Source: a virus. Taken from it: 64,000 nt of DNA. The DNA lies in IMG/VR virus record IMGVR_UViG_3300035182_002586, positions 427,585 through 491,584 of that record; one strand, given 5' to 3'. Positions 1-64,000 of the stretch are shown here, piece by piece. The notes beneath the pieces were generated by a model that was not told the DNA's origin, made no database searches, and worked only from the letters and a program-made list of their open reading frames with translations. The translations under genes were made by a program, and so were the position numbers. Within the stretch, counting starts at the first letter, position 1. Each line of letters opens with the position of its first letter.

Positions 1-215
1 GCGTAGAACACGACCGTCTTGCCGCTGAGGCGGCCGTTCAGGAAGTAGAGAACGACCTGAACCTTGTGGCTGTAGTCGGCGCCGAGGGGCGTGATCGACT
101 TGATCTGCGCCGTCGTCCCCTTGACGACATCGCGGCCGTTGCAGCCCTTCTCGATGCGGACGCGGGCGCCAGCGGTGAGAGCGGGGAGGGCGGGGGTGGT
201 CGTCGTGGTGGTCAT
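1..215 (-). CDS. hypothetical protein (N-terminal part; gene continues beyond window edge)
   Basis: reverse-complement full start motif (GATGGATCG..GTTGTAGAGGGAAC) at ~216-252 ends on cat 213-215; N-term MTTTTTTPALPALTAGARVRIEKGC; absent from ORF track because no stop inside window. Confidence 0.5.
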   Translation of the reverse strand, partial: MTTTTTTPALPALTAGARVRIEKGCNGRDVVKGTTAQIKSITPLGADYSHKVQVVLYFLNGRLSGKTVVFY

Positions 216-269
216 GTTCCCTCTACAACGCGTGGGTGGGGACGATCCATCAGAGAAGAAGTACACCAA

Positions 270-677
270 TCAGATCCGGGACCACTTAGCCGAAGCCTCG
301 GGGCGGTCACCCTTGCGAAGCGCGTCACGGACGACTTCTGCGAACGCACGGGCCGAGGTACGCGACGAGAACCGACGCTTGCTGGACCAGCTACCGCCGA
401 GGAGGTCCTCGACCACGATGACGAACTCGTTCGAGATCGCCTGGACGTGGACGTAGTGGGTGGGGTAGCGACCCACGGTCGAGGCGCGCGCCATCTCGGC
501 GCCCACCGTCACGCGCTCCTGCTGCGCGGGAGTCATCGAGCGGTACTGGCTGCGGAGAGCCGCGAGGCGCTCGTTGTTCGCCTCGACCTCGCCGTCCGCC
601 GTCACGCCCTCGTAACCCTGGTGGTTCCAGATGAGGTCGTTGAGGTCCGCGTCCGAGAGCTTGGTGGAGGGGGCCAT
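270..677 (-). CDS. hypothetical protein 135 aa
   Basis: ORF track; reverse-complement full motif (GATGGATCG-N-GTTGTAGTAGGAGC-ATG) at ~678-715. Confidence 0.7.
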   Translation of the reverse strand: MAPSTKLSDADLNDLIWNHQGYEGVTADGEVEANNERLAALRSQYRSMTPAQQERVTVGAEMARASTVGRYPTHYVHVQAISNEFVIVVEDLLGGSWSSKRRFSSRTSARAFAEVVRDALRKGDRPEASAKWSRI

Positions 678-710
678 GCTCCTACTACAACGCGAGGCGC
701 GGCCGATCCA

Positions 711-1070
711 TCAGCCCTCGGGTGGATCTTCCTCCACCGAGCTGAAGTTCCCACTCAGGAGGGACGCCAGCTCTTTCATGGCGTCCAGCTTGTCTTCGAG
801 GCTACGGCGCGCGACCTGGAGCGCTTCGAGCTTCGCACTCTCCGCGTCCGCGATGTCCGCCTGGAGGCGAACCCGGTCGAGCCCGAGCTGAGGGCAGGAC
901 ACGAACCACACGTCTTTCTCGTGGATCCACCCGTGGATGCTGATGCGGAGACCCTTGTGCGCCACCTCCCACGCGTCCGCGCGGGCCTCACCCCGGCGCT
1001 GGCCGGGCATGTAGCTGTAGCTCGTCACGTCCTTCCACTCGGGCTTCGCCGGGGGTGGCGGGAGCGGCAC
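711..1070 (-). CDS. hypothetical protein, coiled-coil C-terminus
   Basis: ORF track; protein-like composition; start uncertain (no motif). Confidence 0.4.
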   Translation of the reverse strand: MPLPPPPAKPEWKDVTSYSYMPGQRRGEARADAWEVAHKGLRISIHGWIHEKDVWFVSCPQLGLDRVRLQADIADAESAKLEALQVARRSLEDKLDAMKELASLLSGNFSSVEEDPPEG

Positions 1071-1131
1071 GTTGATCGGGCGGGGGGGTCTTCTTGCGGG
1101 ACGCCAGGACTCAATCTCCAGAGGGGAAGAA

Positions 1132-1153
1132 GAGGGGGCGTTTCCGCCCCCTC
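1132..1153 (-). terminator. hairpin GAGGGGGCG-tttc-CGCCCCCTC between stop of 1161..1739 gene and next leftward gene
   Basis: perfect 9-bp GC stem, 4-nt loop, 8 nt past the stop codon on the minus strand. Confidence 0.45.
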
Positions 1154-1160
1154 GGGGATG

Positions 1161-1739
1161 TCAGGCGAGGACCGCCAGGGTGTCACCCACGCGGACGACG
1201 CTGCCGGCGCCGAAGACGGCGGCGAGAGCCTCCATGAGGGCCGGCTCGGACGAGACGGGCATCACGCGAGCCTTGCGCGCGCGGTCCCACGAGGCGCCCG
1301 CGATGCGGTAGCAGGCCGAGATGAACCGCTCGTTGTAGGGGGTCTTCACGACCAGGGTGTTGCCGTCGCGCTCGACCGAGAGGTCCGAGAGGCGCTTGGC
1401 CACGCGGTTCGCCAGCTTGGTGAAGCCGCAGGCAGCCACGGCGGCCGTCCAGCGGGCCACGTTCTCGCCCGTCTGCTTGAGCGCGATCCGGTGGACCAGG
1501 ACGTTCGCCGCGCGGCGGGCGTCACCCTCGACGATGGCCTTGGTGGCCTCGGGGACGTCGTACGCGAGAGCGAACGCTTCCTCAGGGTCCATGGCCGTCT
1601 GAGACTTGCTGAGGCCGTGACGCTTTGCACACTCAGGACCAACGCCACGTTCAACGGATTCTGCGTCAACAAGCTCTTTGCCGCAGCAGGCACAGTGAGT
1701 GGCCACGAGGATCGTCGCGGGAGCGTTTTCGTATGACAT
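1161..1739 (-). CDS. hypothetical zinc-ribbon protein 192 aa (HCACCG..GPEC)
   Basis: internal ATG of 1161..2060 ORF chosen because RC full motif (GATGGATC..GTTGTAGAGGGGGC-ATG) sits at ~1740-1785. Confidence 0.7.
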   Translation of the reverse strand: MSYENAPATILVATHCACCGKELVDAESVERGVGPECAKRHGLSKSQTAMDPEEAFALAYDVPEATKAIVEGDARRAANVLVHRIALKQTGENVARWTAAVAACGFTKLANRVAKRLSDLSVERDGNTLVVKTPYNERFISACYRIAGASWDRARKARVMPVSSEPALMEALAAVFGAGSVVRVGDTLAVLA

Positions 1740-1848
1740 GCCCCCTCTACAACAGGGGGAGCTAGAGATCCATCGGCATGGCGAACGATTTCCACGTGGG
1801 CCAAACACACGGGCGGCACGTACGCGGTCCAACACCAGTGTTGACGGG

Positions 1849-2151
1849 TCACCCCTTACAGAGGGTGTACCCCTTCTCCGGGGCCTTGGCCCTGAACTCC
1901 TCGTAGAAGCGGTCCGCCGCTTCCTTCCCGTCCCCATACGTGGGCCACGGGCGCCCCACGACACGCTGCGCCAGCACCTTCCCCATCGCCTCTCGGGTGC
2001 AGGTGTCCATCCCCCCAAGGAGGAGTTCCGACGCCACGGCCGGGTCCATGAGCAGCTCACGCGCCTGCTCGTCGGTGAGGTCGACCTCCATCCAGTCGTG
2101 GCACTCAGCGCGGGCAGCAGCGATGTCTTTGGGAGAGGGCTCGAAGGTCAT
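1849..2151 (-). CDS. hypothetical protein 100 aa
   Basis: ORF track; upstream GGTGTAGATCGAGGGC-ATG variant. Confidence 0.6.
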   Translation of the reverse strand: MTFEPSPKDIAAARAECHDWMEVDLTDEQARELLMDPAVASELLLGGMDTCTREAMGKVLAQRVVGRPWPTYGDGKEAADRFYEEFRAKAPEKGYTLCKG

Positions 2152-2171
2152 GCCCTCGATCTACACCGGGG

Positions 2172-2690
2172 TCACGACGCCGGAACGACGGTCGCGCGCA
2201 AGTCCAGGGTAGCTTCACGCAGCGCCCGGATGCGATCGAGCCCGGCTTCCTTTGACGCAGTGAGAGAGATCTGCGTCACGTTCGCCTTGCCCGCCTCGTA
2301 GTAGACGAAGCCCACGAGGCGTCGCATGGGATCGTCCGCTCGGTAGAGCTTCTTGCCTTCGAGGGCATCGAGGGCCTGAGCTACGTCGGAGGTTACTTCC
2401 GCGTCCGTCTTGCGCTCCATGAGCGTGTGGTTGCGGGTCGGGCGGTAGCAGCCCACCTCGACGACGTTCGGGACGACGAAGCCGAAGGGCATCCACTCGA
2501 AGGACGCGACCTCTTCCTGATCCCCCACCTGTCGGAAGCACATGTACCCGATCACGCCGTGTGTCGGGAGGTCCGCCGGGAGCTTCGTCCACCCCTCGGC
2601 GACGAGCTTGTCAGCGGCGGCCCTCATGGCTTCGTACGTTGGAAACGCCTTCTTGGCGGTCTCCGCGAGCGTCTGTTCGTAACTGTTCAT
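2172..2690 (-). CDS. hypothetical protein 172 aa
   Basis: ORF track; first gene of leftward block, divergent from 2826 gene. Confidence 0.6.
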   Translation of the reverse strand: MNSYEQTLAETAKKAFPTYEAMRAAADKLVAEGWTKLPADLPTHGVIGYMCFRQVGDQEEVASFEWMPFGFVVPNVVEVGCYRPTRNHTLMERKTDAEVTSDVAQALDALEGKKLYRADDPMRRLVGFVYYEAGKANVTQISLTASKEAGLDRIRALREATLDLRATVVPAS

Positions 2691-2788
2691 GTTGATGCGA
2701 TCCCCTTGTGATCAGGGGGTTCGCATCGAAAGAAATGTCTACCGCGCCCCGTTCCAACGCGGTTGGTGTATATCAAGCCGACCGAGCT

Positions 2789-2825
2789 GTGATGGATCAG
2801 AGCTACCCCCTGCGGTAGTAGGACC
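2789..2825 (+). promoter_or_regulatory. composite start-associated motif TGATGGATCA-N15-GGTAGTAGGACC immediately before ATG 2826
   Basis: seen directly; same architecture as ~22 other sites. Confidence 0.7.
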
Positions 2826-4745
2826 ATGAGCGACAAGATCGTCCGTGCCACCATCGACCCCGGCAGAGGGGAGGTCGTCGAGAACGATGACGGCCCGAAG
2901 GTTGGCCAGTGGTTCCACGTCAACGGCACGGACTGGCGGGGCAAGAAGACTCGCTGGCTGGCCTGCTGCATTCACATCGGCACGAACTACGCCCTGCTGG
3001 AGAGCGTGGGACGCGGGGAAACCCGCGTCCACTTGGACGAGTTCTGGAAGACCTGCGAGCCCGTCGAGAACCCGGACGAGATCATCGACGGGGCCGTCTT
3101 GAAGCACCGGAAGGAAATCGCGCGGCTCATGGGCCGCGTCCGGGAGATCACCGCGCGGTTGGGGGTGGGGGACACCCCCGCCCTGACCGGAGGGTCCGAA
3201 GAGACCAGCGCCCTCGCGCTCCGGACCGACGAGCCCGTCAAGGAGTACAAGACGGCCCTCGTCAAGGCGAAGGACGAAGACCTCCCGAAGCTCTTCGAGA
3301 AGATCAAGGACGAGAGCAAGTCGCTGTCGCACTGGATGTCGGCGAAGCTCATCCCGCTCGAAGCCGAGGCCAAGTCCCTGGAGGGGAGCCTCAACGCCAT
3401 CAAGCGCCGCATCTTCTCCGTCGAGCTGTACGCGGGCCTGACCGAGGATGTCGTCGAAGTCCTCGACGGGGAGCCGGCCCCGACCGACACGAAGATCCAC
3501 CTGATGCAGCGTCGCTGCTACATGGACGAGGAGTGCCTCGTTCAGTACGAGATCGGGGGGATGAGCTTCGACAGCATCGAGGAGTTCGATGCTTGGCTGG
3601 CACGCCCGGCCAACTTCCAGCGGATCTTGCCCTTCCCGCGAACGGTCGTGGCGTTCCGCGTCCGCCGCACGATGAAGGACCGTGAGGTTCTCACGCTCAG
3701 GGACTTCTTCGAGTTCGCTTTCGAGTCTTCGGCGAACAAGAAGACGTTCATCTACATCCGCAACGGCGGGCGCCTGTACCGCCTGTCGACGGGCATCGAG
3801 TTCGACGAGCAGCTCTTCCCGGACCTCGACGCGCAGATCCTCGCGACCGGTAAGGTCTACGCGAAGATGTTCGCGAACCGCGTGGACCGTCTCGCGTCCG
3901 AGGGAGAGTACCTCGAACTCCTCAAGCATGAGGCCGAGCAGAAGCGCCTGTACGAAGCAGCGGACGAGAAGGATAAGTGGCGGTACAGCCACAGCTTTCA
4001 CGACTCGGATCGCTACGTCGCGTACACGCCGGAGTCCGTCTACTACGACGACATCTCCAAGTACATCGCCGAAGAGATGGCGCGCCACAACCGCCTCGTC
4101 CTCGTGCTCCAGGGGCTCCTTGACCGGTCCCCGGTGATGCACCCCCACCCGCCGTGGCAGCTCTGGACGCACGAGGGCTTCACGTCCGCCCTCCAGCTCG
4201 TCTACGACAACGCCCGAGCCCTCGTGGCCGGGGACAAGCCCGACTTCGAGGCGTACCGCGCCCGGCTGAACGCCTCGTTGAAGGTGGGGTCGATCACGGT
4301 TGGCCAGGAAGTCATGTGGGAGATGGCCGAGGCCGAGAAGGAAACGGAGCGTCGGCGCCAGAGTTCTCGCGGACGCTCCTCCGACTACGAGTTGAAGCGC
4401 TACCGGCCCTACGGCAACCCGGGCCCCGGAACGCTCGCGAAGGTCACGAAGATCGCCCCCCGTGCGAAGACCTGCACGTACGAGTGGGATCGCCAGCGCC
4501 GCACCTACGACCGGTGGGATCGCAACCCGGCGCCCGTGCACGTGACCCATACGGCACCCTTCGACGCGATCCTGAACGTCGACGCGTACAAGCCGGGAGA
4601 CTTCAAGCAGTTCTACGACGATCCCCGGACGCGTGCGGAGTACCTGGAGTGGGCGCCCCTTCTGCTCGTGGCCGAGGAGTACCACGCGGGCTGCCGCGAT
4701 GTTGGACTGCCGCAGGGCAAGAGGAAGAAGGACGAGGATGAGTGA
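2826..4745 (+). CDS. hypothetical protein 639 aa
   Basis: ORF track; full motif upstream; antisense 2739..4685 ORF rejected. Confidence 0.8.
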   Translation: MSDKIVRATIDPGRGEVVENDDGPKVGQWFHVNGTDWRGKKTRWLACCIHIGTNYALLESVGRGETRVHLDEFWKTCEPVENPDEIIDGAVLKHRKEIARLMGRVREITARLGVGDTPALTGGSEETSALALRTDEPVKEYKTALVKAKDEDLPKLFEKIKDESKSLSHWMSAKLIPLEAEAKSLEGSLNAIKRRIFSVELYAGLTEDVVEVLDGEPAPTDTKIHLMQRRCYMDEECLVQYEIGGMSFDSIEEFDAWLARPANFQRILPFPRTVVAFRVRRTMKDREVLTLRDFFEFAFESSANKKTFIYIRNGGRLYRLSTGIEFDEQLFPDLDAQILATGKVYAKMFANRVDRLASEGEYLELLKHEAEQKRLYEAADEKDKWRYSHSFHDSDRYVAYTPESVYYDDISKYIAEEMARHNRLVLVLQGLLDRSPVMHPHPPWQLWTHEGFTSALQLVYDNARALVAGDKPDFEAYRARLNASLKVGSITVGQEVMWEMAEAEKETERRRQSSRGRSSDYELKRYRPYGNPGPGTLAKVTKIAPRAKTCTYEWDRQRRTYDRWDRNPAPVHVTHTAPFDAILNVDAYKPGDFKQFYDDPRTRAEYLEWAPLLLVAEEYHAGCRDVGLPQGKRKKDEDE

Positions 4746-5095
4746 TCCGCACGGGTTGTATCCTTACCCCTCGGGGCCCGAACGATGGGCTCCGGGTCTC
4801 GGTAATGAGCCGGCACACGCTCCAGGACGGTGTGACACCCGACCCACGCATCGTGGCGTTCGACGCGTGGTGGCAGGACCTCGCCCCGCCCCCGAAGCTT
4901 GTCGGCGCATATTACAAGCGCGGGCTCCCGTGGGCGGAGTTCGAGGCAGCCTACAAGGACCACCTGCGAGGGCTGGCGTTCGTGGAGAAGCTCCTGGAAG
5001 CCTCCCAGCGCCCCGTGGTCCCCCACCTGGAAGTACCCCCCAGCAGCGGCCGACACCGAACGGCCCGCCGTTGCATACCGAAGCGCCACACGTAG
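4742..5095 (+). CDS. DUF488-like protein (truncated or diverged)
   Basis: GTGA overlap with upstream stop; DAWWQDLAPPPKL..WAEFEAAYKDHL resembles DUF488/YeaO core; lacks usual C-terminal part. Confidence 0.4.
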   Translation: MIRTGCILTPRGPNDGLRVSVMSRHTLQDGVTPDPRIVAFDAWWQDLAPPPKLVGAYYKRGLPWAEFEAAYKDHLRGLAFVEKLLEASQRPVVPHLEVPPSSGRHRTARRCIPKRHT

Positions 5096-5204
5096 GACCT
5101 GTTCAGGGTCGTTCTTCACGTAGACCCCTACCGATAAGCAGACTTGCAAAGCCCCGGAGCCCGACGCACACTGGAAGTACAACCCCTGTCTCTTCGGGGT
5201 CAGG

Positions 5205-5247
5205 GTAAGGGTCGCGGCCGATACACGGTCGGGGCCCTTGGTTTTTC
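5205..5247 (+). terminator. GC-rich imperfect hairpin followed by TTGGTTTTT between convergent genes
   Basis: ggccgatacacggtcggggcc then T5 run overlapping stop of 5246 gene. Confidence 0.35.
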
Positions 5248-5608
5248 AGCACAACGCGTTGATCGCGTCGATGTGAGCTAGGATCTCCGTCAGGTGCACG
5301 GGCAAAGAGACTCGGCGGCGTCCGTAGAGGAACGCCGCCAAGCTCGCGTCGTTCGGAGCGTTGTCGAGGAACACGTAGCGCGCGGCCAGCGCCGGGTGTG
5401 CAAGGGGAACGGCTTGCATGAGAAGCTGCTCCGCGGTCATGTCCGGAAGGTGCACGCCACAGATGGCTGCGTTGAACCCTCCTGCCAGTAGGGTCGGGAT
5501 CGCTGCCGCGCCGGTGTCGAAGCTGTCGACCTCGTACCCCTCACCAGAGAAAACCTCTGCGAGGATCTTGAGTACAACTGTGTCGGGGTAGATCAGCGCG
5601 ACTCGCAC
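5246..5608 (-). CDS. CheY-like receiver (REC) domain protein, atypical acidic pocket
   Basis: GTG start after AGGAGG-5nt; VRVALIYPDT..AAICGVHLPDMTAEQL..YVFLDNAP follows the b1-a1-b2-b3(D)-b4 REC pattern; N-terminal extension of the ORF-track entry is off-gene. Confidence 0.45.
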   Translation of the reverse strand: MRVALIYPDTVVLKILAEVFSGEGYEVDSFDTGAAAIPTLLAGGFNAAICGVHLPDMTAEQLLMQAVPLAHPALAARYVFLDNAPNDASLAAFLYGRRRVSLPVHLTEILAHIDAINALC

Positions 5609-5659
5609 CCTCGCCTCCTGATGCTCTCGCGCCGTTCGCGTCGGTGTACTTCCTTGATC

Positions 5660-6262
5660 ATGACAACGAAGGAATCGCGGGACGACAGCTCCGCCGTACC
5701 GGGGTCCATCGAAGCTCGACTCTTGGATGCCGAAGCACGAGCCAAGGCCATCACCGAAGAGATCCGCGCACTTTACCGTGAGTCGCGAGCTGCGGCGGAG
5801 GCCGACAAGGCCAACGCAGACGACTACACAGCGGAGGTGCTGGAGAGGGGCTACCAGGTCGGCGCTCCTCAACCTCTCCCTACGCCGTGGGAGGTCCACC
5901 GCATTGAGGCGCCCGCTGGCCGACCCATCGAGGTCAACGAGCGTCGAGGCGGGAAGTTCGTCCGCGTTCGTCCGTGTGGACCCGAGTTCGCCGGCAAGAC
6001 GTACCTTGGGGTCTACCTTGGGGACATGGCCCTGTCCGTGGGGATCAACTTCCACACGGAGACCCGCACCGCCCACATCCGGTGGGGGTCGCACAACCCC
6101 GCCATCTTCGTGCCCGACCTCGGGCGCATCGTGCTAGGCGCCGAGTCGTGGTGGGGGCTGATCAAGTCGCCGGAGGACTTGCAGACGATCTCGGACCTCG
6201 ACATCCAGTCGGTCTGGTACGTCCGCGCACTTCAAGCACTCTCTCCGGACAAGAAAGAGTGA
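5660..6262 (+). CDS. hypothetical protein 200 aa
   Basis: ATG preceded by GGTGTACTTCCTTGATC variant; ORF-track frame. Confidence 0.6.
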   Translation: MTTKESRDDSSAVPGSIEARLLDAEARAKAITEEIRALYRESRAAAEADKANADDYTAEVLERGYQVGAPQPLPTPWEVHRIEAPAGRPIEVNERRGGKFVRVRPCGPEFAGKTYLGVYLGDMALSVGINFHTETRTAHIRWGSHNPAIFVPDLGRIVLGAESWWGLIKSPEDLQTISDLDIQSVWYVRALQALSPDKKE

Positions 6263-6435
6263 CGCGCAGGGTCATCATCGACAGCCGCATGCTCTGGACG
6301 GCCGGACGCCCAGCCCTGCTGAGGCTAGCGCGCTGGCTCAACGTTCCCTTCGACCCGTGCGAGTGCATGTGCTGCCACGCGTTGCTCGTAGAGAGCGTCC
6401 GAAAGCGGATGGACGAGAATGCAGCCAGTCTGTAG
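6259..6435 (+). CDS. hypothetical small Cys-containing protein 58 aa
   Basis: GTGA overlap with stop of previous gene; tail of 5974..6435 frame. Confidence 0.3.
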   Translation: MTRRVIIDSRMLWTAGRPALLRLARWLNVPFDPCECMCCHALLVESVRKRMDENAASL

Positions 6436-6911
6436 CGAGCAGGAAGAGGACGACTCGTTGGATGGGGTGTCCCTCTTCGAGGGGGAAACGCTCCGTATTT
6501 TGTGGCCCGACGGAACCCTAGAAGAACGGGACACCCACATCCGAGAAACCCCCACCAAGGGAAGGGGGGACCAGGTACAGGGCCTTCGTGGAGGAGGTTT
6601 TACGTGGCGTCACCGTCGAGGTCCCCTTGCATGGGGTCAAGGCGGAACGGGTTCACCCCCCGAAGTTCCGGGTTGGGGATGTGGTGCACACCATCAACAG
6701 CTCGGACCGCCTCGCTGGAAACACCCTCTGCATCACACAGATGGAGTGGGACGACCCGTGGAGGGTCGTTACCCGGCCCCTCTTCACCACGACGGGTTAC
6801 TTCGTGTCGCACTTCACGGAGGAGGAACTCCGCGAAGGGCCCGACCCTAGAGAGCCCACCCCCTTCGCGGTCATCGCGGAAGACGGGAAAGTTGCCTACC
6901 GGCAGCTCTAG
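6419..6911 (+). CDS. hypothetical protein with apparent +1 frame change (6419-~6570 in one frame, 6588-6911 in next); possibly pseudogene, slippage or sequencing error at G6 run
   Basis: both segments look coding; first frame becomes low-complexity after ~6570; G6 run at ~6564-6569. Confidence 0.35.
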
Positions 6912-6942
6912 CGTGTGACACCTACTTATGCGGGGGATTCAG

Positions 6943-7503
6943 ATGGAGGCTCCACCCATGTACAGGTACGACCACCGCACCGTCACCGCAGACCGCTCGA
7001 CGCAGGAAGGGCTAATGCGCCTGCACGACACGGTGCCGTACACGTATTTCCTGATGTCGAAGGACTTCACGGGGGTCCTGGACAAGCTCTCGCACCAGGC
7101 GCACTCGATCGCGGACCGCGCGGACGCCATCGCCGACGGGCGCAAGGGCGACACGGCGGACCTCTGCAACAAGATGCTGGACGTCCTCTCCAAGTCGATC
7201 GATCCCTTCCGCAAGTGGGGCCCGGCGCACGAACACGAGTGCGCAGCGATCCACGGGATCGACCGCATGAAGGACGTGTACCGCGAGATGATGAACCTCG
7301 GGCACGTCTACAAGAAGCTCGACCTGGTTCATCGCCAGGTCTACATGGCGGCCAAGGAGCCGCCCGCCAAGGCCGCAGAGGTGCTCGGCCAGGCGGCGAT
7401 CGAGGTCTCCACCGCGCACTCGATCCTCAAGCAGCTCCACCACGCCTGGAAGGCGTACCTGGCGATGCCCTTCGTCGACCCGGGCGGTTCCACGAACTTC
7501 TGA
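6943..7503 (+). CDS. hypothetical protein 186 aa
   Basis: ORF track; GGGGGA-6nt-ATG. Confidence 0.7.
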   Translation: MEAPPMYRYDHRTVTADRSTQEGLMRLHDTVPYTYFLMSKDFTGVLDKLSHQAHSIADRADAIADGRKGDTADLCNKMLDVLSKSIDPFRKWGPAHEHECAAIHGIDRMKDVYREMMNLGHVYKKLDLVHRQVYMAAKEPPAKAAEVLGQAAIEVSTAHSILKQLHHAWKAYLAMPFVDPGGSTNF

Positions 7504-7509
7504 GCAGAG

Positions 7510-7743
7510 CTAGACCGGATCCTCGTCAGCAATCCGCTCCCACAGCGTCTTGATCATCCCATCGGAGAGGTCGACGCGTGGGAGCAAGGGCTTCTCTCCG
7601 CCTTCGAGCTGCACGTAGTGGGCATCGAAGAGCCCGCCGACACGGCTCGTCACAACACCCGTCTGCCCTGCATGCTGGCCACCCGTGATGCGCACTCGCG
7701 TACCCACAGGAAAGCCCTCTGGTATCTCTCTGCCCGGCATCAT
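7510..7743 (-). CDS. small KOW-like protein 77 aa
   Basis: VGTRVRITGGQHAGQTGVV resembles KOW motif; GGTACACCGGAGG upstream. Confidence 0.5.
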   Translation of the reverse strand: MMPGREIPEGFPVGTRVRITGGQHAGQTGVVTSRVGGLFDAHYVQLEGGEKPLLPRVDLSDGMIKTLWERIADEDPV

Positions 7744-7798
7744 CGTCACTGCCTCCGGTGTACCCATACCACACACCAAGTAGATCCTCGGAGGCCAC

Positions 7799-8599
7799 GT
7801 GATCACGTCGTGTCTCGCTACTGCCGGGTATGCCGCCAAGTTGCCCGCGCTCAAGGACCGCACGTTCACGTTCGGTCCCGGCCTCATCATTCTCTTCGGG
7901 CAGAACGGCTCGGGGAAGTCGACGTTACTGTCCATTCTCGCGAGCTACTCGGGGTGCTGGGAAGCTGGATGGACAGCGTTCTCTTCCAACTATGTGGGCT
8001 TCAACGACGCCCCGTTCCCGCACAGGCTCGCTACCCGTGGGAACCAAGCAGAGGTCGCGTGGGACGGCACCCCGAGCTTCTACAGCACGGGGCCCGAGTC
8101 CGGGCAGTCGGGGTTCAACAACGCCCTCGAAGACGGTGGTGAGGACGCGGACAACTACCTCCGGAGCCTCCTGGCTCCTGGTTCGGCAGGCCAAGGCCAG
8201 ATCCAGTGGCTCAATCAGATGGAGAAGAAGCTCTCCGCGCCTCCGGATCTTCTCCGGGAAGACGGGACTCTACGCATACGTGGTCACGGTGAGGTCGAGA
8301 GGTCGAGCGTCAATAGCCTGTGGGGGGAGGCCATCGACGGCTTCCAGTCACACATCCGGTCGCTGCCCCACACGGGACCCGTGACGGTCCTTCTCGACGA
8401 ACCCGACGCACACATGTCGCTGCCGAACCAGCACACCCTCTGGACGAAGGCCATCCCGCGCCTCTCCGTTGGGCGACAGGTCATCGTCGCCACGCACAGC
8501 GCATTCGCCCTATGCGCCCCGGACGCGACCATCATCGACCTCCAGCCGGGGTACGAGGATCGGTGCCGGAAGGTTCTTCGGGCTCTTCGCGAAGTCTGA
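7799..8599 (+). CDS. SMC/ABC-type (AAA_21-like) ATPase 266 aa
   Basis: Walker A GQNGSGKST, signature-like SAGQGQ, Walker B VLLDEPDAHM, H-loop ATHS; GGAGG-5nt-GTG. Confidence 0.75.
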   Translation: MITSCLATAGYAAKLPALKDRTFTFGPGLIILFGQNGSGKSTLLSILASYSGCWEAGWTAFSSNYVGFNDAPFPHRLATRGNQAEVAWDGTPSFYSTGPESGQSGFNNALEDGGEDADNYLRSLLAPGSAGQGQIQWLNQMEKKLSAPPDLLREDGTLRIRGHGEVERSSVNSLWGEAIDGFQSHIRSLPHTGPVTVLLDEPDAHMSLPNQHTLWTKAIPRLSVGRQVIVATHSAFALCAPDATIIDLQPGYEDRCRKVLRALREV

Positions 8600-8633
8600 T
8601 GGATCGCTCCCCGCCTCGCATTGTAGGAGGGAC
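8597..8633 (+). promoter_or_regulatory. composite start motif; its TGA is the stop codon of the ATPase gene
   Basis: TGATGGATCG-N15-TTGTAGGAGGGAC-ATG. Confidence 0.7.
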
Positions 8634-8981
8634 ATGGACACCAACACCACCCCCGCCGCCCCCGCTCTCGTCCGCTACCCCACCGACGGCCACACGCGTC
8701 CGCTGACGGTCGAGGACATCACGGTCGGGCTCGTGACCCGTTACGTCATGTCCGACGGCGCGGTCGATCACTTCTCCGATTCCGTCATCACGAGCGTGGA
8801 GAAGAACGAGCACGGCCTGCTCTGCAAGATCGCTCGCCCCTACCTGCGGGTGACGCCGGACGGCACGCCGGTCGTGAGCTTCGAGAGTTACGAGGCGTAC
8901 GCGCACCGACTCATCGAGCGCCACGTCGTGGTGATGTACTCGACGGGCAAGCCCGTGATCAACCTCGCGACGGAGAGCTGA
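8634..8981 (+). CDS. hypothetical protein 115 aa
   Basis: full motif; ORF-track frame. Confidence 0.7.
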   Translation: MDTNTTPAAPALVRYPTDGHTRPLTVEDITVGLVTRYVMSDGAVDHFSDSVITSVEKNEHGLLCKIARPYLRVTPDGTPVVSFESYEAYAHRLIERHVVVMYSTGKPVINLATES

Positions 8982-8983
8982 AC

Positions 8984-9211
8984 ATGGCGAACACCCAAGT
9001 CGTTCGCGCACACCGCCTCGTCTTCGCGGTGCGTGACTGGAAGAACAACGGCGCCCTCGTCCCGCTTCGGACCCCGGGCCGCGAACCCTGGCCCGCTACG
9101 TGGGTCCGACGGGTCCCCGCCCTCTACGCGCTACACTCGGCCAACCAGTCGAGCCCCGGACGGTTCGCGCTGGTCACCCTGGACCTCGACAAACCCTACG
9201 CCGACGCATGA
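8984..9211 (+). CDS. hypothetical protein 75 aa
   Basis: ORF track; tight spacing. Confidence 0.5.
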   Translation: MANTQVVRAHRLVFAVRDWKNNGALVPLRTPGREPWPATWVRRVPALYALHSANQSSPGRFALVTLDLDKPYADA

Positions 9212-9212
9212 G

Positions 9213-9479
9213 ATGTCCTCTGCCCCTCCGCCCCCTCCAGTGTTCCACGCGATCTTCCCGGTCGCTGGAGCACTTCTCCAAGGGCATACCCTCCGTGTAA
9301 AGTCCCCTCCCTCCGAGGACGGGGGACCCTCAAAGGAAGTCGTGGCGGGGGAGGGCAAGGTCATCAACTGGTGCGGACAGATGATGCTCGAAGACGAAGA
9401 CGCCTTCGAAACAGCTTGGCTCTTCATCGCGCTCGTAGGAACCGACGCCGCACTCCAGTCCGTCGAGGATGCCACCTAG
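9213..9479 (+). CDS. hypothetical protein 88 aa
   Basis: ATG 2 nt after previous stop; C-terminal part of 9033..9479 frame. Confidence 0.5.
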   Translation: MSSAPPPPPVFHAIFPVAGALLQGHTLRVKSPPSEDGGPSKEVVAGEGKVINWCGQMMLEDEDAFETAWLFIALVGTDAALQSVEDAT

Positions 9480-9793
9480 TGAGGAGGCAGCGCGCGCCAA
9501 AGCACGACGACGCGCTTCATCACGTAGCCGGGGACAACACGGTCGGCCAGCACCACATCGGCCCCGTGCTCGAACAGATCGATCCAAGACTCGAACGCAA
9601 TCGCCATGCGCCCCAAGTCGTGGCGTATCTCGTCCGCGTTCGCCGCAGTCATGACTTCCATCAGCTTGGCGAACAGCTCGGCGCGCAACAACACCCCGTG
9701 CTCATACGCCTCGAAGAGCTGCTTGGGTGTTCGTGTTTCCGCCACGACTGGGGGTTCGTAGAAGATGATCCTTGACCCCTGCTGCTGAGCCAT
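9476..9793 (-). CDS. hypothetical protein 105 aa
   Basis: internal ATG with GGGGCGTAGG-ATG; upstream gene stop TAG lies inside this element. Confidence 0.55.
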   Translation of the reverse strand: MAQQQGSRIIFYEPPVVAETRTPKQLFEAYEHGVLLRAELFAKLMEVMTAANADEIRHDLGRMAIAFESWIDLFEHGADVVLADRVVPGYVMKRVVVLWRALPPH

Positions 9794-9794
9794 C

Positions 9795-10421
9795 CTACGC
9801 CCCGACCCTCTCAAACAGACGACCCCCAACTTGAGGGGCGCGCGCACGCAGCCGATCATCCGCAGTCAGCCACGTGTGGTTCGCCATCCGATAGAACTCG
9901 TTGGGGTTCGTTTCCAAGAGTAGCTTCTGCGCCAACATGTGATCTGGAGTCGGCACGTAGTCCCTAATGTGGACACAATAACGCGCCACGTCGATACCAT
10001 CTTCCACGAGTACGACGTTCATGGCAGAGCCACGCTCGATACGGAAGGTCCGTCCATCGGGGGCCCGAACGTGGAAGACGTTCTCCGCTGCGAGCTGCCG
10101 GCGGGCCTCTTCGTCAAGCAGGGCATCGAGGAGCCTCTCCGCCCGCGCCGTCGCTTGCCCCCACAGCTCTTCGCGGACTGCACGATCACGAGCCCGCAGT
10201 GCCTCGAAGTCCCGTCGTATGCCCTCGGGGAGCTGCCGGAAATGGAACAGGTCGATGGTCCACGCCCGCTCTTGGTCTCCACAGCCACAGGTGAACCCGA
10301 ACCGCCGAGCGAACGCGAAGTCTTCCGTCCGACACCCCTCGTGAACGTGGTGCTCTCGGATTGCCTCTACCCACTCCCGTAGCGCCGGACGGAGTGCAGC
10401 CACACCAGGATCGTCGAACAT
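9795..10421 (-). CDS. hypothetical protein 208 aa
   Basis: ORF track; divergent from 10457 gene across palindromic TACACCacGGTGTA. Confidence 0.6.
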   Translation of the reverse strand: MFDDPGVAALRPALREWVEAIREHHVHEGCRTEDFAFARRFGFTCGCGDQERAWTIDLFHFRQLPEGIRRDFEALRARDRAVREELWGQATARAERLLDALLDEEARRQLAAENVFHVRAPDGRTFRIERGSAMNVVLVEDGIDVARYCVHIRDYVPTPDHMLAQKLLLETNPNEFYRMANHTWLTADDRLRARAPQVGGRLFERVGA

Positions 10422-10456
10422 CGCGAGGAGATCTACACCACGGTGTAGGATGGAAC

Positions 10457-11302
10457 ATGACCCGTCTTGCTTGGGCCACCGACACGCATCTCGACCGCAT
10501 GAACATGAAGCGGTTCCCGAGAGAGTTCGGCGCCAAGATCGCTGCGGACACCTCGGCGGAAGTCCTGCTCATCACCGGGGACATTGCCGAAGCGTCCACC
10601 TTCTCGAAGGCGCTCATCGGCGTCTCGGAAGGGTTTGGGGGGCCCGTCTACTTCGTCCTCGGCAACCACGACGTGTGGGGGCAGAGCTTCGTGGACGCGC
10701 ACCACAAGGCCGCGCGTCTGACGAGGAAGTACGAACGACTCACCTGGCTCACGGATGCAGGGGTCACCCTCCTGTCCGAGACGACCGCCCTCGTGGGGTT
10801 CGACGGTTGGTACGACGCCAAGTGGGGTCCCACCAACCCCCCGAAGACACGCATGGGGGACTGGTCCAGGATCAAGGACTTCCAGCGCACTTGGAACCTG
10901 ATGGCCATGACCTTCGAGGCGAGGGTCGACTTGATCATCCATCAGTGCCAGGAGAGGTGCGGCCTCATCGTGCAGTGGATCGAGAGGGACCTCCGGGCCG
11001 CGCTTGCCGTGCGGCCAAAGGTGGTGGTCGCCACGCACGTGCCGCCCTACCCGCAGAACGCCATCGAGCACATCGAGGGCAGGTCCGAAGAGGAAGACCG
11101 GTCCTGGCTCCCCTGGTACACGAACAAGGCGCTCGGGGACATGCTCCTGCGGGTCGCGGACGAGCACCCGGACCGGGAGATCCTCGTGCTCTGCGGACAT
11201 GCACACGCCGAGCACAACCACGAGGTTCTACCCAACCTGCGCGTCCGAACGGGGAAGGCCACGTACGGCGCGCCCTCGCTCGCCGGGGTGCTCGATTTGT
11301 GA
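10457..11302 (+). CDS. calcineurin-like metallophosphoesterase
   Basis: motifs DTHLD, GDIAE, GNHD, ATHVPP, CGHAH; GGTGTAGGATGGAAC-ATG. Confidence 0.8.
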   Translation: MTRLAWATDTHLDRMNMKRFPREFGAKIAADTSAEVLLITGDIAEASTFSKALIGVSEGFGGPVYFVLGNHDVWGQSFVDAHHKAARLTRKYERLTWLTDAGVTLLSETTALVGFDGWYDAKWGPTNPPKTRMGDWSRIKDFQRTWNLMAMTFEARVDLIIHQCQERCGLIVQWIERDLRAALAVRPKVVVATHVPPYPQNAIEHIEGRSEEEDRSWLPWYTNKALGDMLLRVADEHPDREILVLCGHAHAEHNHEVLPNLRVRTGKATYGAPSLAGVLDL

Positions 11303-11336
11303 TGGATCGGAGAAGGGACCGCACGGTAGTAGGGAC

Positions 11337-11606
11337 ATGAGCCGCTCCCGCCTGATCCCGGTCACCGTCAACTTCGTCACCGACAACGGCTATTGGACCC
11401 CGAGCGAGTGGCGTACGCGTTCGACCCGTCAGGGTGGCTACAGCCACGGCAAGCCGACCCTGGAGAACCTCCAGAAGTACGTCGCAGATGCCGAAGCGGC
11501 GACGCAGCCCGGAGGCGTGAACGCCCACCTCGGTCCGACCAAGATCCTCAAGGCGTGGATCATCGACCAGCGCTCGGGCGAGAAGCTCGTGGAGTACACG
11601 GCATGA
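11337..11606 (+). CDS. hypothetical protein 89 aa
   Basis: full motif (TGATGGATCG-N16-GGTAGTAGGGAC-ATG). Confidence 0.7.
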   Translation: MSRSRLIPVTVNFVTDNGYWTPSEWRTRSTRQGGYSHGKPTLENLQKYVADAEAATQPGGVNAHLGPTKILKAWIIDQRSGEKLVEYTA

Positions 11607-11965
11607 CGCAGAACGTCGACAAGCGACAGCAGCGCGCAGAGGCTCTCGCCAAGGTGGTGCAGTACAGCTCCATCCCGCACCCCTACGAGTCCGACCGAGC
11701 GCGGAACTTCAAGGCGTACAGCGTGACGGTCCACGGAGTCGCCATCGGCGAGGTCTACCAGACGCACGAGGCCGTCCACAAGAAGGCCGGGCGTCTCATC
11801 TCCTCGACCCGTCACGTGAAGCGGTGGTCGAAGTCGTCCAAGGTGCCCTCCGCGCCCGAGTACGTCTTCTACTACGACACCCGCACCGAAGCCGTGTTCT
11901 CTTTGCTGAAGCGCATGCTCGCCTCCGGGCATGACGTTCAGGAAGGGATGCTGGTGAGGTCATGA
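11603..11965 (+). CDS. hypothetical protein 120 aa
   Basis: ATGA overlap; ORF-track frame. Confidence 0.6.
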   Translation: MTQNVDKRQQRAEALAKVVQYSSIPHPYESDRARNFKAYSVTVHGVAIGEVYQTHEAVHKKAGRLISSTRHVKRWSKSSKVPSAPEYVFYYDTRTEAVFSLLKRMLASGHDVQEGMLVRS

Positions 11966-12153
11966 GCGTGGCATCGTCCAAAGAGGAGTTCGCCAAAGCG
12001 GCCGCCGGCCTTCCGGTGTACGAAGGGGTGGACTTCGACGCCGAGGTCATCTGCATCGAGCCCATCGATGCAGCCTATTTCCGCAACAACAGCAAGCAGC
12101 GGTGCATCATCCGCCGAGCCAACGGCCGGCTGTACCTCGCTTCGTACGACTGA
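11962..12153 (+). CDS. hypothetical protein 63 aa
   Basis: ATGA overlap. Confidence 0.5.
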   Translation: MSVASSKEEFAKAAAGLPVYEGVDFDAEVICIEPIDAAYFRNNSKQRCIIRRANGRLYLASYD

Positions 12154-12160
12154 GGGATCC

Positions 12161-12370
12161 ATGGCGAAAGAAGCCCTGTACTTCCCCGAAGAGGGCACGC
12201 CCACGATGGTGGCCATCATCCGCGCCGGGCTGGAAGAGCTGGACGTACCGGATCAGGTACGTGAGCAGCTCACCCTCTGGTGTGACGAGACGATCGAGCA
12301 CTGGAAAGATGGGCTGACGATCCCCCTCGTGTCCCCGAAGCGCAAACGCCCCGCACCCAAGCAGACCTGA
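12161..12370 (+). CDS. hypothetical protein 69 aa
   Basis: ORF-track frame. Confidence 0.45.
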   Translation: MAKEALYFPEEGTPTMVAIIRAGLEELDVPDQVREQLTLWCDETIEHWKDGLTIPLVSPKRKRPAPKQT

Positions 12371-12378
12371 GGCACAAC

Positions 12379-14610
12379 GTGTTCAAACCTGGTGAAGTCG
12401 TCAGAATCCGACGGGGCGGGCAACAGCCTCAGCCCTCTGCCCAAGCGTCCGAGCGCACCATCACCGTCTTGAACGGCGCCCCCATACGGTCCAAGCACAA
12501 GTGGCCCGTCGTAACTAGCGAGGGCGTCTTCGACGAGAGTGAGCTGATCCCCGCCCACCCGAGCGTGATCGCTAACGCCAGCGGTCGAGACCTGTCTCAG
12601 GAGGCGTTCCTTGCGGGTACCGAGGAACGTGAGCAGACGAGGGTGAAACGGTACGAGGGGTTGCCCTTCGAACTCCGAGATGAGATCGAGAACGCCCTGA
12701 AAGAGACCACTTTCGAGTACAACGGCCACTGGAGGAACGGCGCCCTTCTCAAGGACTTCAAACCCTTGGAGCACCTCTTCGTCAGCGGCGACGCCATGAC
12801 CGCGGCCGATGCGAAGGACTTCCTCTGCGCCGCGAAGGCCAAGAAGCCCATGGACCATTGGGTCCCCGTGGACGTGTCCCTCGCCCTGTCGAGCATCCGA
12901 GCGTGCTCCTACTGCGGCGAAGAGGGGTTCGGCACGGAAACGAACGGCCTCGTCCTGCGCTTCACTGGAAAGCCGTGCCGGTTCCCAGAGGGTCTCCCGC
13001 CGACTGAGTGGGAGCTGAACGTACCGAGTGGCAAGCTCGTGGTGGCCAACGACCTTCGCCGCGTTTTCCCCCTACTGGAAGACGACTTCGACATCAACAC
13101 CACGAGGGGTTGCAGCCAGACCGCCCTCGCCTACGCCGCAATCGGCATGTCCCACGCGTTCGTCGGCAACACCTGCCCTGGCGTCTTCAAGTGCAAGGAC
13201 GGCAGTTACAAGATCGCCAACGAACCCTCGGGCGAACGGTGGAACGGCAAGAAGTACGTGAAGGTCAAGGTCCCGAAATTCGACGGAGAAAACGTCGCCG
13301 GCATCTGCACTGACCTCTGGTGGTACTCCATCTGCGATCAGGACGAGTTCGAGCGTCGCTGCAAGCACTTCAAGCAGAAGGCGAAGGACTTCCGCACCAC
13401 CGTCATCGACATCAAGCCCGGCGTGTACCGCTTCCGCCACGACGAGGATGCCCGGTCGCACAACGGGCCGGAAGAGTGCGTCTACACGAAGTTCGAGTGG
13501 ATCCGTGGGCCTGATCCGGTCAAGGACTACCTCGCGTCCTACGAGAGCGTCGATGTCAACCCGAACGCTTACGTACAGGCGCAAGTGGCGCGCTGGCCCA
13601 CCCTCTATGGGGTCGTCAAACGAGGCCCCGGCCGTCGCGAAACGGTCACCCCGTGGGCGAGCATGACTGAAGAGGAGCGCACCCACTCGTGGCAGAGGGT
13701 CGCCGACCAGACGATGTGCACCATCGGCGGGGGCATCGAATGGCACGAGAAGGGGTTCCCCAGGGCCAAGGTCGACCCCTCCGTCCCTGATGTGGAACCC
13801 CCGGCCTTCCGGGCCCAACACCACTGGTACCCGTTCTCCAAGCCCTACGGCGGTCTGTTCGAGCCCAAGGTCCTCTCCCCGGGTTTCGCCAAGCTCGCCT
13901 TCCGCGTCCTGGAGTCCGTCATCTCGTTCGGGCTGACGGTTCACGACAGTAACCATTCGCGAGAAGTCCACCCCACCAGGGAACGCATGCTCCTCGCCGT
14001 CAAGCGCTACCGCGAGCTGGCCAAGAAGTACCCGAACGAAGCCGACCCCGAGTACGTCGCCTGGCTCAACGATTCTGGACGCGCCGAGGCGTGGGTCGCG
14101 AGCTTCCCCCTCGGCCCGGAGTTCACCGAGAAGCACAGGAAGAACGCCGAGGCGCAGCGGTGGATGCCCAAGGACGCCTACGCGATCGCCTTTGACGCGC
14201 GCCTGCTCAAGGACGGCAGCTTCGCCTGGCACCCGAAAACGCCCTCCGTTGGTGGCTGCTGGGCCAACAAGAAGGACGCGCAGCGGTACGCCCTTCTGGA
14301 GCACGGCGACAACGGGCAACCCGGCGAGCACAACTGCTTCTGGACCTCCCACACCAGGAACACGAGCGTCCCTCTCTACTCCGTCGCCCGTATCGTCAAG
14401 GTCGGAAACGTCTCCCACATGGGCGAAACCCTCGTCGAGCTGGAGTTCGACTACGGGACCCCGTGGATGAGGGACGCGAAGAAGCGTAAGGCCGTCGCCG
14501 AGTCCAAGGAGAAGGCGGCGATCACGATCCTGTCCAAGGAAGACTACGAACGGCTCCTCCCGGAGGCCGTCAAGTTCTTCGAGGACGCCGAAGCGGCGAT
14601 CAAAGCGTAG
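12379..14610 (+). CDS. large hypothetical protein 743 aa
   Basis: long ORF with normal composition; antisense 13072..14625 ORF rejected. Confidence 0.75.
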   Translation: MFKPGEVVRIRRGGQQPQPSAQASERTITVLNGAPIRSKHKWPVVTSEGVFDESELIPAHPSVIANASGRDLSQEAFLAGTEEREQTRVKRYEGLPFELRDEIENALKETTFEYNGHWRNGALLKDFKPLEHLFVSGDAMTAADAKDFLCAAKAKKPMDHWVPVDVSLALSSIRACSYCGEEGFGTETNGLVLRFTGKPCRFPEGLPPTEWELNVPSGKLVVANDLRRVFPLLEDDFDINTTRGCSQTALAYAAIGMSHAFVGNTCPGVFKCKDGSYKIANEPSGERWNGKKYVKVKVPKFDGENVAGICTDLWWYSICDQDEFERRCKHFKQKAKDFRTTVIDIKPGVYRFRHDEDARSHNGPEECVYTKFEWIRGPDPVKDYLASYESVDVNPNAYVQAQVARWPTLYGVVKRGPGRRETVTPWASMTEEERTHSWQRVADQTMCTIGGGIEWHEKGFPRAKVDPSVPDVEPPAFRAQHHWYPFSKPYGGLFEPKVLSPGFAKLAFRVLESVISFGLTVHDSNHSREVHPTRERMLLAVKRYRELAKKYPNEADPEYVAWLNDSGRAEAWVASFPLGPEFTEKHRKNAEAQRWMPKDAYAIAFDARLLKDGSFAWHPKTPSVGGCWANKKDAQRYALLEHGDNGQPGEHNCFWTSHTRNTSVPLYSVARIVKVGNVSHMGETLVELEFDYGTPWMRDAKKRKAVAESKEKAAITILSKEDYERLLPEAVKFFEDAEAAIKA

Positions 14611-14656
14611 TCGCCCACAACGCAAACGTCACGGACAAGCCTGAGGAGTGACCTGT

Positions 14657-14866
14657 ATGCAGGACATCATCGAGCAGCTCGACGCCATGGAGAAGGTCGC
14701 CAAAGAGCAGCAAGAGGCCATCGCCCGCTGTCGTGAGCAGCTTCTCGCCCACGACTACAAGGGCGCGAAGCACTCCGGAAAGACCATCATCGACAGTGCC
14801 AAGGCGAGCTACGGCTACGGCTACCAGTTCGAGCGGGACATCCAGCGCGTCGGGGCCGACCGGTAG
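14657..14866 (+). CDS. hypothetical protein 69 aa
   Basis: GAGGAG-8nt-ATG. Confidence 0.5.
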   Translation: MQDIIEQLDAMEKVAKEQQEAIARCREQLLAHDYKGAKHSGKTIIDSAKASYGYGYQFERDIQRVGADR

Positions 14867-14869
14867 GCC

Positions 14870-14998
14870 ATGGAGCACTTCGTCCTGCTGATCGTCCCCT
14901 TCTCGCTCATCGGCGTGGTGGGGTGGGTCGTCGTCACGGCGCTCCGAGACAAGCCTCACCCGGCCGTCAACGACCTCCCCATGAAGCGCAGGTGAAGA
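14870..14998 (+). CDS. small membrane protein ~42 aa (missed by ORF track)
   Basis: gTAGgccATG context; hydrophobic LLIVPFSLIGVVGWVVV. Confidence 0.3.
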
Positions 14999-15038
14999 CG
15001 AGAATCCGTTTGTCGGAAAAGGGTGGGTGAGGCCCTTC

Positions 15039-15794
15039 ATGCGCAAAATTGCCAACACCCACGAGCTGACCGCTGAGCTGGCACGCATCTCTGCTTACGC
15101 GGGTACTCCGAACCCGTCACGGCAGGTGCTCGCAGCGGATCTCCGGGTGCTCGCGAGCCGCCTGGAAGAGCGGACCATCGAGGCTGCTCTTCCAGGGCAG
15201 GACCCCCTCAAGAACGCCGACATGCTGAAAAGGCTGTTGGGTTCGATGAAGGTCATGCAGATGTCCATCGAACACGTCGAGGGACAGGCCAAGCACATTC
15301 TCGCAGAAATGGCGAAGGCCATCCCCTTGATCGCGGACCCCGTGTTCAAGGGCGAGGCGGAAAAGCTGTTCACCAAGGGCGCACACGCTCCGCTGCTCAT
15401 GTTCGCGAACCACAGCGCGTCACCCCTCTACAAGCTCCTCTCGGACGCTGCAACCCTCGGCTTCAAAGCCAAGGACGACCCGGGCATCGGGGCGCTCCGG
15501 CAACTCCACTCCAAGCTCCTGGACGGGACCTCGCACCTGGGTAAGGCGGTAGGCTCCGTCGGGGCTGAGGCAATGGACGTACTCGGCCACATCTACAACT
15601 GGCCCGACACGCACCCCGAGGCGAAGGCCCACATGGCGCCCCTGTTCGCCGCCATCAACAAGATCTCGTCGCTGTCCCCGTACAAGGCCCCGAAGGGCTC
15701 GGGGCTGCTTGCACCCGCCCCCGTCATCCACGGCGCGATGCACGCGGTCGAAACCCTCATCGGGATGTTCGAACAGGCCGCCAAAGCGGTGTGA
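15039..15794 (+). CDS. hypothetical protein 251 aa
   Basis: ORF track. Confidence 0.65.
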   Translation: MRKIANTHELTAELARISAYAGTPNPSRQVLAADLRVLASRLEERTIEAALPGQDPLKNADMLKRLLGSMKVMQMSIEHVEGQAKHILAEMAKAIPLIADPVFKGEAEKLFTKGAHAPLLMFANHSASPLYKLLSDAATLGFKAKDDPGIGALRQLHSKLLDGTSHLGKAVGSVGAEAMDVLGHIYNWPDTHPEAKAHMAPLFAAINKISSLSPYKAPKGSGLLAPAPVIHGAMHAVETLIGMFEQAAKAV

Positions 15795-15829
15795 TGGATC
15801 GCCCGCGTGTCCCCGTTGTAGATAGGATC

Positions 15830-16372
15830 ATGCCCGCTCAAAGCATTCGCTACGAGATCCACGACTGCACGGTCCGCTTCCACGCCCTGGAGTACCAGGC
15901 GCAACGTCAAGCTGCGGCGCAACAGCGGTTCCACGGCGGCACGTGGCGGCCCGCGCAGGTCGAGGGCTACCAAGGGTGGCTCGCGGTGGACGACCAGGGA
16001 CACGCCTCCGACTGGTCGGGCAACGTTCCTTCCCACATCGTGGCGCAGCTCAAGATTCCTGCCCGCAAAGTAGACGGAGAAGACATGCTTCTGAGCCTCG
16101 GTTACGGCATGATCGCGGCCGGTACGACGGCCTACGCGATGAAGAACACGCTCGGCCCCATGGTCATCGGCCTCTGTCGAAGAGGCAACCTCACGCTTAG
16201 CAACGTCCTGGTGACGTCGGTGGCTGCCGTCCCCCTCAGCGCGCTCTGCGTACTTGCGGGCGCGCTCTGGCCCGTGTACCTGCCGTACATCGGCTACAAC
16301 GCGTGGAAGTACCCCAACTGGAAACCCTACGTCCCCGGCAATCCTCTACCCGACACTCAGGAGGGCTCGTGA
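15830..16372 (+). CDS. hypothetical membrane protein 180 aa
   Basis: full motif GTGATGGATCG-N15-GTTGTAGATAGGATC-ATG. Confidence 0.7.
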   Translation: MPAQSIRYEIHDCTVRFHALEYQAQRQAAAQQRFHGGTWRPAQVEGYQGWLAVDDQGHASDWSGNVPSHIVAQLKIPARKVDGEDMLLSLGYGMIAAGTTAYAMKNTLGPMVIGLCRRGNLTLSNVLVTSVAAVPLSALCVLAGALWPVYLPYIGYNAWKYPNWKPYVPGNPLPDTQEGS

Positions 16373-16572
16373 AACGCTGGCTGAACCAACTCCCCTGGCC
16401 TTTCAAGATCGCCCTCTACCTCGGCACGCTCGTCGTGCTGGCGGGGAGGATGGCTGCGACTCCGCTCCCGATCTTCATCGTGGTCATGCTCGGGTTCTGC
16501 CTTCTCTTCCACGCGATCTTCGACCCGCACCCGAGCCTCGTCCAGGAGGATCAGCGCGAAAAAACCCCCTAA
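16369..16572 (+). CDS. small membrane protein 67 aa
   Basis: AGGAGGG-GTGA overlap; two TM-like segments. Confidence 0.5.
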   Translation: MKRWLNQLPWPFKIALYLGTLVVLAGRMAATPLPIFIVVMLGFCLLFHAIFDPHPSLVQEDQREKTP

Positions 16573-16573
16573 T

Positions 16574-16612
16574 CACTTGCCACCGCTCTGCTCGTGCTAT
16601 GCTAGGCAAGTG
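16574..16612 (+). promoter_or_regulatory. 8-bp inverted repeat CACTTGCC..GGCAAGTG enclosing TTGCCA-15-TATGCT; GTG start of HNH gene 7 nt after -10 (possible leaderless promoter/operator)
   Basis: seen directly; no SD before GTG. Confidence 0.35.
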
Positions 16613-17335
16613 AACAAGAAGTTGGTCGAAGAGGCTGTGCAGGCGAGCACATCCTACCGTCAGGTCGCCAAGCGTCTGGGGCTGTACCCTAAAGCTGCCA
16701 AAGCAGCCGTCTTGGAGAGTGGTGCGTCCACCGCTCACTTCGACTTCGGGCGACGATCATATAGCTACGTAGGCAAAACGTACAACCGTCTCACCATACA
16801 AGAAGTCATCAAGGACCCAAACGGTCGGTGGTTGTGCCGGTGTGACTGTTCGTGCGGAACGAAGGACGTACTGAAACGCCTCGACGGAGTTCTAAACGGG
16901 CACGTCCTCTCGTGTGGGTGCGCCTACCGTCACCGTCCCTCTATGTTTGGAGACGGGAACCCTGCTTACACAGGGTGTGGGGAACTGTCTGGATCTCGTG
17001 TGTACTGGATCAAAACGGAAGCAGCTCGTCGAGGGGTCCCATTTTCTGTGTCAAAGGAGTACCTCTGGCGGCTGTTCGACAAGCAAAATGGTCTCTGTGC
17101 CTTGTCGGGGGTGAAGCTAATGTTCGGTAGAGGGAACTCCAGACAGGGGGACGCATCCCTTGACCGTATCGACTCCTCTCGTGGTTATGTCGAGGGGAAC
17201 GTCCAATGGGTCCACAAGGACGTGAATAGAATCAAGTGGGAGTTCGATCAGGAGTACTTTCTGTCGATGTGTGACAGGATCAGCGCCCATACTCGTACAC
17301 GTAAACAAGTCGCCCCTGAAACGCTTGCTGAATGA
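16610..17335 (+). CDS. HNH homing endonuclease with N-terminal HTH
   Basis: SLDRIDSSRGYVEGNVQWVHKDVN HNH motif; AT-richer codon usage than neighbours. Confidence 0.8.
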   Translation: MNKKLVEEAVQASTSYRQVAKRLGLYPKAAKAAVLESGASTAHFDFGRRSYSYVGKTYNRLTIQEVIKDPNGRWLCRCDCSCGTKDVLKRLDGVLNGHVLSCGCAYRHRPSMFGDGNPAYTGCGELSGSRVYWIKTEAARRGVPFSVSKEYLWRLFDKQNGLCALSGVKLMFGRGNSRQGDASLDRIDSSRGYVEGNVQWVHKDVNRIKWEFDQEYFLSMCDRISAHTRTRKQVAPETLAE

Positions 17336-17822
17336 GCGGTTCGATAACTCGCCAATCACCCTGTGCAAGTCCCGTCCCAATTTTGGGCATGTGAATGCTG
17401 GCCTGCGTCCCCCCGAGCGTGTCGGGGAGCACCGACGTGATGAACTCCACGCGCCGGAGACAGTCCGCGAGGGCTTCGTAGCGGATCGGCGGGCCCTTGC
17501 CCCCACCTCGAAGCCCCTGCTGCGCGATCATGTTCGCGACGTACGTGTCGGGCGTCACCTGTACGAGCTGCACCTGACCGAGGGCGAAGTCACCGGTCGT
17601 GGTGATGATCTTCCCCTTCGTGGGGTTCTGCAACCGCATGCCCTTCAAGATCCGGTGCTCGGACCACTCGCGGTAACACGCCTCGGGCTGGGGCCAGCGC
17701 TTCGAGAGGGCCAAGACGAAGCCTGCGCCCCATTTCCCATCCGTGTTGCAGATGTGCGGGATGACGTGCACCCCCTTCGTCTGTGGGTCGGTGGCGTCTC
17801 CGCGCAGGTACGTGATCGGCAT
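17280..17822 (-). CDS. macro domain (ADP-ribose binding/hydrolase) protein
   Basis: GDATDP, VIPHICNTDGKWGAGFVLAL, IHMPKIGTGLAQGDW; GGTGTACGCTCGCCCCC-ATG. Confidence 0.75.
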   Translation of the reverse strand: MPITYLRGDATDPQTKGVHVIPHICNTDGKWGAGFVLALSKRWPQPEACYREWSEHRILKGMRLQNPTKGKIITTTGDFALGQVQLVQVTPDTYVANMIAQQGLRGGGKGPPIRYEALADCLRRVEFITSVLPDTLGGTQASIHMPKIGTGLAQGDWRVIEPLIQQAFQGRLVYVYEYGR

Positions 17823-17843
17823 GGGGGGCGAGCGTACACCTGA

Positions 17844-18113
17844 TCAGGGGTCGGTCCACAGCGAGTGCGACATCGCATCGACCCCGCACTTCGAGCACGT
17901 GGCCGAGGAGCCGCTGCACCCCCGCCCGCTCCCCTTGCACAGGCGACACGTCTCGTCGGTGGCGTTGCCCTCGGCATCGAGCTTCTTCCCCTCGCCGTAA
18001 CAGGAAGCGCAGGAGTCGGTCCAGGTCTTCTCCGGGCCGTCCCACTGGTGTGCCCCGCCTTTCGGGCACACGTCCGTCACACCACAGGAGAAGAACGCGG
18101 CGACCTCGCTCAT
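17844..18113 (-). CDS. small Cys-rich protein 89 aa
   Basis: regular CxxC spacing; GGTGTAAGAGCTACGTC-ATG. Confidence 0.55.
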   Translation of the reverse strand: MSEVAAFFSCGVTDVCPKGGAHQWDGPEKTWTDSCASCYGEGKKLDAEGNATDETCRLCKGSGRGCSGSSATCSKCGVDAMSHSLWTDP

Positions 18114-18191
18114 GACGTAGCTCTTACACCGGGAGGACCCCCAGGCGCGAATAGCTCCACAACACGGATCCCCTTGTCATGTCGCGCAGTT

Positions 18192-18614
18192 ATGATCTTC
18201 GAGACGATTCAACGTCCGGCGACCCCCGTTCCCCCGGGGCCGATCGGACACTGGCCGAAGCCCACCTTCGGACAGAAGGCGGCCGAAGCCGTCGCCCGTC
18301 TCGTCGGATCGTGGACCTTCATCATCGGGCAGAGCGTCGTTCTTGTGGTGTGGGTAACACTGAACGTCCTCGCGTTCTTGCGTCACTGGGACCCGTACCC
18401 CTTCCTGCTACTCAACGTGATCCTGTCTCTTCAAGCTGCCTACACGGCGCCGATGATCTTGATGGCACAGAACCGTCAAGCGGAGTACGATCGCGCTGTT
18501 CTGCACTACAACTACCAGATGATGGCGGAGGTACTTCGCCAGGTGGCCCCCAACACACTCCAGAGGGTCACGGAACAACCACACGTGACCGATGGTCAAC
18601 GACAACGGCGCTAA
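18192..18614 (+). CDS. DUF1003 family membrane protein
   Basis: GSWTFIIGQ..DPYPFLLLN..MAQNRQ. Confidence 0.65.
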   Translation: MIFETIQRPATPVPPGPIGHWPKPTFGQKAAEAVARLVGSWTFIIGQSVVLVVWVTLNVLAFLRHWDPYPFLLLNVILSLQAAYTAPMILMAQNRQAEYDRAVLHYNYQMMAEVLRQVAPNTLQRVTEQPHVTDGQRQRR

Positions 18615-19128
18615 GTGCAACCAGCCTTTCCGAAAGCGCAAGAAGACCTCAAAGTACTGCTCCCCCGAGTGCTACTTTGCTGCGACCAGAGGAAAGACCA
18701 GACCCCCTCGACCTCCTGAGGTTAGAGCGAAGATCTCTGCCTCTCATATGGGGCGTCCCGTGTCAGAGGAGACCCGACGTAAGCTCTCGGAGTGGCGTCA
18801 AGGGCGTAAGGCAGGGCCTATGCCTCTGGAGGTGCGAGCTAAGATCTCTGCTGCTCATAAGGGACGCAAGAAAAGCCCTGAGCACATTGCGGCGATGGCA
18901 CGGGCGCATTGTAAAGGAAGGCCCCCTATGCCCGCTGCGGGACGATGGGCCGACCCCCGCTACTACACTTGGCAGGCAGCCGTGTTTGAGAGAGACAAGC
19001 ACACTTGCCAGTCTTGCGGGTACCCCCGTGGAGGCTCTCGACAGGGCCATCGCTCGGGGTGGGTGGCCGAGCATGATCTCCAGCCGGCGGTTCCGGATGT
19101 ACCAGGGGCGGCCGGGAGAGGTCATTGA
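18592..19128 (+). CDS. NUMOD3-repeat / degenerate HNH endonuclease-like protein
   Basis: two EVRAKISAxH NUMOD3 units, ERDKHTCQSCG HNH start then loss of HH motif/frame; lower GC. Confidence 0.6.
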   Translation: MVNDNGAKCNQPFRKRKKTSKYCSPECYFAATRGKTRPPRPPEVRAKISASHMGRPVSEETRRKLSEWRQGRKAGPMPLEVRAKISAAHKGRKKSPEHIAAMARAHCKGRPPMPAAGRWADPRYYTWQAAVFERDKHTCQSCGYPRGGSRQGHRSGWVAEHDLQPAVPDVPGAAGRGH

Positions 19129-19132
19129 GAAG

Positions 19133-19339
19133 ATGGACGAGGAGACGCGGGCCCTTCTCCGCGAACTACGGAGCGACGACCTCGCCCCTGAGAAGACCAG
19201 CCGATACGCAGCCTGGCTCGGCCAGAGCCACGAGGACGACCAGGCCAGGCAGTTCTCCGAGATGCTCCTCAAGCACGACCGGGAAGTTCTTCGCCTCCCC
19301 CCTCCGCGCGTACGCAAGGCGCAGGTCCCGTGGGAGTGA
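19133..19339 (+). CDS. hypothetical acidic helical protein 68 aa
   Basis: tail of 18179..19339 frame looks coding only from ~19097. Confidence 0.4.
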   Translation: MDEETRALLRELRSDDLAPEKTSRYAAWLGQSHEDDQARQFSEMLLKHDREVLRLPPPRVRKAQVPWE

Positions 19340-19367
19340 CCCTCTCGGTGTAGAGGCGGTCGTGAAC

Positions 19368-19610
19368 ATGACGATCAGAACCGCATTCGAGGAGATGCAG
19401 TCCCTCATCCGAGACCAGGGCGCCATCGGCACCGGAGCGGCGTTCGTCGCCAACACCTGCTTCCGACTCTCGGCCCTGTGCTTCCACACGGCTCTCGCGG
19501 ACGGGTTCCGTGGCACCCGGACCGGGCGCGGGCTGCGTCAGGTCGGGCGGAAGCTCGAAGGCGCGGCCGACTACCTTTGCGACCGGTACGACCCCGACAA
19601 GGGCAAGTAG
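19368..19610 (+). CDS. hypothetical protein 80 aa
   Basis: GGTGTAGAGGCGGTCGTGAAC-ATG. Confidence 0.55.
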   Translation: MTIRTAFEEMQSLIRDQGAIGTGAAFVANTCFRLSALCFHTALADGFRGTRTGRGLRQVGRKLEGAADYLCDRYDPDKGK

Positions 19611-19613
19611 GGC

Positions 19614-19790
19614 CTACGCTTGGTCCCGCGAAGCCTTGAAGGCTTCGAATCGAGCACGTGCGGCCTTCCGAGCACGTCGCAAGCGCATGTGCTCACGCCA
19701 TGCGTTCAGGGGGTTCTTGACCTGCCACCAGCGGAACGCGACTTCGGACCGTACGAGGTTCCACCACGAGGTGAGGGCTCTGTGTTCCAT
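19614..19790 (-). CDS. hypothetical protein 58 aa
   Basis: RC full motif (AATGGATCG-N-GGTGTAGTGAAGAC-ATG). Confidence 0.55.
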   Translation of the reverse strand: MEHRALTSWWNLVRSEVAFRWWQVKNPLNAWREHMRLRRARKAARARFEAFKASRDQA

Positions 19791-19874
19791 GTCTTCACTA
19801 CACCGCGATGAGAATTCGATCCATTCGCACCTCGGTCGGATGGATCGATCCGGGGGTCGCGCGGTAGTAGGGAC
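19791..19874. promoter_or_regulatory. 84-bp divergent intergenic region carrying two complete start-associated motifs back to back, one per strand
   Basis: seen directly. Confidence 0.7.
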
Positions 19875-20312
19875 ATGAACACCAACTACGCCGCCCCCGT
19901 CGACACTTTCCGCCAGGACGCCGGGGTTCCGGTCGCGGAGTGGGAGAAGCTCCTCATGGTGTGGACGCTCCGTAGCCTCAACCCGGCGGCGGACAAGTTC
20001 ACCACCCTCTCGTTCGCCATCCAGCAGGACGGGGAGACCTTCCGCGTGGTGGAGCGTGTCGACGGCATGTGCACGTCGACCGCCAACGGCGACTTCACGC
20101 TCTCGCAGACCTTCGAGGGGGCGGACGCCAAGAGCAAGGCGCTGTCCTACTTCATGGAGCAGATCCGCTGCGCGACCCCTCCGTGCCGCCAGGGCGCGCT
20201 GCCCGGGCTCGTCGAAGCTGCGGCGAACTTCGTGGAGACGTACGCCTACTTCGGCGGTTACGGCGGGTCGCCCTGCAACCAGAGCCACGTCCGGGTGGGC
20301 GGCTGGAACTGA
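19875..20312 (+). CDS. hypothetical protein 145 aa
   Basis: full motif GGATGGATCGATCC-N-GGTAGTAGGGAC-ATG. Confidence 0.75.
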   Translation: MNTNYAAPVDTFRQDAGVPVAEWEKLLMVWTLRSLNPAADKFTTLSFAIQQDGETFRVVERVDGMCTSTANGDFTLSQTFEGADAKSKALSYFMEQIRCATPPCRQGALPGLVEAAANFVETYAYFGGYGGSPCNQSHVRVGGWN

Positions 20313-20329
20313 CCGGTGTAGTAGAGGGC

Positions 20330-20695
20330 ATGACCCACTGGCGCACGACCCTGATCCTCGCTGCCTGCAACGTCCTGGCCTTCTCGGCCGGATGGGGAGT
20401 TCGCGCCGCACAAGGGTGGGCAGAGAAACCCACTCTGGAAATCCGCAGCGCACACGCAGCCGCGGTCGACGAGAACGCGTGGCTCAAGGCCAGCCCCCTC
20501 CAGGGAGGTCTAGCTCCGAACTTCACGGCGGTCCCCATGAAGCTCTGCCCGCAAGACGGGGGAACGTTCTGCCCGTACGAGTCGTGCGCGGCGAGCTACC
20601 CGCAGAAGACTGACTACGGCAAGCTATGGAATTCCTACGTGGTCCCGGGCAAAGACGGTCCCGTCGTCATCTGTGAGTGGCGCACGAAGTTCTGA
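20330..20695 (+). CDS. putative lipoprotein 121 aa
   Basis: GGTGTAGTAGAGGGC-ATG; N-term TLILAAC lipobox-like. Confidence 0.6.
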   Translation: MTHWRTTLILAACNVLAFSAGWGVRAAQGWAEKPTLEIRSAHAAAVDENAWLKASPLQGGLAPNFTAVPMKLCPQDGGTFCPYESCAASYPQKTDYGKLWNSYVVPGKDGPVVICEWRTKF

Positions 20696-20719
20696 TCTCC
20701 TTGTGATCGGGCGATAGGC

Positions 20720-20911
20720 ATGGACTCGGAGGCCATCAAGGGGGTCTACAGGCTGTGCCTGCTGATCTGGTGTCTCGGGGTCACGGTGCTTCCGGTCCTC
20801 ATCGGGCGAGGCATCATCGAGCCCGCCCCTGCAATGCTCGCGGTGCACCTGTATCTCCTGGTCCACTTCGGGAGCCTCGGCTACCTCCACCTTCGGGGCA
20901 TCGTGAAATGA
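20720..20911 (+). CDS. small membrane protein 63 aa
   Basis: two hydrophobic segments. Confidence 0.5.
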   Translation: MDSEAIKGVYRLCLLIWCLGVTVLPVLIGRGIIEPAPAMLAVHLYLLVHFGSLGYLHLRGIVK

Positions 20912-21195
20912 CCTCCCAACGTGTTCTCGCCCGCTACCTCGCCGCCTCCAAGATCCAACCCCTGGTCATGGACAAGGAGCGCTTCACGCGTTGGATCGAG
21001 GGCGTGACCCACCGGAAGATCAAGAACCTCACGGTGCGGATGGACGGCCCGAACACGGCCGTGCTCATCGTGGGGTTCGACGACACCAAGGGCCCAGTAC
21101 ACGTGCGCTACGAGATCGAGTTCGTCTTCTCGACCGTCTCCATCGATAGCGTGGCGATGACCCCGACCATCCGAAGCGTCAAACAGATCGACTAG
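20908..21195 (+). CDS. hypothetical protein 95 aa
   Basis: ATGA overlap. Confidence 0.55.
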   Translation: MTSQRVLARYLAASKIQPLVMDKERFTRWIEGVTHRKIKNLTVRMDGPNTAVLIVGFDDTKGPVHVRYEIEFVFSTVSIDSVAMTPTIRSVKQID

Positions 21196-21211
21196 CGGTG
21201 TACATGAGGAC

Positions 21212-21595
21212 ATGAAGGTCCCGGCCCGCGTCGTTCTGTCGAAGCCCCTCAGTCGCCACGCCTCCAAGGTGCCCGGCTGCTTCGAGATGAACGCCTACGT
21301 CATCGGCCAGGCCCCACAGCTCGAAGCCGCCACCGAAGCGTTCGAGCTGTGCGTCAAGGCGTTCCACGAGCAGCTCGAAGCTCTCGGTGTCGAGGTCATC
21401 ACGTCCAAGGCCGAGCTGCGTGCCCTACTCGGGGAGGAGGCCATCGCGATCCTCCCCCGGAAGGAACACTACGCCCCCCACGGCAAGCACATTTGCCCCA
21501 CGACCTTCGTGTCGGAGAAGCACCTGACGACGGACCCCGAAAAGGTGACCTGCCGCAACTGCCTCAAGCTGATGAAGGCGGGCAAGGTGCCGTGA
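21212..21595 (+). CDS. hypothetical protein 127 aa
   Basis: GGTGTACATGAGGAC-ATG. Confidence 0.65.
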   Translation: MKVPARVVLSKPLSRHASKVPGCFEMNAYVIGQAPQLEAATEAFELCVKAFHEQLEALGVEVITSKAELRALLGEEAIAILPRKEHYAPHGKHICPTTFVSEKHLTTDPEKVTCRNCLKLMKAGKVP

Positions 21596-21633
21596 TGGAT
21601 GGATCGGACCCACTGACACGATGTAGAGGGGGC

Positions 21634-21942
21634 ATGCACCCGATCGACGCCATGCTCATCCGGTCAGGCTTCGCGCCCGTTGGGGACGGCGACCGGTTCA
21701 TCCGCGTGACCGATGACGGTGTTCGCATCATCGTGGCGAGCGGAGTCGTGGCCGGCGAGCCCGTCCGAGACACCGCCGTCGTCCGCGTGGAGCGCGTGCG
21801 CCCGGGTTGGACGGAGACGTGCTTCCGCCGTACCGTCTCGGTCGGTTCGGCCAGCGACAACCAGATCACGTCACTCCTGAACCTGATGCGCTACGCCTGG
21901 CAGTTTGCCCGCGCGGTGGCGAAGAAGGACCACCATGTCTGA
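21634..21942 (+). CDS. hypothetical protein 102 aa
   Basis: full motif GTGATGGATGGATCGG-N-GATGTAGAGGGGGC-ATG. Confidence 0.65.
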   Translation: MHPIDAMLIRSGFAPVGDGDRFIRVTDDGVRIIVASGVVAGEPVRDTAVVRVERVRPGWTETCFRRTVSVGSASDNQITSLLNLMRYAWQFARAVAKKDHHV

Positions 21943-22207
21943 CCTTCGGTTCATGACCGACAAGAACGTCGGGTGGGAACGTGTGTGGAACCTCATCGCG
22001 CACACGTTTGGGTCCTTCGACTGTCTAGAGAACAACGAGGTCTGGCAGTACATGGGCACGACAGAGCGGGAGCACCAGTTCCGTCACCGCTCGTTCCGTG
22101 GCCAGCGCAAGTACCACAACATCGCGATCGACCCCCACGACTTCGACACGCCCCCCGAAGAGCCCGCCCCGACCCTGTGGGAACGCCTGGAGGAGCCCCT
22201 TTTCTGA
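21935..22207 (+). CDS. hypothetical protein 90 aa
   Basis: overlaps previous stop by 8 nt. Confidence 0.5.
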   Translation: MSDLRFMTDKNVGWERVWNLIAHTFGSFDCLENNEVWQYMGTTEREHQFRHRSFRGQRKYHNIAIDPHDFDTPPEEPAPTLWERLEEPLF

Positions 22208-22539
22208 TGGCTTCCCCCGACGAACGTGTGCTCTGGCTACTTCGCTGGATGACCAATCCGGTGAAGTGTTCTTCCGGGTTCCTGGTCGCGTGGAACGAGA
22301 ACATCGTGGACGCATTCGTCCAAGCTTTCCCCGAGGCGCAGAAAGCACTCCGCTACTACATGATTGGCCCCAACTCCTGCCCCATGTTGAACGCTGCGGC
22401 GAAGCGGGCCAAGGACGCAGGGTACATCACCCCCGGGGTCATCGGGAATGAGGGGGCGCGAGACTACAACCAACGCACGTGGTGCCGCACCTGGAACGTC
22501 ACTCCGGCGGGGCGCGCAGCCGCAGAGAAGACCCCATGA
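22207..22539 (+). CDS. hypothetical protein 110 aa
   Basis: TGATG overlap. Confidence 0.55.
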   Translation: MASPDERVLWLLRWMTNPVKCSSGFLVAWNENIVDAFVQAFPEAQKALRYYMIGPNSCPMLNAAAKRAKDAGYITPGVIGNEGARDYNQRTWCRTWNVTPAGRAAAEKTP

Positions 22540-22895
22540 TCGCCGTTGACCAGACCACGTTCGGCCATCCCGGCGGCAATTGCTTCTCCGCTTGTGTGGC
22601 GTCCCTGCTCCACCTGTCCGTCGAAGACGTGCCCTACTTCATGGGGCACGACGACTGGTACGAAGAATTCAGCAAGTGGCTCAAGCCACATGGGTTCGTC
22701 CCCCTGACATTCCGCCTCGACGGATGGACGCCCCCGGAAGGCGTCCTGTGCATCCTTGGGGGCAAGTCCCCTCGCGGGAGCCACGCCTGTGTGGGTCGAG
22801 GGAAGAAGATCGTCCACGACCCACACCCAAGCCGTGACGGCCTAACCGCGATCGAGGACATCACCTTCTTGATCCCCTACGAGCCCGTCCGCTAG
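22536..22895 (+). CDS. putative papain-like cysteine peptidase
   Basis: GGNCFSACVASLL Cys and GSHACVG His motifs; ATGA overlap. Confidence 0.45.
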   Translation: MIAVDQTTFGHPGGNCFSACVASLLHLSVEDVPYFMGHDDWYEEFSKWLKPHGFVPLTFRLDGWTPPEGVLCILGGKSPRGSHACVGRGKKIVHDPHPSRDGLTAIEDITFLIPYEPVR

Positions 22896-23470
22896 CTCTC
22901 ACGGGGCTTCCGTGCACCACCCGTGCGCCCGATGAGCCTTGCCTCCTCAGGCGTCCATACATGGGCCGTCCCCCGTGCGTGGCAGATCTTGCCCGCTGCC
23001 GCCCCCGTCTCGGAGGTGAACTTTGAGGCCGTCCCCTTCGCTTGCGCAGCTCGTCCGCCCTGACCCGCCCGCTCGCGTCGTTGCTCGGGCGTCAGGATCG
23101 AGAACCCGCTCGGCTTTGAGAGACCCACCCGGAACACTGCGAGAGGGGTGGCCCCTCGAAGAGCCGCGCACGGAGCGCAGTACCCCTCTTGCGAGATTGG
23201 GGCAGTGAAGGTGCGGCACGCCGCGCAGAGACGGTGGCCCGCAACGTCCACGAGGTAGCACTCGAAGCACCAGCCTGGGGTTACGACCTTGTGGCCACAC
23301 AACTTGAAGCACTTGCCGCACGGGGCCGGGACCCGTGGCACCGCCTTGTGCCCGTGTGCCGTGTGACACCCGCGGCAGCACGCCCACGGCTTGCCGAAAC
23401 GGCTCGGTGTGTACGCCTCTCTCGGGAGGTCGCGACGGCACCGGGGGCAATGTTGCGTATCAGCAGGCAC
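22892..23470 (-). CDS. Cys-rich multi-zinc-ribbon protein
   Basis: seven regularly spaced CxxC pairs; GGTGTACCGGCGCCCC-GTG. Confidence 0.45.
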   Translation of the reverse strand: MPADTQHCPRCRRDLPREAYTPSRFGKPWACCRGCHTAHGHKAVPRVPAPCGKCFKLCGHKVVTPGWCFECYLVDVAGHRLCAACRTFTAPISQEGYCAPCAALRGATPLAVFRVGLSKPSGFSILTPEQRRERAGQGGRAAQAKGTASKFTSETGAAAGKICHARGTAHVWTPEEARLIGRTGGARKPRES

Positions 23471-23675
23471 GGGGCGCCGGTACACCGAGTGGGGGACGCC
23501 GAGAGGCGCGGCTCACCTCCCAGTAATAGCGGCAGCCCTTCTCCGCGTTCAAGCGGTTGAGACGCTCGGTTTGTTGGTCGGCCTCATCGACCGACCCGAC
23601 GACCAACTTCACAACCACTCGGTCCCCGTCGGCCCGAAGAACCACGAAGCAGGGCTCAATTGTAGCGGGGTTCAT
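23460..23675 (-). CDS. hypothetical protein 71 aa
   Basis: GGTGTACCGGCAGCGCTGAG-ATG. Confidence 0.45.
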   Translation of the reverse strand: MNPATIEPCFVVLRADGDRVVVKLVVGSVDEADQQTERLNRLNAEKGCRYYWEVSRASRRPPLGVPAPRAC

Positions 23676-23717
23676 CTCAGCGCTGCCGGTACACCGCGTC
23701 TGGTGTACCCCAGAGGT
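23676..23717. promoter_or_regulatory. palindromic GGTACACC-6-GGTGTACC shared by divergent starts 23675(-) and 23718(+)
   Basis: seen directly. Confidence 0.55.
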
Positions 23718-24299
23718 ATGCCTCCGAAGAAGATCACGCTCCCCGAAGACGCGACGCTCCAGGCCGCACGAGATGCCGTCGAGTTCGGAAGAACTGGCCG
23801 CGAGGGGGTGATCTGCCCCTGCTGCGATCAGCAGGCTACGATGTACCGGCGCAAGGTCACCGCAGCCATGGCGAAGGTACTCCTGGCGCTCTACTGCCGG
23901 GATCTGACGGCACCCGGCGCTTGGGTTCGCATCCCGTCTCTTCTCAGCACGATGAAGGGGGCCGACGGCCAGGGAGGCGATTGGGGGAAACTCGCCCACT
24001 GGGACCTCGTAGAGAAGGGCACTGGGAAGCGTGAGGACGGCAGTAGCCGCACGGGCTACGCCCGAATCACGTCCTTCGGTCGGAAGTTCGCAGCACGGGG
24101 TGCCCGGATCCTACAGATCGCACACGTCTTCAACGACAAGTGCTTCGGTTACGACGGACCCCTCGTCACCATCGACGACTGCCTCGGGAAAGAAAACGCC
24201 TTCCTGTACAACGAGATCCTCTCGGGCGTCAGCATCCCAGAAGAGGACACCCGGGAGGAGCCGACCGAAGAGGCGAAGTTCTTCGAGTCCCTCATCTGA
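23718..24299 (+). CDS. hypothetical protein 193 aa
   Basis: GGTGTACCCCAGAGGT-ATG. Confidence 0.65.
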   Translation: MPPKKITLPEDATLQAARDAVEFGRTGREGVICPCCDQQATMYRRKVTAAMAKVLLALYCRDLTAPGAWVRIPSLLSTMKGADGQGGDWGKLAHWDLVEKGTGKREDGSSRTGYARITSFGRKFAARGARILQIAHVFNDKCFGYDGPLVTIDDCLGKENAFLYNEILSGVSIPEEDTREEPTEEAKFFESLI

Positions 24300-24667
24300 T
24301 GAGCCGCGAGAACCCCCAAGTCCAAGTGCTCCTGGCCCCCATCGACCAGGACTCCGCTGGAAGCTGCTTGCTTCTCGCACGCAACATCCGAGCGTGGGGG
24401 ATCTCGTGTCTCGTGGACGGGCGCGCCGTCCGCCTGAAAAAGAAGATCGAGTGGGCCGTGAAGATGGACGCGTTCTTCGTCCTCATCGTCGGGCCGGACG
24501 ACATCGCAGCCGGAGTGGTGCAGATCAAGGACCTCGACGAGAGCACCCAACAGACGGTCCCCCTCGCGAACACCCCCCGCTACCTCGCCGGCCAGCTCCT
24601 CGCCCCCGACGAGATGCGGCGGATCAAGCTGGACCGGGAAGTCGAAGACTTCAACAAGCAAGGCTGA
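24299..24667 (+). CDS. stand-alone class II aminoacyl-tRNA synthetase anticodon-binding (HGTP-like) domain protein
   Basis: VQVLLAPI..AGSCLLLARNIRAWGISCLVD..LKKKIEWAVKMDAFFVLIVGPDDIAAGVVQIKDL..QTVPL matches HisRS/ThrRS/ProRS C-terminal domain. Confidence 0.65.
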   Translation: MSRENPQVQVLLAPIDQDSAGSCLLLARNIRAWGISCLVDGRAVRLKKKIEWAVKMDAFFVLIVGPDDIAAGVVQIKDLDESTQQTVPLANTPRYLAGQLLAPDEMRRIKLDREVEDFNKQG

Positions 24668-24706
24668 GATCCGGTGTTACGCTTGGCCGAGGCCAGGAGG
24701 ATGAAC

Positions 24707-25258
24707 ATGGATCGAAGGACCGCCATCAGCACGCTTACCGGGATCGCTGCACTCACCGTCGCCGCACCCGCGCTCGCAGCCGCGCCGGGCACCCCTACCA
24801 CGACTCCGGGGTGCCCGAAGGATCACGAGTACATCGCCCTCGTCATCAGAACCCCCACGGCGCTCAAGACCAAGGAGGGCGTCGCCGAAGCCCTCCGGCA
24901 GAGGGTGCGGACCGAGCTGGCGAACCTTCCCGGGTGGGGCTACTGCGGGCTGATCCGGATCCGCGCCGAGGGCATCGACGAGAGCCTGACGGAAAAGGAC
25001 CGTCTGGCCCACCTCGCGATGGTCGAGGAGACGGTGAAGAACGATCCCGATTACGTGTTCGTCGCGAACTACGCCGCTAACGAGTGGCGGGTACGGGACG
25101 CAACGGTCGTGCTGGAAGAGGAAGCGGCCGACTTCACGTTCAAGCACCAGGAGTACGAGTGGCTCGTCGACGAGACGCTCAAGAACTGGACGCACGGGTT
25201 CGCGCCCTCCCACATCGAGTTCATCGCCTACGTGTCCGCTCCCAAGAAGAAGGCGTGA
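24707..25258 (+). CDS. Tat-signal secreted protein
   Basis: AGGAGG-6nt-ATG; MDRRTAISTLTGIAALTVAAPALAAAP. Confidence 0.6.
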   Translation: MDRRTAISTLTGIAALTVAAPALAAAPGTPTTTPGCPKDHEYIALVIRTPTALKTKEGVAEALRQRVRTELANLPGWGYCGLIRIRAEGIDESLTEKDRLAHLAMVEETVKNDPDYVFVANYAANEWRVRDATVVLEEEAADFTFKHQEYEWLVDETLKNWTHGFAPSHIEFIAYVSAPKKKA

Positions 25259-25289
25259 CGCTTCGGGCCCCGGTGTACGCGGACTGCCC

Positions 25290-25919
25290 ATGCAGTACGT
25301 GATCGAGACGCGAGACGGGGAGAAGCCGTGGGAGCCCTTCACCGAGCCCACCCTCGGCTTCGCGATTCTCGGCAAGGGGACGCAGCAGCTCAACCAGGTC
25401 CAGCGGATCTACCGGACCGAGAAAGAGGCTGAGGATCGCGTGGGGGAGCTAGAGCGGCGCCTCCCCCGAAAGTCCCCACTCGCGTACCGGGCCGTGGGCC
25501 TCCAACGACCGAACCTCGAAACCCCTGAGTTCGAGTGGGCCCGTGATGGCGCCCCCACGGCCGAGACTATCGCCGCCAAGAAGGCCGAGCTGGACGAGCG
25601 CCTCATCGCCCTGGAAGCGGAGAAGGCCAAGCTCACCGAGGAGTCCAACCAGCTTCTTGGGTACACCCTGGTCACATGTACCCGGAACTGTCATGGCCCC
25701 GGGTGCGGCAAGGCCACCCCCATCCGCGAGCTGGTCTACATCCAGACGCACTGGTACGTCGAGCCTCACGGCTGCACGGGTGGGGACTATTGGAGAGCAG
25801 GGGAGGGCAACTTCGACTGCCCTCACTGCGGGCACCGCAACCGGCTCTATGACCGCAAGCCCATCGAAGCGCTCAGGCACCTGTTCCGGGGCGTCACCAA
25901 CGAACACCGGGACAGGTAG
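25290..25919 (+). CDS. hypothetical protein 209 aa
   Basis: GGTGTACGCGGACTGCCC-ATG. Confidence 0.65.
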   Translation: MQYVIETRDGEKPWEPFTEPTLGFAILGKGTQQLNQVQRIYRTEKEAEDRVGELERRLPRKSPLAYRAVGLQRPNLETPEFEWARDGAPTAETIAAKKAELDERLIALEAEKAKLTEESNQLLGYTLVTCTRNCHGPGCGKATPIRELVYIQTHWYVEPHGCTGGDYWRAGEGNFDCPHCGHRNRLYDRKPIEALRHLFRGVTNEHRDR

Positions 25920-26399
25920 CTACCCGAGGGTGACCATCGAGGCGTAGGCAGCAGGCTTCGGAGGGTCGACCTTCATCGTGGTCAGGTGTCCCAACGAGTG
26001 GGCGAACGTGATGATCCACGCCTTCAAGTAGACCCCCGTGACACGGTGGACCGTGCGTCCGGGCCCCGCCAGTGCCTTGGCTGCCAGGACGACCTTCTCC
26101 TCAGGGGTCTTGGCCGGGACACGGACGATGCGGTCCGGTACGGGCAGAGAGCCCTCGACGGTGCATGTGACGACCAGGTAGGTGTCTGCCGGGGCGATGG
26201 AGCGGAACATCCCGTGATAGGGCTGCGGAACGTCGTCGAGGCTGGCGATTGGGGGTGCCATCGTCTCCACGGCTCCGACCGCTCCGTCCCGCATCAGGTC
26301 GAGAACCTCGGCCGGGTCTGTCACGCCCTCCTCCGCCAGCACAGCGAGGATCTTCCTGCCCACTCGTTCCTTCTTCGCAGTGTCCATCTCGCGAAGCAT
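25920..26399 (-). CDS. hypothetical protein ~159 aa
   Basis: convergent with previous gene, stops share TAGCTA. Confidence 0.5.
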   Translation of the reverse strand: MLREMDTAKKERVGRKILAVLAEEGVTDPAEVLDLMRDGAVGAVETMAPPIASLDDVPQPYHGMFRSIAPADTYLVVTCTVEGSLPVPDRIVRVPAKTPEEKVVLAAKALAGPGRTVHRVTGVYLKAWIITFAHSLGHLTTMKVDPPKPAAYASMVTLG

Positions 26400-26430
26400 A
26401 ACCACGCTGCATGAGGTGTAGAAGCGGATC

Positions 26431-26715
26431 ATGAGCACCGAACCCGCCCTCATGACCTTCGAGATGCTTCGCGACATCGCCACCCGGAAGGGCACGGTCC
26501 GCTGGACGGCCTCGGGCATCGTCGAGCACCTGCGGCTACACAAGAAGGGCTTCGTGATCGCCCGGAAGGTCAAGGACACCAAGGAGCACCGGATCAAGAC
26601 CCACGACGACGGCTACCGCTGCATCGAGGTCGCCAGGGACTCTCGGTTCCCGTCCGACCATCCGGAGGGCTTCGTCCCCACGATCCCCGCCGAGACACTC
26701 ACGGGCCTGGTGTAG
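26431..26715 (+). CDS. hypothetical protein 94 aa
   Basis: GGTGTAGAAGCGGATC-ATG. Confidence 0.6.
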   Translation: MSTEPALMTFEMLRDIATRKGTVRWTASGIVEHLRLHKKGFVIARKVKDTKEHRIKTHDDGYRCIEVARDSRFPSDHPEGFVPTIPAETLTGLV

Positions 26716-26723
26716 TCAGGACC

Positions 26724-27473
26724 ATGGAGACTGACACCGAGCGGCTGGTCCGAGAGGCAGAAGAGGCGGGGAAGAAATTGCTGGCCGACCTCCAGCAAGA
26801 GACCGACGCCCTACGCGAGAGGCTTCTCCCCATCGGAGAGACCCTTCGAGAAGCCGAGGTGTACCACGAGCGTGGGAGCACAGCCGGCTCGATGGTGTTC
26901 GTCCTGAGGGCGCTCCGCGAGTACGGAGCGGTCCTCACCGGCATCCTCGACCTCATGTGTGACTCGCCCGAGAAACGGGCCGAGAAGGCTGCGAACCTAC
27001 CGAAGGTGCACCACGCGCCGAAGGGGCCCCGAGCAACGTGCGGAGCCCTGCTCGTCGAATGGGACAAGTGGTCCGACACCTTCGAGGGGGTGACCTGCGA
27101 AGCGTGTCGGGCAAGGGTTAAGGAGATCCGTGCGGCGGCCAAGATGATCCCGTTCACGAGCTACCCGCGGATCCCCGTCGTCCACGTGCTTCGTGAGGGA
27201 CTCCCTGTCTGTGCCTTCTCTAGCCGGGTCCCGGGGGAGTGGCCGAGCGGTCACCAGTGGGTCTCGGAGGAGCACCTCTCCGATGTCACGTGCGGCGTCT
27301 GCAAGGGCGTGACGCAACACTACGAGATCATCGGTGGCCACACGAACGAGGTCATCGGCTGCACGACGGGTGAACACGGGAAGGAAGACGTGCTCGCCGA
27401 AGAACCTGGAGCCACCTTCCGGCCCATCACGCGAGCCGACTGTGCCTCCTGCAAAGAAGCCAGGAGCAAGTAG
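26724..27473 (+). CDS. hypothetical Cys-containing protein 249 aa
   Basis: ORF track. Confidence 0.65.
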   Translation: METDTERLVREAEEAGKKLLADLQQETDALRERLLPIGETLREAEVYHERGSTAGSMVFVLRALREYGAVLTGILDLMCDSPEKRAEKAANLPKVHHAPKGPRATCGALLVEWDKWSDTFEGVTCEACRARVKEIRAAAKMIPFTSYPRIPVVHVLREGLPVCAFSSRVPGEWPSGHQWVSEEHLSDVTCGVCKGVTQHYEIIGGHTNEVIGCTTGEHGKEDVLAEEPGATFRPITRADCASCKEARSK

Positions 27474-27476
27474 CCC

Positions 27477-27782
27477 GTGACGAAGACCGCAGCGGAAGCG
27501 GAGGAGCGGCGCGCGTGGGAGTGGATCCACGCGCAGTGCGAAGCGCACGGGGTTACGTGGAAGACTCTCAGCCTGGCAGAGCAGCGAGACCTTACGCGAG
27601 CGATCCCCTGCAACCTCCGATGCTGGAGGGTCGGAGGTGCGGTCGACACGACCCCCGGGCAACCCTGCCCCGAGTGCGGCCGCCCGGTTCCACACCTCTC
27701 GCTGTGGGAGCGTCTGGTGGATGACGAGCACGGACCGATGGATCCCCACGTTCTACGCACGGTAGATGGACGGGAGATCTAA
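27477..27782 (+). CDS. hypothetical protein 101 aa
   Basis: ORF track. Confidence 0.5.
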   Translation: MTKTAAEAEERRAWEWIHAQCEAHGVTWKTLSLAEQRDLTRAIPCNLRCWRVGGAVDTTPGQPCPECGRPVPHLSLWERLVDDEHGPMDPHVLRTVDGREI

Positions 27783-27784
27783 CC

Positions 27785-27985
27785 ATGTCCGCACGCAAGT
27801 ACTCCGAACCCCTTCGCGCCTGTGCCGCCGAGATCGCCGAAGAAGTCGTCTTCACCGGCCGAAGCACCGGATGGTCCGGCACCCTCGAACAGTGCGAGGA
27901 GGTCCAGGACATCCTCCGCCCCTTCAACATCGCGTACGTCGACGACATGCTCGGCGAGTATGCGGCCCGCCCCCCGAAGCCGTAG
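27785..27985 (+). CDS. hypothetical protein 66 aa
   Basis: ORF track. Confidence 0.5.
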   Translation: MSARKYSEPLRACAAEIAEEVVFTGRSTGWSGTLEQCEEVQDILRPFNIAYVDDMLGEYAARPPKP

Positions 27986-27991
27986 GCGAGC

Positions 27992-28213
27992 ATGGACGAC
28001 GAGCCCTTCCTCTTCGCCTTCACGGCCGTAGTCGACTCGCGAGGCTATCTGGTCGGGCGTGCAGATGTCGGCACGAAGGGCTACACACCCGTTCTCCGTG
28101 AGGGGTTCTTCCCCACATACCACGCCGCGAAGGCGAGGGCCGAAGAGTTGAACAAACTCATGGGGATACCCAACGACGAGGCCGATCGCATCGTCACCAG
28201 CACGATGCGCTAG
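27992..28213 (+). CDS. hypothetical protein 73 aa
   Basis: ORF track. Confidence 0.55.
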   Translation: MDDEPFLFAFTAVVDSRGYLVGRADVGTKGYTPVLREGFFPTYHAAKARAEELNKLMGIPNDEADRIVTSTMR

Positions 28214-28242
28214 CTGTAAAGCACAGACGAGGCGCACCACAG

Positions 28243-28277
28243 AGGGTAAATCGATCGAACCCCGGTCGATTTACCCT
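28243..28277. terminator. bidirectional hairpin AGGGTAAATCGA-loop11-TCGATTTACCCT between convergent genes
   Basis: perfect 12-bp stem, AT-richer than surroundings. Confidence 0.5.
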
Positions 28278-28489
28278 TCAAGTGCTTCCTGAGAGGTGTA
28301 CGCAGACCATGCGTCATGGCTGTGGAAAACACGTGCACGGAGGGCAAGCAGTCCGAATTTTAACGTGACTTCGCGCAACGGACCCGTACTTCGGGCACCT
28401 AGAGTCAACCTCCACTCAATGAGCGGGGCGTAGACCTGCACGATGAAGCCGTAACCCCCACACTTCCAGCACGGCGGGTCTTTGGTCAC
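28271..28489 (-). CDS. small zinc-finger protein 72 aa
   Basis: GGTGTAGAGGGTCAAC-GTG; CWKCGG. Confidence 0.5.
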   Translation of the reverse strand: MTKDPPCWKCGGYGFIVQVYAPLIEWRLTLGARSTGPLREVTLKFGLLALRARVFHSHDAWSAYTSQEALEG

Positions 28490-28528
28490 GTTGACCCTCT
28501 ACACCGCGCTGTGGTGTAGGGTAGAAGC

Positions 28529-29011
28529 ATGATGCCCCGGCTGACGGAGAACGTCGCCCACCCCCTCTCCACGTTCAAGCGCTGCCAGCTCTGTGGCTTC
28601 GAGGGTCACCGGGACATCTGCGAGTTCCGCATGTGGGTCGAGTGCGACGAACAGGACAAGCCCGAGCCGGGCAACGTTCTGGTCGTCTGCCGTGGGGAAG
28701 CGTGCCGGAAGGCCATCAGCGACCACCCACGGCTCTACATCGAGGTACCGTGGGGCGAGGGCCTCCCCGGGCACTTCATGCTCCTGTGCGGCGACTGTGC
28801 CTTCCGGAAAGGGGTTGGCTGCACGCACCCCGACCTCAAGTCGAACGGGGGCGCCGGGTTGAAGGTCAGCATCGGCGGGCCCTTCTCAAACGTCCGGGTG
28901 TGCTTCTCGGACGGGACCTCCAGCACGGGGCCGCACCCGGCTGTCGAATGCATCGGGCAGACGGCGATCCCGCCGCCCTCCGTGTGGGAGCGCCTCGGGG
29001 AAGACCTCTAA
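28529..29011 (+). CDS. Cys/His-rich protein 160 aa
   Basis: GGTGTAGGGTAGAAGC-ATG; divergent partner of 28489 via CTACACC-7-GGTGTAG. Confidence 0.65.
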   Translation: MMPRLTENVAHPLSTFKRCQLCGFEGHRDICEFRMWVECDEQDKPEPGNVLVVCRGEACRKAISDHPRLYIEVPWGEGLPGHFMLLCGDCAFRKGVGCTHPDLKSNGGAGLKVSIGGPFSNVRVCFSDGTSSTGPHPAVECIGQTAIPPPSVWERLGEDL

Positions 29012-29013
29012 AA

Positions 29014-29436
29014 CTACGGAAGAAACTCGAACGGAAGAGAGTCCAGGAACAGGACTGTCCCTCGTGAGGCTTCGTGTCGAACGAAGGTATCGACCCCGAA
29101 GAAGGCTCCCACATAACCTCTTGGCCCCGGGCTGAGTCCCTGACCGAGGGCTGCGAACTGAGCCACCCCGTTAAGCGCGTGGAGGATGTCGGCGAAGTCG
29201 GCCGGGTGGATGACCATGGCCCGCACCGTGCGGTTCTGCCTCTGCGTCTCTGCGAGAAGCTCCCGGACGCGTTCGGCGGTTAGAGGGCCGAACCTCCGGT
29301 CCAGGTGGCCTGGGAGCGTCTGCTCTTCGAGCACGGGGACCGGAGGCTTCGGTGGTGGCGGAAGCTCTGGCTCTTCTTCCCCCGGCTCAAGGGGATCGTC
29401 GAGGAGGAGCCTCTCGTACGAGTTGAGTCGAGCCAT
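29014..29436 (-). CDS. hypothetical protein 140 aa
   Basis: GGTGTACCGGGGGAACCGCG-ATG. Confidence 0.65.
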   Translation of the reverse strand: MARLNSYERLLLDDPLEPGEEEPELPPPPKPPVPVLEEQTLPGHLDRRFGPLTAERVRELLAETQRQNRTVRAMVIHPADFADILHALNGVAQFAALGQGLSPGPRGYVGAFFGVDTFVRHEASRGTVLFLDSLPFEFLP

Positions 29437-29493
29437 CGCGGTTCCCCCGGTACACCGATGGATCGATCCCGGTCACGTGCGGTAGTAGAGACA

Positions 29494-29637
29494 TGGACAA
29501 CCACTCGTACCGACGGGCTTTCAAGGCATACCGCCGCGCAAACTTCATCGTCGAGGGACCGTTTGAGAAACGCCAGGCCAACCGGGCTTCCCGTAGGCTC
29601 TCGCGGGTTCTGGTGCGCCTGTGAGCGTCTTCATCAA
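29494..29637 (+). CDS. small basic protein ~47 aa
   Basis: full motif CGATGGATCGATCC-N-GGTAGTAGAGAC-ATG. Confidence 0.35.
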
Positions 29638-29969
29638 CAGCGTGTGGGTCAAAGAGGGCGAGTGCGTGGACTGGCCCTTGAACGTGCCCGTGAAGCTCGT
29701 CGACGGCTCGACCGCTACGGCGCGGGAGCACCGGAAGACCAAGCAGGCACAGATCGCGGGTACAGTGGGACGGCCGCAACCGCAAGGTCACGAAGGTCCC
29801 GGACTTCGGAACGAGCTTCACGGGCACCGCGATGGCCTCGAAGGGGTGGGAGCCCCGCTGGTACATGGTCGGCAAAGCGGCATTCGCGCGCTCGACGGTC
29901 GACGGTAAGTTCTTCCCGTGTACGCACCGCCCCAAGGTCGCCCCCGGTTTCGTGATGGATCCCGCCTGA
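29621..29969 (+). CDS. hypothetical protein with apparent +1 frame change near ~29755 (or two overlapping small genes)
   Basis: 5' part MSVFINSVWVKEGEC.. coding-like; 3' part ..KVTKVPDFGTSF..FFPCTHRPKVAPGFVMDPA coding-like in next frame and ends just after the downstream TGATGGATC element. Confidence 0.3.
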
Positions 29970-29988
29970 CCCACGTTGTAGAGGAAAC

Positions 29989-30288
29989 ATGACCACCACC
30001 AAGACCCTCCGCAAACCGACCGTCCACCTGAACGGCACGAGCCCCGACGCCCTCTTCGAGCAGCTCGCCAACGTGAACGGCGCGATCCGCAAGGCGATCA
30101 GCACCCTGCAAGAAGCTGCCCCCCACGGACGGGACTACTACCCGCAAGGGGACAACGCGATCAACGAGGCCACGAAGGAACACCTGGACCGCATCGCGCG
30201 TCTTCGGTCCGTGATGTCCGAGATCGAGGAGCTGGCCGAGCACGTGGCCGACGCGCGTGACGCGCGAGCGGCTCGGAAAGCCCGCTGA
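29989..30288 (+). CDS. hypothetical protein 99 aa
   Basis: full motif GTGATGGATCC-N-GTTGTAGAGGAAAC-ATG. Confidence 0.7.
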   Translation: MTTTKTLRKPTVHLNGTSPDALFEQLANVNGAIRKAISTLQEAAPHGRDYYPQGDNAINEATKEHLDRIARLRSVMSEIEELAEHVADARDARAARKAR

Positions 30289-30306
30289 CGCACAGCGTAA
30301 GAACGT

Positions 30307-30345
30307 GGCCACAGGTTCTCCCGAACCTGTGGCCTTTCGGCTATT
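30307..30345 (+). terminator. rho-independent terminator GGCCACAGGTT-ctcccg-AACCTGTGGCC + TTTCGGCTATTT
   Basis: perfect 11-bp stem, 6-nt loop, T-rich tail, 19 nt after stop. Confidence 0.65.
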
Positions 30346-30472
30346 TACCGCATCCTTTTCGCGGTCGAAATCAGGCTTCGGCTCCGTGACCTGGTGTACG
30401 GGATAGGGACAACCTACCTCTGGAACTCGGTGTTGGCCGAGACCCCCAAGACACGAAAGGAGTCGGACAGGC

Positions 30473-30775
30473 ATGGCAGCCGAAACGATGTCAATGAAGG
30501 TCCTCGCGGCGCTGAACGAGGGGGCCAAGACCCTCGCAGACGTCACAGAGAAGACGGGGATCCCTCGGCCCAAGACCTACGCAACGCTCCACCAGCTCCT
30601 CAAGGAAGGCAAGGCCACCAGAACCGGGCCGCGCGGATGGGAACGAGGCCGATGGGCACCCTCCGCAGCGGCGACCTCAGAAGAAGCGACCCCCTCAGAG
30701 GAGACGATCGAGGAACCGAAGTCAGGGATTCGCACTCGAAGCACGATGCGCTCCGCCACCCGCCTCGCCGGCTGA
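30473..30775 (+). CDS. winged-helix DNA-binding regulator 100 aa
   Basis: conventional SD AAAGGAG; MKVLAALNEGAKTLADVTEKTGIPRPKTYATLHQLLKEGKA wHTH pattern. Confidence 0.7.
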   Translation: MAAETMSMKVLAALNEGAKTLADVTEKTGIPRPKTYATLHQLLKEGKATRTGPRGWERGRWAPSAAATSEEATPSEETIEEPKSGIRTRSTMRSATRLAG

Positions 30776-30790
30776 CACCGCAGAACGACG

Positions 30791-30826
30791 AAAGGCTCCC
30801 GACCCCGCGATGGGGTGGGAGCCTTT
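30791..30826. terminator. bidirectional nested hairpin AAAGGCTCCC-loop16-GGGAGCCTTT between convergent regulator and flotillin genes
   Basis: perfect 10-bp stem; loop has inner ACCCC/GGGGT stem. Confidence 0.6.
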
Positions 30827-30844
30827 CGCACGTCCGGGGGTCGA

Positions 30845-32899
30845 CTACGAGGCGCCGTTGGTCGGCGTCGCCGGGGTCTTCTTGCCGACCTCGGCGCGGA
30901 TCTGGTTCCGCAGTGCCTCGGTCTCCGGGCTCCGCTTGGGGGCCGCCGAGAGCACCGTGTCAGCCGCGAACTTGTCCGACATCACCATCGTCAGCAGAGT
31001 CTCCAGGATGCCCGAGCCCTGGCCGTTCTGACTCCCGACGACGATGCGAGGCACCACATCGACCTTCGACTCACGGATGGCGTTCGAGAAGCCCTCCATG
31101 ACCTGCTGAGTGAGCTGGAACTTCGGACCACCGTAGGCAGCCACCTGCTCCTCGATCGCCACGGCCTGCGCGATACCGACGCGTGCAGCCCGGTCCGCCT
31201 CGGCTTCGGCGAGGTAGCGAACCTTGTCCGCTTCGGCGCGCGCCATCGCGCGAACCTTGTCGGCCTCCGCTTCTGCCATCGCACGGATCTGCGAGGCCGT
31301 CTGAATCGACCGCTGGTACTGCGCCTTGCCCTCGTTCTCCTGCGTCCGGATGGAGATCTCGGACTCGGTGAGCTGCTGCTGAGCCCTCGAAACCGCCTCG
31401 GCCTCGCGAAGCGCGCGTTCCTTCTCCGCAGCCTTCTGCTGGCGGTCGTAGGTGCCGATCTGCTCTTCGGCGATCTGACGCGAGCGGAGCTGCGTCAGGA
31501 TGGTGCCGATCTGCTTGTCGTTGTCGTCCGGCGACGGCGTGCCGATGAGGACCTCTTCCAGCTCCAGGTTGTACTGCGCGAACTTGGCCTTCATCCCCAC
31601 GGCCGACTCGCTCTGGATCTCGCTGCGCTCCTGAATGAGCTGGATCAGCGTCCGGGTCTGCGCCACGTTCTTGAAGTACGCGCTGACCATCGGGTCGAGC
31701 GTCTGGTTCACGAGGCGCTGGATGTCACCGAAGCGCTGGACAACGAGCGGCGCCTTGCGGTAGTCGATGTGCACGACAACCGAGAGCGGCAGCCAGGGCT
31801 CGAACGCGTCCTTGGTGATGAGCCCGACCTCGCAGAGGTTCTCGTCGAACTTGTGAGCAGACACTTCCGTCTCTTCCCACTTGAGGATGAAGTTCGTGGT
31901 CGGGACCGTGACGATCTTCCCGGCGTACGTGTTGAACGCGTACTTGCCCGGCATCAGAGCCTCGTCCCACACGCCGCGCTGACCCTTGCGAACCAGCTCC
32001 CCGTGCGAGTAGTCCGACCCCGAGAGGTCCGCGCCCGCCTCGCCCGTGTAGGAGACTACGACGCCGACCGTGCCGACCTCGATGACCGTCTTGGGGATCA
32101 GCTCGACCGTCGCGAAGAGCCGGTTGATGTAGTAGGTCCCGTCGACGAGCACCTGCATCTGGCGCCCACGACGGCCGCCCGCAGCCAGGAAGAGCAGAGG
32201 GTCCTGGAAGTTGTTGTGGTAGGAGGGCTTCTCCGGATCCTCTCCGACGAGCGGGGCGATCACGTCCCCGTGGGAGAGACCCGGGCCGTCGTGCACGGTC
32301 ACGACCCCGATCTTGTCGTCCGTGCCCCGGATCACGATCGGCTTGAAGCCATCACGCTCCCGGATGATGGTCGACATCTTCTCCAGCTCGTGCTTGTCAT
32401 TCGACAGGCTCAGCCCATACACCTCGTCCTCGGTGAAGACCGCGAAGAGGGCCGGGTTGATGGCGTACGTCCCCTCACGGAGGATCGTCATCTGCGGGCC
32501 CCGCTGACCTCCCCCTGCGAGGAACGCCCGAGCATCCCCGTAATTGGCGCACCCCACCACGCATCCTGCGAGGGTCTGCGTCGCTTCGAGCTGCTTGCCG
32601 TCGCGCGCGAAGACGTAGCCGATCTTGCCCTGCGGCACGGTGACCAGCGGCGCCTTGTGGACGCGGTACTGAATCGGCGTGAGCCAGTGGATGCCGCCAC
32701 GGAGCATGTCGGGCTGGTAGCCCGCCTCGCCCCCGAGGGCCATGAAGCCGCTCTTGACGGAGCCCTTGCGTGACCACCGTTTCTCAACGACGGCCACGCG
32801 ATTGTTCGGGATGACTCGTACCCCTGAGAGGAGCACAAAGAAGACGAGGAGGCCCAAGGCCACCTCGATGAGGAATGCCGGTTCGGGCAGGTGGTGCAT
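30845..32899 (-). CDS. flotillin / SPFH (band 7) family membrane protein 684 aa
   Basis: N-terminal TM, SPFH core (RVIPNNRVAVVEKRWS..PIQYRVHKAPL), long EA-repeat coiled coil (AEAEADKVRAMARAEADKVRYLAEAEADRAA); GGTGTACCACCGCGCC-ATG. Confidence 0.85.
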   Translation of the reverse strand: MHHLPEPAFLIEVALGLLVFFVLLSGVRVIPNNRVAVVEKRWSRKGSVKSGFMALGGEAGYQPDMLRGGIHWLTPIQYRVHKAPLVTVPQGKIGYVFARDGKQLEATQTLAGCVVGCANYGDARAFLAGGGQRGPQMTILREGTYAINPALFAVFTEDEVYGLSLSNDKHELEKMSTIIRERDGFKPIVIRGTDDKIGVVTVHDGPGLSHGDVIAPLVGEDPEKPSYHNNFQDPLLFLAAGGRRGRQMQVLVDGTYYINRLFATVELIPKTVIEVGTVGVVVSYTGEAGADLSGSDYSHGELVRKGQRGVWDEALMPGKYAFNTYAGKIVTVPTTNFILKWEETEVSAHKFDENLCEVGLITKDAFEPWLPLSVVVHIDYRKAPLVVQRFGDIQRLVNQTLDPMVSAYFKNVAQTRTLIQLIQERSEIQSESAVGMKAKFAQYNLELEEVLIGTPSPDDNDKQIGTILTQLRSRQIAEEQIGTYDRQQKAAEKERALREAEAVSRAQQQLTESEISIRTQENEGKAQYQRSIQTASQIRAMAEAEADKVRAMARAEADKVRYLAEAEADRAARVGIAQAVAIEEQVAAYGGPKFQLTQQVMEGFSNAIRESKVDVVPRIVVGSQNGQGSGILETLLTMVMSDKFAADTVLSAAPKRSPETEALRNQIRAEVGKKTPATPTNGAS

Positions 32900-32937
32900 G
32901 GGCGCGGTGGTACACCGAGTCCACCCCGAACGAGGCC

Positions 32938-34047
32938 CTACTTTCCCTTGCCGAGGAACTCCTTGATCGAGGGGAGGATCGCATCGCGGTCTGCGATCTG
33001 GCTCAGGGTCACCCGATCGTCGTCGGGGAATGCCGTTCGGAGGTCCTTGTAGAACTGCCCCGACCCGTACGGAGAATCGACCTGTCCGTACGAGAACACG
33101 TTCACGACGGGCAGGAGGCGATCGCGCAGGACCTTGATGCAATCCTCCGTGTCCTCAGTCGACCAGTTGTCCCCGTCGGAGAAGTGGAAAGGGTAGATGT
33201 TCCACGAAGATGAGGGGTAGTCCTTGTCGATGATCTTCATGCACAGGTCCAGAGCCGACGAGATCCTCGTCCCTCCAGACTCGCGCGTGTGGAAGAACGT
33301 GTGCCGGTCGACCTCGCGCGCCTCTGCGTCGTGGGTGATGAACCGGGTCTCGATGCCCTTGTACTGACGTCGGAGCCAGAGGTCGATCCAGAAGGACTCC
33401 AGGCGGACGATCTCTTTCTGGTCGTCGCCCATCGAGCCCGACACGTCCATCATGTAGATGACGACGGCCTGCGCCTGCGGCTTGAGGGTGATGTCCGGCG
33501 CGCGGTAGCGCCAGTCGTCTCGCACGGGCATGAGCACGGGCTGGTCGGGGTTGTAGTCCCCCGACGAGATGGCGCGCTTGAGCGTCTCCTTGTAGCTGCG
33601 CTTCATGTGGCGCAGCGACCCGGGCCCCACTCTGGAGATCCCCGTGTACTTGTTCGAGTCCTGGATGATGTTCTCTTTGCCCTTGTTCTCGATCTTCGGG
33701 AGTTGGAGTTCGTCTCCGAGCATGTCGGCGAGTTCATCCATGGAGATGTCCGCCTCGATCCCGTGCTTGTCCGTGTCCTTGCCGGCCTTCTTGCCCTTGC
33801 CCTTCTGGTCCGGGTCGCCGCCCACGGGATCGCCTACGTCCCCATCCCCCTGTCCTGCGCCCCCCGCCTGCTTGTCACCGTAGACGAAGCGCGGCATGTC
33901 GATCTGAGGGATCGGCACGGACACGACATCCTTGCCGACGCGGCCGAGAAGCTCCCCCGAAGAGATGTACTTCGAGAGGTTCCCGCGCACCTTCTTGCGG
34001 ATGATGTCCTTGAACCTCGAATGGTCTGCGCCGATGCGATTCGACAT
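32938..34047 (-). CDS. DUF444 / YeaH-YhbH family protein with VWA domain 369 aa
   Basis: VVIYMMDVSGSMGDDQK..GGTRISSALDL..IYPFHFSDGDNWS; GGTGTACCGGGAGGCTCC-ATG. Confidence 0.8.
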   Translation of the reverse strand: MSNRIGADHSRFKDIIRKKVRGNLSKYISSGELLGRVGKDVVSVPIPQIDMPRFVYGDKQAGGAGQGDGDVGDPVGGDPDQKGKGKKAGKDTDKHGIEADISMDELADMLGDELQLPKIENKGKENIIQDSNKYTGISRVGPGSLRHMKRSYKETLKRAISSGDYNPDQPVLMPVRDDWRYRAPDITLKPQAQAVVIYMMDVSGSMGDDQKEIVRLESFWIDLWLRRQYKGIETRFITHDAEAREVDRHTFFHTRESGGTRISSALDLCMKIIDKDYPSSSWNIYPFHFSDGDNWSTEDTEDCIKVLRDRLLPVVNVFSYGQVDSPYGSGQFYKDLRTAFPDDDRVTLSQIADRDAILPSIKEFLGKGK

Positions 34048-34085
34048 GGAGCCTCCCGGTACACCGGACGGTGTAGCTTAGCGCA

Positions 34086-34502
34086 ATGGCCGACGAAGAA
34101 GCCAAGGTCGACGTCGTGATCGCCACGCGCCTGTGGAAGCTCTATAACCTCGTGTGGACGGGCAATCTCTACGAGAAGGCCCGAGCGAACACGCTCCAGA
34201 AGTACCCCGCAGTCCACGAGTTCGTCCCCGAAGACAAGCGCACGAACCTCCCGGACGCCTGGGACCTCGGACGGGTCCGGCACTTCTACGAGCTGCTGCG
34301 CGCGGGCAAGTCCATCGACCCCATCGACGTGGACAACGAGTGCCACAACGGGTTCATCTACCCCGTCCCCATCGTCCTCGATGGCCACCACCGGCTCGTT
34401 GCGGCCGCCCTCGCAAGGGCCCGCATCCCCGTGCACTACGGTGGCCGGATTGACCTTCTCGACTACCTCACGGGCAAGCGACGGACGGCCCCGACGGCCT
34501 AG
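34086..34502 (+). CDS. ParB/Srx-like nuclease domain protein
   Basis: IDPIDVDNE..PIVLDGHHRLVAAALA. Confidence 0.55.
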   Translation: MADEEAKVDVVIATRLWKLYNLVWTGNLYEKARANTLQKYPAVHEFVPEDKRTNLPDAWDLGRVRHFYELLRAGKSIDPIDVDNECHNGFIYPVPIVLDGHHRLVAAALARARIPVHYGGRIDLLDYLTGKRRTAPTA

Positions 34503-34505
34503 CCG

Positions 34506-34838
34506 TCAGCTCGCTCCGCGCTGCTGCATGTACCCAAGCCCGTAGCTTGGGGTGGAGAGCGCAGCCTCGCCACGCTCCTCGAAGGGTCGGGGGTCGATCG
34601 CCAGACCCTTCGAGGTCAGAAGCTCGCAGTACGTCCGGATCTGCTCCCACGAGACGTGGATCCCCATCTCCCTGAAGTCCCTCGACCGAGCCACAATCAG
34701 GCCGTGGTTCCAGTCCGTGGTGACGAAGAAGACCTCGCCTGGTCGGAGCCACGTACGTCCCGTGTCGAAGGACCGGAGCACGCGCAGGGTGTCGATGGGT
34801 TGGAGGCGCTCGATCCCGTGGCCACGTCGTTTGGACAT
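34506..34838 (-). CDS. hypothetical protein 110 aa
   Basis: GGTGTACATGTGGAC-ATG. Confidence 0.55.
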   Translation of the reverse strand: MSKRRGHGIERLQPIDTLRVLRSFDTGRTWLRPGEVFFVTTDWNHGLIVARSRDFREMGIHVSWEQIRTYCELLTSKGLAIDPRPFEERGEAALSTPSYGLGYMQQRGAS

Positions 34839-34855
34839 GTCCACATGTACACCGG

Positions 34856-35515
34856 TCAACGCTTGGAGCGGTCGTACTCCCCGGCCAGGTGCTTCTTGAG
34901 GGTCTCCCCCAGAGCGCGCTCCAAGAGCCCTACGAGGTCCAGCTCCCGTTCGTAGGTGACCTCCCATGCGTAGGTCGCGCCCCCACCGAAACCCTCCACG
35001 ATCCGAGACTTGTGGGCTCGACACCCCGTACCAAGACCTTTCGCCAACAGCTCGTTGGCGTCCGGAGCCTCGTGCCACTCCGACTCGGCCTCCTCGTGGG
35101 ACTGCGCCCATCCGTAGCAGAGGCGAAAGCGCATCTCCAGCTTGTTCCCCTTCGCCGAAGCCTGCACGTACTCGACCGAGGGGCTCGTGGACTCGTGGTT
35201 CACAGCCGTCAGAGCGGCCTCGATGGCCTCGTCCAGCTTCGGAGAGTACAGCACCGGGTGCAGAGCCTCCCCCGTTGCCTCGTGCATGGTCTTGACGATC
35301 TCGTGGTACGCATGCGCCACGTAGGCTTCACGCGTCATCGCCTCCGGGGCGTCGGTGGCGTCGAGGTAGGTGGTACACCGGAGTACCTCCGTGACCATCC
35401 GGGTCGTCTCGTGCGGCTGGATCGCCTTGAAGGCGTTCAGGAAGAACTTGGGGTAGGTGGCCGCCACGATTGCCCGTTGGTTGTACTGGTAGGACATCTC
35501 ACACCAGGGTTTCAT
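34856..35515 (-). CDS. hypothetical protein 219 aa
   Basis: GGTGTACTTCTTCT-ATG. Confidence 0.6.
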   Translation of the reverse strand: MKPWCEMSYQYNQRAIVAATYPKFFLNAFKAIQPHETTRMVTEVLRCTTYLDATDAPEAMTREAYVAHAYHEIVKTMHEATGEALHPVLYSPKLDEAIEAALTAVNHESTSPSVEYVQASAKGNKLEMRFRLCYGWAQSHEEAESEWHEAPDANELLAKGLGTGCRAHKSRIVEGFGGGATYAWEVTYERELDLVGLLERALGETLKKHLAGEYDRSKR

Positions 35516-35561
35516 AGAAGAAGTACACCAGCGCGCTTTTTCCTTCTAGGCTTCCAAGGGT

Positions 35562-35969
35562 ATGGCCCTCCGCACGGTCGGAGATCCCCGGTCCGAAGTC
35601 GTGGTCCTTGGACCCCAAGGACGCATCGTGGGCCATATTTTCGTCGACCTCAGCCTCTACGGCATCGACGACCCCGTTCTCGATGACCAGGACCTACGAC
35701 CCTTCATCATCAACTGCCTCGACGGGATCATCCTCGTCGCCCACCGGCAGGTCGACCGCAAGTCGCGGTTCCTCGAACTCGGGCCCATGGATCTAGAGCA
35801 CGAGCCGGTTCTGCGCGAAGCCTTCGAGATGCCCGCCGCGCACATGTACACGAGCGACTACATCAGGCACACGCAAGCGGTGAACAACACCGAAGTCTTG
35901 CGGATCAAGGGGTTGGCCGGAGCCCATTTCGGACGACGGGCCCGTGCATCCAGTGGTCTCCCGAACTGA
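35562..35969 (+). CDS. hypothetical protein 135 aa
   Basis: ORF track; 3' end overlaps convergent RNA ligase gene. Confidence 0.4.
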   Translation: MALRTVGDPRSEVVVLGPQGRIVGHIFVDLSLYGIDDPVLDDQDLRPFIINCLDGIILVAHRQVDRKSRFLELGPMDLEHEPVLREAFEMPAAHMYTSDYIRHTQAVNNTEVLRIKGLAGAHFGRRARASSGLPN

Positions 35970-36567
35970 CGTGATCCTTTCGGACCCACTTTCCAACCGC
36001 GCGTGAGAACTCGCCCTCTCCGAAGCCGCAGGCCCACCGAACGACGACGCCCTCCCTCTCCCCACCGCAGGCTGACGGCTGCACCGCGAAGCGCTCAACG
36101 ATGGCCTGGAGGTCCTGCGCTCGGGGTGCTGGAGCGGGCTGTGCGAGAACCGGGACTGTCGGTAGCCCGAGGGACGCCGCACACTCCTCGACCTCGGCCC
36201 ACGAGTGCCAACGGAGTGTCTGCGCGTTGCGTACTCCGAAGACGGTCAGGTAGGCGGGCAGCGCCGTGTAGGCGATCGAGTGCTTCGCCCAGAGCCACTC
36301 CCCGAACACCTGGAGGTTGTCGGGGATGCTGTCGCGCAACGACGCCCACAGAGCCTTGAAGGCGTCGAAGCTCGGGTGCGACGGCGGCTTCCCGTGGCTG
36401 CGCGCAAAACACCCCTCCCGTTCGAGGCTCACGTTGCTGCCGTCGAGCTTCTCGGTGAAGACGAGGGGCACCTTGAGGAGCGAACCGACGCTCTTCATGC
36501 GCTTGTCGTCGCTCTCGCCTCCAGGGGAGAACGGGAAGTGGGAGGTGCGGGGGTACTTGAGGCTCAT
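35905..36567 (-). CDS. ATP-dependent RNA ligase (Rnl/RNA_ligase family)
   Basis: N-term KYPRTSHFPFS and nucleotidyltransferase motif I TEKLDGSN. Confidence 0.7.
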   Translation of the reverse strand: MSLKYPRTSHFPFSPGGESDDKRMKSVGSLLKVPLVFTEKLDGSNVSLEREGCFARSHGKPPSHPSFDAFKALWASLRDSIPDNLQVFGEWLWAKHSIAYTALPAYLTVFGVRNAQTLRWHSWAEVEECAASLGLPTVPVLAQPAPAPRAQDLQAIVERFAVQPSACGGEREGVVVRWACGFGEGEFSRAVGKWVRKDHVSSGDHWMHGPVVRNGLRPTP

Positions 36568-36570
36568 GGC

Positions 36571-37443
36571 TCAACTCCGGGGCTTCCGTAGTCGGACCCA
36601 CTCCTCCGTCGTTCCCTCGAACCCCGACGGCTTCGGCCCGCACCCTACCGGCACGTCCTCGAACTCCCCAGGCCCCGTCTGAACCAGATACGTCTCAGGT
36701 TCGGGCACAGGCTCGAAGGCCGCAGCGGGGGGCAGGCAAAGACAGTCTCGCGAACGTCCACAGGTGTCGCAGTAGTACCCGCCGTCCGTGATGACACAGA
36801 GAGGGGCGGGGGGCGGGTTCTTCCGGCGCATCTTCGGGACGGGCTTGCCACAGAACGGGCAGAACCGACCCTCAGGATCCGTGTCGTAGTGACCATCCGG
36901 CGCGAGGTCCGTGTGGTAGCTCGTGCGCCACCACGCCTTACCTGTGATGGAGTCTGGGTCGACCCTGACCGTAAAGACGATCGCCGGGTGCACCCGCGCC
37001 TCTTCGCAGCATTCGAGACGCGGAATCGCGTTCTTCTGGAATCGCTGGTACTCGTCGAAGAGGTCGCTAAGCTCCCACCGCTCCTGTTCGGACAGTGCCT
37101 CCCCGTCCTCGTGACGCGCCGCGCCTTCCTTTGCACTGAGAACGCGGAACCGTTCGATACGGGTCAAGTCCATGCGAAGGGAGGTACACCATCGGAGTGC
37201 GTCGCGAAGCTCCCCCGTCGGAGCCAGCTCCCGGTTCCCATCCTCGGGGGTAATGAGCACCAGCGCGGACCCGACGACGTTCGTGTTCGCCGTGTTGCAC
37301 ACGTGGAACCGGCGCTCTGCCCGATCGACCACGGTGGTGCCCGCATTCGGCCGCGCGAAGAGCTTCGTCTCTGCCGACCGGAGCATCACTGCCCATGCGT
37401 CCATCGAGGGCGAGAAGCGGCTGTCGAGGATCTCGTAGACCAT
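36571..37443 (-). CDS. hypothetical zinc-ribbon protein 290 aa
   Basis: internal ATG (TGATG overlap with upstream stop); CPFCGKP..CDTCG. Confidence 0.6.
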   Translation of the reverse strand: MVYEILDSRFSPSMDAWAVMLRSAETKLFARPNAGTTVVDRAERRFHVCNTANTNVVGSALVLITPEDGNRELAPTGELRDALRWCTSLRMDLTRIERFRVLSAKEGAARHEDGEALSEQERWELSDLFDEYQRFQKNAIPRLECCEEARVHPAIVFTVRVDPDSITGKAWWRTSYHTDLAPDGHYDTDPEGRFCPFCGKPVPKMRRKNPPPAPLCVITDGGYYCDTCGRSRDCLCLPPAAAFEPVPEPETYLVQTGPGEFEDVPVGCGPKPSGFEGTTEEWVRLRKPRS

Positions 37444-37919
37444 CAGAACACCGCCAGTGCCCCAGCCACGAAGCCCTCGGAGTAGACGACGAGGGCTTCG
37501 CGCTTCTTTTTGGTGAACGAGTCCCACTCGTTCACGGCGATCCCGAGCTTCCCGGTGGGGCCACCGTGGACCTTGATGTCCCAGATGTGATCGTCCCGGT
37601 CCAGAGACCAGAGGACTTCCTTGAGGTTCGCGGCCAGAGCTTCGAGAACCTTGACCTCGCTGCACGTCACCAGGCGAACGTAGCGGCCGCTGTACTCCTC
37701 CTGCCAGACGGGGCACTCGGGCCGCCCGTCGATGCCGCCCCAGCAGTAGTCGCTGAACGGGTCTCCGAGTCCCTTCCGAGAGCAGTCGATGTCCTCTGCG
37801 CTCGGCTTGTAGTCCCCACAGCCGGGGCAGACCTCGCCGCTCCCGACCCTAGGGGCACTCTCGCCTTCGCCTTCCGCCTTGGTGGCGTCCTCCCCGGGGA
37901 GCACTTCGTCGTCTTCCAT
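37443..37919 (-). CDS. hypothetical Cys-rich protein 158 aa
   Basis: GGTGTACTTTGGGGGC-ATG. Confidence 0.55.
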   Translation of the reverse strand: MEDDEVLPGEDATKAEGEGESAPRVGSGEVCPGCGDYKPSAEDIDCSRKGLGDPFSDYCWGGIDGRPECPVWQEEYSGRYVRLVTCSEVKVLEALAANLKEVLWSLDRDDHIWDIKVHGGPTGKLGIAVNEWDSFTKKKREALVVYSEGFVAGALAVF

Positions 37920-38004
37920 GCCCCCAAAGTACACCGGGAACCGGCACCCGAAAGAAAGTTGAGGGAGCCGATGGATCAGCACCCCCTCGCACGGTAGTAG
38001 GAGC

Positions 38005-38652
38005 ATGGCCCGCTACCTCCCCAAGAAGACCGGCGCACACACCTACGACAACAACGTCCTCGTCGCGAGCGAGATCGGCCTCACGGTCAAGGTCTACTCC
38101 GAGAGCGTCCAGGTCATGTCGGACATCTTCGAGTACCAGACCTTCGCGGTTTGCTACAACCAGGCGACGGACTCGTTCGAGTCGCGGTACGTGAACTCGG
38201 ACTACGGCTCCACGACGGCGTACGCCGAGGTCGACGCCGAGCCCGAGCTGATGGTCCGCTACGCGGCGTGGCAGGTCGAGCAGGCGGCGGAGAACGCCGG
38301 CTTCCACCACTCGCGCGAGCTGGACGAAGCGCGGAACGAGCTGCGTCACGTCAAGTACGGCCGCAACGTCAAGGTTGTCCGTGGCCGCAAGGTCCCGGTG
38401 GGCACGACCGGTCGCGTGTTCTGGACCGGCGACAGCAAGTACGGCGCCCGCGTGGGCATCGAGCTGGCCTCCGGCGAACGCGTGTTCACGGCGACCCACA
38501 ACGTCGAGGTCGAGGTCGACCCGGCCGAGGTCGCGAAGGTCGAGACGGTGTTCGCCAAGAGCGCCGTCCGCCAGGCGGCCAAGTTCGCCGCCGAGCGTGC
38601 CGCTGCGGTGGCGGCTGCCGAAGCGAAATACGCGGCCGCCCTGGCCGCGTGA
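38005..38652 (+). CDS. hypothetical protein 215 aa
   Basis: full motif CGATGGATCAGC-N-GGTAGTAGGAGC-ATG. Confidence 0.75.
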   Translation: MARYLPKKTGAHTYDNNVLVASEIGLTVKVYSESVQVMSDIFEYQTFAVCYNQATDSFESRYVNSDYGSTTAYAEVDAEPELMVRYAAWQVEQAAENAGFHHSRELDEARNELRHVKYGRNVKVVRGRKVPVGTTGRVFWTGDSKYGARVGIELASGERVFTATHNVEVEVDPAEVAKVETVFAKSAVRQAAKFAAERAAAVAAAEAKYAAALAA

Positions 38653-38678
38653 CCCCAACGAGACGAAAAGAGGCACCC

Positions 38679-39035
38679 GTGGGAATCATCGCAGACATCT
38701 ACCGAAGTGGCATGGGCGACTGCTCCAACGGGGGCCTCTCGTCGAAGCACCAGAAGGTCTTGATCGTGAACGCCGAAGGGCCATTCGATCCGACCCCGAC
38801 GTGCCCGGCCGTCCTGCTCCGCAAGGGGCCGATCAACACCATCCACGCGGTCCCCGCCAAGCTCGACGTGTACGGCAAGTGGGTCCCCGAAGACGAGACG
38901 TTCAGCTTCGGGGGCACCTACGTCGCGTGCTGCGACAGCCGCTTCGGCGCCGCGGTCCGCCGGGTCGGCGGGCAGGACATCTACGGCGCGATCGCGTTCC
39001 ACGACCGTCCCTGGTCCGACCTTGGGCCGGGCTGA
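38679..39035 (+). CDS. hypothetical protein ~118 aa
   Basis: AAAAGAGG-5nt-GTG. Confidence 0.45.
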   Translation: MGIIADIYRSGMGDCSNGGLSSKHQKVLIVNAEGPFDPTPTCPAVLLRKGPINTIHAVPAKLDVYGKWVPEDETFSFGGTYVACCDSRFGAAVRRVGGQDIYGAIAFHDRPWSDLGPG

Positions 39036-39121
39036 GAGGCCGCCCGATTCCCGATGGGTCACCCCGGAGGGCGCGTTGTAGTCCCGAACGCGCTCCCAAC
39101 CCCAACCCTCAGGAGTGTGCC

Positions 39122-39331
39122 CTCATGGCTCGTTTCGACCTCAAAGAGATCCTGGACATCTGCGTCACCAAGCACGGCTGCCGTATCGAGTACTATGGAT
39201 CACACGTCCGCGTGCTGCCGCCCGACCCGAAGATGGGCATGGTCGGGATCTCGCAGCACCCGAGCGATCACCGGGCGATCCGGAACTTCATCGCGCAGCT
39301 CCGGCGCGCGGGCATCGACGTGAAGGTGTAA
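39122..39331 (+). CDS. HicA/YcfA-like small protein 69 aa
   Basis: AGGAG SD; KEILDICVTKHGCRIEYYGSHVRVLPPD..HRAIRNFIAQLRRAGI. Confidence 0.45.
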   Translation, partial: LMARFDLKEILDICVTKHGCRIEYYGSHVRVLPPDPKMGMVGISQHPSDHRAIRNFIAQLRRAGIDVKV

Positions 39332-39340
39332 GAGGATCCC

Positions 39341-39751
39341 ATGACCTGCGAGCACCTGACCGGCTGCCACAAGAACTCGAAGGGCGATCGCGTCTGCAAC
39401 GGCTGTGGTCTTGTGAATCCCCGCCGGCACTCGTGGCGGGGCCGCAAGCACGACGTGAAGTGCCGCCACTGCGGGATGGTCCGCAAGCACCTCGGGGGCG
39501 GCGTGTGGGCCTGCCAGACCAAGGACGGCAAAGCCCTCGTCGGAAGCGTGCACGAGTGCCCGCCAGAGCCCGAGGTGTGCGGGGACAAGGTGATCGTCGC
39601 CGACGGTGAGCAGGTCACGTGCTCCCTGGAGAAGGATCACCCGGTCGTGGGCATCGACAACGGCAAGACCCGCAAGTACCAGTTCCACCAAGGTGGCGAG
39701 TGGGTGTGGGACGAGAAGTGCGCCTGGAAGAAAGGCGAGGAACCACGATGA
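39341..39751 (+). CDS. Cys-rich protein 136 aa
   Basis: ORF track. Confidence 0.6.
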   Translation: MTCEHLTGCHKNSKGDRVCNGCGLVNPRRHSWRGRKHDVKCRHCGMVRKHLGGGVWACQTKDGKALVGSVHECPPEPEVCGDKVIVADGEQVTCSLEKDHPVVGIDNGKTRKYQFHQGGEWVWDEKCAWKKGEEPR

Positions 39752-40488
39752 ACGCCGTGTTCCGCATCGTCCGTTGGGTGCTCGGCCAGTTGTGGGAGAA
39801 GATCAACCTCCCGGCCATCTACCGGGAGCTGCGCGCCCTCGGCAAGAAGCACGGCAAGCGGTTCTTCTGGGCGGCGCTCATCTGGGAGCTGATCGAAGAT
39901 GTGCTCTTCCCGTACCTCTCGTGGCTCGCCGGGATGCCCGAGCTGATCCCCCTCTTCCTCGTGCTCCACTTCGAGCCCATCGTCTACCCCGTCTTCTTCT
40001 GGGCCTTCCGCACGTACGACCGCTACAAGGACCGCGAGCCATGGGAGCCGGACCGCAGCGCGCAGTCGAGCCACTGGCGCTCGGCCGTGAAGGTCGGTGT
40101 ATACAAGGTCGCCTCGCTCGGGTGGTTCACCGCCGTCTTCCTCGCGTGGCACGCGACGCCGAAGATGCTCGTCCTGTACGCCGTCCTGATGGCCCTCTTC
40201 GGGTTCATCCACGAGCGCATCTGGCACGACTCGAACTACGGGATCCTCCCGAACGATGTGGTTGAGGTCCGCCGAATCACCATGAAGGCCCTCACGTACC
40301 GCATCGTGTCGACGATGATCTTCTACCCCTTCCTTCGCGCCACCCTCGGGACGGTGCCCTGGAAGCTCCTCCTGCTCTGCCAGGGAGTCGGGCTCGTCCT
40401 CTACATCGTCCTCGAATCCGTGTGGGCGCGCTCCATGTGGGGCTGCTCCCCCGTCTCGCAACCCAAGACTGAGGAAGTGCCATGCTGA
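39748..40488 (+). CDS. polytopic membrane protein 246 aa
   Basis: ATGA overlap; multiple hydrophobic helices. Confidence 0.7.
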   Translation: MNAVFRIVRWVLGQLWEKINLPAIYRELRALGKKHGKRFFWAALIWELIEDVLFPYLSWLAGMPELIPLFLVLHFEPIVYPVFFWAFRTYDRYKDREPWEPDRSAQSSHWRSAVKVGVYKVASLGWFTAVFLAWHATPKMLVLYAVLMALFGFIHERIWHDSNYGILPNDVVEVRRITMKALTYRIVSTMIFYPFLRATLGTVPWKLLLLCQGVGLVLYIVLESVWARSMWGCSPVSQPKTEEVPC

Positions 40489-40667
40489 CCGACGCCATGA
40501 AGCGTGAAATCGTGGAGTACACCCTGGCCTTCTCGAAGGGCCTCATCGAAGACGACCAGTCGTGCCCCGAGGTCTGCAAGGCCGTCGACGACAAGGCCGT
40601 CACGTGGGGCGAGCTGGAAGAGTACGTGGAGAAGTGCAAGGAGGCCCTCCTCAAGAATCTCCCCTGA
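40482..40667 (+). CDS. hypothetical protein 61 aa
   Basis: ORF track. Confidence 0.5.
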   Translation: MLTDAMKREIVEYTLAFSKGLIEDDQSCPEVCKAVDDKAVTWGELEEYVEKCKEALLKNLP

Positions 40668-40706
40668 CCCGGATGGATCGTCGCCCCCTCGCACGGTAGT
40701 GGAGTC

Positions 40707-40943
40707 ATGGCCCTCGTCGTCCACGTCACCAAGTCGAAGTCGGTTGCCGTTGCCTCGTTCGCTGAGGCGGCCAAGCTCGTGGTCGCGCAGTGGGGCTCCA
40801 AGAGCTACCACGCGATGTACCGCGACCCCAAGGCGGGCATCATCGAGCAGGACGGCGTGCCCTACGCGCACGTCTCCTACAACGGCCGCGTGTGGGCGAC
40901 CCCGAACCGCCTCGCGAACAACGCCCCCGAGATCGCGATCTGA
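40707..40943 (+). CDS. hypothetical protein 78 aa
   Basis: full motif GGATGGATCG-N-GGTAGTGGAGTC-ATG. Confidence 0.65.
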   Translation: MALVVHVTKSKSVAVASFAEAAKLVVAQWGSKSYHAMYRDPKAGIIEQDGVPYAHVSYNGRVWATPNRLANNAPEIAI

Positions 40944-40965
40944 TGTCCCTAGTGTCGTAAGCACG

Positions 40966-41517
40966 TCACTTCCTGGAGTCGTGTGCGGCCACAACTTTGC
41001 GGCATAGAGCCACGAACTCCTCGTCAGACATGTCGTGCTTCGCAGTGTTGACCTCCAACAGAACCCATCGGAGGTTACCCCTTACGGAAAGGCCGCCTTT
41101 AGACCGCGGTACTATGTGATCCAGGCTAGCGTTGACCCCTGGAATAAGCGGCTCACCTGTCACCGCACACAGCCCACACTGTTCATCCCAGATAGACTGT
41201 AGAAGGGCCGTACCACCGTTCTTAGTTTGGAGCCCATATGGATTCCCGATGCCCTGGAACCAGTGGTACAGACAGAGAATGTTCGTCACCGCCTTCTGCT
41301 TACAGCGAATGCACCACCCGTTCGCCAGTCGCGCCCCTTTCCAAGACTTGATGTACGTCCTGTACTGTTCTCGTTGTTCACTGGTCAGAGGTTTTCGAGT
41401 GGTGCGGCGGCACTCCTTACAGGGCATTCTCGGCCGCCCACTCGTCATCGAGTAGAAGTCTTTTCGAGGTTTGGGGAGCGAGCAGTCCCGGCACCGGATC
41501 AGTTCTACGTCTGACAT
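40966..41517 (-). CDS. HNH endonuclease
   Basis: CGLCAVTG..ASLDHIVPRSKGG..NLRWVLLEVNTAKHD; markedly lower GC. Confidence 0.8.
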   Translation of the reverse strand: MSDVELIRCRDCSLPKPRKDFYSMTSGRPRMPCKECRRTTRKPLTSEQREQYRTYIKSWKGARLANGWCIRCKQKAVTNILCLYHWFQGIGNPYGLQTKNGGTALLQSIWDEQCGLCAVTGEPLIPGVNASLDHIVPRSKGGLSVRGNLRWVLLEVNTAKHDMSDEEFVALCRKVVAAHDSRK

Positions 41518-41533
41518 TTGCTACCTAAGAGCT

Positions 41534-42544
41534 ATGACACACCTCGACAAGATCGGCTTCTACACCCTGCAAGACGAACGCGCCCGCACGTGTAGCACCA
41601 CGTCCCCCATGACACGGGCGTGCTTCATGATCACCGGGCGTTGTAACTTCCGTTGCGTTTATTGCAACGGCTCGGTGTGCGACCGGGACTTCACCGTCGA
41701 GCAGGTTGGCGCGCTGCTCACGGACCTAGCCAACCACCAGATCCAGGCGGTCCGCTTCACGGGCGGGGAGCCGACCTTGCACCGTGACCTGCTCACGATG
41801 GTTCGGACCGCGCGCGACCTCGGGATCCCGAAGATCGCCGTCTCGACGAACGGGGCCGCACGCCCCGAGCTGTACCGCGAGCTGGTCGAGGCCGGGGTCA
41901 ACGACTTCTCGATCTCGGCCGACTGCCAAGACCTGGAGCTGGCCGCGAAGCTCTCGGGCCGCCCGGGGACGTGGGACCGGGTGAAAGAGAACATCCGGAT
42001 GCTCTCGAAGCTCACCTACGTGATCATCGGGACCACCATCACGGAAGAGAACCTCGCGCAGATCCCGGAGACACTGGCGTTTCTCGGAGCCCTTGGGGTG
42101 GCCGACATCAAGCTGGCGACGGCGACACAGCTCAGGAGGGATATCCCCCTCGACATTCTCGACAAGATCTCGCCCGAGCTGCTCGAACGGATGCCCGTCC
42201 TACGCTACCGGATCGAGCACTACAAGGCCGGGAGACCGGTTCGGGGGCTCGTCGAGGGTCGGGACAGCCACCACTGCTGGTGGGTCCAGGACGACATCGT
42301 GCTGACCCCCGATGGCCACTACCCGTGCATCGTGTACCCCCGGGAGAAGGGGACGCCGATCGGACCCCTCGCGTCCGTGGCGGAGATGCGGGAAGCCCGC
42401 CTCGCGTGGGCGCGCAGCCGGGACACCCACGAGGATCCCATCTGCGTGCCCTACTGCATGGACATCTTCGCCGACTGCAACAAGCGGATCGAGGACCTCC
42501 AGGGGCTCGTCCCGGCTTCCAGGCTGAGGCGAACCACGGCCTGA
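41534..42544 (+). CDS. radical SAM protein, MoaA-like with C-terminal twitch-like Cys region
   Basis: CNFRCVYC, GGEPTL, VSTNGA; C-term HHCWW..DGHYPCIV..ICVPYC..DC; start 17 nt from divergent HNH start. Confidence 0.8.
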   Translation: MTHLDKIGFYTLQDERARTCSTTSPMTRACFMITGRCNFRCVYCNGSVCDRDFTVEQVGALLTDLANHQIQAVRFTGGEPTLHRDLLTMVRTARDLGIPKIAVSTNGAARPELYRELVEAGVNDFSISADCQDLELAAKLSGRPGTWDRVKENIRMLSKLTYVIIGTTITEENLAQIPETLAFLGALGVADIKLATATQLRRDIPLDILDKISPELLERMPVLRYRIEHYKAGRPVRGLVEGRDSHHCWWVQDDIVLTPDGHYPCIVYPREKGTPIGPLASVAEMREARLAWARSRDTHEDPICVPYCMDIFADCNKRIEDLQGLVPASRLRRTTA

Positions 42545-42588
42545 ACTTTCCCCGATGGATCGATCCCGGGTCGCGTTGTAGAGGGTAC

Positions 42589-43248
42589 ATGGCCCTCATT
42601 CACACCATCCAGGTCGTCGACGAGAAGCGCAACCACTCAACCGTCAGCTCGACCCGCAAGAGCGAGACGCGCCGCTACCTGGCGTGCATCGTCGCGACGA
42701 CGACCGAGGCGAGCCTCAAGATCGACGCCGGCAAGAAGGCGGCCGTCGAGGCCGAGCTGGTGACCGCCAAGGCCCGGCTGGCCGAGCTGACGGCCAAGTT
42801 CGGGATGACCCCGGAAGAGGCCGAGGCCAAGCACGAGGTCGAGAGCGACCGTTGGTACAACCGTGAAGACGGGATCTTCGAGACGGGCCAACGCATCCGT
42901 CTGGCGAAGAGTGGGAGCACGTACGGCCACGTCCACAACCTGGACAGCATCGTCAAGGCCGACCTCCTCGCGCGCGGCTTCGTTGACCCCTATGACAAGA
43001 GCGGGACGTACGGCATCTGCGACGTGTACTCCACCGTCCGGCGTTGCGAAGCCACCCTCAAGGGCTGGTTCAAGCTCACCCTTGGCTCGGAAGGCGTCAT
43101 CTCGTGGCACGGGACGACGGACCTGGCGCAGAAGGCGATGGGCAGCCTCGACTACATCCGCGAGCGGGGCGACACGCTGGCCATCCGTACGGACATCACC
43201 ATCACCGAGACCAAGAAGCGCGCCAAGAAGAACGAAGCGGCGGAGTGA
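42589..43248 (+). CDS. hypothetical protein 219 aa
   Basis: full motif CGATGGATCGATCC-N-GTTGTAGAGGGTAC-ATG. Confidence 0.7.
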   Translation: MALIHTIQVVDEKRNHSTVSSTRKSETRRYLACIVATTTEASLKIDAGKKAAVEAELVTAKARLAELTAKFGMTPEEAEAKHEVESDRWYNREDGIFETGQRIRLAKSGSTYGHVHNLDSIVKADLLARGFVDPYDKSGTYGICDVYSTVRRCEATLKGWFKLTLGSEGVISWHGTTDLAQKAMGSLDYIRERGDTLAIRTDITITETKKRAKKNEAAE

Positions 43249-43266
43249 CCCTCGGGCACCACCAGC

Positions 43267-43322
43267 TCTCAGATCTGATAGATCAGCGCCTCAAAGTGGC
43301 GACAATATACCAGATCTGAGAG
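43267..43322. promoter_or_regulatory. 12-bp perfect inverted repeat CTCTCAGATCTG..CAGATCTGAGAG flanking a 32-bp AT-richer spacer with inner GCGCC/GGCGA stem
   Basis: seen directly in intergenic region. Confidence 0.4.
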
Positions 43323-43353
43323 TCCACGGGGTGTATGGACGGAGGACTGAACC

Positions 43354-43632
43354 ATGAGCTACGACCCCGACGAGGACTACGACGACGAGGACTACGACGA
43401 CGAGGACTACGACGACGAGGATGCGGGCGACTTCGACCTCGACGACGAGGACGACCGCTCGATGTTCGCCGACCCCGGTGGCAAGAGCGCCCTGCGCGCG
43501 GCGACCCCGGACAACCCCCGGGACCTCCCGTGCCCGACCTGCCACCAGCCGGACAAGCTCACGCCCGCCGACAAGGCGCTCGGCTACCAGTGCGACGACT
43601 GCGCCGACCGGGCCGAGGGCGGGGGCTATTGA
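43354..43632 (+). CDS. highly acidic DEDYD-repeat protein with C-terminal zinc finger
   Basis: GGAGGA SD; three 15-nt coding repeats; CPTC..CDDC. Confidence 0.65.
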   Translation: MSYDPDEDYDDEDYDDEDYDDEDAGDFDLDDEDDRSMFADPGGKSALRAATPDNPRDLPCPTCHQPDKLTPADKALGYQCDDCADRAEGGGY

Positions 43633-43841
43633 TGCCCAAGCCGAAGAAGCCGAGCCGCAAGGACCTCCACAAGGCCGCGCAGAAGCTCCTCTTCGCGCTC
43701 GCGATCTACCCGAACTACCGCGTCGACAGCCGGGGCCCGAGGGGGTGCCTCCTCGACGCGCTCGATGTTCTCGACCCCAAGGCAGCGGCTAAGCTCCGAG
43801 ACGGACAAGACGCCCACGACCTGCTCGATGAGGAAGGCTGA
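43632..43841 (+). CDS. hypothetical protein 69 aa
   Basis: overlapping start/stop. Confidence 0.5.
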   Translation: MPKPKKPSRKDLHKAAQKLLFALAIYPNYRVDSRGPRGCLLDALDVLDPKAAAKLRDGQDAHDLLDEEG

Positions 43842-43843
43842 CC

Positions 43844-44011
43844 ATGCACGTCTGCAAGGAAGAGACGAAGGAAGTCGTGCTCCCGGTCCTTGGCCGCTGC
43901 ACCGTGGCCGAGGTCAAGAACGAACCCGGCCACTACCTGTGGCTGGACCTCATGGGTTGGCACGACTGCACGCGGGGCGAAGACGCCATCATCCGGAGCC
44001 AGAAGTCGTGA
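43844..44011 (+). CDS. small Cys-containing protein ~55 aa (missed by ORF track)
   Basis: GAGGAAGG-6nt-ATG; GTGA coupling to next gene. Confidence 0.3.
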   Translation: MHVCKEETKEVVLPVLGRCTVAEVKNEPGHYLWLDLMGWHDCTRGEDAIIRSQKS

Positions 44012-44388
44012 ACCAGCGCGATGTCGTGTACCCCGGCCACCCGATCACCGTGGCCCTCATCATCACGCAGGTGTTCCCCAACTTCGAGGGGGCCAACTAC
44101 AACGCGCTCGGTTCCAGCGCCATTCCCGGTGCGGGCGGCAACGTCCACCAGGCGCTCGACCTCCTCCGGGACGCGAAAGACGGCAAACCCCTCGACGAGG
44201 TGTTCGCGGAAGCCGACAAGGCTTGGGCCGAGTGTGATGCACAGGCGAAGGGAGGCTACGCCGGCAACGAGGAGCACCGCAACCACTTCGTCGAACGCTG
44301 GATGGAAGGTCAGGAGCAGGCGGACAAGGTGAAGGACGAGCTGCGCGCCCGCCTCACCCCCTGGCTACTCGCTGTCCCGGGCCGCTAG
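44008..44388 (+). CDS. hypothetical protein 126 aa
   Basis: GTG overlapping upstream stop. Confidence 0.55.
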   Translation: MNQRDVVYPGHPITVALIITQVFPNFEGANYNALGSSAIPGAGGNVHQALDLLRDAKDGKPLDEVFAEADKAWAECDAQAKGGYAGNEEHRNHFVERWMEGQEQADKVKDELRARLTPWLLAVPGR

Positions 44389-44565
44389 GCGGAGCGCCTC
44401 TTCACGCGCGCCACGCTTGGCAGCGCGCTTCATCCGCTTCTCGACCGCCCGATCCGCCTTGGTCTTCGGGTTGCTGGAAGTCCCGTGCGGCCGCCCATCG
44501 ATGTAGGCTTGCACGGTCCCGGATCCGTAGACCTCACGTCCGAGACGCTTTTCCATCGTCGCCAT
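44365..44565 (-). CDS. small basic protein 66 aa
   Basis: ORF track. Confidence 0.4.
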   Translation of the reverse strand: MATMEKRLGREVYGSGTVQAYIDGRPHGTSSNPKTKADRAVEKRMKRAAKRGAREEALRLAARDSE

Positions 44566-44568
44566 GAC

Positions 44569-45204
44569 TCACCTCAGAGAGGCCAGCTCTTCGAGCGTCG
44601 TGATCGGCCGCGCACTCAGGACGACCGCTCGACTCCAGCCCATGGAACGAAACTCGCTCTGCCCCGGCGTTCCCGCCACGGGGATCTCGAACATCCCCCA
44701 CGAGGGGTCCCCGCCGTCCGCGTGCGCTACGAACGAGAGGTCCGCCGTCACCACGAAGTGCGTCGGCTGCCGGATCCAAGGGCGGTCCGAGTCCACGTAG
44801 CGGCCGGCAGCGTACGCCGCAGCGTAGGCACCCGTCAGATGTGGGACGAGCAGCGCCGCCGACTGCGGCGTGTGCGTCACCAGGAAGACCTTTGCCTGCT
44901 TCCCCTTCGGCCAGCCGATGGGCACGTACGTGTACCCCGTGACTGCCGGAAACCCCGCCCACTCACCCTTGATCAGCATCTTGGCCATACTGCCCGACTG
45001 TAACACAGGATCATCGGGGGTTGTCGAGGGTAGGACACGATGGGCTGCCCTGCGAACCGCCTCCTCCGACACCTCGTGCCCCTCGACCTGGAGCGACTGT
45101 CGAACGCTCCGTATCAGGGCGTCGCTGACCAGAACACCAGGCGGGGCCCGGCGCCGGGGACGCGCCAGAAGCTCGCTCAGCTTCGTGTCCGGGGTGACCT
45201 TCAC
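44569..45204 (-). CDS. hypothetical protein 211 aa
   Basis: GTGA overlap with upstream stop. Confidence 0.5.
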   Translation of the reverse strand: MKVTPDTKLSELLARPRRRAPPGVLVSDALIRSVRQSLQVEGHEVSEEAVRRAAHRVLPSTTPDDPVLQSGSMAKMLIKGEWAGFPAVTGYTYVPIGWPKGKQAKVFLVTHTPQSAALLVPHLTGAYAAAYAAGRYVDSDRPWIRQPTHFVVTADLSFVAHADGGDPSWGMFEIPVAGTPGQSEFRSMGWSRAVVLSARPITTLEELASLR

Positions 45205-45509
45205 AACGAGGTTGTGCCCGTCCACCCACAGCCGGGACACCCGATCCGCCGCTGCGGTGGGTAGGACGTGAGCACGACGCCCCCGCTGATGTCGTACAAC
45301 TCCGTCTTGCAGTGGTCGCAAGCGAAGCCACAGGGGCTTGCACCCCCTCCAACGATCACCGCATGGATCCGGTCCCGCATCTGCTCCGTAACCCCCTCGC
45401 GGAGCGGGATCTGCTGGCTCTGGATCGCGAGGACCCTATCTGCACGCTCCTGCGCCTTCCGGGCACGCGACTCTTCTCGCCACGCCTTCTCTTCGTTGAG
45501 CGTCCTCAT
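45201..45509 (-). CDS. zinc-finger/coiled-coil protein 102 aa
   Basis: GGTGTACTAGGAGCGC-ATG. Confidence 0.55.
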   Translation of the reverse strand: MRTLNEEKAWREESRARKAQERADRVLAIQSQQIPLREGVTEQMRDRIHAVIVGGGASPCGFACDHCKTELYDISGGVVLTSYPPQRRIGCPGCGWTGTTSL

Positions 45510-45548
45510 GCGCTCCTAGTACACCACGGTCCGGTGTAAGCCCCTCAC
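45510..45548. promoter_or_regulatory. palindromic TACACC-7-GGTGTA element serving both divergent starts
   Basis: seen directly; same arrangement at 10422-10456, 23676-23717, 28490-28528, 34048-34085. Confidence 0.55.
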
Positions 45549-45917
45549 ATGGGTGCGACCCGGACCGTTCGCGTTGACGCGCTTCTCGTCGAGTACATGC
45601 AGGCCACCGCCTCGGTCAGAAAACTCCGAGATCGCACGAAGGTTCTGCAACGCCAGATCCTCTTGAAGGCGGGCTGGAAGGTCCACGCTCCGGGTTCCAC
45701 GGGATGGCTGAAAGGGATCGAGCGGCACGTCGCCTCGAACCCCAAGTCCAAGGTGACCGCCGGGTTCTACCAACGCTACTACGCGAACAAGGAGGTCTGG
45801 GTCGATCCCGTCATGAAGGATCTCCTCTTCATGGTGTCCTACGCCTGGACCCGGCATTTCGGGCGAATCAGCCGCTCCTGCGATCTCATCGCCAACGGTG
45901 TAGAGGCACGAGCATGA
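45549..45917 (+). CDS. hypothetical protein 122 aa
   Basis: GGTGTAAGCCCCTCAC-ATG. Confidence 0.6.
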   Translation: MGATRTVRVDALLVEYMQATASVRKLRDRTKVLQRQILLKAGWKVHAPGSTGWLKGIERHVASNPKSKVTAGFYQRYYANKEVWVDPVMKDLLFMVSYAWTRHFGRISRSCDLIANGVEARA

Positions 45918-46258
45918 AGAAGTGGACACCGTGGACGCGTGACCTCGCGTTCGACTTCATCGCGAGAGCCATCCCCGTGATGAAAGACGCCGGGTACGCG
46001 TGCGCCCTCGCGGGAAGTCTCCTGATCAAGAACGAGAGTCAGAAGGATCTGGATCTGGATCTCGTTCTCTTCCCCTACGACAACACCAAGTCACGCGTGG
46101 ACGATGCTCTCGAAGCCCTCCGGTCCCTCGGGATGGCCTGCGTGTTCGACGTGGCGTTCGTACACGAGAAGTGGGCGAACCAGGGGAGCACGGATCGAAA
46201 GCACGTCGAGGTGTGGGAGTACGACGGCCACCGCATCGATGTCTTCTGGCTGGAGTGA
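45914..46258 (+). CDS. minimal nucleotidyltransferase (Pol-beta superfamily)
   Basis: GSLLIKNESQKDLDLDLVLFP = hG[GS]x9-13DxD. Confidence 0.6.
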   Translation: MKKWTPWTRDLAFDFIARAIPVMKDAGYACALAGSLLIKNESQKDLDLDLVLFPYDNTKSRVDDALEALRSLGMACVFDVAFVHEKWANQGSTDRKHVEVWEYDGHRIDVFWLE

Positions 46259-46260
46259 AC

Positions 46261-46521
46261 ATGTCGAGTTACGGCGAACGAGTCCGCACTCTGCTCGAAC
46301 ACGGGACGGTCATCTGCGAGTGCCACACGTGCATGGGGTCGGACGGCACCGCTGTCCTCCGCATCCTGTGGGACGATGGACACATCAGCGAGATGCCTTA
46401 CTACAAGGTCGTCCCGTCGGACAAACCCGGACGCCCGCTCTTCAACGGGCAGCCCGCAACGGACGGCCGAACGCCGCGAGTACCGCAGCATCCCGTTCAA
46501 GCACCTGCACGGGAGGTATGA
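46261..46521 (+). CDS. hypothetical protein 86 aa
   Basis: ORF-track frame; stop lies in loop of CGGGAGGTA-10-TACCTCCCG hairpin (~46510-46537). Confidence 0.5.
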   Translation: MSSYGERVRTLLEHGTVICECHTCMGSDGTAVLRILWDDGHISEMPYYKVVPSDKPGRPLFNGQPATDGRTPRVPQHPVQAPAREV

Positions 46522-46586
46522 CGCGACGTACCTCCCGGACCCCCTTCCTCGACACACGAGCCCTCTCACCCTTCCCTGAGGCCACG

Positions 46587-47105
46587 ATGATGCCCCGCAA
46601 GAACATGACGATCCGTGGGAACTACGCTCTCTTCTGGGGCCAGTGGCCGTCCAACTGGGAGGCGTCCCCCTTCACCATCGACGGCAAGAGCTACACGTGC
46701 GTCGAGCAGTGGATGATGGCGGAGAAGGCTCGCCTCTTCGGCGACACCGTGGCGGAGGCCCGCATCATGGCGACTGCGGACCCCGCGGATCAGAAGCGCT
46801 ACGGCCGTGGCGTGAAGGGGTACGTCGAGGACCAGTGGGCGGCTGTCCGCTACCAGATCGTGCTTCGAGGCGTCGTCGAGAAGTACAGGCAGAACGAGCA
46901 CTTGCGGGAGAAGCTCCTCGCGACGGGAGACCTCCAGTTCGTCGAGGCGTCCCCCGAAGACCGGGTGTGGGGCATCGGCATGCGCGCGACGGATCCCGGT
47001 GCCGACAACCCCCGCCAGTGGCGGGGCCAGAACCTCCTCGGCAAGGCCACGACGGAAGCGCGGGAGACCATCCGCGCGGAGATGGCCCTCGCAGGCATCC
47101 CGTGA
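46587..47105 (+). CDS. NADAR (YbiA/DUF1768) domain protein
   Basis: NYALFWGQWPSNWE..YTCVEQWMMAEKARLFGD..RYGRGV..RVWGIGM..GQNLLGKA. Confidence 0.8.
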   Translation: MMPRKNMTIRGNYALFWGQWPSNWEASPFTIDGKSYTCVEQWMMAEKARLFGDTVAEARIMATADPADQKRYGRGVKGYVEDQWAAVRYQIVLRGVVEKYRQNEHLREKLLATGDLQFVEASPEDRVWGIGMRATDPGADNPRQWRGQNLLGKATTEARETIRAEMALAGIP

Positions 47106-47113
47106 GAACCCCG

Positions 47114-47392
47114 ATGACCAAGGACACCCCCAAGCTCACCTACACCAAAGCGCGGGCGAAAGCCGCAGCGCTCGACGAGAAGCTCCTCGCGACGGACAAG
47201 CGACTCGACGGCAGCGTGATCGTCGTGCACCAGGACGGCTCGATCTTCTACTTCAACCGAGCCTTCGTGCTCCAGTACCAGGACTTCGCCATTATCCTGA
47301 CGGAGCACCACGGTCCGCACGTCTACGCGACGTACGACCTCAAAGACATGCGCGCCTTGGGCCCGCGCATGTCCATCAAGAAGACCCGATGA
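47114..47392 (+). CDS. hypothetical protein 92 aa
   Basis: ORF-track frame. Confidence 0.55.
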   Translation: MTKDTPKLTYTKARAKAAALDEKLLATDKRLDGSVIVVHQDGSIFYFNRAFVLQYQDFAIILTEHHGPHVYATYDLKDMRALGPRMSIKKTR

Positions 47393-47577
47393 CCGAACCC
47401 AAGCCCACCGACCTGCACTATTGGGGTTACGCAGGGAAGCCTACGTTCGGGATCCCCTGCGGCGCGCCATCGAACAACCACTCCAAGGTCACGGGCTACG
47501 CGAACGACGTCACGTGCCCGGGCTGCCGGGCTGCACTAGACGCCTCGTTCGCTTCCACCGTCACCCGACCCCGATGA
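47389..47577 (+). CDS. hypothetical protein 62 aa
   Basis: ATGA overlap. Confidence 0.45.
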   Translation: MTEPKPTDLHYWGYAGKPTFGIPCGAPSNNHSKVTGYANDVTCPGCRAALDASFASTVTRPR

Positions 47578-47753
47578 GCATCAAGAACAAGAGCGGCTTC
47601 CTGCCCCCTGAGGACGACCTTCCGCCTTACGCGAAGGACACGCCGTGCTGGGGCTGCGGCAACCTCTTCGACTTCACCGAGCTACTCGCCAAAGACGAAG
47701 GACTCTGCACCAAGTGTGCGAAAACCGTAAGGAAGACTGAGGGCTCGACATGA
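47574..47753 (+). CDS. hypothetical protein 59 aa
   Basis: ATGA overlap. Confidence 0.45.
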   Translation: MSIKNKSGFLPPEDDLPPYAKDTPCWGCGNLFDFTELLAKDEGLCTKCAKTVRKTEGST

Positions 47754-48274
47754 CGACTCAGAGCTACAAGCGATGCGGCAAATGTGGGGCTCAGTACATC
47801 TACACGGGGAGCGGACACGGCTGTCTGAAGCCCCTGAACAACTCGACCTGGTGCCCCGACTGCACGAGAGTCGTCAACGCGGCCCTCGCGAACATCCCGA
47901 GGAAGTTCGAGGGGCGTTGGACCCCCATCGCCGAAGTGCCACACCTCGCGGGCGTCACCCCGGAGCACATTCGGGCCTGGGAGGAAGCGGCGCACCGTGA
48001 AGCTGAAGAGAGGCAGGCCGCAGGGCAGATCGTGGCCCGTCGCGTCTTCTCGCCCCTCTTCAACCTCCAGACCGGCGACTCTCAGAACGTGCGAGAGGTC
48101 CGTGGCCGCGACGAGTTCCAAGGGCACACGTTCAAGGTCGCCTCTTGGCGTCAAGCGGGAGGAATCGAGATCGAGGTCAACATGGAGTACGACCTCCAGA
48201 ACAACCGCTACACCGGACACGAATGGCCCCGCGCGGTCCCAAAGCGCGGATCGGTGTACCCCCGAGAGAGCTGA
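47750..48274 (+). CDS. zinc-ribbon protein 174 aa
   Basis: CGKCG..CPDC. Confidence 0.65.
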   Translation: MTTQSYKRCGKCGAQYIYTGSGHGCLKPLNNSTWCPDCTRVVNAALANIPRKFEGRWTPIAEVPHLAGVTPEHIRAWEEAAHREAEERQAAGQIVARRVFSPLFNLQTGDSQNVREVRGRDEFQGHTFKVASWRQAGGIEIEVNMEYDLQNNRYTGHEWPRAVPKRGSVYPRES

Positions 48275-48275
48275 C

Positions 48276-48527
48276 ATGAAACTCGACATCCCGATCGTCG
48301 TCATCCACCGACCGACCCCGGAGTATTCCAACATCCCGGGCCCCCGTCTCGACTGGACTGCTCGAAGCCTACTGCCCCTTCCGAGCTTCATGATGGGCGA
48401 CCCCTTCTGGCAACCGGCAGCCGCAGGGGAGACTCGCGAAGAAGCCGTCAAGCACCTCAGGACCACGATCGAACGATGGTCCAAGGAACACCGGGCCGAG
48501 CTGGCAACCTTCACGGTGGAGACATGA
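48276..48527 (+). CDS. hypothetical protein 83 aa
   Basis: ORF-track frame. Confidence 0.5.
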   Translation: MKLDIPIVVIHRPTPEYSNIPGPRLDWTARSLLPLPSFMMGDPFWQPAAAGETREEAVKHLRTTIERWSKEHRAELATFTVET

Positions 48528-48898
48528 TCGTCAACGTCTCCGCCGGCTCCGTCGAGGGTGAGGTCGTCCCCTTCCCGATGACGAAAGAACAACGGCATGT
48601 CGCCTGTGAGAAGCTGGCCGGAGGCCCTTCCCGTCAAACGGCGGAGTACGACGGAGTGCAGCTCTTCCGGGCTAACAAGCCTGTCCTGACCCTCGACGGA
48701 CTGCCAGTCCTACCCGAACCCAAGACTCGCAAGTGTCACGCCTGTGGTTCAACCGTGCCGTCCAAACGAGCCCCGAAGGTGAAGGCCCGTCGCGCACGCA
48801 AGCAGAAGTGGTGGCTCTACTACGGACCCAACCGCCTCTCGGGCGGCTTCCCGACGAAGCAAGAGGCGATGAACTGGTACCTCAAGGGCGGGAGGTAG
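48524..48898 (+). CDS. hypothetical protein 124 aa
   Basis: ATGA overlap. Confidence 0.55.
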   Translation: MIVNVSAGSVEGEVVPFPMTKEQRHVACEKLAGGPSRQTAEYDGVQLFRANKPVLTLDGLPVLPEPKTRKCHACGSTVPSKRAPKVKARRARKQKWWLYYGPNRLSGGFPTKQEAMNWYLKGGR

Positions 48899-48900
48899 CC

Positions 48901-49158
48901 GTGATCACCCAAGGAAATTACAGACATTTCAAAGGGTCGCTCTACAGAGTCGTCATCATCGGCAAGGACTCTGAGACCCAAGAACCGACGGTCGTGTACC
49001 ACAAGTACCCTTACCCCGAGCGACGCGACGAGCGTGGGCTCGTGATGTCCTTCCTCAAGTCACCCGACTGGTGGATCCGGCCCGCCCGGATGTTCGAGGA
49101 AGAAGTCGTCTGGCCTGACGGGATCAAGCGGCCCCGCTTCGTTCGCGAGGGGGACTAG
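48901..49158 (+). CDS. DUF1653 family protein
   Basis: YRHFKGSLYRVV..SETQEPTVVYH. Confidence 0.6.
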   Translation: MITQGNYRHFKGSLYRVVIIGKDSETQEPTVVYHKYPYPERRDERGLVMSFLKSPDWWIRPARMFEEEVVWPDGIKRPRFVREGD

Positions 49159-49529
49159 TGCGCCACATGTGGGGTGATACCGAGCTGTGGGGTCGCAAGG
49201 CGCTCGCCTGCGAAGCCTGTGGGCTCCACATCGTAGATGCGGACCTCGGAGTCGCCTGGAAGTCGGAGGGTATGCTGCACCTTCTTGCTGAGGGCCCCAT
49301 CCCCGAGGGTGTGCAGCTCGTCCGTTGGCAGGTGAGTAACGTCCTGAACTACGGCTTCAAGGACCGTACGCGCGAAGAGATCATCGCCTACGCCGAAGAC
49401 GAGTTCAACCGCGAGTGCTCCGGGGACAAGTCCGCCAGGTGGGAGCCCTACGAGCGCATCGTGATCCCCGTGACCGGGCCCACCCGACGCAAGAAGGCAG
49501 CGTTCAAGGGACGGGCTACGAAGCGCTGA
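49158..49529 (+). CDS. hypothetical protein 123 aa
   Basis: ORF track. Confidence 0.55.
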   Translation: MRHMWGDTELWGRKALACEACGLHIVDADLGVAWKSEGMLHLLAEGPIPEGVQLVRWQVSNVLNYGFKDRTREEIIAYAEDEFNRECSGDKSARWEPYERIVIPVTGPTRRKKAAFKGRATKR

Positions 49530-49546
49530 CGGTGTAGATCGTGGGC

Positions 49547-50233
49547 ATGGACCCGCGAGACATCCGAGCCTGGCTCCGAGACCCCGAGACCAACGGGGGC
49601 GACCTCTGGCTCAAAGCCAACGGAGAGGAAGCGATCCGTCTCCTGCTTGGGCGTCTCGACGCCTTCGAGGATCGAGACGAGACGATCGCGCGCGACTCGG
49701 CGGAGCGGAGGGCACGCATGGACGCCTTCATCGCGAAGCTCGAAGAGAACGCGCCGCCCCCTCCGACCCCGGAGGAGATGGAGAAGACTGCGGAGAGCTT
49801 CGCCGAAATGTTCAAGCCGTGCGAGCACTGCGGCAAGTCCGGCATGTCCTGCATCGAGGACGAAAGCTGCCACTGCTGCTACGGCTGCATCCGCCTGCGG
49901 GACATCCTGCACGCCGTCCTGACCAACCCGAAGAGCGAGACCCTCGCGGCTGCGCGGGCAGCCTACGAGGAGAGTGACCCCCGCCAGTGGATCGGGTCCG
50001 AGATCGCCTACCGGCTCAAGGACCTTGGCGTGGAGGTGGTCCGGAGCCCGTTCCCCGACTTCATCCAGGGCAGCAAGGGGGACAAGACCTTCGCGGCGCG
50101 AGCGGACGGGATCAAGGTCTTCTACTGGATCAACCACGGGGAGGAGAAGCAGGCGGAGTACCTGGTCGACCTGATCGACACTCTCGTGGCCGAATTCCAA
50201 ACCCCTCTGGATGGATCGGCCCCGCCCCCCTGA
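49547..50233 (+). CDS. hypothetical Cys-containing protein 228 aa
   Basis: GGTGTAGATCGTGGGC-ATG. Confidence 0.65.
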   Translation: MDPRDIRAWLRDPETNGGDLWLKANGEEAIRLLLGRLDAFEDRDETIARDSAERRARMDAFIAKLEENAPPPPTPEEMEKTAESFAEMFKPCEHCGKSGMSCIEDESCHCCYGCIRLRDILHAVLTNPKSETLAAARAAYEESDPRQWIGSEIAYRLKDLGVEVVRSPFPDFIQGSKGDKTFAARADGIKVFYWINHGEEKQAEYLVDLIDTLVAEFQTPLDGSAPPP

Positions 50234-50245
50234 GGTAGTAGGGGC

Positions 50246-50494
50246 ATGAGCAGCACGCCCCTCCCCGAAGTCGGCCAGAAGATCGCCTACTGCATCGGCA
50301 GCGATCGCTACGCGGTCACGATCAAGGACGTTCAGCGCGGGGGCCAGACGGTCATCGTCGAGCTGCGTCAGGGCCGCAACGTCCACGAGTACGAGTGCAC
50401 CAAGGGCCGCGACGGCGTGTACCGGGAGAAGGGTCACCGTATCGGGATGCTCGACTTCACGCGCAGCGACGGCCACCTGTCGCGGGAGTTCTGA
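50246..50494 (+). CDS. hypothetical protein 82 aa
   Basis: full motif CTGGATGGATCGG-N-GAGGTAGTAGGGGC-ATG. Confidence 0.7.
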   Translation: MSSTPLPEVGQKIAYCIGSDRYAVTIKDVQRGGQTVIVELRQGRNVHEYECTKGRDGVYREKGHRIGMLDFTRSDGHLSREF

Positions 50495-50495
50495 G

Positions 50496-50711
50496 ATGGG
50501 GGCCAAGCGCGAGAAGCTGAAAGAAGACCTGCGGGAGGCCATCCGCCTCATCCGCATGTTCGTCGACGGGGAGTACTGCACCTTCCACTACGACCGCAAG
50601 GACGGCGAGACGTGCAAGGAAGCACAGTCGCGTAAGCAGGGTGTCCCCATGCCCGGGTGCGACCAATGCCAGGCCCGCGACTTCCTCAAGAAAATGAAGG
50701 ACTTCCGATGA
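50496..50711 (+). CDS. hypothetical protein 71 aa
   Basis: ORF track. Confidence 0.5.
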   Translation: MGAKREKLKEDLREAIRLIRMFVDGEYCTFHYDRKDGETCKEAQSRKQGVPMPGCDQCQARDFLKKMKDFR

Positions 50712-51028
50712 AGACGACGATCACCGAGTGGTACGCGCGGGGTGGTGGCATCGCGAAGTCTGGCCCCCACGCGTCGCAGGCGATGGCTGCGGCCGCGATC
50801 ATGGGCGTCAACGGCTTCCCCGTGGAAGACGCCTTCATCTGGCCCGTCGAGGTCGAGCGCGAGGTGCTGAGCACCTCCGACGAGTACGTCGTGTGGGCCG
50901 CCCTCTCCGCCATGGTCGACGACGTGCACTGCGCGCAGGACCAGCTCACCGAAGAGCAGTGGGCGCACGCCAGCAACCTCTTCCAGCGCCTCACCAAGAA
51001 GCTGAACGCCAAGTCGGAGTCGAAGTAG
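50708..51028 (+). CDS. hypothetical protein 106 aa
   Basis: ATGA overlap. Confidence 0.55.
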   Translation: MKTTITEWYARGGGIAKSGPHASQAMAAAAIMGVNGFPVEDAFIWPVEVEREVLSTSDEYVVWAALSAMVDDVHCAQDQLTEEQWAHASNLFQRLTKKLNAKSESK

Positions 51029-51029
51029 C

Positions 51030-51851
51030 ATGTTCCACACCCTCGCCGCCCACGACGACCTCGAAGCGAAGCGCGAAGCCCTCGCGGCGAAGCTGCTGCG
51101 TCCGGTCTACATCGTCAGCGCGACCTGCAAGAGCAACGGGACGCACTTCAAGCGCCCGCGCAGCATGAAGTACGCTCCGATGGGCGCCCTGGAGCTATAC
51201 CTCTCGACGCTCACCGACGACAACCGCTGCGTCAAGCGCGTGAAGGTCAACGACGACTCGGCCAACGACCACTACTACTTTGACCTCCGCGAAGCGGACT
51301 TCCTCCACGTCGTCTACCCGATGACGGACCAAGAGAGCACGCTGCCGGGGATTCGCGACGCGTTCAAGTCCGTGGACCTGACGAGTGGCCTCAGCCCGTG
51401 CGAGAACGTCTACCCCTCGTCGGGCGAGCCGATCCCGCCGGAGCTGGAGAAGTATCTCCGCTCGAAGAAGGTCCGCAGCGGGGTGACGCGCATGGGAATT
51501 CTCTTCGCGCGCAGCGAGGCGATCGCCACCCCGAACAAGCTCCACGAGCGCTGGCACCGGGGTCTGAGGGTCGAGGGGAAGTACGCCCCGCCGTTCGTGA
51601 CCCTCCAGGCGCCGGGCTGGTACCACGGCAAGCCGATCACCACGGTCGAGAACATCAACCGCTTCGGCCTCCTCGACACCGACCCGGGCCCCTGCACCGT
51701 CTGCCACGGAAAGAGCGGAGATCGCCGTCACATCGCCCCGGTGCAGTCGGCGGGCCCGGACGCCTACCTCGCGGGTCACCTGTGTCGCACCTGCGCGAAG
51801 GACGCCTTCGCGCAGTGGGCCAACCTACTCGACGACGCTACGCCGATCTAG
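51030..51851 (+). CDS. hypothetical protein 273 aa
   Basis: ORF track. Confidence 0.65.
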   Translation: MFHTLAAHDDLEAKREALAAKLLRPVYIVSATCKSNGTHFKRPRSMKYAPMGALELYLSTLTDDNRCVKRVKVNDDSANDHYYFDLREADFLHVVYPMTDQESTLPGIRDAFKSVDLTSGLSPCENVYPSSGEPIPPELEKYLRSKKVRSGVTRMGILFARSEAIATPNKLHERWHRGLRVEGKYAPPFVTLQAPGWYHGKPITTVENINRFGLLDTDPGPCTVCHGKSGDRRHIAPVQSAGPDAYLAGHLCRTCAKDAFAQWANLLDDATPI

Positions 51852-51852
51852 G

Positions 51853-52206
51853 GTGTCGTTCGAGGATACCCTCACGGACGACAACCCACTGGCCGACGAG
51901 ACCATCAGCGAGGGTGAGCTGGAGGTCTACCTGTCCGTGTTCCTCGGCGATCTGTTGACCAAGCTGGACCCCCGCGAGCGAAACGTCGTCGACCGTAGGT
52001 TCACGGACAACCCCGAAACACTCGAAGAGATCGCCAACAGCTTCGGCCTGTCGCGGGAGCGCGTCCGTCAGATCGAGGAGCGCTGCCTGAACAAGATCAG
52101 GGACGCCATGGCGAAAGGCGGCCACTTGGGCGTCCCGGGGACCTGGCGCATCGGCCTCGACGACTGGCCCGTGGTCATGGACAAGATGACACTGGTGGGG
52201 GAGTGA
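51853..52206 (+). CDS. sigma-70 region 4-like HTH protein (sigma-like factor fragment)
   Basis: LDPRERNVVDRRF..ETLEEIANSFGLSRERVRQIEERCLNKIR. Confidence 0.65.
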   Translation: MSFEDTLTDDNPLADETISEGELEVYLSVFLGDLLTKLDPRERNVVDRRFTDNPETLEEIANSFGLSRERVRQIEERCLNKIRDAMAKGGHLGVPGTWRIGLDDWPVVMDKMTLVGE

Positions 52207-52239
52207 TGGATCGAGCCATCACCGCCTTGTAGTAGACTC

Positions 52240-52539
52240 ATGACGAAGAAATACGTTGGATACTTCGCGCACCTCTCCGACCTGCCGGTCAAGCGCGGTC
52301 AGACGGTGACGATCCCCAAGGGGACTGTGATCCACACGACCGGACCCACGAAGAAGCGGATCGCGAAGCGCACCTACAAGATCAAGGTGCACAGCGTCGG
52401 CTGTGGCCAGAACCACCCCGAAGGTCACCCCGACCACATCGGTGGCTACTCCGTGCGCAACCCCGACGTCACGTGGGTCGGCGAGGGCGGCTACTGGTTC
52501 TCGGTGGACATCAACGACGTCCCCGAGGCGAACGCCTGA
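52240..52539 (+). CDS. hypothetical protein 99 aa
   Basis: full motif GTGATGGATCGAGC-N-TTGTAGTAGACTC-ATG. Confidence 0.7.
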   Translation: MTKKYVGYFAHLSDLPVKRGQTVTIPKGTVIHTTGPTKKRIAKRTYKIKVHSVGCGQNHPEGHPDHIGGYSVRNPDVTWVGEGGYWFSVDINDVPEANA

Positions 52540-52583
52540 CGATTCCGGATGGATCGGACTCTCCCTCGCGAGGTAGTAGGGTC

Positions 52584-52940
52584 ATGAGCCGCCAATACGT
52601 CCTCGAAATCCGCCGCACGGTGTGGGTCCTTTGGGGCTACGGTCCGAGCGGCGTCGTCGAGCATGTGGAGCCCGCCTGTACCCTCATCGACGTCGGCGTC
52701 GGCGAGCCCCTGGACTTCCCCTTCGAGCTTCCCGAGACCACCGGTACGCTCCCGGCCCCGGTCGAGTACGAGCGCCGTGAGGGCCTGGCCTGGCGGTTCA
52801 CGAACCGCGCGGGCAACGACACCGGCTGGAAGCTCGTCGAGAGCGATGAAGCCGCCCTGACGGCCGCACAGGCGAAGATCGACCAGATGCCTGTCCACGC
52901 CCGCACCCACTTCCAGAACGCCCCCGTCGTTCACTCGTGA
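52584..52940 (+). CDS. hypothetical protein 118 aa
   Basis: full motif CCGGATGGATCGGAC-N-GAGGTAGTAGGGTC-ATG. Confidence 0.65.
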   Translation: MSRQYVLEIRRTVWVLWGYGPSGVVEHVEPACTLIDVGVGEPLDFPFELPETTGTLPAPVEYERREGLAWRFTNRAGNDTGWKLVESDEAALTAAQAKIDQMPVHARTHFQNAPVVHS

Positions 52941-52947
52941 GGATCCC

Positions 52948-53358
52948 ATGGCACGGAAAGCCCCCGAACAGTCCTTCGCTGCTGCCGCCGCTCCGCCGGC
53001 CACGCCACCCGCCCCAACCCTGATGGACAAGCTCCGCGCCAAGGAAGCGGAGTTCAACGCTGCCCGGCAGCGCGCCGTCGAGGCTGCCAAGGTGGAAGAG
53101 GCTGCCAAGCGCGAGCTGGCGACCCTCCAGGCAGAGCAGAAGCGTCAGCGCAACATGGCGTTCGCGAAGATGCTGGAGAAGGACGACGACCTGATCGACG
53201 TTCTGGCTCCCGAGCACTCGCGTACCTCGTGTTCGGACACCGAGTTCGACAACTACTCGCGCGGCTGCACCCGGTGCGCCCTGCTGCACCTGCATACGCT
53301 TTCGGACTACGACGACTTCGAGTTCGAGTTCACCGCCAAGGTCCCGAGGGACTACTGA
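52948..53358 (+). CDS. hypothetical protein 136 aa
   Basis: ORF track. Confidence 0.55.
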   Translation: MARKAPEQSFAAAAAPPATPPAPTLMDKLRAKEAEFNAARQRAVEAAKVEEAAKRELATLQAEQKRQRNMAFAKMLEKDDDLIDVLAPEHSRTSCSDTEFDNYSRGCTRCALLHLHTLSDYDDFEFEFTAKVPRDY

Positions 53359-53360
53359 CC

Positions 53361-53567
53361 ATGACCCTCCTCGAAGAACTTGAAGAGATCCGCAAGAGGC
53401 TCCGCGCCATCGAGCCCAAGGACTGCTGCAAGAAGCAGCCGATGGTGGCGGCGGGCAAGACCGAGATGCTCTGTGGGCCCGACTGCTCCTGGATGCAGCT
53501 CGAAACCGCGCTGATGTACGTCATCCTCGACGCTGAGCAGAGAGAGAAGCAGTCGCGCGGTGTATGA
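53361..53567 (+). CDS. hypothetical protein 68 aa
   Basis: ORF-track frame. Confidence 0.5.
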   Translation: MTLLEELEEIRKRLRAIEPKDCCKKQPMVAAGKTEMLCGPDCSWMQLETALMYVILDAEQREKQSRGV

Positions 53568-53711
53568 ACGAGGGGTGCCGTACCCTCCCCGCAAGTGGAT
53601 CGAGAAGTGGTCCTACGATCACCCGTGGCAGGCGGCCGTCCTGTTGGTCGTCTGGCTCGGGATCGTCGCCACCTTCCTCTGGATGCTGATCACCGGACCC
53701 TGAGGTCCCCC

Positions 53712-53999
53712 ATGTTCGAGATGCGAAAAGTCCGCGAGCGGGTGATGGCGAAGGCTCGGGTTCTCCGGGAGCCTGGCGAGGACTTCCTGCACGAGCAGTA
53801 CTCCACCGAGGTCTACCGAGAGCTGGAAGAGGTGCACAAGAAGGTGACCGTGGCGGGCGAAGCCCTGCGCTCGACCCTTCGGTCCATCGTCACCGCCAAC
53901 ATCCCCGGGAAGGGGGTCACCGTCGTCGATGCGGAACGCGTCAACGAGGCCCTGCGCGGCGTCGAAGCCCTCCTGGCCGAGGTCCGGGGGCTCCGATGA
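53712..53999 (+). CDS. hypothetical protein 95 aa
   Basis: ORF-track frame. Confidence 0.55.
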   Translation: MFEMRKVRERVMAKARVLREPGEDFLHEQYSTEVYRELEEVHKKVTVAGEALRSTLRSIVTANIPGKGVTVVDAERVNEALRGVEALLAEVRGLR

Positions 54000-54148
54000 G
54001 GGTCCGCCTCTACGTCCGGCTGTACAGCATGTGGTGGCACACGGCGCCATCGAACCCACGCGCCGACAACCTGTGCCTCTGCATGAACAACCGGTGGTCC
54101 CGGATGACCCCCGAGGAGCGAGCCCTCGCTCGGTCGCTGGAGACCCGA
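53996..54148 (+). CDS. small protein ~50 aa (missed by ORF track)
   Basis: ATGA overlaps on both ends. Confidence 0.3.
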
Positions 54149-54378
54149 TGAACAGCGGCAAACACCCCGACGACTGTGGATGCTCGACCGGCATCCACGA
54201 GGGGATCACCTTCGGGCGGGGTCGCCTCGACTTCAACGGGTTCTGGGAGTTCCCCTGCCGCCCCTGCGCCGTCGCGTGGGACAAGGCCCACCCGGACGAC
54301 TCCCACGGGCCAGCATGGCCCTACGACGACGGCCCCTACGAGCCGGTCGACGAAGCTCGATTCCCGTTCTCGCGCTGA
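54145..54378 (+). CDS. hypothetical protein 77 aa
   Basis: ATGA overlap. Confidence 0.5.
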   Translation, partial: PMNSGKHPDDCGCSTGIHEGITFGRGRLDFNGFWEFPCRPCAVAWDKAHPDDSHGPAWPYDDGPYEPVDEARFPFSR

Positions 54379-54386
54379 GGAGCCTC

Positions 54387-54779
54387 ATGACCCCGTACCC
54401 GAAGGCCGACATATCGTTCGACGAACTCCCCATCACGCGCACGCACCTGCGCATGAAGCTGACGTGGGGGCTACCGGTCACGCCGACAACGACGTGCCAG
54501 GAGATCATCGCGCAGCACGCTGCCGCGTTCACGCACGCGGATACAATCGCGGACGGCTACGGCAACGCCATCATCAGGTCGCAGAAGGAACGGTGCCCCG
54601 ACGTGACCAGCTCGTTCCGCGAGGAGAGCGCGAGCGTCTCGATGCAGGCAACCAATGGAGAGCTTCTCTTCACCGCGACCGTGATCCTCAAGTTCGAGGA
54701 GCGTGTGACGATGAAGGACCGTGTTCCCGCGCGGGACTACCTGAAAACGGTCGCCAGCCGCATTATCGAGAGCATGTGA
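54387..54779 (+). CDS. hypothetical protein 130 aa
   Basis: ORF-track frame. Confidence 0.55.
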   Translation: MTPYPKADISFDELPITRTHLRMKLTWGLPVTPTTTCQEIIAQHAAAFTHADTIADGYGNAIIRSQKERCPDVTSSFREESASVSMQATNGELLFTATVILKFEERVTMKDRVPARDYLKTVASRIIESM

Positions 54780-54823
54780 GGGTCGGGTGATGGATCGGGG
54801 CCGGGTCGCGTTGTACTAGGACC

Positions 54824-55015
54824 ATGACCCCGACCCTCGTTCCGGTTCCCTCGTGCGGCATGTTCGTGACGCTCGCCGACGACGGCAAGACCATCCTCTG
54901 CGCCCCGGAGAACCTCGACGGCACCCCGGACATGGACTCGCTCTGCGAGATGGACATGATCTCGGCCGAAGACAGCACGATCGCCGCCGCCAAGGCCGCC
55001 CTCGGTCTGGTGTGA
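54824..55015 (+). CDS. hypothetical protein 63 aa
   Basis: full motif GGTGATGGATCGGGG-N-GTTGTACTAGGACC-ATG. Confidence 0.65.
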   Translation: MTPTLVPVPSCGMFVTLADDGKTILCAPENLDGTPDMDSLCEMDMISAEDSTIAAAKAALGLV

Positions 55016-55029
55016 CCGTGGATCGCATG

Positions 55030-55179
55030 GACCGTCTCGGGTTCTGCCTCTTCTGCGGGGTCCTCGCGGGTGCACTGGCCGTCGTGCTGCCCCAAATGGC
55101 CGCGTTCGCCGTGATCGCCCTGCTGGTCACCAAGCTCGTGTGGGAAGGGCTCAAAGCCCACGATCAGATCAAGCCGTGA
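55030..55179 (+). CDS. small membrane protein ~49 aa
   Basis: hydrophobic LGFCLFCGVLAGALAVVL. Confidence 0.3.
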   Translation, partial: DRLGFCLFCGVLAGALAVVLPQMAAFAVIALLVTKLVWEGLKAHDQIKP

Positions 55180-55185
55180 GGGAAC

Positions 55186-56043
55186 ATGCCCGCCAAGAAG
55201 TCTGAACTCAAGCCGTGGCCCGCTGATGGGTCGTACGTCCCCGCCGAGCAACTCGTCGAGGGCGTCCTCAAGCTCCTCAGGGACACGTACAAGCTCCAGC
55301 GCAAGGGCCGGACGGTCCCTCCCTACGTAGGCTACGGCCTCGGGACGAAGGACCTCGCCGGTCAGCCAAACGTCGACGAGCAGTTCCAACCGGACATGCT
55401 CGCCTACCACCGGGCGCGCGGCCGCGACATCCTGGACATCGCCGCCTACATGCTGCTGAACCTCGGCATCGAGCAAGGGCGACGGCTTGCCGCCGAAGAC
55501 AGCCGAAGTGACCTCCGAGATCAAGAGCTGATCGGCTACTGCCGTGGGCTTCTCCAGGGGCTCGACACCTCCGAGTCGAAGAAGGCCAAGCTCCGCGCGG
55601 AGACCGCCAGCACCCTCGACTTCTACAAGACGCGCCGGCCGTCCCTCATGGCCGAAGATCCGACGAAGCTCAAGCCCTTCCCCGCAGGCGATGTGGTCTT
55701 GAACGCCAAGGCTCGACAGAAGATCAAGGTCATCCGGAAGCTCTGGCAGGACCTCAGCGGCGCCAAGACGGCCGCTCTCCAGGCCGCCAAGGGTGACGAC
55801 GGAGGCTCCTGCAACTTCGACGCGTGCGCTCTCAAGGGCGGTGCGGATGTCGGCCGCGCCCTCCGACTGGCGGGCCTCACGAGCCGCTCCGGCTCGGGCC
55901 GTCTGTGGCGTGGCTACTGGCTGATCGATCCCCCCCCCCCCGTCAACGGCCAAGCCGCCGTTCGCACGCGGCAGGCCGAAGCCATGGAGAAGCACCTCAA
56001 GGCGCTCAAGTACGAGGTCACCGTCTACTACCAGGCGGACTGA
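55186..56043 (+). CDS. hypothetical protein 285 aa containing a C12 homopolymer (PPPP)
   Basis: ORF track. Confidence 0.7.
   Translation: MPAKKSELKPWPADGSYVPAEQLVEGVLKLLRDTYKLQRKGRTVPPYVGYGLGTKDLAGQPNVDEQFQPDMLAYHRARGRDILDIAAYMLLNLGIEQGRRLAAEDSRSDLRDQELIGYCRGLLQGLDTSESKKAKLRAETASTLDFYKTRRPSLMAEDPTKLKPFPAGDVVLNAKARQKIKVIRKLWQDLSGAKTAALQAAKGDDGGSCNFDACALKGGADVGRALRLAGLTSRSGSGRLWRGYWLIDPPPPVNGQAAVRTRQAEAMEKHLKALKYEVTVYYQAD
55930..55941 (+). repeat. poly-C tract (12 C) inside coding sequence
   Basis: seen directly: gatcCCCCCCCCCCCCgtc. Confidence 0.8.
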
Positions 56044-56077
56044 TGGATCGCCGCCACCCTCACACTGTAGAGGGAGC

Positions 56078-56314
56078 ATGACCACGACCGACGAGAACCC
56101 CGACTTCGTGTGCTTCGGTGACGTGTGCCGCAAGCGTATCGGCATCCAGTGCCAGTACAGCCGCCACTACCTCCGAGAGCCCGGGATCGGCGAAGGCATC
56201 CGCTGGCAGGGCCGGTTCGAGGATTACCACGGGCTCACGATCCACAAGGACGACGTGGAGCTGTTCGTCGAACGCGCAATCGCGTGGCGCAGGAAGATGG
56301 GGATCATCGCATGA
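56078..56314 (+). CDS. hypothetical protein 78 aa
   Basis: full motif CTGATGGATCGCC-N-CTGTAGAGGGAGC-ATG. Confidence 0.65.
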   Translation: MTTTDENPDFVCFGDVCRKRIGIQCQYSRHYLREPGIGEGIRWQGRFEDYHGLTIHKDDVELFVERAIAWRRKMGIIA

Positions 56315-56514
56315 GCAAGCACTTCGACCACTGCAACGCCAACGGCCTGGTGGACGGGAGGATCCCGGTGGGCAAGCCCTGCCCCTTCCTCGCCAAGTGC
56401 CCGATGGCAAGCGAACGTTGCCCCGGCTTCGAGGGGCAGCTCAAGCCCGTCGCCTACTCGTGCGCCGCCGCGCGAGGCTTCTCCATCTGCATGGAACCCA
56501 AGGATCCGGTGTAA
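56311..56514 (+). CDS. Cys-rich small protein 67 aa
   Basis: ATGA overlap. Confidence 0.5.
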   Translation: MSKHFDHCNANGLVDGRIPVGKPCPFLAKCPMASERCPGFEGQLKPVAYSCAAARGFSICMEPKDPV

Positions 56515-56522
56515 AAAGAACC

Positions 56523-56960
56523 ATGACCCTCCAGACCAGCATCGACCGCCTCACGGCGATGTTCACGGCCGCCCTCCTGAACGCCATCCGAGAGACCGTC
56601 TCCAACACCTCCCTCATCGGCCTCGCGGCCATGACCGAGCCGCGACGACCCGGCCGCCCGCCCCGGTGGAAGACTGAGGCCCTGCGCACCTTCGAGAAGA
56701 CCACGGCGGTCGCCGCCGCCCCCAAGATCAAGAGGGCTCCCAAGGCCAAGCCCGTGAAGACGGAGACGGTCGAGGCGTTCACCCCGCCACCGGCTCCCAA
56801 GGCCAAGCCCGTGCCCATCGTCGGGATCGTCAAGGGCAGCCTTGTCATCACCGAGAAGGACGGCCGATTCTCCATGAAGCTGAACGGCAAGCAGTACGGC
56901 GCGTCCCGCCGTCGCGACCTCGTGCGCCAGGCGCGCCGGATCGGCGTCGCCCTGGTGTAG
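56523..56960 (+). CDS. hypothetical protein with KAKP repeats 145 aa
   Basis: ORF-track frame. Confidence 0.55.
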   Translation: MTLQTSIDRLTAMFTAALLNAIRETVSNTSLIGLAAMTEPRRPGRPPRWKTEALRTFEKTTAVAAAPKIKRAPKAKPVKTETVEAFTPPPAPKAKPVPIVGIVKGSLVITEKDGRFSMKLNGKQYGASRRRDLVRQARRIGVALV

Positions 56961-56970
56961 AAGACGGGGC

Positions 56971-57192
56971 ATGAACCACTCGAAGTTCTCCCTCGCCCTG
57001 GAAGCATTCGCCATTCGGGGCGACAGGAAGCCCGTGCTCTCCCTCACCCCGAGCGAGATCCCCCCGAAGTTCTACCCGACCGTCATCAGACTGCGCGCGT
57101 GGCCTCTCATCGAACCGAGTGTCCGGTTCACCGAGACCCGGCGCATCATGGAGCACCTCGCAACCGTAGGCGCGTGCCGCCAGGCCGCCTGA
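56971..57192 (+). CDS. hypothetical protein 73 aa
   Basis: GTAGAAGACGGGGC-ATG. Confidence 0.55.
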   Translation: MNHSKFSLALEAFAIRGDRKPVLSLTPSEIPPKFYPTVIRLRAWPLIEPSVRFTETRRIMEHLATVGACRQAA

Positions 57193-57443
57193 TGTCCCTG
57201 GAAGTTCTCCGCGAGGAGAACCCTGAGGCTCTCCTCGCGGACGGGTTTGAGGATGCGTTCCTCGGCATCTGCCGGCGTTATGGGCAGCCCGCTCTGGCTG
57301 CCTATGACCGCGCCAAGTGCATCAACATCCTCATGGTCCGCGACGGCATGACCGAAGATGCCGCTGAGGAGTTCTTCGAGTACAACGTCATCGGTGCGTG
57401 GGTGGGAGAAGGAACTCCCGTCTTCATCGAGGTCGCCCCATGA
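57192..57443 (+). CDS. hypothetical protein 83 aa
   Basis: TGATG overlap. Confidence 0.5.
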   Translation: MSLEVLREENPEALLADGFEDAFLGICRRYGQPALAAYDRAKCINILMVRDGMTEDAAEEFFEYNVIGAWVGEGTPVFIEVAP

Positions 57444-57844
57444 GCCACTGGGATACGTGCGAACACTGCCGAGCGAACTTCCAAGAACCGCCCGGCGTCG
57501 TGCACATCTACGGGCAGCATAGCTGGCACGGGGAAGCGTATATCGTCGCGGACGAGAAGGGTCTCACCCTTGTCCGCGACGCCATCAACCGGGCCCTCGC
57601 CGAAGGCCAGGCCCACGTGGGGCTCTCCCCCGCCGATGGGGAGGGCTTCCTCCTCTACGTCGTCAAGCACGACACCGAGCGGATGGACAAGCTCACGCTG
57701 CCGTACCCCGAGCACCCGGGGTCGGAGAAGACCCACCGCCCCCCGTACAGCATCGTCAAGGAACCCACGGACGGGGTAGAGGACGAGATCCTCGGGGACG
57801 ACGAGTGGTTCGAGTTCATGCGCAGAACGGGGATGATCGAATGA
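57440..57844 (+). CDS. hypothetical protein 134 aa
   Basis: ATGA overlap. Confidence 0.55.
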   Translation: MSHWDTCEHCRANFQEPPGVVHIYGQHSWHGEAYIVADEKGLTLVRDAINRALAEGQAHVGLSPADGEGFLLYVVKHDTERMDKLTLPYPEHPGSEKTHRPPYSIVKEPTDGVEDEILGDDEWFEFMRRTGMIE

Positions 57845-58140
57845 GCACCGAAGACACCAAGGCCCTGATCGCCCGCCTGCGGGAGCTGCGGGCGAAGACG
57901 CCACAGGGCACGTGGATGACGTACTCCGAGGAAGGCCCCTACCAGGGCACGACCCGACAGACGCACTCCGTCTGCATCTACGACCCGACCTTCAATCACG
58001 ACGAAGACCACGTGTGCGTCACCACGGGCGTCGGAGACGACGAAGAGCAGGCACGCAACGTCGCGATCTTCATCGCCGAAGCCCACACCGCGCTCCCCCG
58101 CCTCCTCGACGAGCTGGAAGCGGCACTGGCGGGCAAGTGA
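57841..58140 (+). CDS. hypothetical protein 99 aa
   Basis: ATGA overlap. Confidence 0.5.
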   Translation: MSTEDTKALIARLRELRAKTPQGTWMTYSEEGPYQGTTRQTHSVCIYDPTFNHDEDHVCVTTGVGDDEEQARNVAIFIAEAHTALPRLLDELEAALAGK

Positions 58141-58388
58141 CGAGGAACAGCTTCGACGTGCTATCCCGTCCCATGGGCGGGCTCAAGGTGCTGTTCGCCA
58201 AGTGCAGTGATGGGGTCGTCCACGCCTTCGGCCTGAACGGGGACAAGGTGGAGGCCACGCCTGCGTGCAACGCCGAGGTCGGGAGCAAGCGCGTCCCCGC
58301 CACCGATGCTGACCCCGCCTGCGAGAGCTGCGGGGCTGCTGCCGAAGCGTGGGCTCAAGGCGCGCCCCTCCGGATGATCCAAACCTGA
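58137..58388 (+). CDS. hypothetical protein ~83 aa
   Basis: GTGA overlap. Confidence 0.45.
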   Translation: MTRNSFDVLSRPMGGLKVLFAKCSDGVVHAFGLNGDKVEATPACNAEVGSKRVPATDADPACESCGAAAEAWAQGAPLRMIQT

Positions 58389-58422
58389 TGGATCGCCCCT
58401 AACCACACGAGGTAGAGGGATC

Positions 58423-58638
58423 ATGCCGACTGCCACCGTGTGCGCGAATGACCGTGGGGAACGGTACGTCGAGGCCGAGTGCAGCGGCTACACCTTCCAG
58501 TACAGGTCCGACGAGCTTCCCTCCGAAGGCACGGAGGTCGAGGTCGAGACCTACATGGGCATCGGGGACGTGTACTGCGCCGACATCACCTGGACCGACT
58601 TCGAGAGCCGCTACCACATCACCGCGACCGGCTGGTGA
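58423..58638 (+). CDS. hypothetical protein 71 aa
   Basis: full motif CCTGATGGATCGCCC-N-GAGGTAGAGGGATC-ATG. Confidence 0.65.
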   Translation: MPTATVCANDRGERYVEAECSGYTFQYRSDELPSEGTEVEVETYMGIGDVYCADITWTDFESRYHITATGW

Positions 58639-58888
58639 GCGGCTTCGCGCAGAACGCGCACGCCCCGTCCTTGACGTAGCTCCCGTGCCCGTCCAGACGC
58701 CCGTTAGGCGTGATGCAGGATACGAGGTCCCACTCCCCACGGGCCACGAGGTTCGCAGCAGCGATCACCGCCGTCATGCTCCCCTCGGCCACCACCTGGA
58801 GTTCCCTCAAAGGCTGGTGTTTGGGCTCCGGCGCGCGGCACAGACTCGCTCGACCACCACCCAAGTCGATCACCACGTACGGCTTCAT
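58619..58888 (-). CDS. hypothetical protein 89 aa
   Basis: ORF track. Confidence 0.5.
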   Translation of the reverse strand: MKPYVVIDLGGGRASLCRAPEPKHQPLRELQVVAEGSMTAVIAAANLVARGEWDLVSCITPNGRLDGHGSYVKDGACAFCAKPLTSRSR

Positions 58889-58889
58889 C

Positions 58890-59843
58890 CTAGGACCCCT
58901 TCACCCGAAGACGGCGAATCTCCTCGATGAGCACGGGTAGATCGTCGAGAGCTTGATAGGCCGTCGCGATGTCCGCGTCGTTGTCCAGGGCGAAGCCAGG
59001 GACCCGGGCGCTGACTGCCCGCTCCGTGATGGCAGCCAGCGCTTCCTCCGAGAGCGGGACCTCCCTCGCCTTGAACCGCTCGACCTGGTAGCGACCACGA
59101 AGCTCCAGGAGGCACATCACGAGCATCTGGCAGCGAGACCCTGTGTAGTGCTCCAGCTCGTGGATGGCATCGTCCAGCGTCTCCCACCGCTTGGGGTCCG
59201 TGATGGCTTCCGCTAGCGGACGGGGCTCCCCCTCCATCGCTCTCACGATGCGCTGCGTGCGCTCCACGACGGCCGCTGCACTCGCAGGGTCGACGACCAA
59301 GGGGTGACGAATCACCACGGCGTCGAGGTTGGACGCACCCCCTTCGATGTCTTCGTCCCCGCACCCCGCCTCGCGCGCACGTGCGAGATCTTCCGAATCC
59401 GGCTCATAGTCGTCGGTGTCCGGATAGTCGGGGTAGTCGTAGTCGTCCCGGTCGTCCATGGGTCGAGAGTCCCCCTGACACTCTTCACATGCCGTCGCCT
59501 CCCACAGGTGCTTGGAGTAGACGCGACGCCCGGGCTTCCCGCACTGCTCGCACGTCTCGCCGCTCCGGTCGATGGCCTCCTTGACGATGGCCTGGACCTC
59601 GGGCGTGCCGCCGAAAGGTTCATCGGAGATCCTCGTGGGAACCATGTTGAGGGTGGCGTACTTCTCCTTGATGTACGTGAACGACGCCCCGAGCTTCTCC
59701 GCCTTCGCCCCGAGGTCCATCAGGATGGCTTCCCACCCCTCGTCGTGGGCGAAGTGGCAGTTGCCGTAGACCGTCGGGTACGCCGCGCGCAACCGCGCCG
59801 TCATCGTTGCAAGCTGCTTCGCGGACTCTTCGTGCGTCTTCAT
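58890..59843 (-). CDS. hypothetical protein 317 aa
   Basis: GGTGTAGCCCTCTACGCG-ATG. Confidence 0.65.
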   Translation of the reverse strand: MKTHEESAKQLATMTARLRAAYPTVYGNCHFAHDEGWEAILMDLGAKAEKLGASFTYIKEKYATLNMVPTRISDEPFGGTPEVQAIVKEAIDRSGETCEQCGKPGRRVYSKHLWEATACEECQGDSRPMDDRDDYDYPDYPDTDDYEPDSEDLARAREAGCGDEDIEGGASNLDAVVIRHPLVVDPASAAAVVERTQRIVRAMEGEPRPLAEAITDPKRWETLDDAIHELEHYTGSRCQMLVMCLLELRGRYQVERFKAREVPLSEEALAAITERAVSARVPGFALDNDADIATAYQALDDLPVLIEEIRRLRVKGS

Positions 59844-59864
59844 CGCGTAGAGGGCTACACCGGA

Positions 59865-60116
59865 TCAGCAGTGGAGCATTGAGGAAAGGAACACCCCGAG
59901 GACGATCCCCCACGAGAAGATGAGCAACGCCTGCTTCGTCGTGTACCCGGGAGGCTTCGGGGGGTCCGGCCACTTCAAATCGTCGGGCGTCGGCGCGGGC
60001 GGCGGAAGCGTGTACATCGGCTTCCGTGAGGTCGGTCGAGGGTCGTATCGATCCTGGCAACGCGGACACGGGATCACTCTCCCGCACGTGTTGCAACGGC
60101 CCTCGTCCCAGGCCAT
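59865..60116 (-). CDS. small zinc-finger protein with C-terminal membrane anchor
   Basis: CNTCG..CPRC; hydrophobic C-terminus. Confidence 0.45.
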   Translation of the reverse strand: MAWDEGRCNTCGRVIPCPRCQDRYDPRPTSRKPMYTLPPPAPTPDDLKWPDPPKPPGYTTKQALLIFSWGIVLGVFLSSMLHC

Positions 60117-60382
60117 CAGCCGGGCCCACACGACTGGATGTACACGCTCACCGGGATCGCGCGACTCACCACCCACGAAGGCTCGAAGAAAAGGCTCCCC
60201 TTGGGGTCGAAGGTGTTAGGGTTCGGCCACCCCCACACGCGCGCAAGTCGTGTCGCCGCCTTCCCCATGAGCGTCCGCTCGATGTACTCGGCCAGGGTCT
60301 CCCCCGGCTGATAGCACCCGTAGAAGTCCAAGTGGCTCTCCACCACAGGCTTCAGATCGAGAGAGCGGGAAGCGTTTGACAT
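60116..60382 (-). CDS. hypothetical protein 88 aa
   Basis: GGTGTAGGATCCTCTGTG-ATG. Confidence 0.5.
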   Translation of the reverse strand: MSNASRSLDLKPVVESHLDFYGCYQPGETLAEYIERTLMGKAATRLARVWGWPNPNTFDPKGSLFFEPSWVVSRAIPVSVYIQSCGPG

Positions 60383-60393
60383 CACAGAGGATC

Positions 60394-61341
60394 CTACACC
60401 GCAGGAGCCGGGAATGATGCGATCAGAGCACGCATAGCATCTTCCGCGACCTTGATCCCGTCCGCGTATACCCCACCCATGACGCGTCCGCGCACGGATT
60501 GTGTGTCGTACTTGCTGCTCCCGATGTTCCGGGTCACGTCCCAATAGGCCCACCGAACCCCGGAACCGTCGTTCAACCCCTCGCAGTTCTCGGACACCCC
60601 GATCGCCGTGAGGCTCCAACCCTGGAGGACAGTCCAGCACCCACAGAGGAACCGGCTCTCGTCCGCCATGGGGATCCCGTAGCCTGCGGCCGCAGCACGT
60701 GCCTGTGTCTCCGCCTCTTCCCACGTCCCCGCGCTGCCTGTCAGACGGTCCCGGGGCGGGCCGTCAGGTGGGTTCACGACGTGCGGCTTCACGCTCCACT
60801 CGAAGGTCTGCCGGACGGGCACACGGCAAAGAAGCTCCTCCCACCCTCCAACCGGGAACTCCCCCATCTGCACCCTATCGTCGTAGAGCTTCCGGAGCCA
60901 GGCGGTGTCCCGCATCGTGTGCTTGACCTCCACCTTCCCCGCCTCGTTGCGCCACGTCGTGGAGGCGTGCGTCTGCACACCCCCGGCGAGGAACGACCAA
61001 GGCTTGTCCCGACGAAGTTCCTCGGAGAGCCCGTGGATCAGCAGGCCGGCACGCGCGATGGGATGCGCGCCCCGCTCGATCCTGTCGAGATCCTGCGTCA
61101 GCTCAGTTCTATCGTGGAGACGCCAGTAGCTCACGATCCACTGGAGGAAGGATTCCCCCACCAGCATGGCCCCGTCCCGCACCGAGGTCCCACGGTAGAT
61201 CGCATCTCGCACCTCGGGCGGAGCCCGGCGACGCAGCTCCAAGACCGCATCACGGTACGTCGCCGGGATGTTCTCCGTCCCGTCCGCTGTCCGGTCCATC
61301 AGCGGAGCGAGAGAGTCCTCTAGCAGCAAACGCTCGTACAT
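60394..61341 (-). CDS. hypothetical protein 315 aa
   Basis: internal ATG with GGTACACCCGGAGAAGCG-ATG. Confidence 0.6.
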   Translation of the reverse strand: MYERLLLEDSLAPLMDRTADGTENIPATYRDAVLELRRRAPPEVRDAIYRGTSVRDGAMLVGESFLQWIVSYWRLHDRTELTQDLDRIERGAHPIARAGLLIHGLSEELRRDKPWSFLAGGVQTHASTTWRNEAGKVEVKHTMRDTAWLRKLYDDRVQMGEFPVGGWEELLCRVPVRQTFEWSVKPHVVNPPDGPPRDRLTGSAGTWEEAETQARAAAAGYGIPMADESRFLCGCWTVLQGWSLTAIGVSENCEGLNDGSGVRWAYWDVTRNIGSSKYDTQSVRGRVMGGVYADGIKVAEDAMRALIASFPAPAV

Positions 61342-61359
61342 CGCTTCTCCGGGTGTACC

Positions 61360-61596
61360 ATGAGGCACATGATGCCCCCTCCGCCCAACCCCGCACGCGT
61401 CCCCGTCTTCCTCGTTCTTGAGGGACTCGACGACAAGGGGGCCACGTACACCGTGGTGGAAGCATCCGGCTTCAAGCTCGATGGTGGCACCTGGAGCATC
61501 CGCAAGGGCTGCATGATCAACGTCGTGCAAGCCGAGAAGGTCTACCTGTCCAGGGGCGCCGCCGAAGCGCGCATCGAGGAGCTGCGTAAGAGATGA
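61360..61596 (+). CDS. hypothetical protein 78 aa
   Basis: GGTGTACCATGAGGCAC-ATG shares GGTGTACC palindrome with divergent 61341 start. Confidence 0.55.
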   Translation: MRHMMPPPPNPARVPVFLVLEGLDDKGATYTVVEASGFKLDGGTWSIRKGCMINVVQAEKVYLSRGAAEARIEELRKR

Positions 61597-61739
61597 CCAC
61601 CAGGGTCCAGGTCACCGTCTTCGGCGCGGCGCTCCTCGGAGCCCTGTGGTTCGGCTTCGCTGGACACCCGGTCCCCACTGCCGTCTGCATCGCCATCGCG
61701 TACTACACGAAGGAAGCACCCGTCGAGGATGAGGAGTGA
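61593..61739 (+). CDS. small membrane protein ~48 aa (missed by ORF track)
   Basis: ATGA overlaps; hydrophobic core. Confidence 0.3.
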   Translation: MTTRVQVTVFGAALLGALWFGFAGHPVPTAVCIAIAYYTKEAPVEDEE

Positions 61740-62128
61740 TGCGCCACTCATTCTCCTACCGCTTCACCCACCTCGTGACCGGGCCCTTCCCGTTCGAGTA
61801 CTGGACCTGGACAGGCAAGTCCGGCGCTCACGCGTGGAGCCGACCCAACGCCCTGTCCGCCACGATGAAGATCGCCTTCCCGAGGCACACCATCACCGGA
61901 AGCCCCACCGACGTTCGCGCCCGCTACGATGACGCGATCGCACACCTCCCCCGAGGCGTACGGACAACGATCACCGGGATCAGGGACAACGATAACGGCT
62001 CGATCGACCTCGGCACCATCGCCTGCGTGCAGGACGTTGATCTCACCGAGGACGAGTGCCCCTTCTGGTTCGAGCCACCGGAGCCTCAACCCCTGTGGGA
62101 GAAGCTCCTCGTGGACGACCCGTTCTAG
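61736..62128 (+). CDS. hypothetical protein 130 aa
   Basis: ORF track. Confidence 0.55.
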   Translation: MMRHSFSYRFTHLVTGPFPFEYWTWTGKSGAHAWSRPNALSATMKIAFPRHTITGSPTDVRARYDDAIAHLPRGVRTTITGIRDNDNGSIDLGTIACVQDVDLTEDECPFWFEPPEPQPLWEKLLVDDPF

Positions 62129-62634
62129 CCGACCGCGAACTGCCCCACGTGCTCGAACTCGGGCGGGGTCTCGATCGCCACGTACTTGCCGTCGTGGAAG
62201 CGACCGTCCTCGTGGCGCTCGCCCTTGTCGTATCGGAACCAGTACTGGTCCCGATGGAAGCCGCCGTACGCGTAGCCCATCGCGAACGACTCGATCACGG
62301 CGAAGCCGTAGCTGTACTCCCACCAGAACTCGCCGCGATCACCACTGATCGCCTCGACGGCCTCGTCGAATGTCTCCAGGATCATCACGGTCCGCGTCCC
62401 ACCGTAGCGCACGCTCGACGCGATCGTCGTCAGCGTGTACGCCCGCTTGCCCTTGAAGTCCGGGCTGAGCGGCTTCTCCGTGTGCCCCTCGGGCTTCAAG
62501 ACCGAGTTCTCGAACGCCTTGTCGTACTCCTGCTCCGCCTCGGTCCGGACCCTCGGGTCCTGCGACAGAGCGGCCGCCACGCTCGCCAGTGCGTTGTTGC
62601 TCACAACCAGCGTCGGCTCTTCCTTCTCGCTCAT
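62125..62634 (-). CDS. hypothetical protein 169 aa
   Basis: GGTGTACAAGGACCCCC-ATG. Confidence 0.65.
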   Translation of the reverse strand: MSEKEEPTLVVSNNALASVAAALSQDPRVRTEAEQEYDKAFENSVLKPEGHTEKPLSPDFKGKRAYTLTTIASSVRYGGTRTVMILETFDEAVEAISGDRGEFWWEYSYGFAVIESFAMGYAYGGFHRDQYWFRYDKGERHEDGRFHDGKYVAIETPPEFEHVGQFAVG

Positions 62635-62691
62635 GGGGGTCCTTGTACACCGCTGGATGGATCACCCCACCCCCCGCGCTGTAGAGAGGAC

Positions 62692-62880
62692 ATGGGAAAC
62701 GAAATCGTCTACATCAAGCTCCCCCCGCCCGAGAGCCCTCTCGGGGGGCTCACCGGCTTCACGTCCAAGGTCCTCGAACGCAAGAAGGGCCACGTCCTCG
62801 TGGACTACCCCCTCTCGTTCGGACACTGCACCCACCAGTGGGTCCCCGAAGCGTGGGTCGCCTGGACGCTCCCGAGCTGA
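62692..62880 (+). CDS. hypothetical protein 62 aa
   Basis: full motif CTGGATGGATCACC-N-CTGTAGAGAGGAC-ATG. Confidence 0.6.
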   Translation: MGNEIVYIKLPPPESPLGGLTGFTSKVLERKKGHVLVDYPLSFGHCTHQWVPEAWVAWTLPS

Positions 62881-62883
62881 CAT

Positions 62884-63132
62884 ATGGAAACCCCGCAACG
62901 CCCCGCTCTCCTGGTCACCGTCGACGAAGCCTCCCACACGATGCGCCGCGTCGAGAAGTCGTCGTTCCTCCGGGATCAAGGGGTCACGGTCTACACCGTC
63001 CCCTCGGAGACCCCCATCTACGTGGACGAGCGCAAGGTCCCGGCCGTGGTGCTCATGGTCCGCGCAGAGACGGACTACCTCGTCGGCGTGGGCGTCGGGT
63101 TCGTGACGCTCCTCGTTGAGGGCCTCCGCTGA
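62884..63132 (+). CDS. hypothetical protein 82 aa
   Basis: ORF track. Confidence 0.5.
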   Translation: METPQRPALLVTVDEASHTMRRVEKSSFLRDQGVTVYTVPSETPIYVDERKVPAVVLMVRAETDYLVGVGVGFVTLLVEGLR

Positions 63133-63172
63133 TTTCGGATGGATCGGTTCCCCCTCGCGCTGTAGAGGGGAC

Positions 63173-63409
63173 ATGACCACGACGACCGCCCCCGCCATCG
63201 ACGCGATGCTCGAAGTTCTCCTGACCGCGTGGGCGCTGTCGCAGGTCAAGGGCCCGGCCCCGAAGCTGAACGTGGCCTTCCCGCCCCGCCTCCAGTCGGC
63301 CCTCCGCAAGGCCCGCAAGCTCGAATACGTAACCGTCGACGATGCCGGCGTCTACCTCGACGAACTCGGCTGCCTCTACCTCGCCGAACACGGCAACCCC
63401 CAGATCTGA
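63173..63409 (+). CDS. hypothetical protein 78 aa
   Basis: full motif TCGGATGGATCGG-N-CTGTAGAGGGGAC-ATG. Confidence 0.65.
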   Translation: MTTTTAPAIDAMLEVLLTAWALSQVKGPAPKLNVAFPPRLQSALRKARKLEYVTVDDAGVYLDELGCLYLAEHGNPQI

Positions 63410-63419
63410 GGAAGTCACC

Positions 63420-63716
63420 ATGGAACGCACCACCGACCTCGACGTCATCCGCAAGCACCGCGCCCGCTTCACGTGGGGCAGCGTCCAGGAAATCCACGAC
63501 ATCGGCCCCTACACGATCGTCGAGTACATCTCCCGCAACCGAGACAAGGAAGACGAGACCTGCTTCCACGTCTACGTCGACGGCAAGAACACCAGCTCGT
63601 CGACCTCGACGCTCGAAGGCGCCATGATCCTCGCCATCGCCCACAAGCACCTGGAGGTCAACGAGGCTCGCTACATGGCGATGGCCGCCTGCAAGATCCT
63701 CGGCGTCAAGGAGTAG
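63420..63716 (+). CDS. hypothetical protein 98 aa
   Basis: ORF-track frame. Confidence 0.55.
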   Translation: MERTTDLDVIRKHRARFTWGSVQEIHDIGPYTIVEYISRNRDKEDETCFHVYVDGKNTSSSTSTLEGAMILAIAHKHLEVNEARYMAMAACKILGVKE

Positions 63717-63724
63717 GTGACCCC

Positions 63725-63874
63725 ATGCCCGACAGGTCCCTGATCCGCGCGCTGCTCCTGGTCGCGTACCACCTCACCCGCTGCTTGCTGGTTGCGGTGG
63801 CCCTGCTGCCGCTCGTCGGCTTCATCTGGTTCCTCGGGCTGTTCTTCGAGTGGGCGCCACAGGAAGGGGCGTAG
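63725..63874 (+). CDS. small membrane protein 49 aa
   Basis: hydrophobic. Confidence 0.35.
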   Translation: MPDRSLIRALLLVAYHLTRCLLVAVALLPLVGFIWFLGLFFEWAPQEGA

Positions 63875-63876
63875 CG

Positions 63877-64000
63877 ATGTCCACGAACACGTTCCCCAAC
63901 TGGCTGGCCCTCATGGAGACCTGGTTGTGGGTCCACCACAAGGGTCAGCCCGCCGTCATCTTCTCCTACCCCATCGCCGGTCCTGATCCTGGCTTCGCCG
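63877..64000 (+). CDS. hypothetical protein, 5' part (continues beyond window)
   Basis: ATG 2 nt after previous stop. Confidence 0.3.
   Translation, partial: MSTNTFPNWLALMETWLWVHHKGQPAVIFSYPIAGPDPGFA

Follow-up and report, generated by a model that had tools for sequence, protein, structure and literature searches.

Two-block elements abutting start codons in a ~620-kb phage genome are candidate promoters for leaderless mRNAs

What does a sequence element do when it recurs, at a nearly constant distance, immediately before the start codons of many genes of a large phage? The original prediction held that about 23 gene starts on both strands of a 64,000-nucleotide stretch of phage DNA, hereafter the window, carry one composite motif. 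A loose pattern (ATGGAT-N13-20-GTA[GC]-N5-9-[AGT]TG) scanned on both strands of this 64-kb window returns exactly 23 matches, 19 on the plus strand and 4 on the minus strand, and all 23 end in ATG followed by an open reading frame. The predicted set is thereby recovered in full, and 22 of its 23 start coordinates are right; the remaining one, given as 29494, should read 29493.

This 38-base, two-block signal before 23 ATG starts, here called class 1, is real. A tighter form, ATGGAT-N16-19-GTAG-N7-ATG, occurs 21 times, whereas 200 dinucleotide shuffles average 0.005 occurrences. Furthermore, a two-block weight matrix trained without the start codon gives 22 of the sites 30.7-41 bits; the runners-up reach 25 bits (the shifted 15830 site) and then 20 bits, and the top score in shuffles is 12.2 bits. 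The scores are thus bimodal, with class 1 sites set apart from everything else, and the control with randomised sequence bears out the prediction. Either block searched alone with 2 mismatches allowed is not above chance, which would suit a fortuitous pattern or repeats dispersed as mobile or duplicated DNA without regulatory role, but the class 1 signal is the combination of the blocks and their position. That explanation is refuted by the shuffles and the bimodal scores, by conservation that is limited to the blocks and spares spacer and flanks, by the orientation of every site with its downstream gene (none lies inside a gene), and by retention of the motif in a diverged phage.

With the A of ATG numbered +1, the 5′ block reads (t)GATGGATCg. 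Its ATGGAT begins at -35 or -34, which places the G of GATGG at -36 or -35, as was predicted. A spacer of 16-17 bp has no conserved sequence, and the 3′ part comprises C-17, G-14, the hexamer KGTAGW at -12 to -7 and a G-rich stretch at -6 to -3. Pairwise identity among the window sites is 36% in the spacer versus 72% at -12 to -4. C-17, C-1 and ATG are invariant across the 23 window sites, and GTAG occupies -11 to -8 in 22 of them (at 15830 it is shifted 1 nt). Among 37 unique sites, the length from ATGGAT to ATG is 37 nt in 17, 38 nt in 18 and 39 nt in 2, and therefore 16-17 bp separate the two hexamers; the 3′ block keeps a constant distance to ATG, and the position of the 5′ block varies by 1 bp. 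In the same set, position -1 is C in 34 sites, +1 is A in all 37, -11 is G rather than A in 34, and the T at -7 is not conserved. In seven cases (8599, 11302, 15794, 52206, 56043, 58388 and, on the minus strand, 711), the TGA within TGATGGATC doubles as the stop of the preceding gene, in keeping with the original description. The claim that the 5′ half is often a perfect 10-bp palindrome was overstated, because just 3 of the 23 sites contain GGATCGATCC.

The genes behind these sites are also distinctive. All 23 start with ATG, versus 54 of 81 motif-less genes (Fisher p = 7e-4; counts for the latter are approximate because they come from home-made gene calls). Their codons 2-6 are richer in C+A (72% vs 59%, p = 5e-4); leaderless translation is reported to benefit from CA-rich sequence after the start.

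A second start-abutting motif, GGTGTA-N8-12-ATG, heads about 31 further genes in the window and had been missed; it is equally common at starts. The fuller form of this class 2 motif is yGGTGTAS-N8-12-(C)ATG; it has no -35 block, and its commonest spacing places TA at -12/-11. It also recurs in distant huge-phage contigs of 52-60% GC. At the class 1 site of 19790, the 3′ half also reads GGTGTAG and is class 2-like. Together, the two classes (Table 1) stand at the front of about 50 units across the 64 kb; the 51 motif-headed units counted average 2.4 genes, and 50 of 72 same-strand follower genes carry a Shine-Dalgarno sequence, lie <=3 nt from the gene before, or both.

Table 1. Start-abutting elements and the sigma-like gene of the window.
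Feature	Coordinates	Strand	Remarks
class 1	213..251	-	ATG 215; 41.0 bits
class 1	675..712	-	ATG 677; 41.0 bits; 5′-block TGA is stop of gene 711-1070(-)
class 1	1737..1774	-	ATG 1739, DUF6011 protein; orthologous site kept in contig L061
class 1	2791..2828	+	ATG 2826, 639-aa protein conserved in huge phages; heads divergent unit
class 1	8598..8636	+	ATG 8634; upstream stop TGA 8597-8599
class 1	11301..11339	+	ATG 11337; upstream stop TGA 11300-11302
class 1	15793..15832	+	ATG 15830; 3′ block shifted 1 nt, GTAG at -12
class 1	19788..19825	-	ATG 19790; 5′ block AATGGATCG; back to back with 19875 site
class 1	19839..19877	+	ATG 19875; 84-bp divergent gap holds only 19875 and 19790 sites
class 1	21598..21636	+	ATG 21634
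class 1	29457..29495	+	ATG 29493; following ORF only 43 codons
class 1	29954..29991	+	ATG 29989
class 1	37970..38007	+	ATG 38005; divergent from class 2 37919(-), 85-bp gap
class 1	40672..40709	+	ATG 40707
class 1	42554..42591	+	ATG 42589
class 1	50210..50248	+	ATG 50246; heads five-gene unit, last gene region-4 sigma
class 1	52205..52242	+	ATG 52240; TGA 52204-52206 is region-4 sigma gene stop
class 1	52548..52586	+	ATG 52584
class 1	54789..54826	+	ATG 54824; GTAC replaces GTAG
class 1	56042..56080	+	ATG 56078; TGA is upstream gene's stop
class 1	58387..58425	+	ATG 58423; TGA is upstream gene's stop
class 1	62656..62694	+	ATG 62692; abuts class 2 site of divergent 62634(-), 57-bp gap
class 1	63138..63175	+	ATG 63173
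class 2	2149..2167	-	ATG 2151; GGTGTA-N10-ATG
class 2	5643..5662	+	ATG 5660
class 2	10419..10439	-	ATG 10421; gene 9795-10421 per public pipeline; overlaps divergent 10442 site
class 2	10442..10459	+	ATG 10457, metallophosphoesterase
class 2	17820..17840	-	ATG 17822
class 2	18111..18130	-	ATG 18113
class 2	20315..20332	+	ATG 20330
class 2	21197..21214	+	ATG 21212
class 2	23702..23720	+	ATG 23718
class 2	25272..25292	+	ATG 25290
class 2	26415..26433	+	ATG 26431
class 2	26709..26726	+	ATG 26724
class 2	28513..28531	+	ATG 28529
class 2	32897..32916	-	ATG 32899, SPFH-domain protein
class 2	34045..34065	-	ATG 34047, DUF444 protein; shares 38-bp divergent gap with 34070 site
class 2	34070..34088	+	ATG 34086
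class 2	34836..34853	-	ATG 34838
class 2	35513..35529	-	ATG 35515
class 2	37171..37190	-	ATG 37173
class 2	37917..37935	-	ATG 37919
class 2	39325..39343	+	ATG 39341
class 2	45507..45525	-	ATG 45509; shares 39-bp divergent gap with 45533 site
class 2	45533..45551	+	ATG 45549
class 2	45897..45916	+	ATG 45914
class 2	49531..49549	+	ATG 49547
class 2	56508..56525	+	ATG 56523
class 2	56954..56973	+	ATG 56971
class 2	59841..59861	-	ATG 59843
class 2	60380..60400	-	ATG 60382
class 2	61352..61371	+	ATG 61369
class 2	62632..62651	-	ATG 62634
sigma-70 region-4-only protein, 117 aa	51853..52206	+	Pfam Sigma70_r4, E 5.6e-18; phrog_351

We consider it fairly likely, with a probability of about two in three, that class 1 elements are compact, sigma-type phage promoters yielding leaderless mRNAs. 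RNA polymerase would start on the A of ATG, with (t)GATGGATCg as a -35-like element, C-17 and G-14 as an extended -10 region, KGTAGW as the hexamer in the -10 position, the G-rich -6 to -3 as a discriminator-like stretch and C-1/A+1 as the pyrimidine/purine start pair. The first gene of each unit would then be translated from a leaderless mRNA, genes further down the unit would rely on conventional Shine-Dalgarno sites or on stop and start codons that overlap, and class 2 would do the same job at its own genes. We favor this reading, and infer from it that transcripts start at the ATG, because of the register, the 1-bp float, C-1/A+1, the exclusive use of ATG, the divergent gaps, the lack of a fold and the relatives. 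One detail of the register counts against it. If the TA at -10/-9 were the canonical -12/-11 pair, transcription would start 2 nt inside the ATG, and the class 2 register thus differs by about 2 nt. The promoter reading had been part of the original prediction and fits every sequence test that was run, but the sigma factor and the phage kinship proposed with it are not supported.

The divergent junctions at 19790/19875, 62634/62692, 37919/38005, 34047/34086, 45509/45549 and 10421/10457 span 35-85 bp and contain little besides two motifs, so that hardly any space remains for a further promoter or a leader. Moreover, no sigma-70 consensus promoter was found in the 44-64 kb stretch (1.7 expected), and the whole window contains TTGACA just 4 times.

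That the motif acts as RNA, within leadered or polycistronic mRNAs, is quite improbable; this covers the translation enhancer raised in the original prediction. The appeal of the idea lies in the position of the motif directly upstream of start codons, where the purine run at -7 to -3 resembles a Shine-Dalgarno core and holds GGAG/AGGG-like cores. Many class 1 sites also lie between co-directional genes in gaps of 33-44 nt, such that read-through transcripts would carry the motif, and on these the purine run could help translation. Start-associated sequence (SAS) sites are likewise biased towards ATG (PMC3203893). However, no shared RNA fold is predicted for class 1 sites (mean z = +0.4), and an Rfam search gave no matches. 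Between the class 1 G-run and the ATG lie 2-3 nt, versus 6-9 nt for the Shine-Dalgarno sequences of other window genes. The lack of Shine-Dalgarno sequences described earlier does not extend to the phage as a whole, since many motif-less genes have GGAG or GAGG at -8 to -15. A block near -35, a 1-bp float and an invariant C-1 would have no translational rationale, the divergent pairs lack room for an upstream promoter, and genuine -35/-10 elements occupy this place in a relative.

That relative, contig L135, is the closest among the contigs compared (65% identity in the 639-aa protein). It carries nine copies of acacTTGACAcggcgg-N17-TAnnnn-N6, each with a start codon directly after it and with the T of TTGACA at -35 to -37; by their sequence, these are canonical promoters in the same register as class 1. 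Contig L002 carries gTTCGCTATAG-N7-ATG. Four contigs from another sample (L017, L020, L061 and L080) contain 9 class 1 copies with unchanged geometry and a homologue of just one window protein, at 40% identity. At that orthologous gene (window 1739 and L061), both blocks are identical and the spacer differs. Every relative recovered is a large contig from an uncultured phage, which does not establish the genome as that of an actinophage. On this ground, and because the SAS sequence was searched for and is absent and there is no pair of 17-bp inverted repeats, the suggested variant of the Cluster K SAS/ESAS is not supported.

The putative recognizer of class 1 promoters, we infer, would be a sigma-70-family holoenzyme with phage-specified specificity, since G at -11 and ATGGAT at -35 are unlike a housekeeping sigma. 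Against a sigma-type reading, no characterised sigma-70-type -10 element, to our knowledge, reads like the class 1 hexamer. The predicted region-4-only sigma protein is indeed encoded in the window and aligns to region 4 of RpoS/RpoD. The residues of its canonical recognition helix, SRERVRQIE, match those of TRERIRQIE in E. coli sigma70, which reads TTGACA, and the protein is without sigma region 2. For these reasons, its proposed role as class 1 recognizer is not supported. Neither a sigma region 2 protein nor an RNA polymerase subunit was found in the ~73 kb examined of the ~620-kb genome.

Promoters starting at the ATG might instead be recognized by a non-canonical phage RNA polymerase, as in phiKZ/AR9-type jumbo phages, in which case the 5′ block would serve upstream as an enhancer or a site for an activator. 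Transcription genes of their own are common in phages this large (PMC7162821). In AR9, the late promoter reads AACA-(6N)-T-A/G(+1) (PMC5312081), a geometry matched by GTAG at -11 to -8, six nucleotides and C-1/A+1. The G at -11 does not fit sigma-70, class 2 is without a -35 block, and its presence in distant contigs suggests a phage-borne rather than host-specific recognizer. Still, we regard this alternative as unlikely: no beta/beta′-like gene was found in the window or the flanks examined, two blocks with a 17 ± 1 bp spacer and a G-rich discriminator are typical of sigma factors, and L135 has a textbook TTGACA element. Furthermore, AR9 transcripts carry leaders of 26-491 nt.

The 5′ block (TGATGGATCG) might also be an operator for a phage DNA-binding regulator, with only the 3′ half as promoter core. 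This overlaps the leaderless-promoter reading and differs solely in what contacts the 5′ block; the regulator, a repressor or activator, can be likened to that of the oriented stoperators of Cluster A mycobacteriophages, and the block to the MotA box of T4 middle promoters. With 8 to 10 well-conserved bases, the block exceeds the length of a -35 hexamer, it is partly self-complementary in the three palindromic sites, and class 2 suggests that promoters of this phage can work without any -35 block. A wHTH protein noted earlier (30473..30775, a weak wHTH match only) and the region-4-only protein are encoded nearby, but no regulator is linked to the site. The block sits exactly at the -35 position before a 16-17 bp spacer, and stoperators are not known to lie at a set distance from start codons. 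We regard an operator as highly improbable.

Promoters for leaderless mRNAs have precedents. In phage phiYS40, most middle and late mRNAs are leaderless (PMC3594737), and in Deinococcus-Thermus a -10 element 6-7 bp upstream of open reading frames drives leaderless genes (PMC12340547). The design is already known from a few phages and bacteria, and what is new here is the motif sequence. Each class probably marks its own temporal or regulatory group of genes, and the existence of class 2 turns one odd motif into a genome-wide design.

The composite start-codon motif predicted for this window (class 1; positions are counted from the A of ATG as +1) is confirmed as an observation and lies far beyond chance. 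Its best-supported interpretation, drawn from sequence logic and comparison, is that of a compact promoter whose transcript would begin on the A of ATG and thus be leaderless, and we give this reading a probability of roughly two in three. A loose regular expression applied to the window recovered exactly the 23 sites of the original prediction and no others, each followed by an ATG and an open reading frame; the predicted start codons hold except for that at 29494, where the true start is 29493. The composite also withstands randomization, with 21 copies observed versus 0.005 expected in dinucleotide shuffles. When a two-block weight matrix was built without the start codon, 22 sites scored 30.7-41 bits, the next scored 25 bits (15830, with a 1-nt shift of the 3′ block) and the one after that 20 bits; the maximum on shuffled sequence was 12 bits. 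Class 1 therefore has a sharp boundary, with no degenerate or intragenic copies. Across the 23 sites C-17, C-1 and ATG are invariant, GTAG occupies -11 to -8 in 22 when anchored on the ATG, and ATGGAT begins at -35 or -34. The 10-bp palindrome said to be frequent in the 5′ half, GGATCGATCC, is present, but in only three sites. An involvement of Dam methylation was considered and rejected: GATC occurs 461 times in the window versus 340 expected and is not avoided, so its presence within the 5′ block is uninformative. Full class 1 sites also precede very short open reading frames of 43 and 58 codons, which may encode small proteins, or the promoters there may serve something else.

Pooling the window sites with five further copies from the leftward extension of this genome and nine from related contigs gave 37 unique sites. 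Their consensus begins with c-c-k-G-ATGGATC-g, continues through about 10 variable, C-rich bases and ends with C(-17)-G-C-G(-14)-y-K(-12)-G-T-A-G-W(-7)-R-G-G-R-r-C(-1)-ATG. Between ATGGAT at -35/-34 and the hexamer KGTAGW at -12 to -7 lie 16-17 bp (18 bp in 2 of 37); the spacer floats by one base, and the 3′ block is fixed to the ATG. There is also a G at -14, a G-rich stretch at -6 to -3, which is the discriminator position in sigma-70 promoters, and a pyrimidine/purine pair at -1/+1 (C-1 in 34 and A+1 in all 37). Each of these pieces falls where a sigma-type promoter would have it. Because pairwise identity is only 36% in the spacer versus 72% in -12 to -4, a duplicated repeat is disfavored; two conserved blocks separated by an unconserved spacer of 17 ± 1 bp are instead what a sigma-70 promoter would present. 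The expected start-site sequence, a purine after a pyrimidine 6-8 nt past the -10 element, is likewise found, and it agrees with the promoter register of the closest relative discussed below.

The sequences of the two blocks are a different matter. The -10 element is not TANNNT, since G occupies -11 in 34 of 37 sites, TA lies at -10/-9, and -7 is A or T with no strict T, and these features argue that class 1 is not a promoter for a housekeeping sigma factor. Nor is the upstream block TTGACA-like, as ATGGAT matches that hexamer only at T-34 and G-33. The whole window contains four TTGACA hexamers, none of them in promoter register, and a TTGAC-N-ATG promoter class is lacking there as well. Between 44 and 64 kb, sigma-70 consensus promoters numbered 0 versus 1.7 expected, and terminator-like hairpins were not enriched. 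The ECF-sigma promoter consensus is GGAAC-N16-17-CGT; the spacing of GGATC-N16/17-GTA fits it, but the AAC and the C of CGT are missing from class 1. We infer that a sigma factor of altered specificity may be involved.

Evidence from the translation side bears on the leaderless part of the reading. ATG is the start codon at all 23 class 1 sites even though the expression permitted GTG and TTG, versus 54 of 81 genes that lack a motif (p = 7e-4), and a bias toward ATG is expected of leaderless mRNAs. An element at the -10 position about 6-7 bp before the start is also characteristic of them, and the class 1 hexamer ends at -7. The G-run ends 2-3 nt before the ATG, compared with 6-9 nt for ordinary Shine-Dalgarno sequences in the window. 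Approximately half of the sites do contain GGAG, GAGG or AGGA starting at -15 to -8, because the motif is itself purine-rich. In class 1 genes, codons 2-6 are 72% A+C versus 59% in other genes (p = 5e-4), and class 1 genes open with CA-rich, Thr-rich codons (ATG ACC ACC/ACG ACS at, for example, 215 on the minus strand, 29989, 56078 and 63173); class 2 genes, described next, have no such opening. RNA structure was also considered and set aside: the 23 sites, folded from -38 to +6, share no common fold, and their stability does not exceed that of shuffled sequence (mean z +0.4). Class 1 thus resembles a promoter for leaderless mRNA in register, spacer, ATG bias and fit to the closest relative, but its -10 and -35 elements are not those of a housekeeping sigma factor.

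A listing of the 20-nt stretches that precede the predicted genes, all of them included, revealed a second motif abutting start codons. This class 2 motif, yGGTGTA(G/C), lies 8-12 nt (mode 10-11) before the ATG of about 31 further genes; GGTGTA-N8-12-ATG was observed 34 times versus 0.5 expected. A generic k-mer enrichment with a maximal-order Markov background hid both motifs. Class 2 lacks a conserved block farther upstream at -35, and C is found at -1 in 26 of 32 sites. At the modal spacing of 10 its TA falls at -12/-11, a register about 2 nt different from that of class 1. Together the two classes head about 51 units with a mean of 2.4 genes, and most later genes of these units have a GGAG/GAGG Shine-Dalgarno sequence at -8 to -15, overlap the preceding stop codon, or both. 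At the 12 divergent junctions, one or other of the two motifs is present at 17 of the 24 heads, and six junctions of 35-85 bp contain little besides two motifs back to back. Since divergent units need promoters, these short, motif-filled gaps leave little room for another promoter or for a leader. A few divergent heads carry neither motif, and the gene at one of them has GGAG at -9; there may be a third type of promoter, or else the gene starts called there are wrong.

Coordinates of features discussed in the text (window coordinates, except for the closest relative)
Feature	Coordinates	Strand	Remark
Class 2 site, example	34045-34065	-	
Class 2 site, example	34070-34088	+	
Class 2 site, example	45507-45525	-	
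Class 2 site, example	45533-45551	+	
Short divergent junction	19790/19875		84 bp; two class 1 sites
Short divergent junction	62634/62692		57 bp
Short divergent junction	34047/34086		38 bp
Motif-less divergent head	61341	-	gene 60394-61341, GGAG at -9
Motif-less divergent head	2690	-	
Motif-less divergent head	18192	+	
Short ORF after class 1 site	29457-29624	+	ORF of 43 codons; range includes the class 1 site
Short ORF after class 1 site	19614-19790	-	58 codons
639-aa protein	2826-4745	+	
SPFH/Band 7 and DUF444 genes	30845-34047	-	
DUF444 gene	32938-34047	-	
Metallophosphoesterase	10457-11302	+	
HGTP_anticodon-domain protein	about 24300-24667	+	
RNA ligase	35905-36567	-	
Radical SAM	41534-42544	+	
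NADAR	46104-47105	+	
Region-4 protein	51853-52206	+	117 aa
Predicted promoter, closest relative	7446-7484		example
Predicted promoter, closest relative	8188-8225		example
Predicted promoter, closest relative	14195-14233		example
Predicted promoter, closest relative	16166-16204		example
Predicted promoter, closest relative	20881-20919		example

Comparison with related contigs is informative for both classes. The closest relative fetched (L135, Logan ERR3094293_385) has a G+C content of 65% and shares 65% identity in a 639-aa protein. Class 1 is absent from it; in its place, acacTTGACAcggcgg-N17-TAnnnn-N6 occurs nine times, always in front of a start codon (ATG or GTG) with C at -1, and the T of TTGACA lies 35-37 nt before that codon. 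By their sequence these are textbook -35/-10 promoters in the class 1 register that abut start codons, and this register indicates that promoters in this lineage are built against start codons. The promoter code thus appears to differ between close relatives with its register kept. A further relative (L002) carries gTTCGCTATAG-N7-ATG.

The exact class 1 composite is absent from IMG/VR. A metagenome scan yielded mostly single chance matches among the matches listed, and four contigs of one other sample (L017, L020, L061 and L080) are true relatives, with nine class 1 copies of unchanged geometry. These contigs have almost no DNA alignable with the window, and their single detectable orthologue has 40% protein identity; at its site ATGGATC and TTGTAGAGGGGG are both conserved without change, whereas a hand count of the spacer gives 5 matching bases of 14. 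Class 2 occurs in distant huge-phage contigs (six copies versus 0.63 expected in L004 and five versus 0.38 in L005), as well as in L141 (52% G+C) and L142. Erythrobacter phage vB_EliS-L02 has no motif of the class 1 kind and uses AAGGAGG ribosome-binding sites instead.

The 639-aa protein also places the window. Its homologues number more than 1,100 on metagenomic contigs, of which many span 100-660 kb, and an identical copy lies on a JGI contig of 620,031 bp; relatives with 45-53% identity come from ten IMG/VR contigs (7-436 kb), and the protein is present in vB_EliS-L02 and in Mesorhizobium phage Cp1R7A-A1. Logan and JGI contigs hold parts of the same genome, and we therefore regard the window as part of the genome of a huge phage that is uncultured. 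In all, about 73 kb of some 620 kb was inspected, including about 7 kb to the left of the window and 1.6 kb to the right. The protein has no sequence match in Pfam, PHROG or PDB; its predicted model (pLDDT 77) has an N-terminal Tudor/SH3-like barrel and a long helical hairpin, with no fold-level identification. INPHARED holds no phage close to the window at the DNA level and none that is near-identical, and no finding here points to an actinophage. Among cellular homologues of the DUF444 gene, the closest come from MAGs of Myxococcales, Polyangiaceae and Bdellovibrionota (58-62% identity), a weak hint, and the sole one, of a host among Myxococcota or Bdellovibrionota. The YeaH/YhbH-like product of this gene adjoins an SPFH/Band 7 protein of 684 aa, and a class 2 site heads each gene. 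By our own gene calls, about 130 short genes, the majority without known relatives, crowd the window, which has 64-65% G+C, no tRNA genes and no Rfam matches. Scattered among them are accessory genes of RNA repair or modification type, from the RNA ligase to the HGTP_anticodon-domain protein.

What might read class 1? The original prediction named a protein with sigma-70 region 4 only, which proves to be a poor candidate. It has no region 2, and its recognition helix, SRERVRQIE, carries the residues of E. coli TRERIRQIE, which in sigma70 contact TTGACA, so it is unlikely to recognize ATGGATC. A protein with an intact -35-recognition helix (RERVRQIE) sits in a genome almost without TTGACA, and it is tempting to speculate that it competes against region 4 of the host sigma factor, either for the beta flap or for -35 elements, perhaps as a device for host shut-off or sigma appropriation. 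A split sigma factor was also considered and rejected: the 273-aa gene directly upstream lacks Pfam and PHROG matches, is not recognizable as an N-terminal half and has only three homologues, and other genes follow it in relatives. A phmmer search with 18 sigma fragments against all called window proteins returned the region-4 protein only, and no further sigma factor or polymerase gene was found in the portion of the genome inspected. Our preferred guess is that a phage-specified sigma factor would read class 1.

The main rival is a non-canonical phage polymerase. Late promoters of the AR9 non-virion RNA polymerase read AACA-N6-T-A/G, with the tetranucleotide at -11 to -8 and no -35 element (PMC5312081), and the 3′ half of class 1 has this same geometry: a tetranucleotide at -11 to -8, six bases, and a pyrimidine-purine pair at -1/+1. 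Unlike the AR9 promoters, class 1 also has a conserved 5′ block, its sequence is unlike AACA and TATG, and AR9 leaders span 26-491 nt (PMC5312081). Beta/beta′-like subunits were absent from about 45 proteins scanned and from precomputed Pfam hits, again within about 73 of 620 kb. Promoter families recognized by sigma factors that a phage encodes or modifies offer another comparison. With SPO1 gp28, T4 gp55/gp33 and T4 MotA/AsiA, near-identical promoters unlike those of the host precede phage genes and define expression classes, as the many near-identical sites might here, but no complete phage sigma factor was found in the inspected sequence. To our knowledge, those promoter families are not positioned at the start codon.

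Other systems share that position. The promoters of Thermus phage phiYS40 consist of a -10 element of host sigma-A type and lack a -35 element. Most of its middle and late mRNAs are leaderless, with promoters abutting the start codon (PMC3594737). Many genes of one phage would share this arrangement here too, but class 1 adds a strong non-canonical -35-like block and a hexamer with G-11, in an uncultured phage of about 620 kb. In Actinobacteria, leaderless genes have the same layout as in Deinococcus-Thermus. In the latter group, the ribosome-binding site is replaced by a -10 element located 6-7 bp before the start, and leaderless genes coexist with others that have an ordinary Shine-Dalgarno sequence (PMC12340547). 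Such elements have the form TANNNT, recognized by the housekeeping sigma factor, and neither KGTAGW (class 1) nor GGTGTAS (class 2) matches it.

The original prediction had drawn a parallel with the SAS/ESAS of Cluster K mycobacteriophages. The SAS is a 13-mer, GGGATAGGAGCCC, 3-7 bp from the start with a true AGGAG core, and the ESAS upstream of it consists of two imperfect 17-bp inverted repeats spaced 4-13 bp apart; these start-adjacent motifs are repeated, oriented and ATG-biased and sometimes overlap the upstream stop codon, and their function is unproven (PMC3203893). Class 1 resembles them as an oriented start-adjacent repeat with ATG bias, stop-codon overlap and an upstream element, but it has promoter geometry with fixed distances. 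With up to 2 mismatches, the SAS 13-mer has a single match in the window (2 mismatches) versus 2.15 expected, which is chance level, and an ESAS-type pair is absent, the class 1 5′ block being a single oriented element of 9-10 bp. Class 1 is thus not a variant of that system.

The principle of start-abutting leaderless promoters is already known. New are the motif sequence, the -10 element with G-11, the coexistence of two start-abutting classes and the code switch between close relatives. A broader proposal, which we hold only tentatively and consider rather unlikely in full, is that this huge-phage lineage expresses most units leaderless through its own two-class promoter code, with a novel phage-encoded reader (factor or polymerase) and a code that shifts between relatives. 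One class would combine the ATGGATC -35-like block with the G-11 -10 element, the other would use GGTGTA alone, and the change between TTGACA/TAnnnn and ATGGATC/GTAG would look as if promoter and reader co-evolve. If so, phage expression would be orthogonal to that of the host in both transcription and translation initiation.

If the promoter reading is right, the window becomes a promoter map with about 50 transcription starts in 64 kb of an uncultured phage and provides exact start-codon calls for about 54 genes. Gene callers based on Shine-Dalgarno sequences will misplace starts in such genomes, and the motifs could be used as a lineage marker in metagenomes. The TTGACA/TA relative and the ATGGATC/GTAG phage, with their shared register, offer a natural comparison for finding the sigma factor or polymerase gene that changed with the promoters, and so a new determinant of promoter specificity. 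Genome-wide leaderless expression would then extend from phiYS40 and a few bacterial phyla to a clade of huge phages.

Follow-up and report, generated by a model that had tools for sequence, protein, structure and literature searches.

The 64-kb stretch of viral DNA analysed here (hereafter, the window) carries, at 17280..17822 on the minus strand, a gene for a predicted 180-aa macrodomain ADP-ribosyl hydrolase of the SCO6735/BT1257/T4-Tk.4 type, belonging to the ALC1/TARG1-like class. By analogy with the characterised members of this type, we consider it rather probable that this stand-alone enzyme acts as an AdfM-like counter-defence against DarT2-like thymidine ADP-ribosylation. The genome context of the gene is a huge, high-GC phage of ca. 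620 kb: the longest contig of the cluster in which this very protein is recorded measures 620 kb, and proteins of the window match jumbo or huge phages only. A megablast search with positions 16000..19500 gave no match among 50,697 phage records.

Identity and Fold of the Macrodomain Protein

The preliminary description of this locus had recognised a macrodomain from three motifs, namely GDATDP (residues 8–13), NTDGKWGAGFVLAL (residues 26–39) and IGTGLAQGDW (residues 148–157), and this identity was confirmed by sequence, profile and structure comparisons. As a single sequence, the protein matched the PDB entries 5e3b (SCO6735; 2e-43) and 2fg1 (BT1257; 6e-37). Its family profile matched SCO6735 and BT1257 at 5e-72 and 1.5e-67, respectively, over positions 2–157 of 158, with more distant matches to ALC1 (2e-19), TARG1 (1e-9) and DarG (2.5e-4). 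A PHROG match was found as well (phrog_335, 4e-21). The AlphaFold (AF2) model (pLDDT 90.4, pTM 0.88) displayed the three-layer alpha/beta/alpha Macro fold with its ADP-ribose-binding cleft. When this model was compared with the PDB by Foldseek, the matches followed in the order BT1257 (TMt 0.90), SCO6735 (TMt 0.89), ALC1, Poa1p, TARG1 and DarG, and nearly all of the top 50 (probability 1.0) were macrodomains, the exceptions being designed hydrolases of the same fold.

No Pfam family was found in the protein at E ≤ 0.1, including Macro (PF01661), and a precomputed PF01661 match is present in only some of its homologues. Since the Pfam Macro model remains silent, the identification rests on the PDB, PHROG and structure matches; the miss is a limitation of the model and no argument against the macro fold. 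The coding signal of the ORF is strong (GC3 of 0.82; GC of 63.4% versus 64.6% in the window). Overall, ORF 17280..17822 encodes a real macrodomain, with a match far beyond chance. Three further ORFs, at 17271..17843 (plus strand), 17590..18069 (minus strand) and 17743..18000 (plus strand), were rejected as genes, being antisense or shadow frames of real ones: their GC3 follows the phase of the real genes, and they match other loci only alongside the macrodomain gene.

Active Site and Relationship to Characterised Macrodomains

SCO6735 (PDB 5E3B) and BT1257 (2FG1/2AFC) are ca. 44% identical to the window protein in the Foldseek structural alignment (TM 0.9), and all three are single-domain, stand-alone proteins with no DarT gene adjoining. 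To locate the active site, the mutagenesis data for SCO6735 (PMC9411070) were transferred through the PDB alignment. SCO6735 residues H24, V25, N27, Q85, G126 and G128 thereby correspond to H23, I24, N26, Q101, G149 and G151, so that the catalytic Gln, the His and Asn residues and the phosphate-binding Gly126/Gly128 loop are common to these enzymes. Among 120 homologues, N26 and G149 are invariant (120/120), H23 and Q101 are each kept in 119 and G151 in 113, while the column of I24 holds I or V in 117. Gln85 of SCO6735 sits at the position of TARG1 Lys84 and DarG Lys80, and its replacement (Q85A) inactivates the enzyme (PMC9411070); the window protein likewise has Gln (Q101) where DarG and TARG1 have the catalytic Lys. 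A loss of catalytic-site residues on alignment, which would have spoken against the preliminary description, is thus not the case: H23, N26, Q101, G149 and G151 are all kept, and the enzyme is apparently catalytically competent, judging from its intact active site.

Several differences from SCO6735 and BT1257 accompany this likeness. The window protein is phage-borne and has a 7-aa insertion at residues 127–133 and an 18-aa insertion after helix 2 (residues 58–75, RLQNPTKGK..TTGDF). The latter is common to its ca. 40 closest metagenomic relatives; we rejected it as a phage-specific signature, as this loop can be anywhere between 0 and 20 aa long in viral homologues. Moreover, two lysines that position DNA in SCO6735, Lys34 and Lys89, are replaced. 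K34E almost abolishes the DNA activity of SCO6735 (PMC9411070); in the window protein this residue is Ala33, with K30 nearby, and the column holds Ala in 36 of the 120 homologues and Ser in T4 Tk.4. The change of Lys89 to R105 is conservative. These two lysines are not strictly family-defining, yet they are relevant to any claim about a DNA substrate.

On DNA, SCO6735 splits off ADP-ribose linked to thymidine, and it can save cells from DarT (PMC9411070); U-ADPr on RNA is another of its substrates (PMC13036486). T4 Tk.4, which a 2025 preprint calls AdfM, protects its phage, in that its loss sensitises T4 to DarTG2 (bioRxiv 10.1101/2025.11.20.689424). Tk.4 is likewise a phage-encoded single-domain macrodomain, and its homology to the window protein is full-length: tblastn aligned the latter to tk.4 of T4, RB32 and RB51 with 26–27% identity (26.7% for T4) and 91% query coverage (4e-6), while hhalign of the family profile to T4 Tk.4 gave a probability of 98.2% and 4.7e-14 over 145 columns. 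In both proteins the catalytic column holds Gln, and the Lys34 column is without Lys. On the other hand, the two are only ca. 25% identical, Tk.4 is devoid of both insertions, and T4 is a 169-kb enterobacterial phage, whereas the window comes from a high-GC huge phage. Also, Tk.4 is genetically required against DarTG2, whereas for the window protein this role is a proposal.

The AdfM of PhiKZ (gp104), a jumbo-phage orphan antitoxin (PMC13309987), and the macrodomain of DarG2 (5M3E from Thermus aquaticus, 5M3I from M. tuberculosis) share with the window protein the fold and the proposed job, i.e., the removal of thymidine-linked ADP-ribose made by DarT2, but they represent a different clade. 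Homology to PhiKZ gp104 was not detected (BLASTP E of 0.021 over 34 residues; hhalign probability of 5.6%). The protein scored 17.3 bits against the DarG NCBIfam equivalog NF048014, with its cutoff of 250, and 16.3 bits (E 0.0013) against the PADLOC DarG model. DarG relies on catalytic Lys80 and DarG2 carries a second, C-terminal DarT-binding domain, whereas the window protein has Gln at that column and consists of a single domain. Consequently, of the comparison with DarG suggested in the preliminary description, the macrodomain fold stands, while a DarG-type enzyme does not, given Gln in place of Lys, no DarT-binding domain and no adjacent darT.

Distribution in Viruses and ADP-Ribose-Related Context

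At least 421 viral contigs in IMG/VR carry relatives of the macrodomain gene; their GC contents range from 26 to 71%, and many of them are huge phages. Macrodomains of this Gln type (SCO6735/Tk.4-type) often lie beside NAD-salvage or ADP-ribose-handling genes: among the immediate neighbours in 73 viral loci there were NAMPT (5), YpsA-SLOG (2), NADAR (1) and NUDIX (1), and at one locus (L021) a NADAR gene directly follows the macrodomain gene. No conserved operon surrounds the phage macrodomain genes, their neighbourhoods being variable, which counts against the counter-defence role proposed below. Adjacency to NAMPT in viral loci equally fits a role in NAD or ADP-ribose metabolism. Among bacteria, our scan of genome contigs retrieved only four distant matches from Bacteroidota/Opitutaceae, which are uninformative on the host.

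The window itself encodes a 172-aa NADAR-domain protein at 46587..47105 on the plus strand (Pfam PF08719, 1.3e-46; PADLOC PDC-M42C, 1.7e-41), its start being taken from the translation. Located 29 kb from the macrodomain gene, it lies outside the macrodomain locus and represents functionally related context. This protein belongs to a second superfamily of ADP-ribosyl hydrolases, of which the guanine-ADP-ribose hydrolases AdfN and DarG1 are also members. The latter follow the same counter-defence logic as the one proposed for the macrodomain protein, i.e., an orphan antitoxin-like ADP-ribosylglycohydrolase in phages, but they have an unrelated fold and a guanine-linked ADP-ribose substrate.

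Because Gln-type macrodomains are found in so many viral contigs, often beside NAD or ADP-ribose genes, our data suggest that phages are widely under pressure from defences that ADP-ribosylate thymidine, or from related NAD-based attacks.

Proposed Role and Alternative Explanations

We propose the following scenario. A host DarT2-like ADP-ribosyltransferase would attach ADP-ribose to thymidines of phage single-stranded DNA; during infection, the macrodomain enzyme would remove it and so restore phage replication, acting as an orphan antitoxin-like counter-defence in the manner of AdfM. Guanine-linked (DarT1-type) modification would fall to the NADAR protein encoded in this window. Going by what SCO6735 does, it is plausible that the macrodomain enzyme also acts, as a side activity, on ADP-ribose attached to Glu/Asp residues of proteins and to uracil in RNA. 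The preliminary description had seen in the gene a candidate antidote to DarT-like defences, and this remains the best reading because, of the characterised proteins, SCO6735 and T4 Tk.4/AdfM stand closest to it; the activity of the former, the genetics of the latter and the NADAR gene in the window support it well. Such a role already has a precedent in T4 Tk.4/AdfM, and no new mechanism is implied: earlier work has described both the enzymology (SCO6735, 2016/2022) and the role in phages (T4 Tk.4, 2025; PhiKZ AdfM, 2026). If our interpretation holds, we deal with one more orphan antitoxin-like phage enzyme against DNA ADP-ribosylation, here in a NADAR-encoding phage of ca. 620 kb.

Counting against a DNA role is the multi-substrate nature of the family (protein Glu/Asp, RNA U-ADPr), within which DNA need not be the target. 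The enzyme might thus be an eraser of protein ADP-ribosylation, stripping phage or host proteins of mono-ADP-ribose linked to Glu/Asp, put there either by a transferase of a host defence or by one that the phage encodes elsewhere in its 620-kb genome and whose action needs reversal or timing. SCO6735 does remove Glu-linked ADP-ribose from PARP1 E988Q (PMC5087735; PMC9411070), and its K89E variant is even more active on protein (PMC9411070); besides, the residue replaced by Ala in the window protein, Lys34, is important for DNA and not for protein substrates. We nevertheless regard this explanation as unlikely. Neither the 115 ORFs of the window nor the 25 most frequent of the 42 Pfam families among 145 immediate neighbours of phage homologues include an ADP-ribosyltransferase, and the sole genetic evidence on a phage homologue, T4 Tk.4, concerns the DNA-targeting DarTG2, even though the Lys34 column varies there too. 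As no ADP-ribosyltransferase domain or family occurs among the 115 ORFs (64 kb out of ca. 620 kb), reversal of the phage's own transferase is unlikely within the window, and we rejected it on that scale.

A metabolic function, either as a Poa1p-like ADP-ribose-1''-phosphate phosphatase or as an O-acetyl-ADP-ribose deacetylase, would supply free ADP-ribose to phage NAD+ salvage or clear by-products of RNA repair. PHROG and many phage records do name the family 'phosphatase' or 'Poa1p-like', and the JGI annotation is O-acetyl-ADP-ribose deacetylase; however, such names are annotation transfers and not tests. Poa1p appears among the structural neighbours found by Foldseek, but it is far more distant (19–21% identity, TM of ca. 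0.65) than SCO6735, which, as the nearest characterised homologue, was tested chiefly on macromolecular substrates. As for gene context, no immediate neighbour is more frequent in the 73 viral loci than NAMPT (5 of 145 proteins), NUDIX, RlaP and NAD-ligase occur there too, and the window encodes an RNA ligase (35905..36567) and a metallophosphoesterase (10361..11302) whose homologues recur near phage macrodomain genes, yet NAMPT, Tpt1 and NMNAT are all missing from the window. Taken together, this makes a metabolic function quite unlikely in our view. We give still less credence to a counter to RNA ADP-ribosylation or another NAD-derived signal, exerted by hydrolysis or binding and not via DNA. 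Uracil-linked ADP-ribosylation of RNA can be undone by SCO6735 and TARG1 (PMC13036486), defences that ADP-ribosylate RNA are known (cited in PMC11825919), and two loci with macrodomain homologues contain Acb5 (L005) and YAcAr plus ADP_ribosyl_GH (L004), respectively. Against this, SCO6735 does not act on 2'-OH RNA ADP-ribosylation (PMC11833690); for 5'-phosphate-linked ADPr, the Results of the same work report inactivity, while its Discussion describes activity on RNA phosphate ends. Furthermore, no evidence ties cyclic ADP-ribose signals to the macrodomain family, and the intact catalytic residues speak against a pure sponge. AdfM-like removal of thymidine-linked ADP-ribose remains our preferred reading.

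The Cys-Rich Gene, the DUF1003 Gene and the Divergent Region between Them

The gene for an 89-aa Cys-rich protein (17844..18113, minus strand; GC3 of 0.89) lies 21 nt upstream of the macrodomain gene. Its co-orientation with the latter, as given in the preliminary description, was borne out, and with such a small gap, the two genes are probably co-transcribed. The protein combines an outer pair, C-x5-C ... C-x2-C, with two inner CxxCxGxG motifs (CASCYGEG and CRLCKGSG); C10, C16, H22, C73, C76 and H83 are invariant in four homologues. Homologues are few: three were found in a search of 5.8 billion proteins, and 48 clusters were retrieved with a profile from 1.84 billion proteins, while tblastn against phages gave no match. 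Pfam DnaJ_CXXCXGXG reached 0.085 only, and the AF2 model was unusable (pLDDT 43). This is a rare small zinc-finger-like protein.

The same description had called the Cys-rich protein a partner of the macrodomain protein, a status for which the evidence is weak. Their pairing recurs in one close relative only, the syntenic locus L103, where the Cys-rich copy is 64% identical and an extra opposite-strand gene separates it from the macrodomain gene. The pairing is absent from three other contexts of Cys-rich homologues, from two other contexts of macrodomain homologues and from all 80 IMG/VR loci. We see only a slim chance that the protein truly works together with the hydrolase; it could then, for example, bind or inhibit a DarT-like transferase stoichiometrically, or serve as a subunit that targets DNA. 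Were it so, the pair would do with two polypeptides what DarG2 does, enzymatic reversal along with direct toxin neutralisation.

A further member of this conserved block was overlooked in the preliminary description. At 18192..18614 on the plus strand, between the Cys-rich gene and a NUMOD3 ORF (see below), there is a gene for a 140-aa DUF1003 membrane protein (Pfam PF06210, 4.6e-29). Its homologue in L103 is 66% identical and has the same position and orientation, and in the improbable case of a macrodomain/Cys-rich partnership, this conserved, divergently oriented protein could be a third component. The 78-nt intergenic region separating the Cys-rich/macrodomain pair from the DUF1003 gene (18114..18191) is a presumed promoter region, common to both directions, from which the pair would probably be transcribed. 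Its blocks GACAAGGGGATCC, GCCTGGGGGTCC and CCGGTGTA are conserved in the equivalent region of L103; a sigma-70 consensus was not found in it. The searches returned no sigma-70 promoter, no Rfam family, no tRNA and only one weak terminator, which falls inside the NUMOD3 ORF and below shuffle expectation.

Endonuclease-Like Neighbours and the Question of a Mobile Cassette

A low-GC HNH-like gene (16610..17335, plus strand) is convergent with the macrodomain gene. It does overlap the 3' end of the latter, although by 56 nt and not by 55 nt as first described. Its PHROG assignment is 'endonuclease/HNH/endonuclease VII' (phrog_3322, 1.9e-23), and its homologues, scattered over unrelated phages, are annotated as HNH endonucleases in Streptomyces phages; no Pfam, NCBIfam or PDB match was found. 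Thus, of the low-GC HNH homing endonuclease recognised earlier, the composition (GC of 55% and GC3 of 0.62, against 64.6% GC in the window) and the family hold, but the canonical HNH His is replaced: the motif reads SLDRID..GNVQWV..VN, versus SLDHIV..GNLRWV..VNTAKH in a canonical paralog elsewhere in the window (40966..41517). L103 lacks this gene and has two small genes in its place. Overall, the HNH-like gene is a lineage-specific, free-standing insertion with foreign composition and sporadic distribution.

On the other side, the ORF at 18592..19128 (plus strand; GC of 59.6%, GC3 of 0.62) carries NUMOD3 (Pfam, 8e-08) in the form of two 44-nt repeats 111 nt apart. It had been described as a degenerate NUMOD3/HNH gene; the NUMOD3 part is correct, whereas no nuclease core (HH/N/H) is recognisable in any frame, and we treat the ORF as a remnant of a homing-endonuclease gene. 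The element-specific DNA spans ca. 18615..19000, and the last ca. 35–45 codons of the ORF overlap, in a different reading frame, the 5' end of a native small gene (19028..19339, plus strand; start uncertain, at 18986, 19028 or 19073). The latter has high GC3 in its frame from ca. 19020 and is 61% identical to a 113-aa gene beside DUF1003 in L103, where the NUMOD3 element is absent and the two genes are only 32 nt apart.

The preliminary description had the macrodomain and Cys-rich genes bracketed by two endonuclease genes and suggested a mobile cassette. Endonuclease-like genes do flank the pair on both sides, but on the right not directly, because the DUF1003 gene intervenes. That the pair is cargo mobilised by two flanking homing-endonuclease genes seems extremely improbable to us. 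In L103/L104 the order of DUF1003, Cys-rich and macrodomain genes is kept with neither the HNH-like gene nor the NUMOD3 element, which largely refutes the cassette model. In addition, the macrodomain and Cys-rich genes have native GC and GC3, in contrast to the GC-poor endonuclease-like genes, and the right element, set apart by DUF1003, is devoid of a nuclease domain. No flanking repeats delimit a unit either: the sole candidate, a 21-nt repeat at 16365 and 17312 (86%), flanks the HNH-like gene alone and is at chance level (ca. 0.1 chance matches expected, with chance repeats of similar size present). With its copies in different reading frames, it was also rejected as a target-site duplication of the HNH-like gene. 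Based on the L103 synteny and the GC contrast, the two endonuclease-like genes are independent, lineage-specific selfish insertions beside a resident block, unrelated to the macrodomain gene and not the two ends of a unit that carries it. Still, the HNH-like family adjoins macrodomain genes in three other places (L023, L040/41 and L071), being also convergent and overlapping in L071, so that an association between the two may exist, e.g., if the conserved macrodomain gene contains, or lies close to, a homing site.

Family, Fold and Active Site of the Macrodomain Protein

The macrodomain protein (180 aa, encoded at 17280..17822 on the minus strand) contains all three motifs by which it was recognized in the preliminary description. 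It has no Pfam match; despite this, its identity was borne out by PDB sequence, profile and structure searches. A PDB sequence search matched it to SCO6735 (5e3b; 2e-43) and BT1257 (6e-37), and a profile of 120 homologues returned SCO6735 (5e-72) and BT1257 (1.5e-67), then ALC1 (2e-19), TARG1 (1e-9) and DarG (2.5e-4). The AlphaFold model was confident (pLDDT 90.4, pTM 0.88), with BT1257 (target TM 0.90) and SCO6735 (0.89) heading the Foldseek order, followed by ALC1, Poa1p, TARG1 and, farther down, DarG. The protein differed from DarG on every DarG-specific criterion. It aligned with T4 Tk.4 in tblastn (26.7% identity, 91% of the query, E 4e-6) and hhalign (probability 98.2%, E 4.7e-14), whereas its similarity to PhiKZ gp104 was only marginal. 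Relative to SCO6735, it and its nearest relatives carry two insertions, at residues 58-75 (low pLDDT), a loop of highly variable length among viral homologues, and at residues 127-133.

The PDB-search alignment was mapped onto the mutagenesis of SCO6735 (PMC9411070), and conservation was counted in the 120 homologues. Loss of catalytic-site residues, which would have spoken against the proposed activity, was not seen: H23 (SCO6735 His24) is conserved, N26 (Asn27) and G149 (Gly126) are invariant, and G151 (Gly128) is found in 113/120. Also kept is Q101, the counterpart of Gln85, which is essential in SCO6735 and stands where DarG and TARG1 have a catalytic Lys; T4 Tk.4 has Gln in this column as well. 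I24 for Val25 (I or V in 117/120) and R105 for Lys89 are conservative replacements. Lys34, replaced by A33, is not conserved, and a K34E mutant of SCO6735 is nearly dead on DNA (PMC9411070). However, since this column holds Ala in 36/120 homologues and Ser in T4 Tk.4, and Lys30 lies nearby in our protein, the replacement should be no bar to a DNA substrate. Overall, sequence and predicted fold place the protein in the SCO6735/Tk.4 branch and not in the DarG2 branch, with a predicted AdfM-like action (AdfM being a phage anti-DarT macrodomain hydrolase), and we consider it very likely that it is an active hydrolase of this type.

Predicted Role and Viral Distribution

SCO6735 takes thymidine-linked ADP-ribose off DNA; it protects both E. 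coli and S. coelicolor against DarT, which it also inhibits directly (PMC9411070). Phage orphan antitoxin-like hydrolases acting against DarT are an established class, including the NADAR protein AdfN against DarTG1 (PMC11825919) and PhiKZ gp104 (AdfM) against DarTG2 (PMC13309987); T4 Tk.4, also termed AdfM, is needed against DarTG2, and its deletion sensitizes T4 (bioRxiv 10.1101/2025.11.20.689424). Homology to two characterized proteins, SCO6735 and Tk.4, thus supports the initial suggestion of a DarT antidote, and counter-defence against DarT2-like DNA ADP-ribosylation seems to us a moderately likely role. The window also encodes a NADAR protein (46587..47105, plus strand; Pfam 1.3e-46, PADLOC PDC-M42C 1.7e-41) of the same superfamily as the DarG1/AdfN guanine-ADP-ribose hydrolases, so this phage would carry two different families of nucleic-acid de-ADP-ribosylases. 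No ADP-ribosyltransferase was found in a Pfam scan of 115 window ORFs.

Other substrates have to be weighed against DNA. The protein might de-ADP-ribosylate proteins, as SCO6735 removes Glu-linked ADP-ribose from them (PMC5087735), or it might act on RNA or a signal target: SCO6735 removes uracil-linked (PMC13036486) but not 2'-OH-linked ADP-ribose from RNA (PMC11833690). A third alternative, processing of metabolites tied to NAD salvage, can be set beside the gene neighborhoods of the viral homologues. The 145 immediate neighbors counted come from 73 distinct viral loci, near-identical contigs included, and NAMPT (5) leads their Pfam families, ahead of DSPc (4), PTH2 (4), thioredoxin (3) and DprA-like (3), followed by YpsA-SLOG, Fpg and RlaP (2 each) and NADAR, NUDIX and NAD-ligase (1 each); at one locus (L021), NADAR directly follows the macrodomain gene. 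An NAD/ADP-ribose theme recurs, but no conserved operon was found across the viral loci examined.

Relatives of the protein occur on at least 421 IMG/VR contigs, many of them 200-527 kb long, with GC contents from 26% to 71%. The exact protein is a member of a cluster in which the longest contig on record has 620 kb (JGI and Logan sources); the contigs retrieved span 1-39 kb and match the window at 99.9-100% identity. Proteins of the window match jumbo or huge phages only.

Several neighboring genes deserve mention in their own right. A calcineurin-like metallophosphoesterase (10361..11302, plus strand), conceivably linked to ADP-ribose breakdown, lies 6 kb from the macrodomain gene in the window, and its homologues lie 0-5 kb from one at four viral loci (L017, L019, L055, L059). 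Around the macrodomain homologue P0004 (L004, on the 227-kb contig ERZ27279942, and L005), an accessory region further encodes ADP_ribosyl_GH, YAcAr, Acb5, a type IB topoisomerase and a methyltransferase of the Dam type, and looks like a counter-defence island. The sole other window gene shared with L004 encodes a protein of 127 aa whose C-terminus bears a CxxC motif (21212..21595, plus strand); its 35% identical homologue (L004:8621-8992) is ~2 kb from the macrodomain gene.

Organization and Origin of the Locus

Both the macrodomain gene (GC3 0.82) and the gene for an 89-aa Cys-rich protein 21 nt upstream (17844..18113, minus strand; GC3 0.89) are GC-rich at third positions, the former showing the codon-position GC pattern of the 64.6% GC window. 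A convergent HNH-like ORF (16610..17335, plus strand; 55% GC, GC3 0.62) overlaps the last 18 macrodomain codons (56 nt). On the other side, a 78-nt spacer separates the Cys-rich/macrodomain pair from a divergent DUF1003 membrane-protein gene (18192..18614, plus strand; Pfam 4.6e-29), followed by a GC-poor ORF with two NUMOD3 repeats (18592..19128, plus strand). Endonuclease-like ORFs do flank the pair, as initially described, but the bracketing is looser than was thought, the overlooked DUF1003 gene intervening on the NUMOD3 side. ORFs 17271..17843 (+), 17590..18069 (-) and 17743..18000 (+) were rejected as shadow frames of real genes.

These flanking ORFs had been read, together with the pair, as suggesting a mobile cassette. 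The closest macrodomain homologue (63% identity) comes from the syntenic locus L103/L104, and L103 and the window share the order 113-aa gene, DUF1003, divergent spacer, Cys-rich gene, macrodomain gene, with identities of 66% for DUF1003 and 64% for the Cys-rich gene. Beyond the macrodomain gene, L103 has counterparts of a small TM protein of the window (16303..16572) and, farther on, of 15791..16372. In L103, only 32 nt lie between DUF1003 and the 113-aa gene, with no NUMOD3 element, and two small unrelated genes take the place of the HNH-like gene; an additional 88-aa gene lies on the opposite strand between the Cys-rich and macrodomain genes. Such synteny argues that the DUF1003/Cys-rich/macrodomain block is resident in the phage lineage and that the two endonuclease-like genes entered a plastic accessory region later and independently of each other, in agreement with their low GC. 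The cassette model is thus unsupported.

The Cys-rich protein belongs to a rare family marked by an outer C-x5-C ... C-x2-C pair, each half of which is followed by an invariant His, and, in 3/4 members, by two inner CxxCxGxG motifs; its structure prediction failed. The pairing with the macrodomain gene, initially read as a partnership, recurs in L103, but macrodomain genes were absent beside Cys-rich homologues in three other phage-like contexts, and Cys-rich genes were absent near macrodomain homologues in L004-L009 and 80 IMG/VR loci. The adjacency may be mere shared ancestry. Both genes, in the window (upstream regions 17823..17843 and 18114..18135, minus strand) and in L103, have a GGTGTA element ~12-17 nt 5' of the ATG (4/4 cases), a candidate for an atypical promoter or ribosome-binding element.

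The left gene has PHROG matches among endonuclease/HNH families (1.9e-23) and further matches to Streptomyces-phage genes that carry an HNH annotation, but none in Pfam, NCBIfam or PDB, and has SLDRID where a canonical window paralog (40966..41517) has SLDHIV. Its family, SLD(R/K)(I/L)D...GN.xW, adjoins an SCO6735-type macrodomain gene in four independent phage contexts (L023:1266-1991, L040:5171-5785 in L040/41, L071:6433-7698 and the window), being convergent and overlapping the macrodomain 3' end in L071 and the window. Three of five independent family hits lie within 300 bp of a macrodomain gene; on small numbers, this hints at a homing-site preference for such genes. The right ORF, described as a degenerate NUMOD3/HNH gene, is a remnant that retains its NUMOD3 repeats but has no nuclease core, and its tail overlaps the following native gene in another reading frame. 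The canonical HNH gene (minus strand; SLDHIVPRSKGG...NTAKH, low GC3 of 0.65), beside a radical-SAM gene (41471..42544), indicates that homing-endonuclease-like genes are not rare in this genome.

Other Features of the Window

A ~40-nt conserved motif, ATGGATCGATCC-N(~10)-TGTAG(N)AG(N)GAC-ATG, occurs in five plus-strand copies (starting at 8599, 19840, 29458, 42555 and 52206), each ending exactly at a start codon; with <=1 mismatch allowed, its 12-mer core occurs 6 times, where 0.38 matches are expected. In L103, the motif also stands ahead of the 88-aa gene (L103:2356-2400). It contains the palindrome GGATCGATCC and probably serves as a promoter or leader element specific to the phage.

The Pfam scan of the 115 ORFs matched only 18 families, and no tRNA or Rfam family was found in the window. 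The ORF scan also revealed an RNA ligase (35905..36567). An ABC/OLD-like ATPase of the AAA_21/AAA_23 type (7799..8599, plus strand) matches numerous PADLOC models of defence ATPases (AriA, GajA, PtuA; ~1e-8 to 1e-11). A DUF444/YeaH-like vWA protein (32938..34047, minus strand; Pfam 2e-85, phrog_19072 7e-81), with homologues in huge uncultured phages as well as phages of Thermus and Bacillus, is encoded beside a 765-aa protein (30845..33142, minus strand), a pair unusual for a phage.
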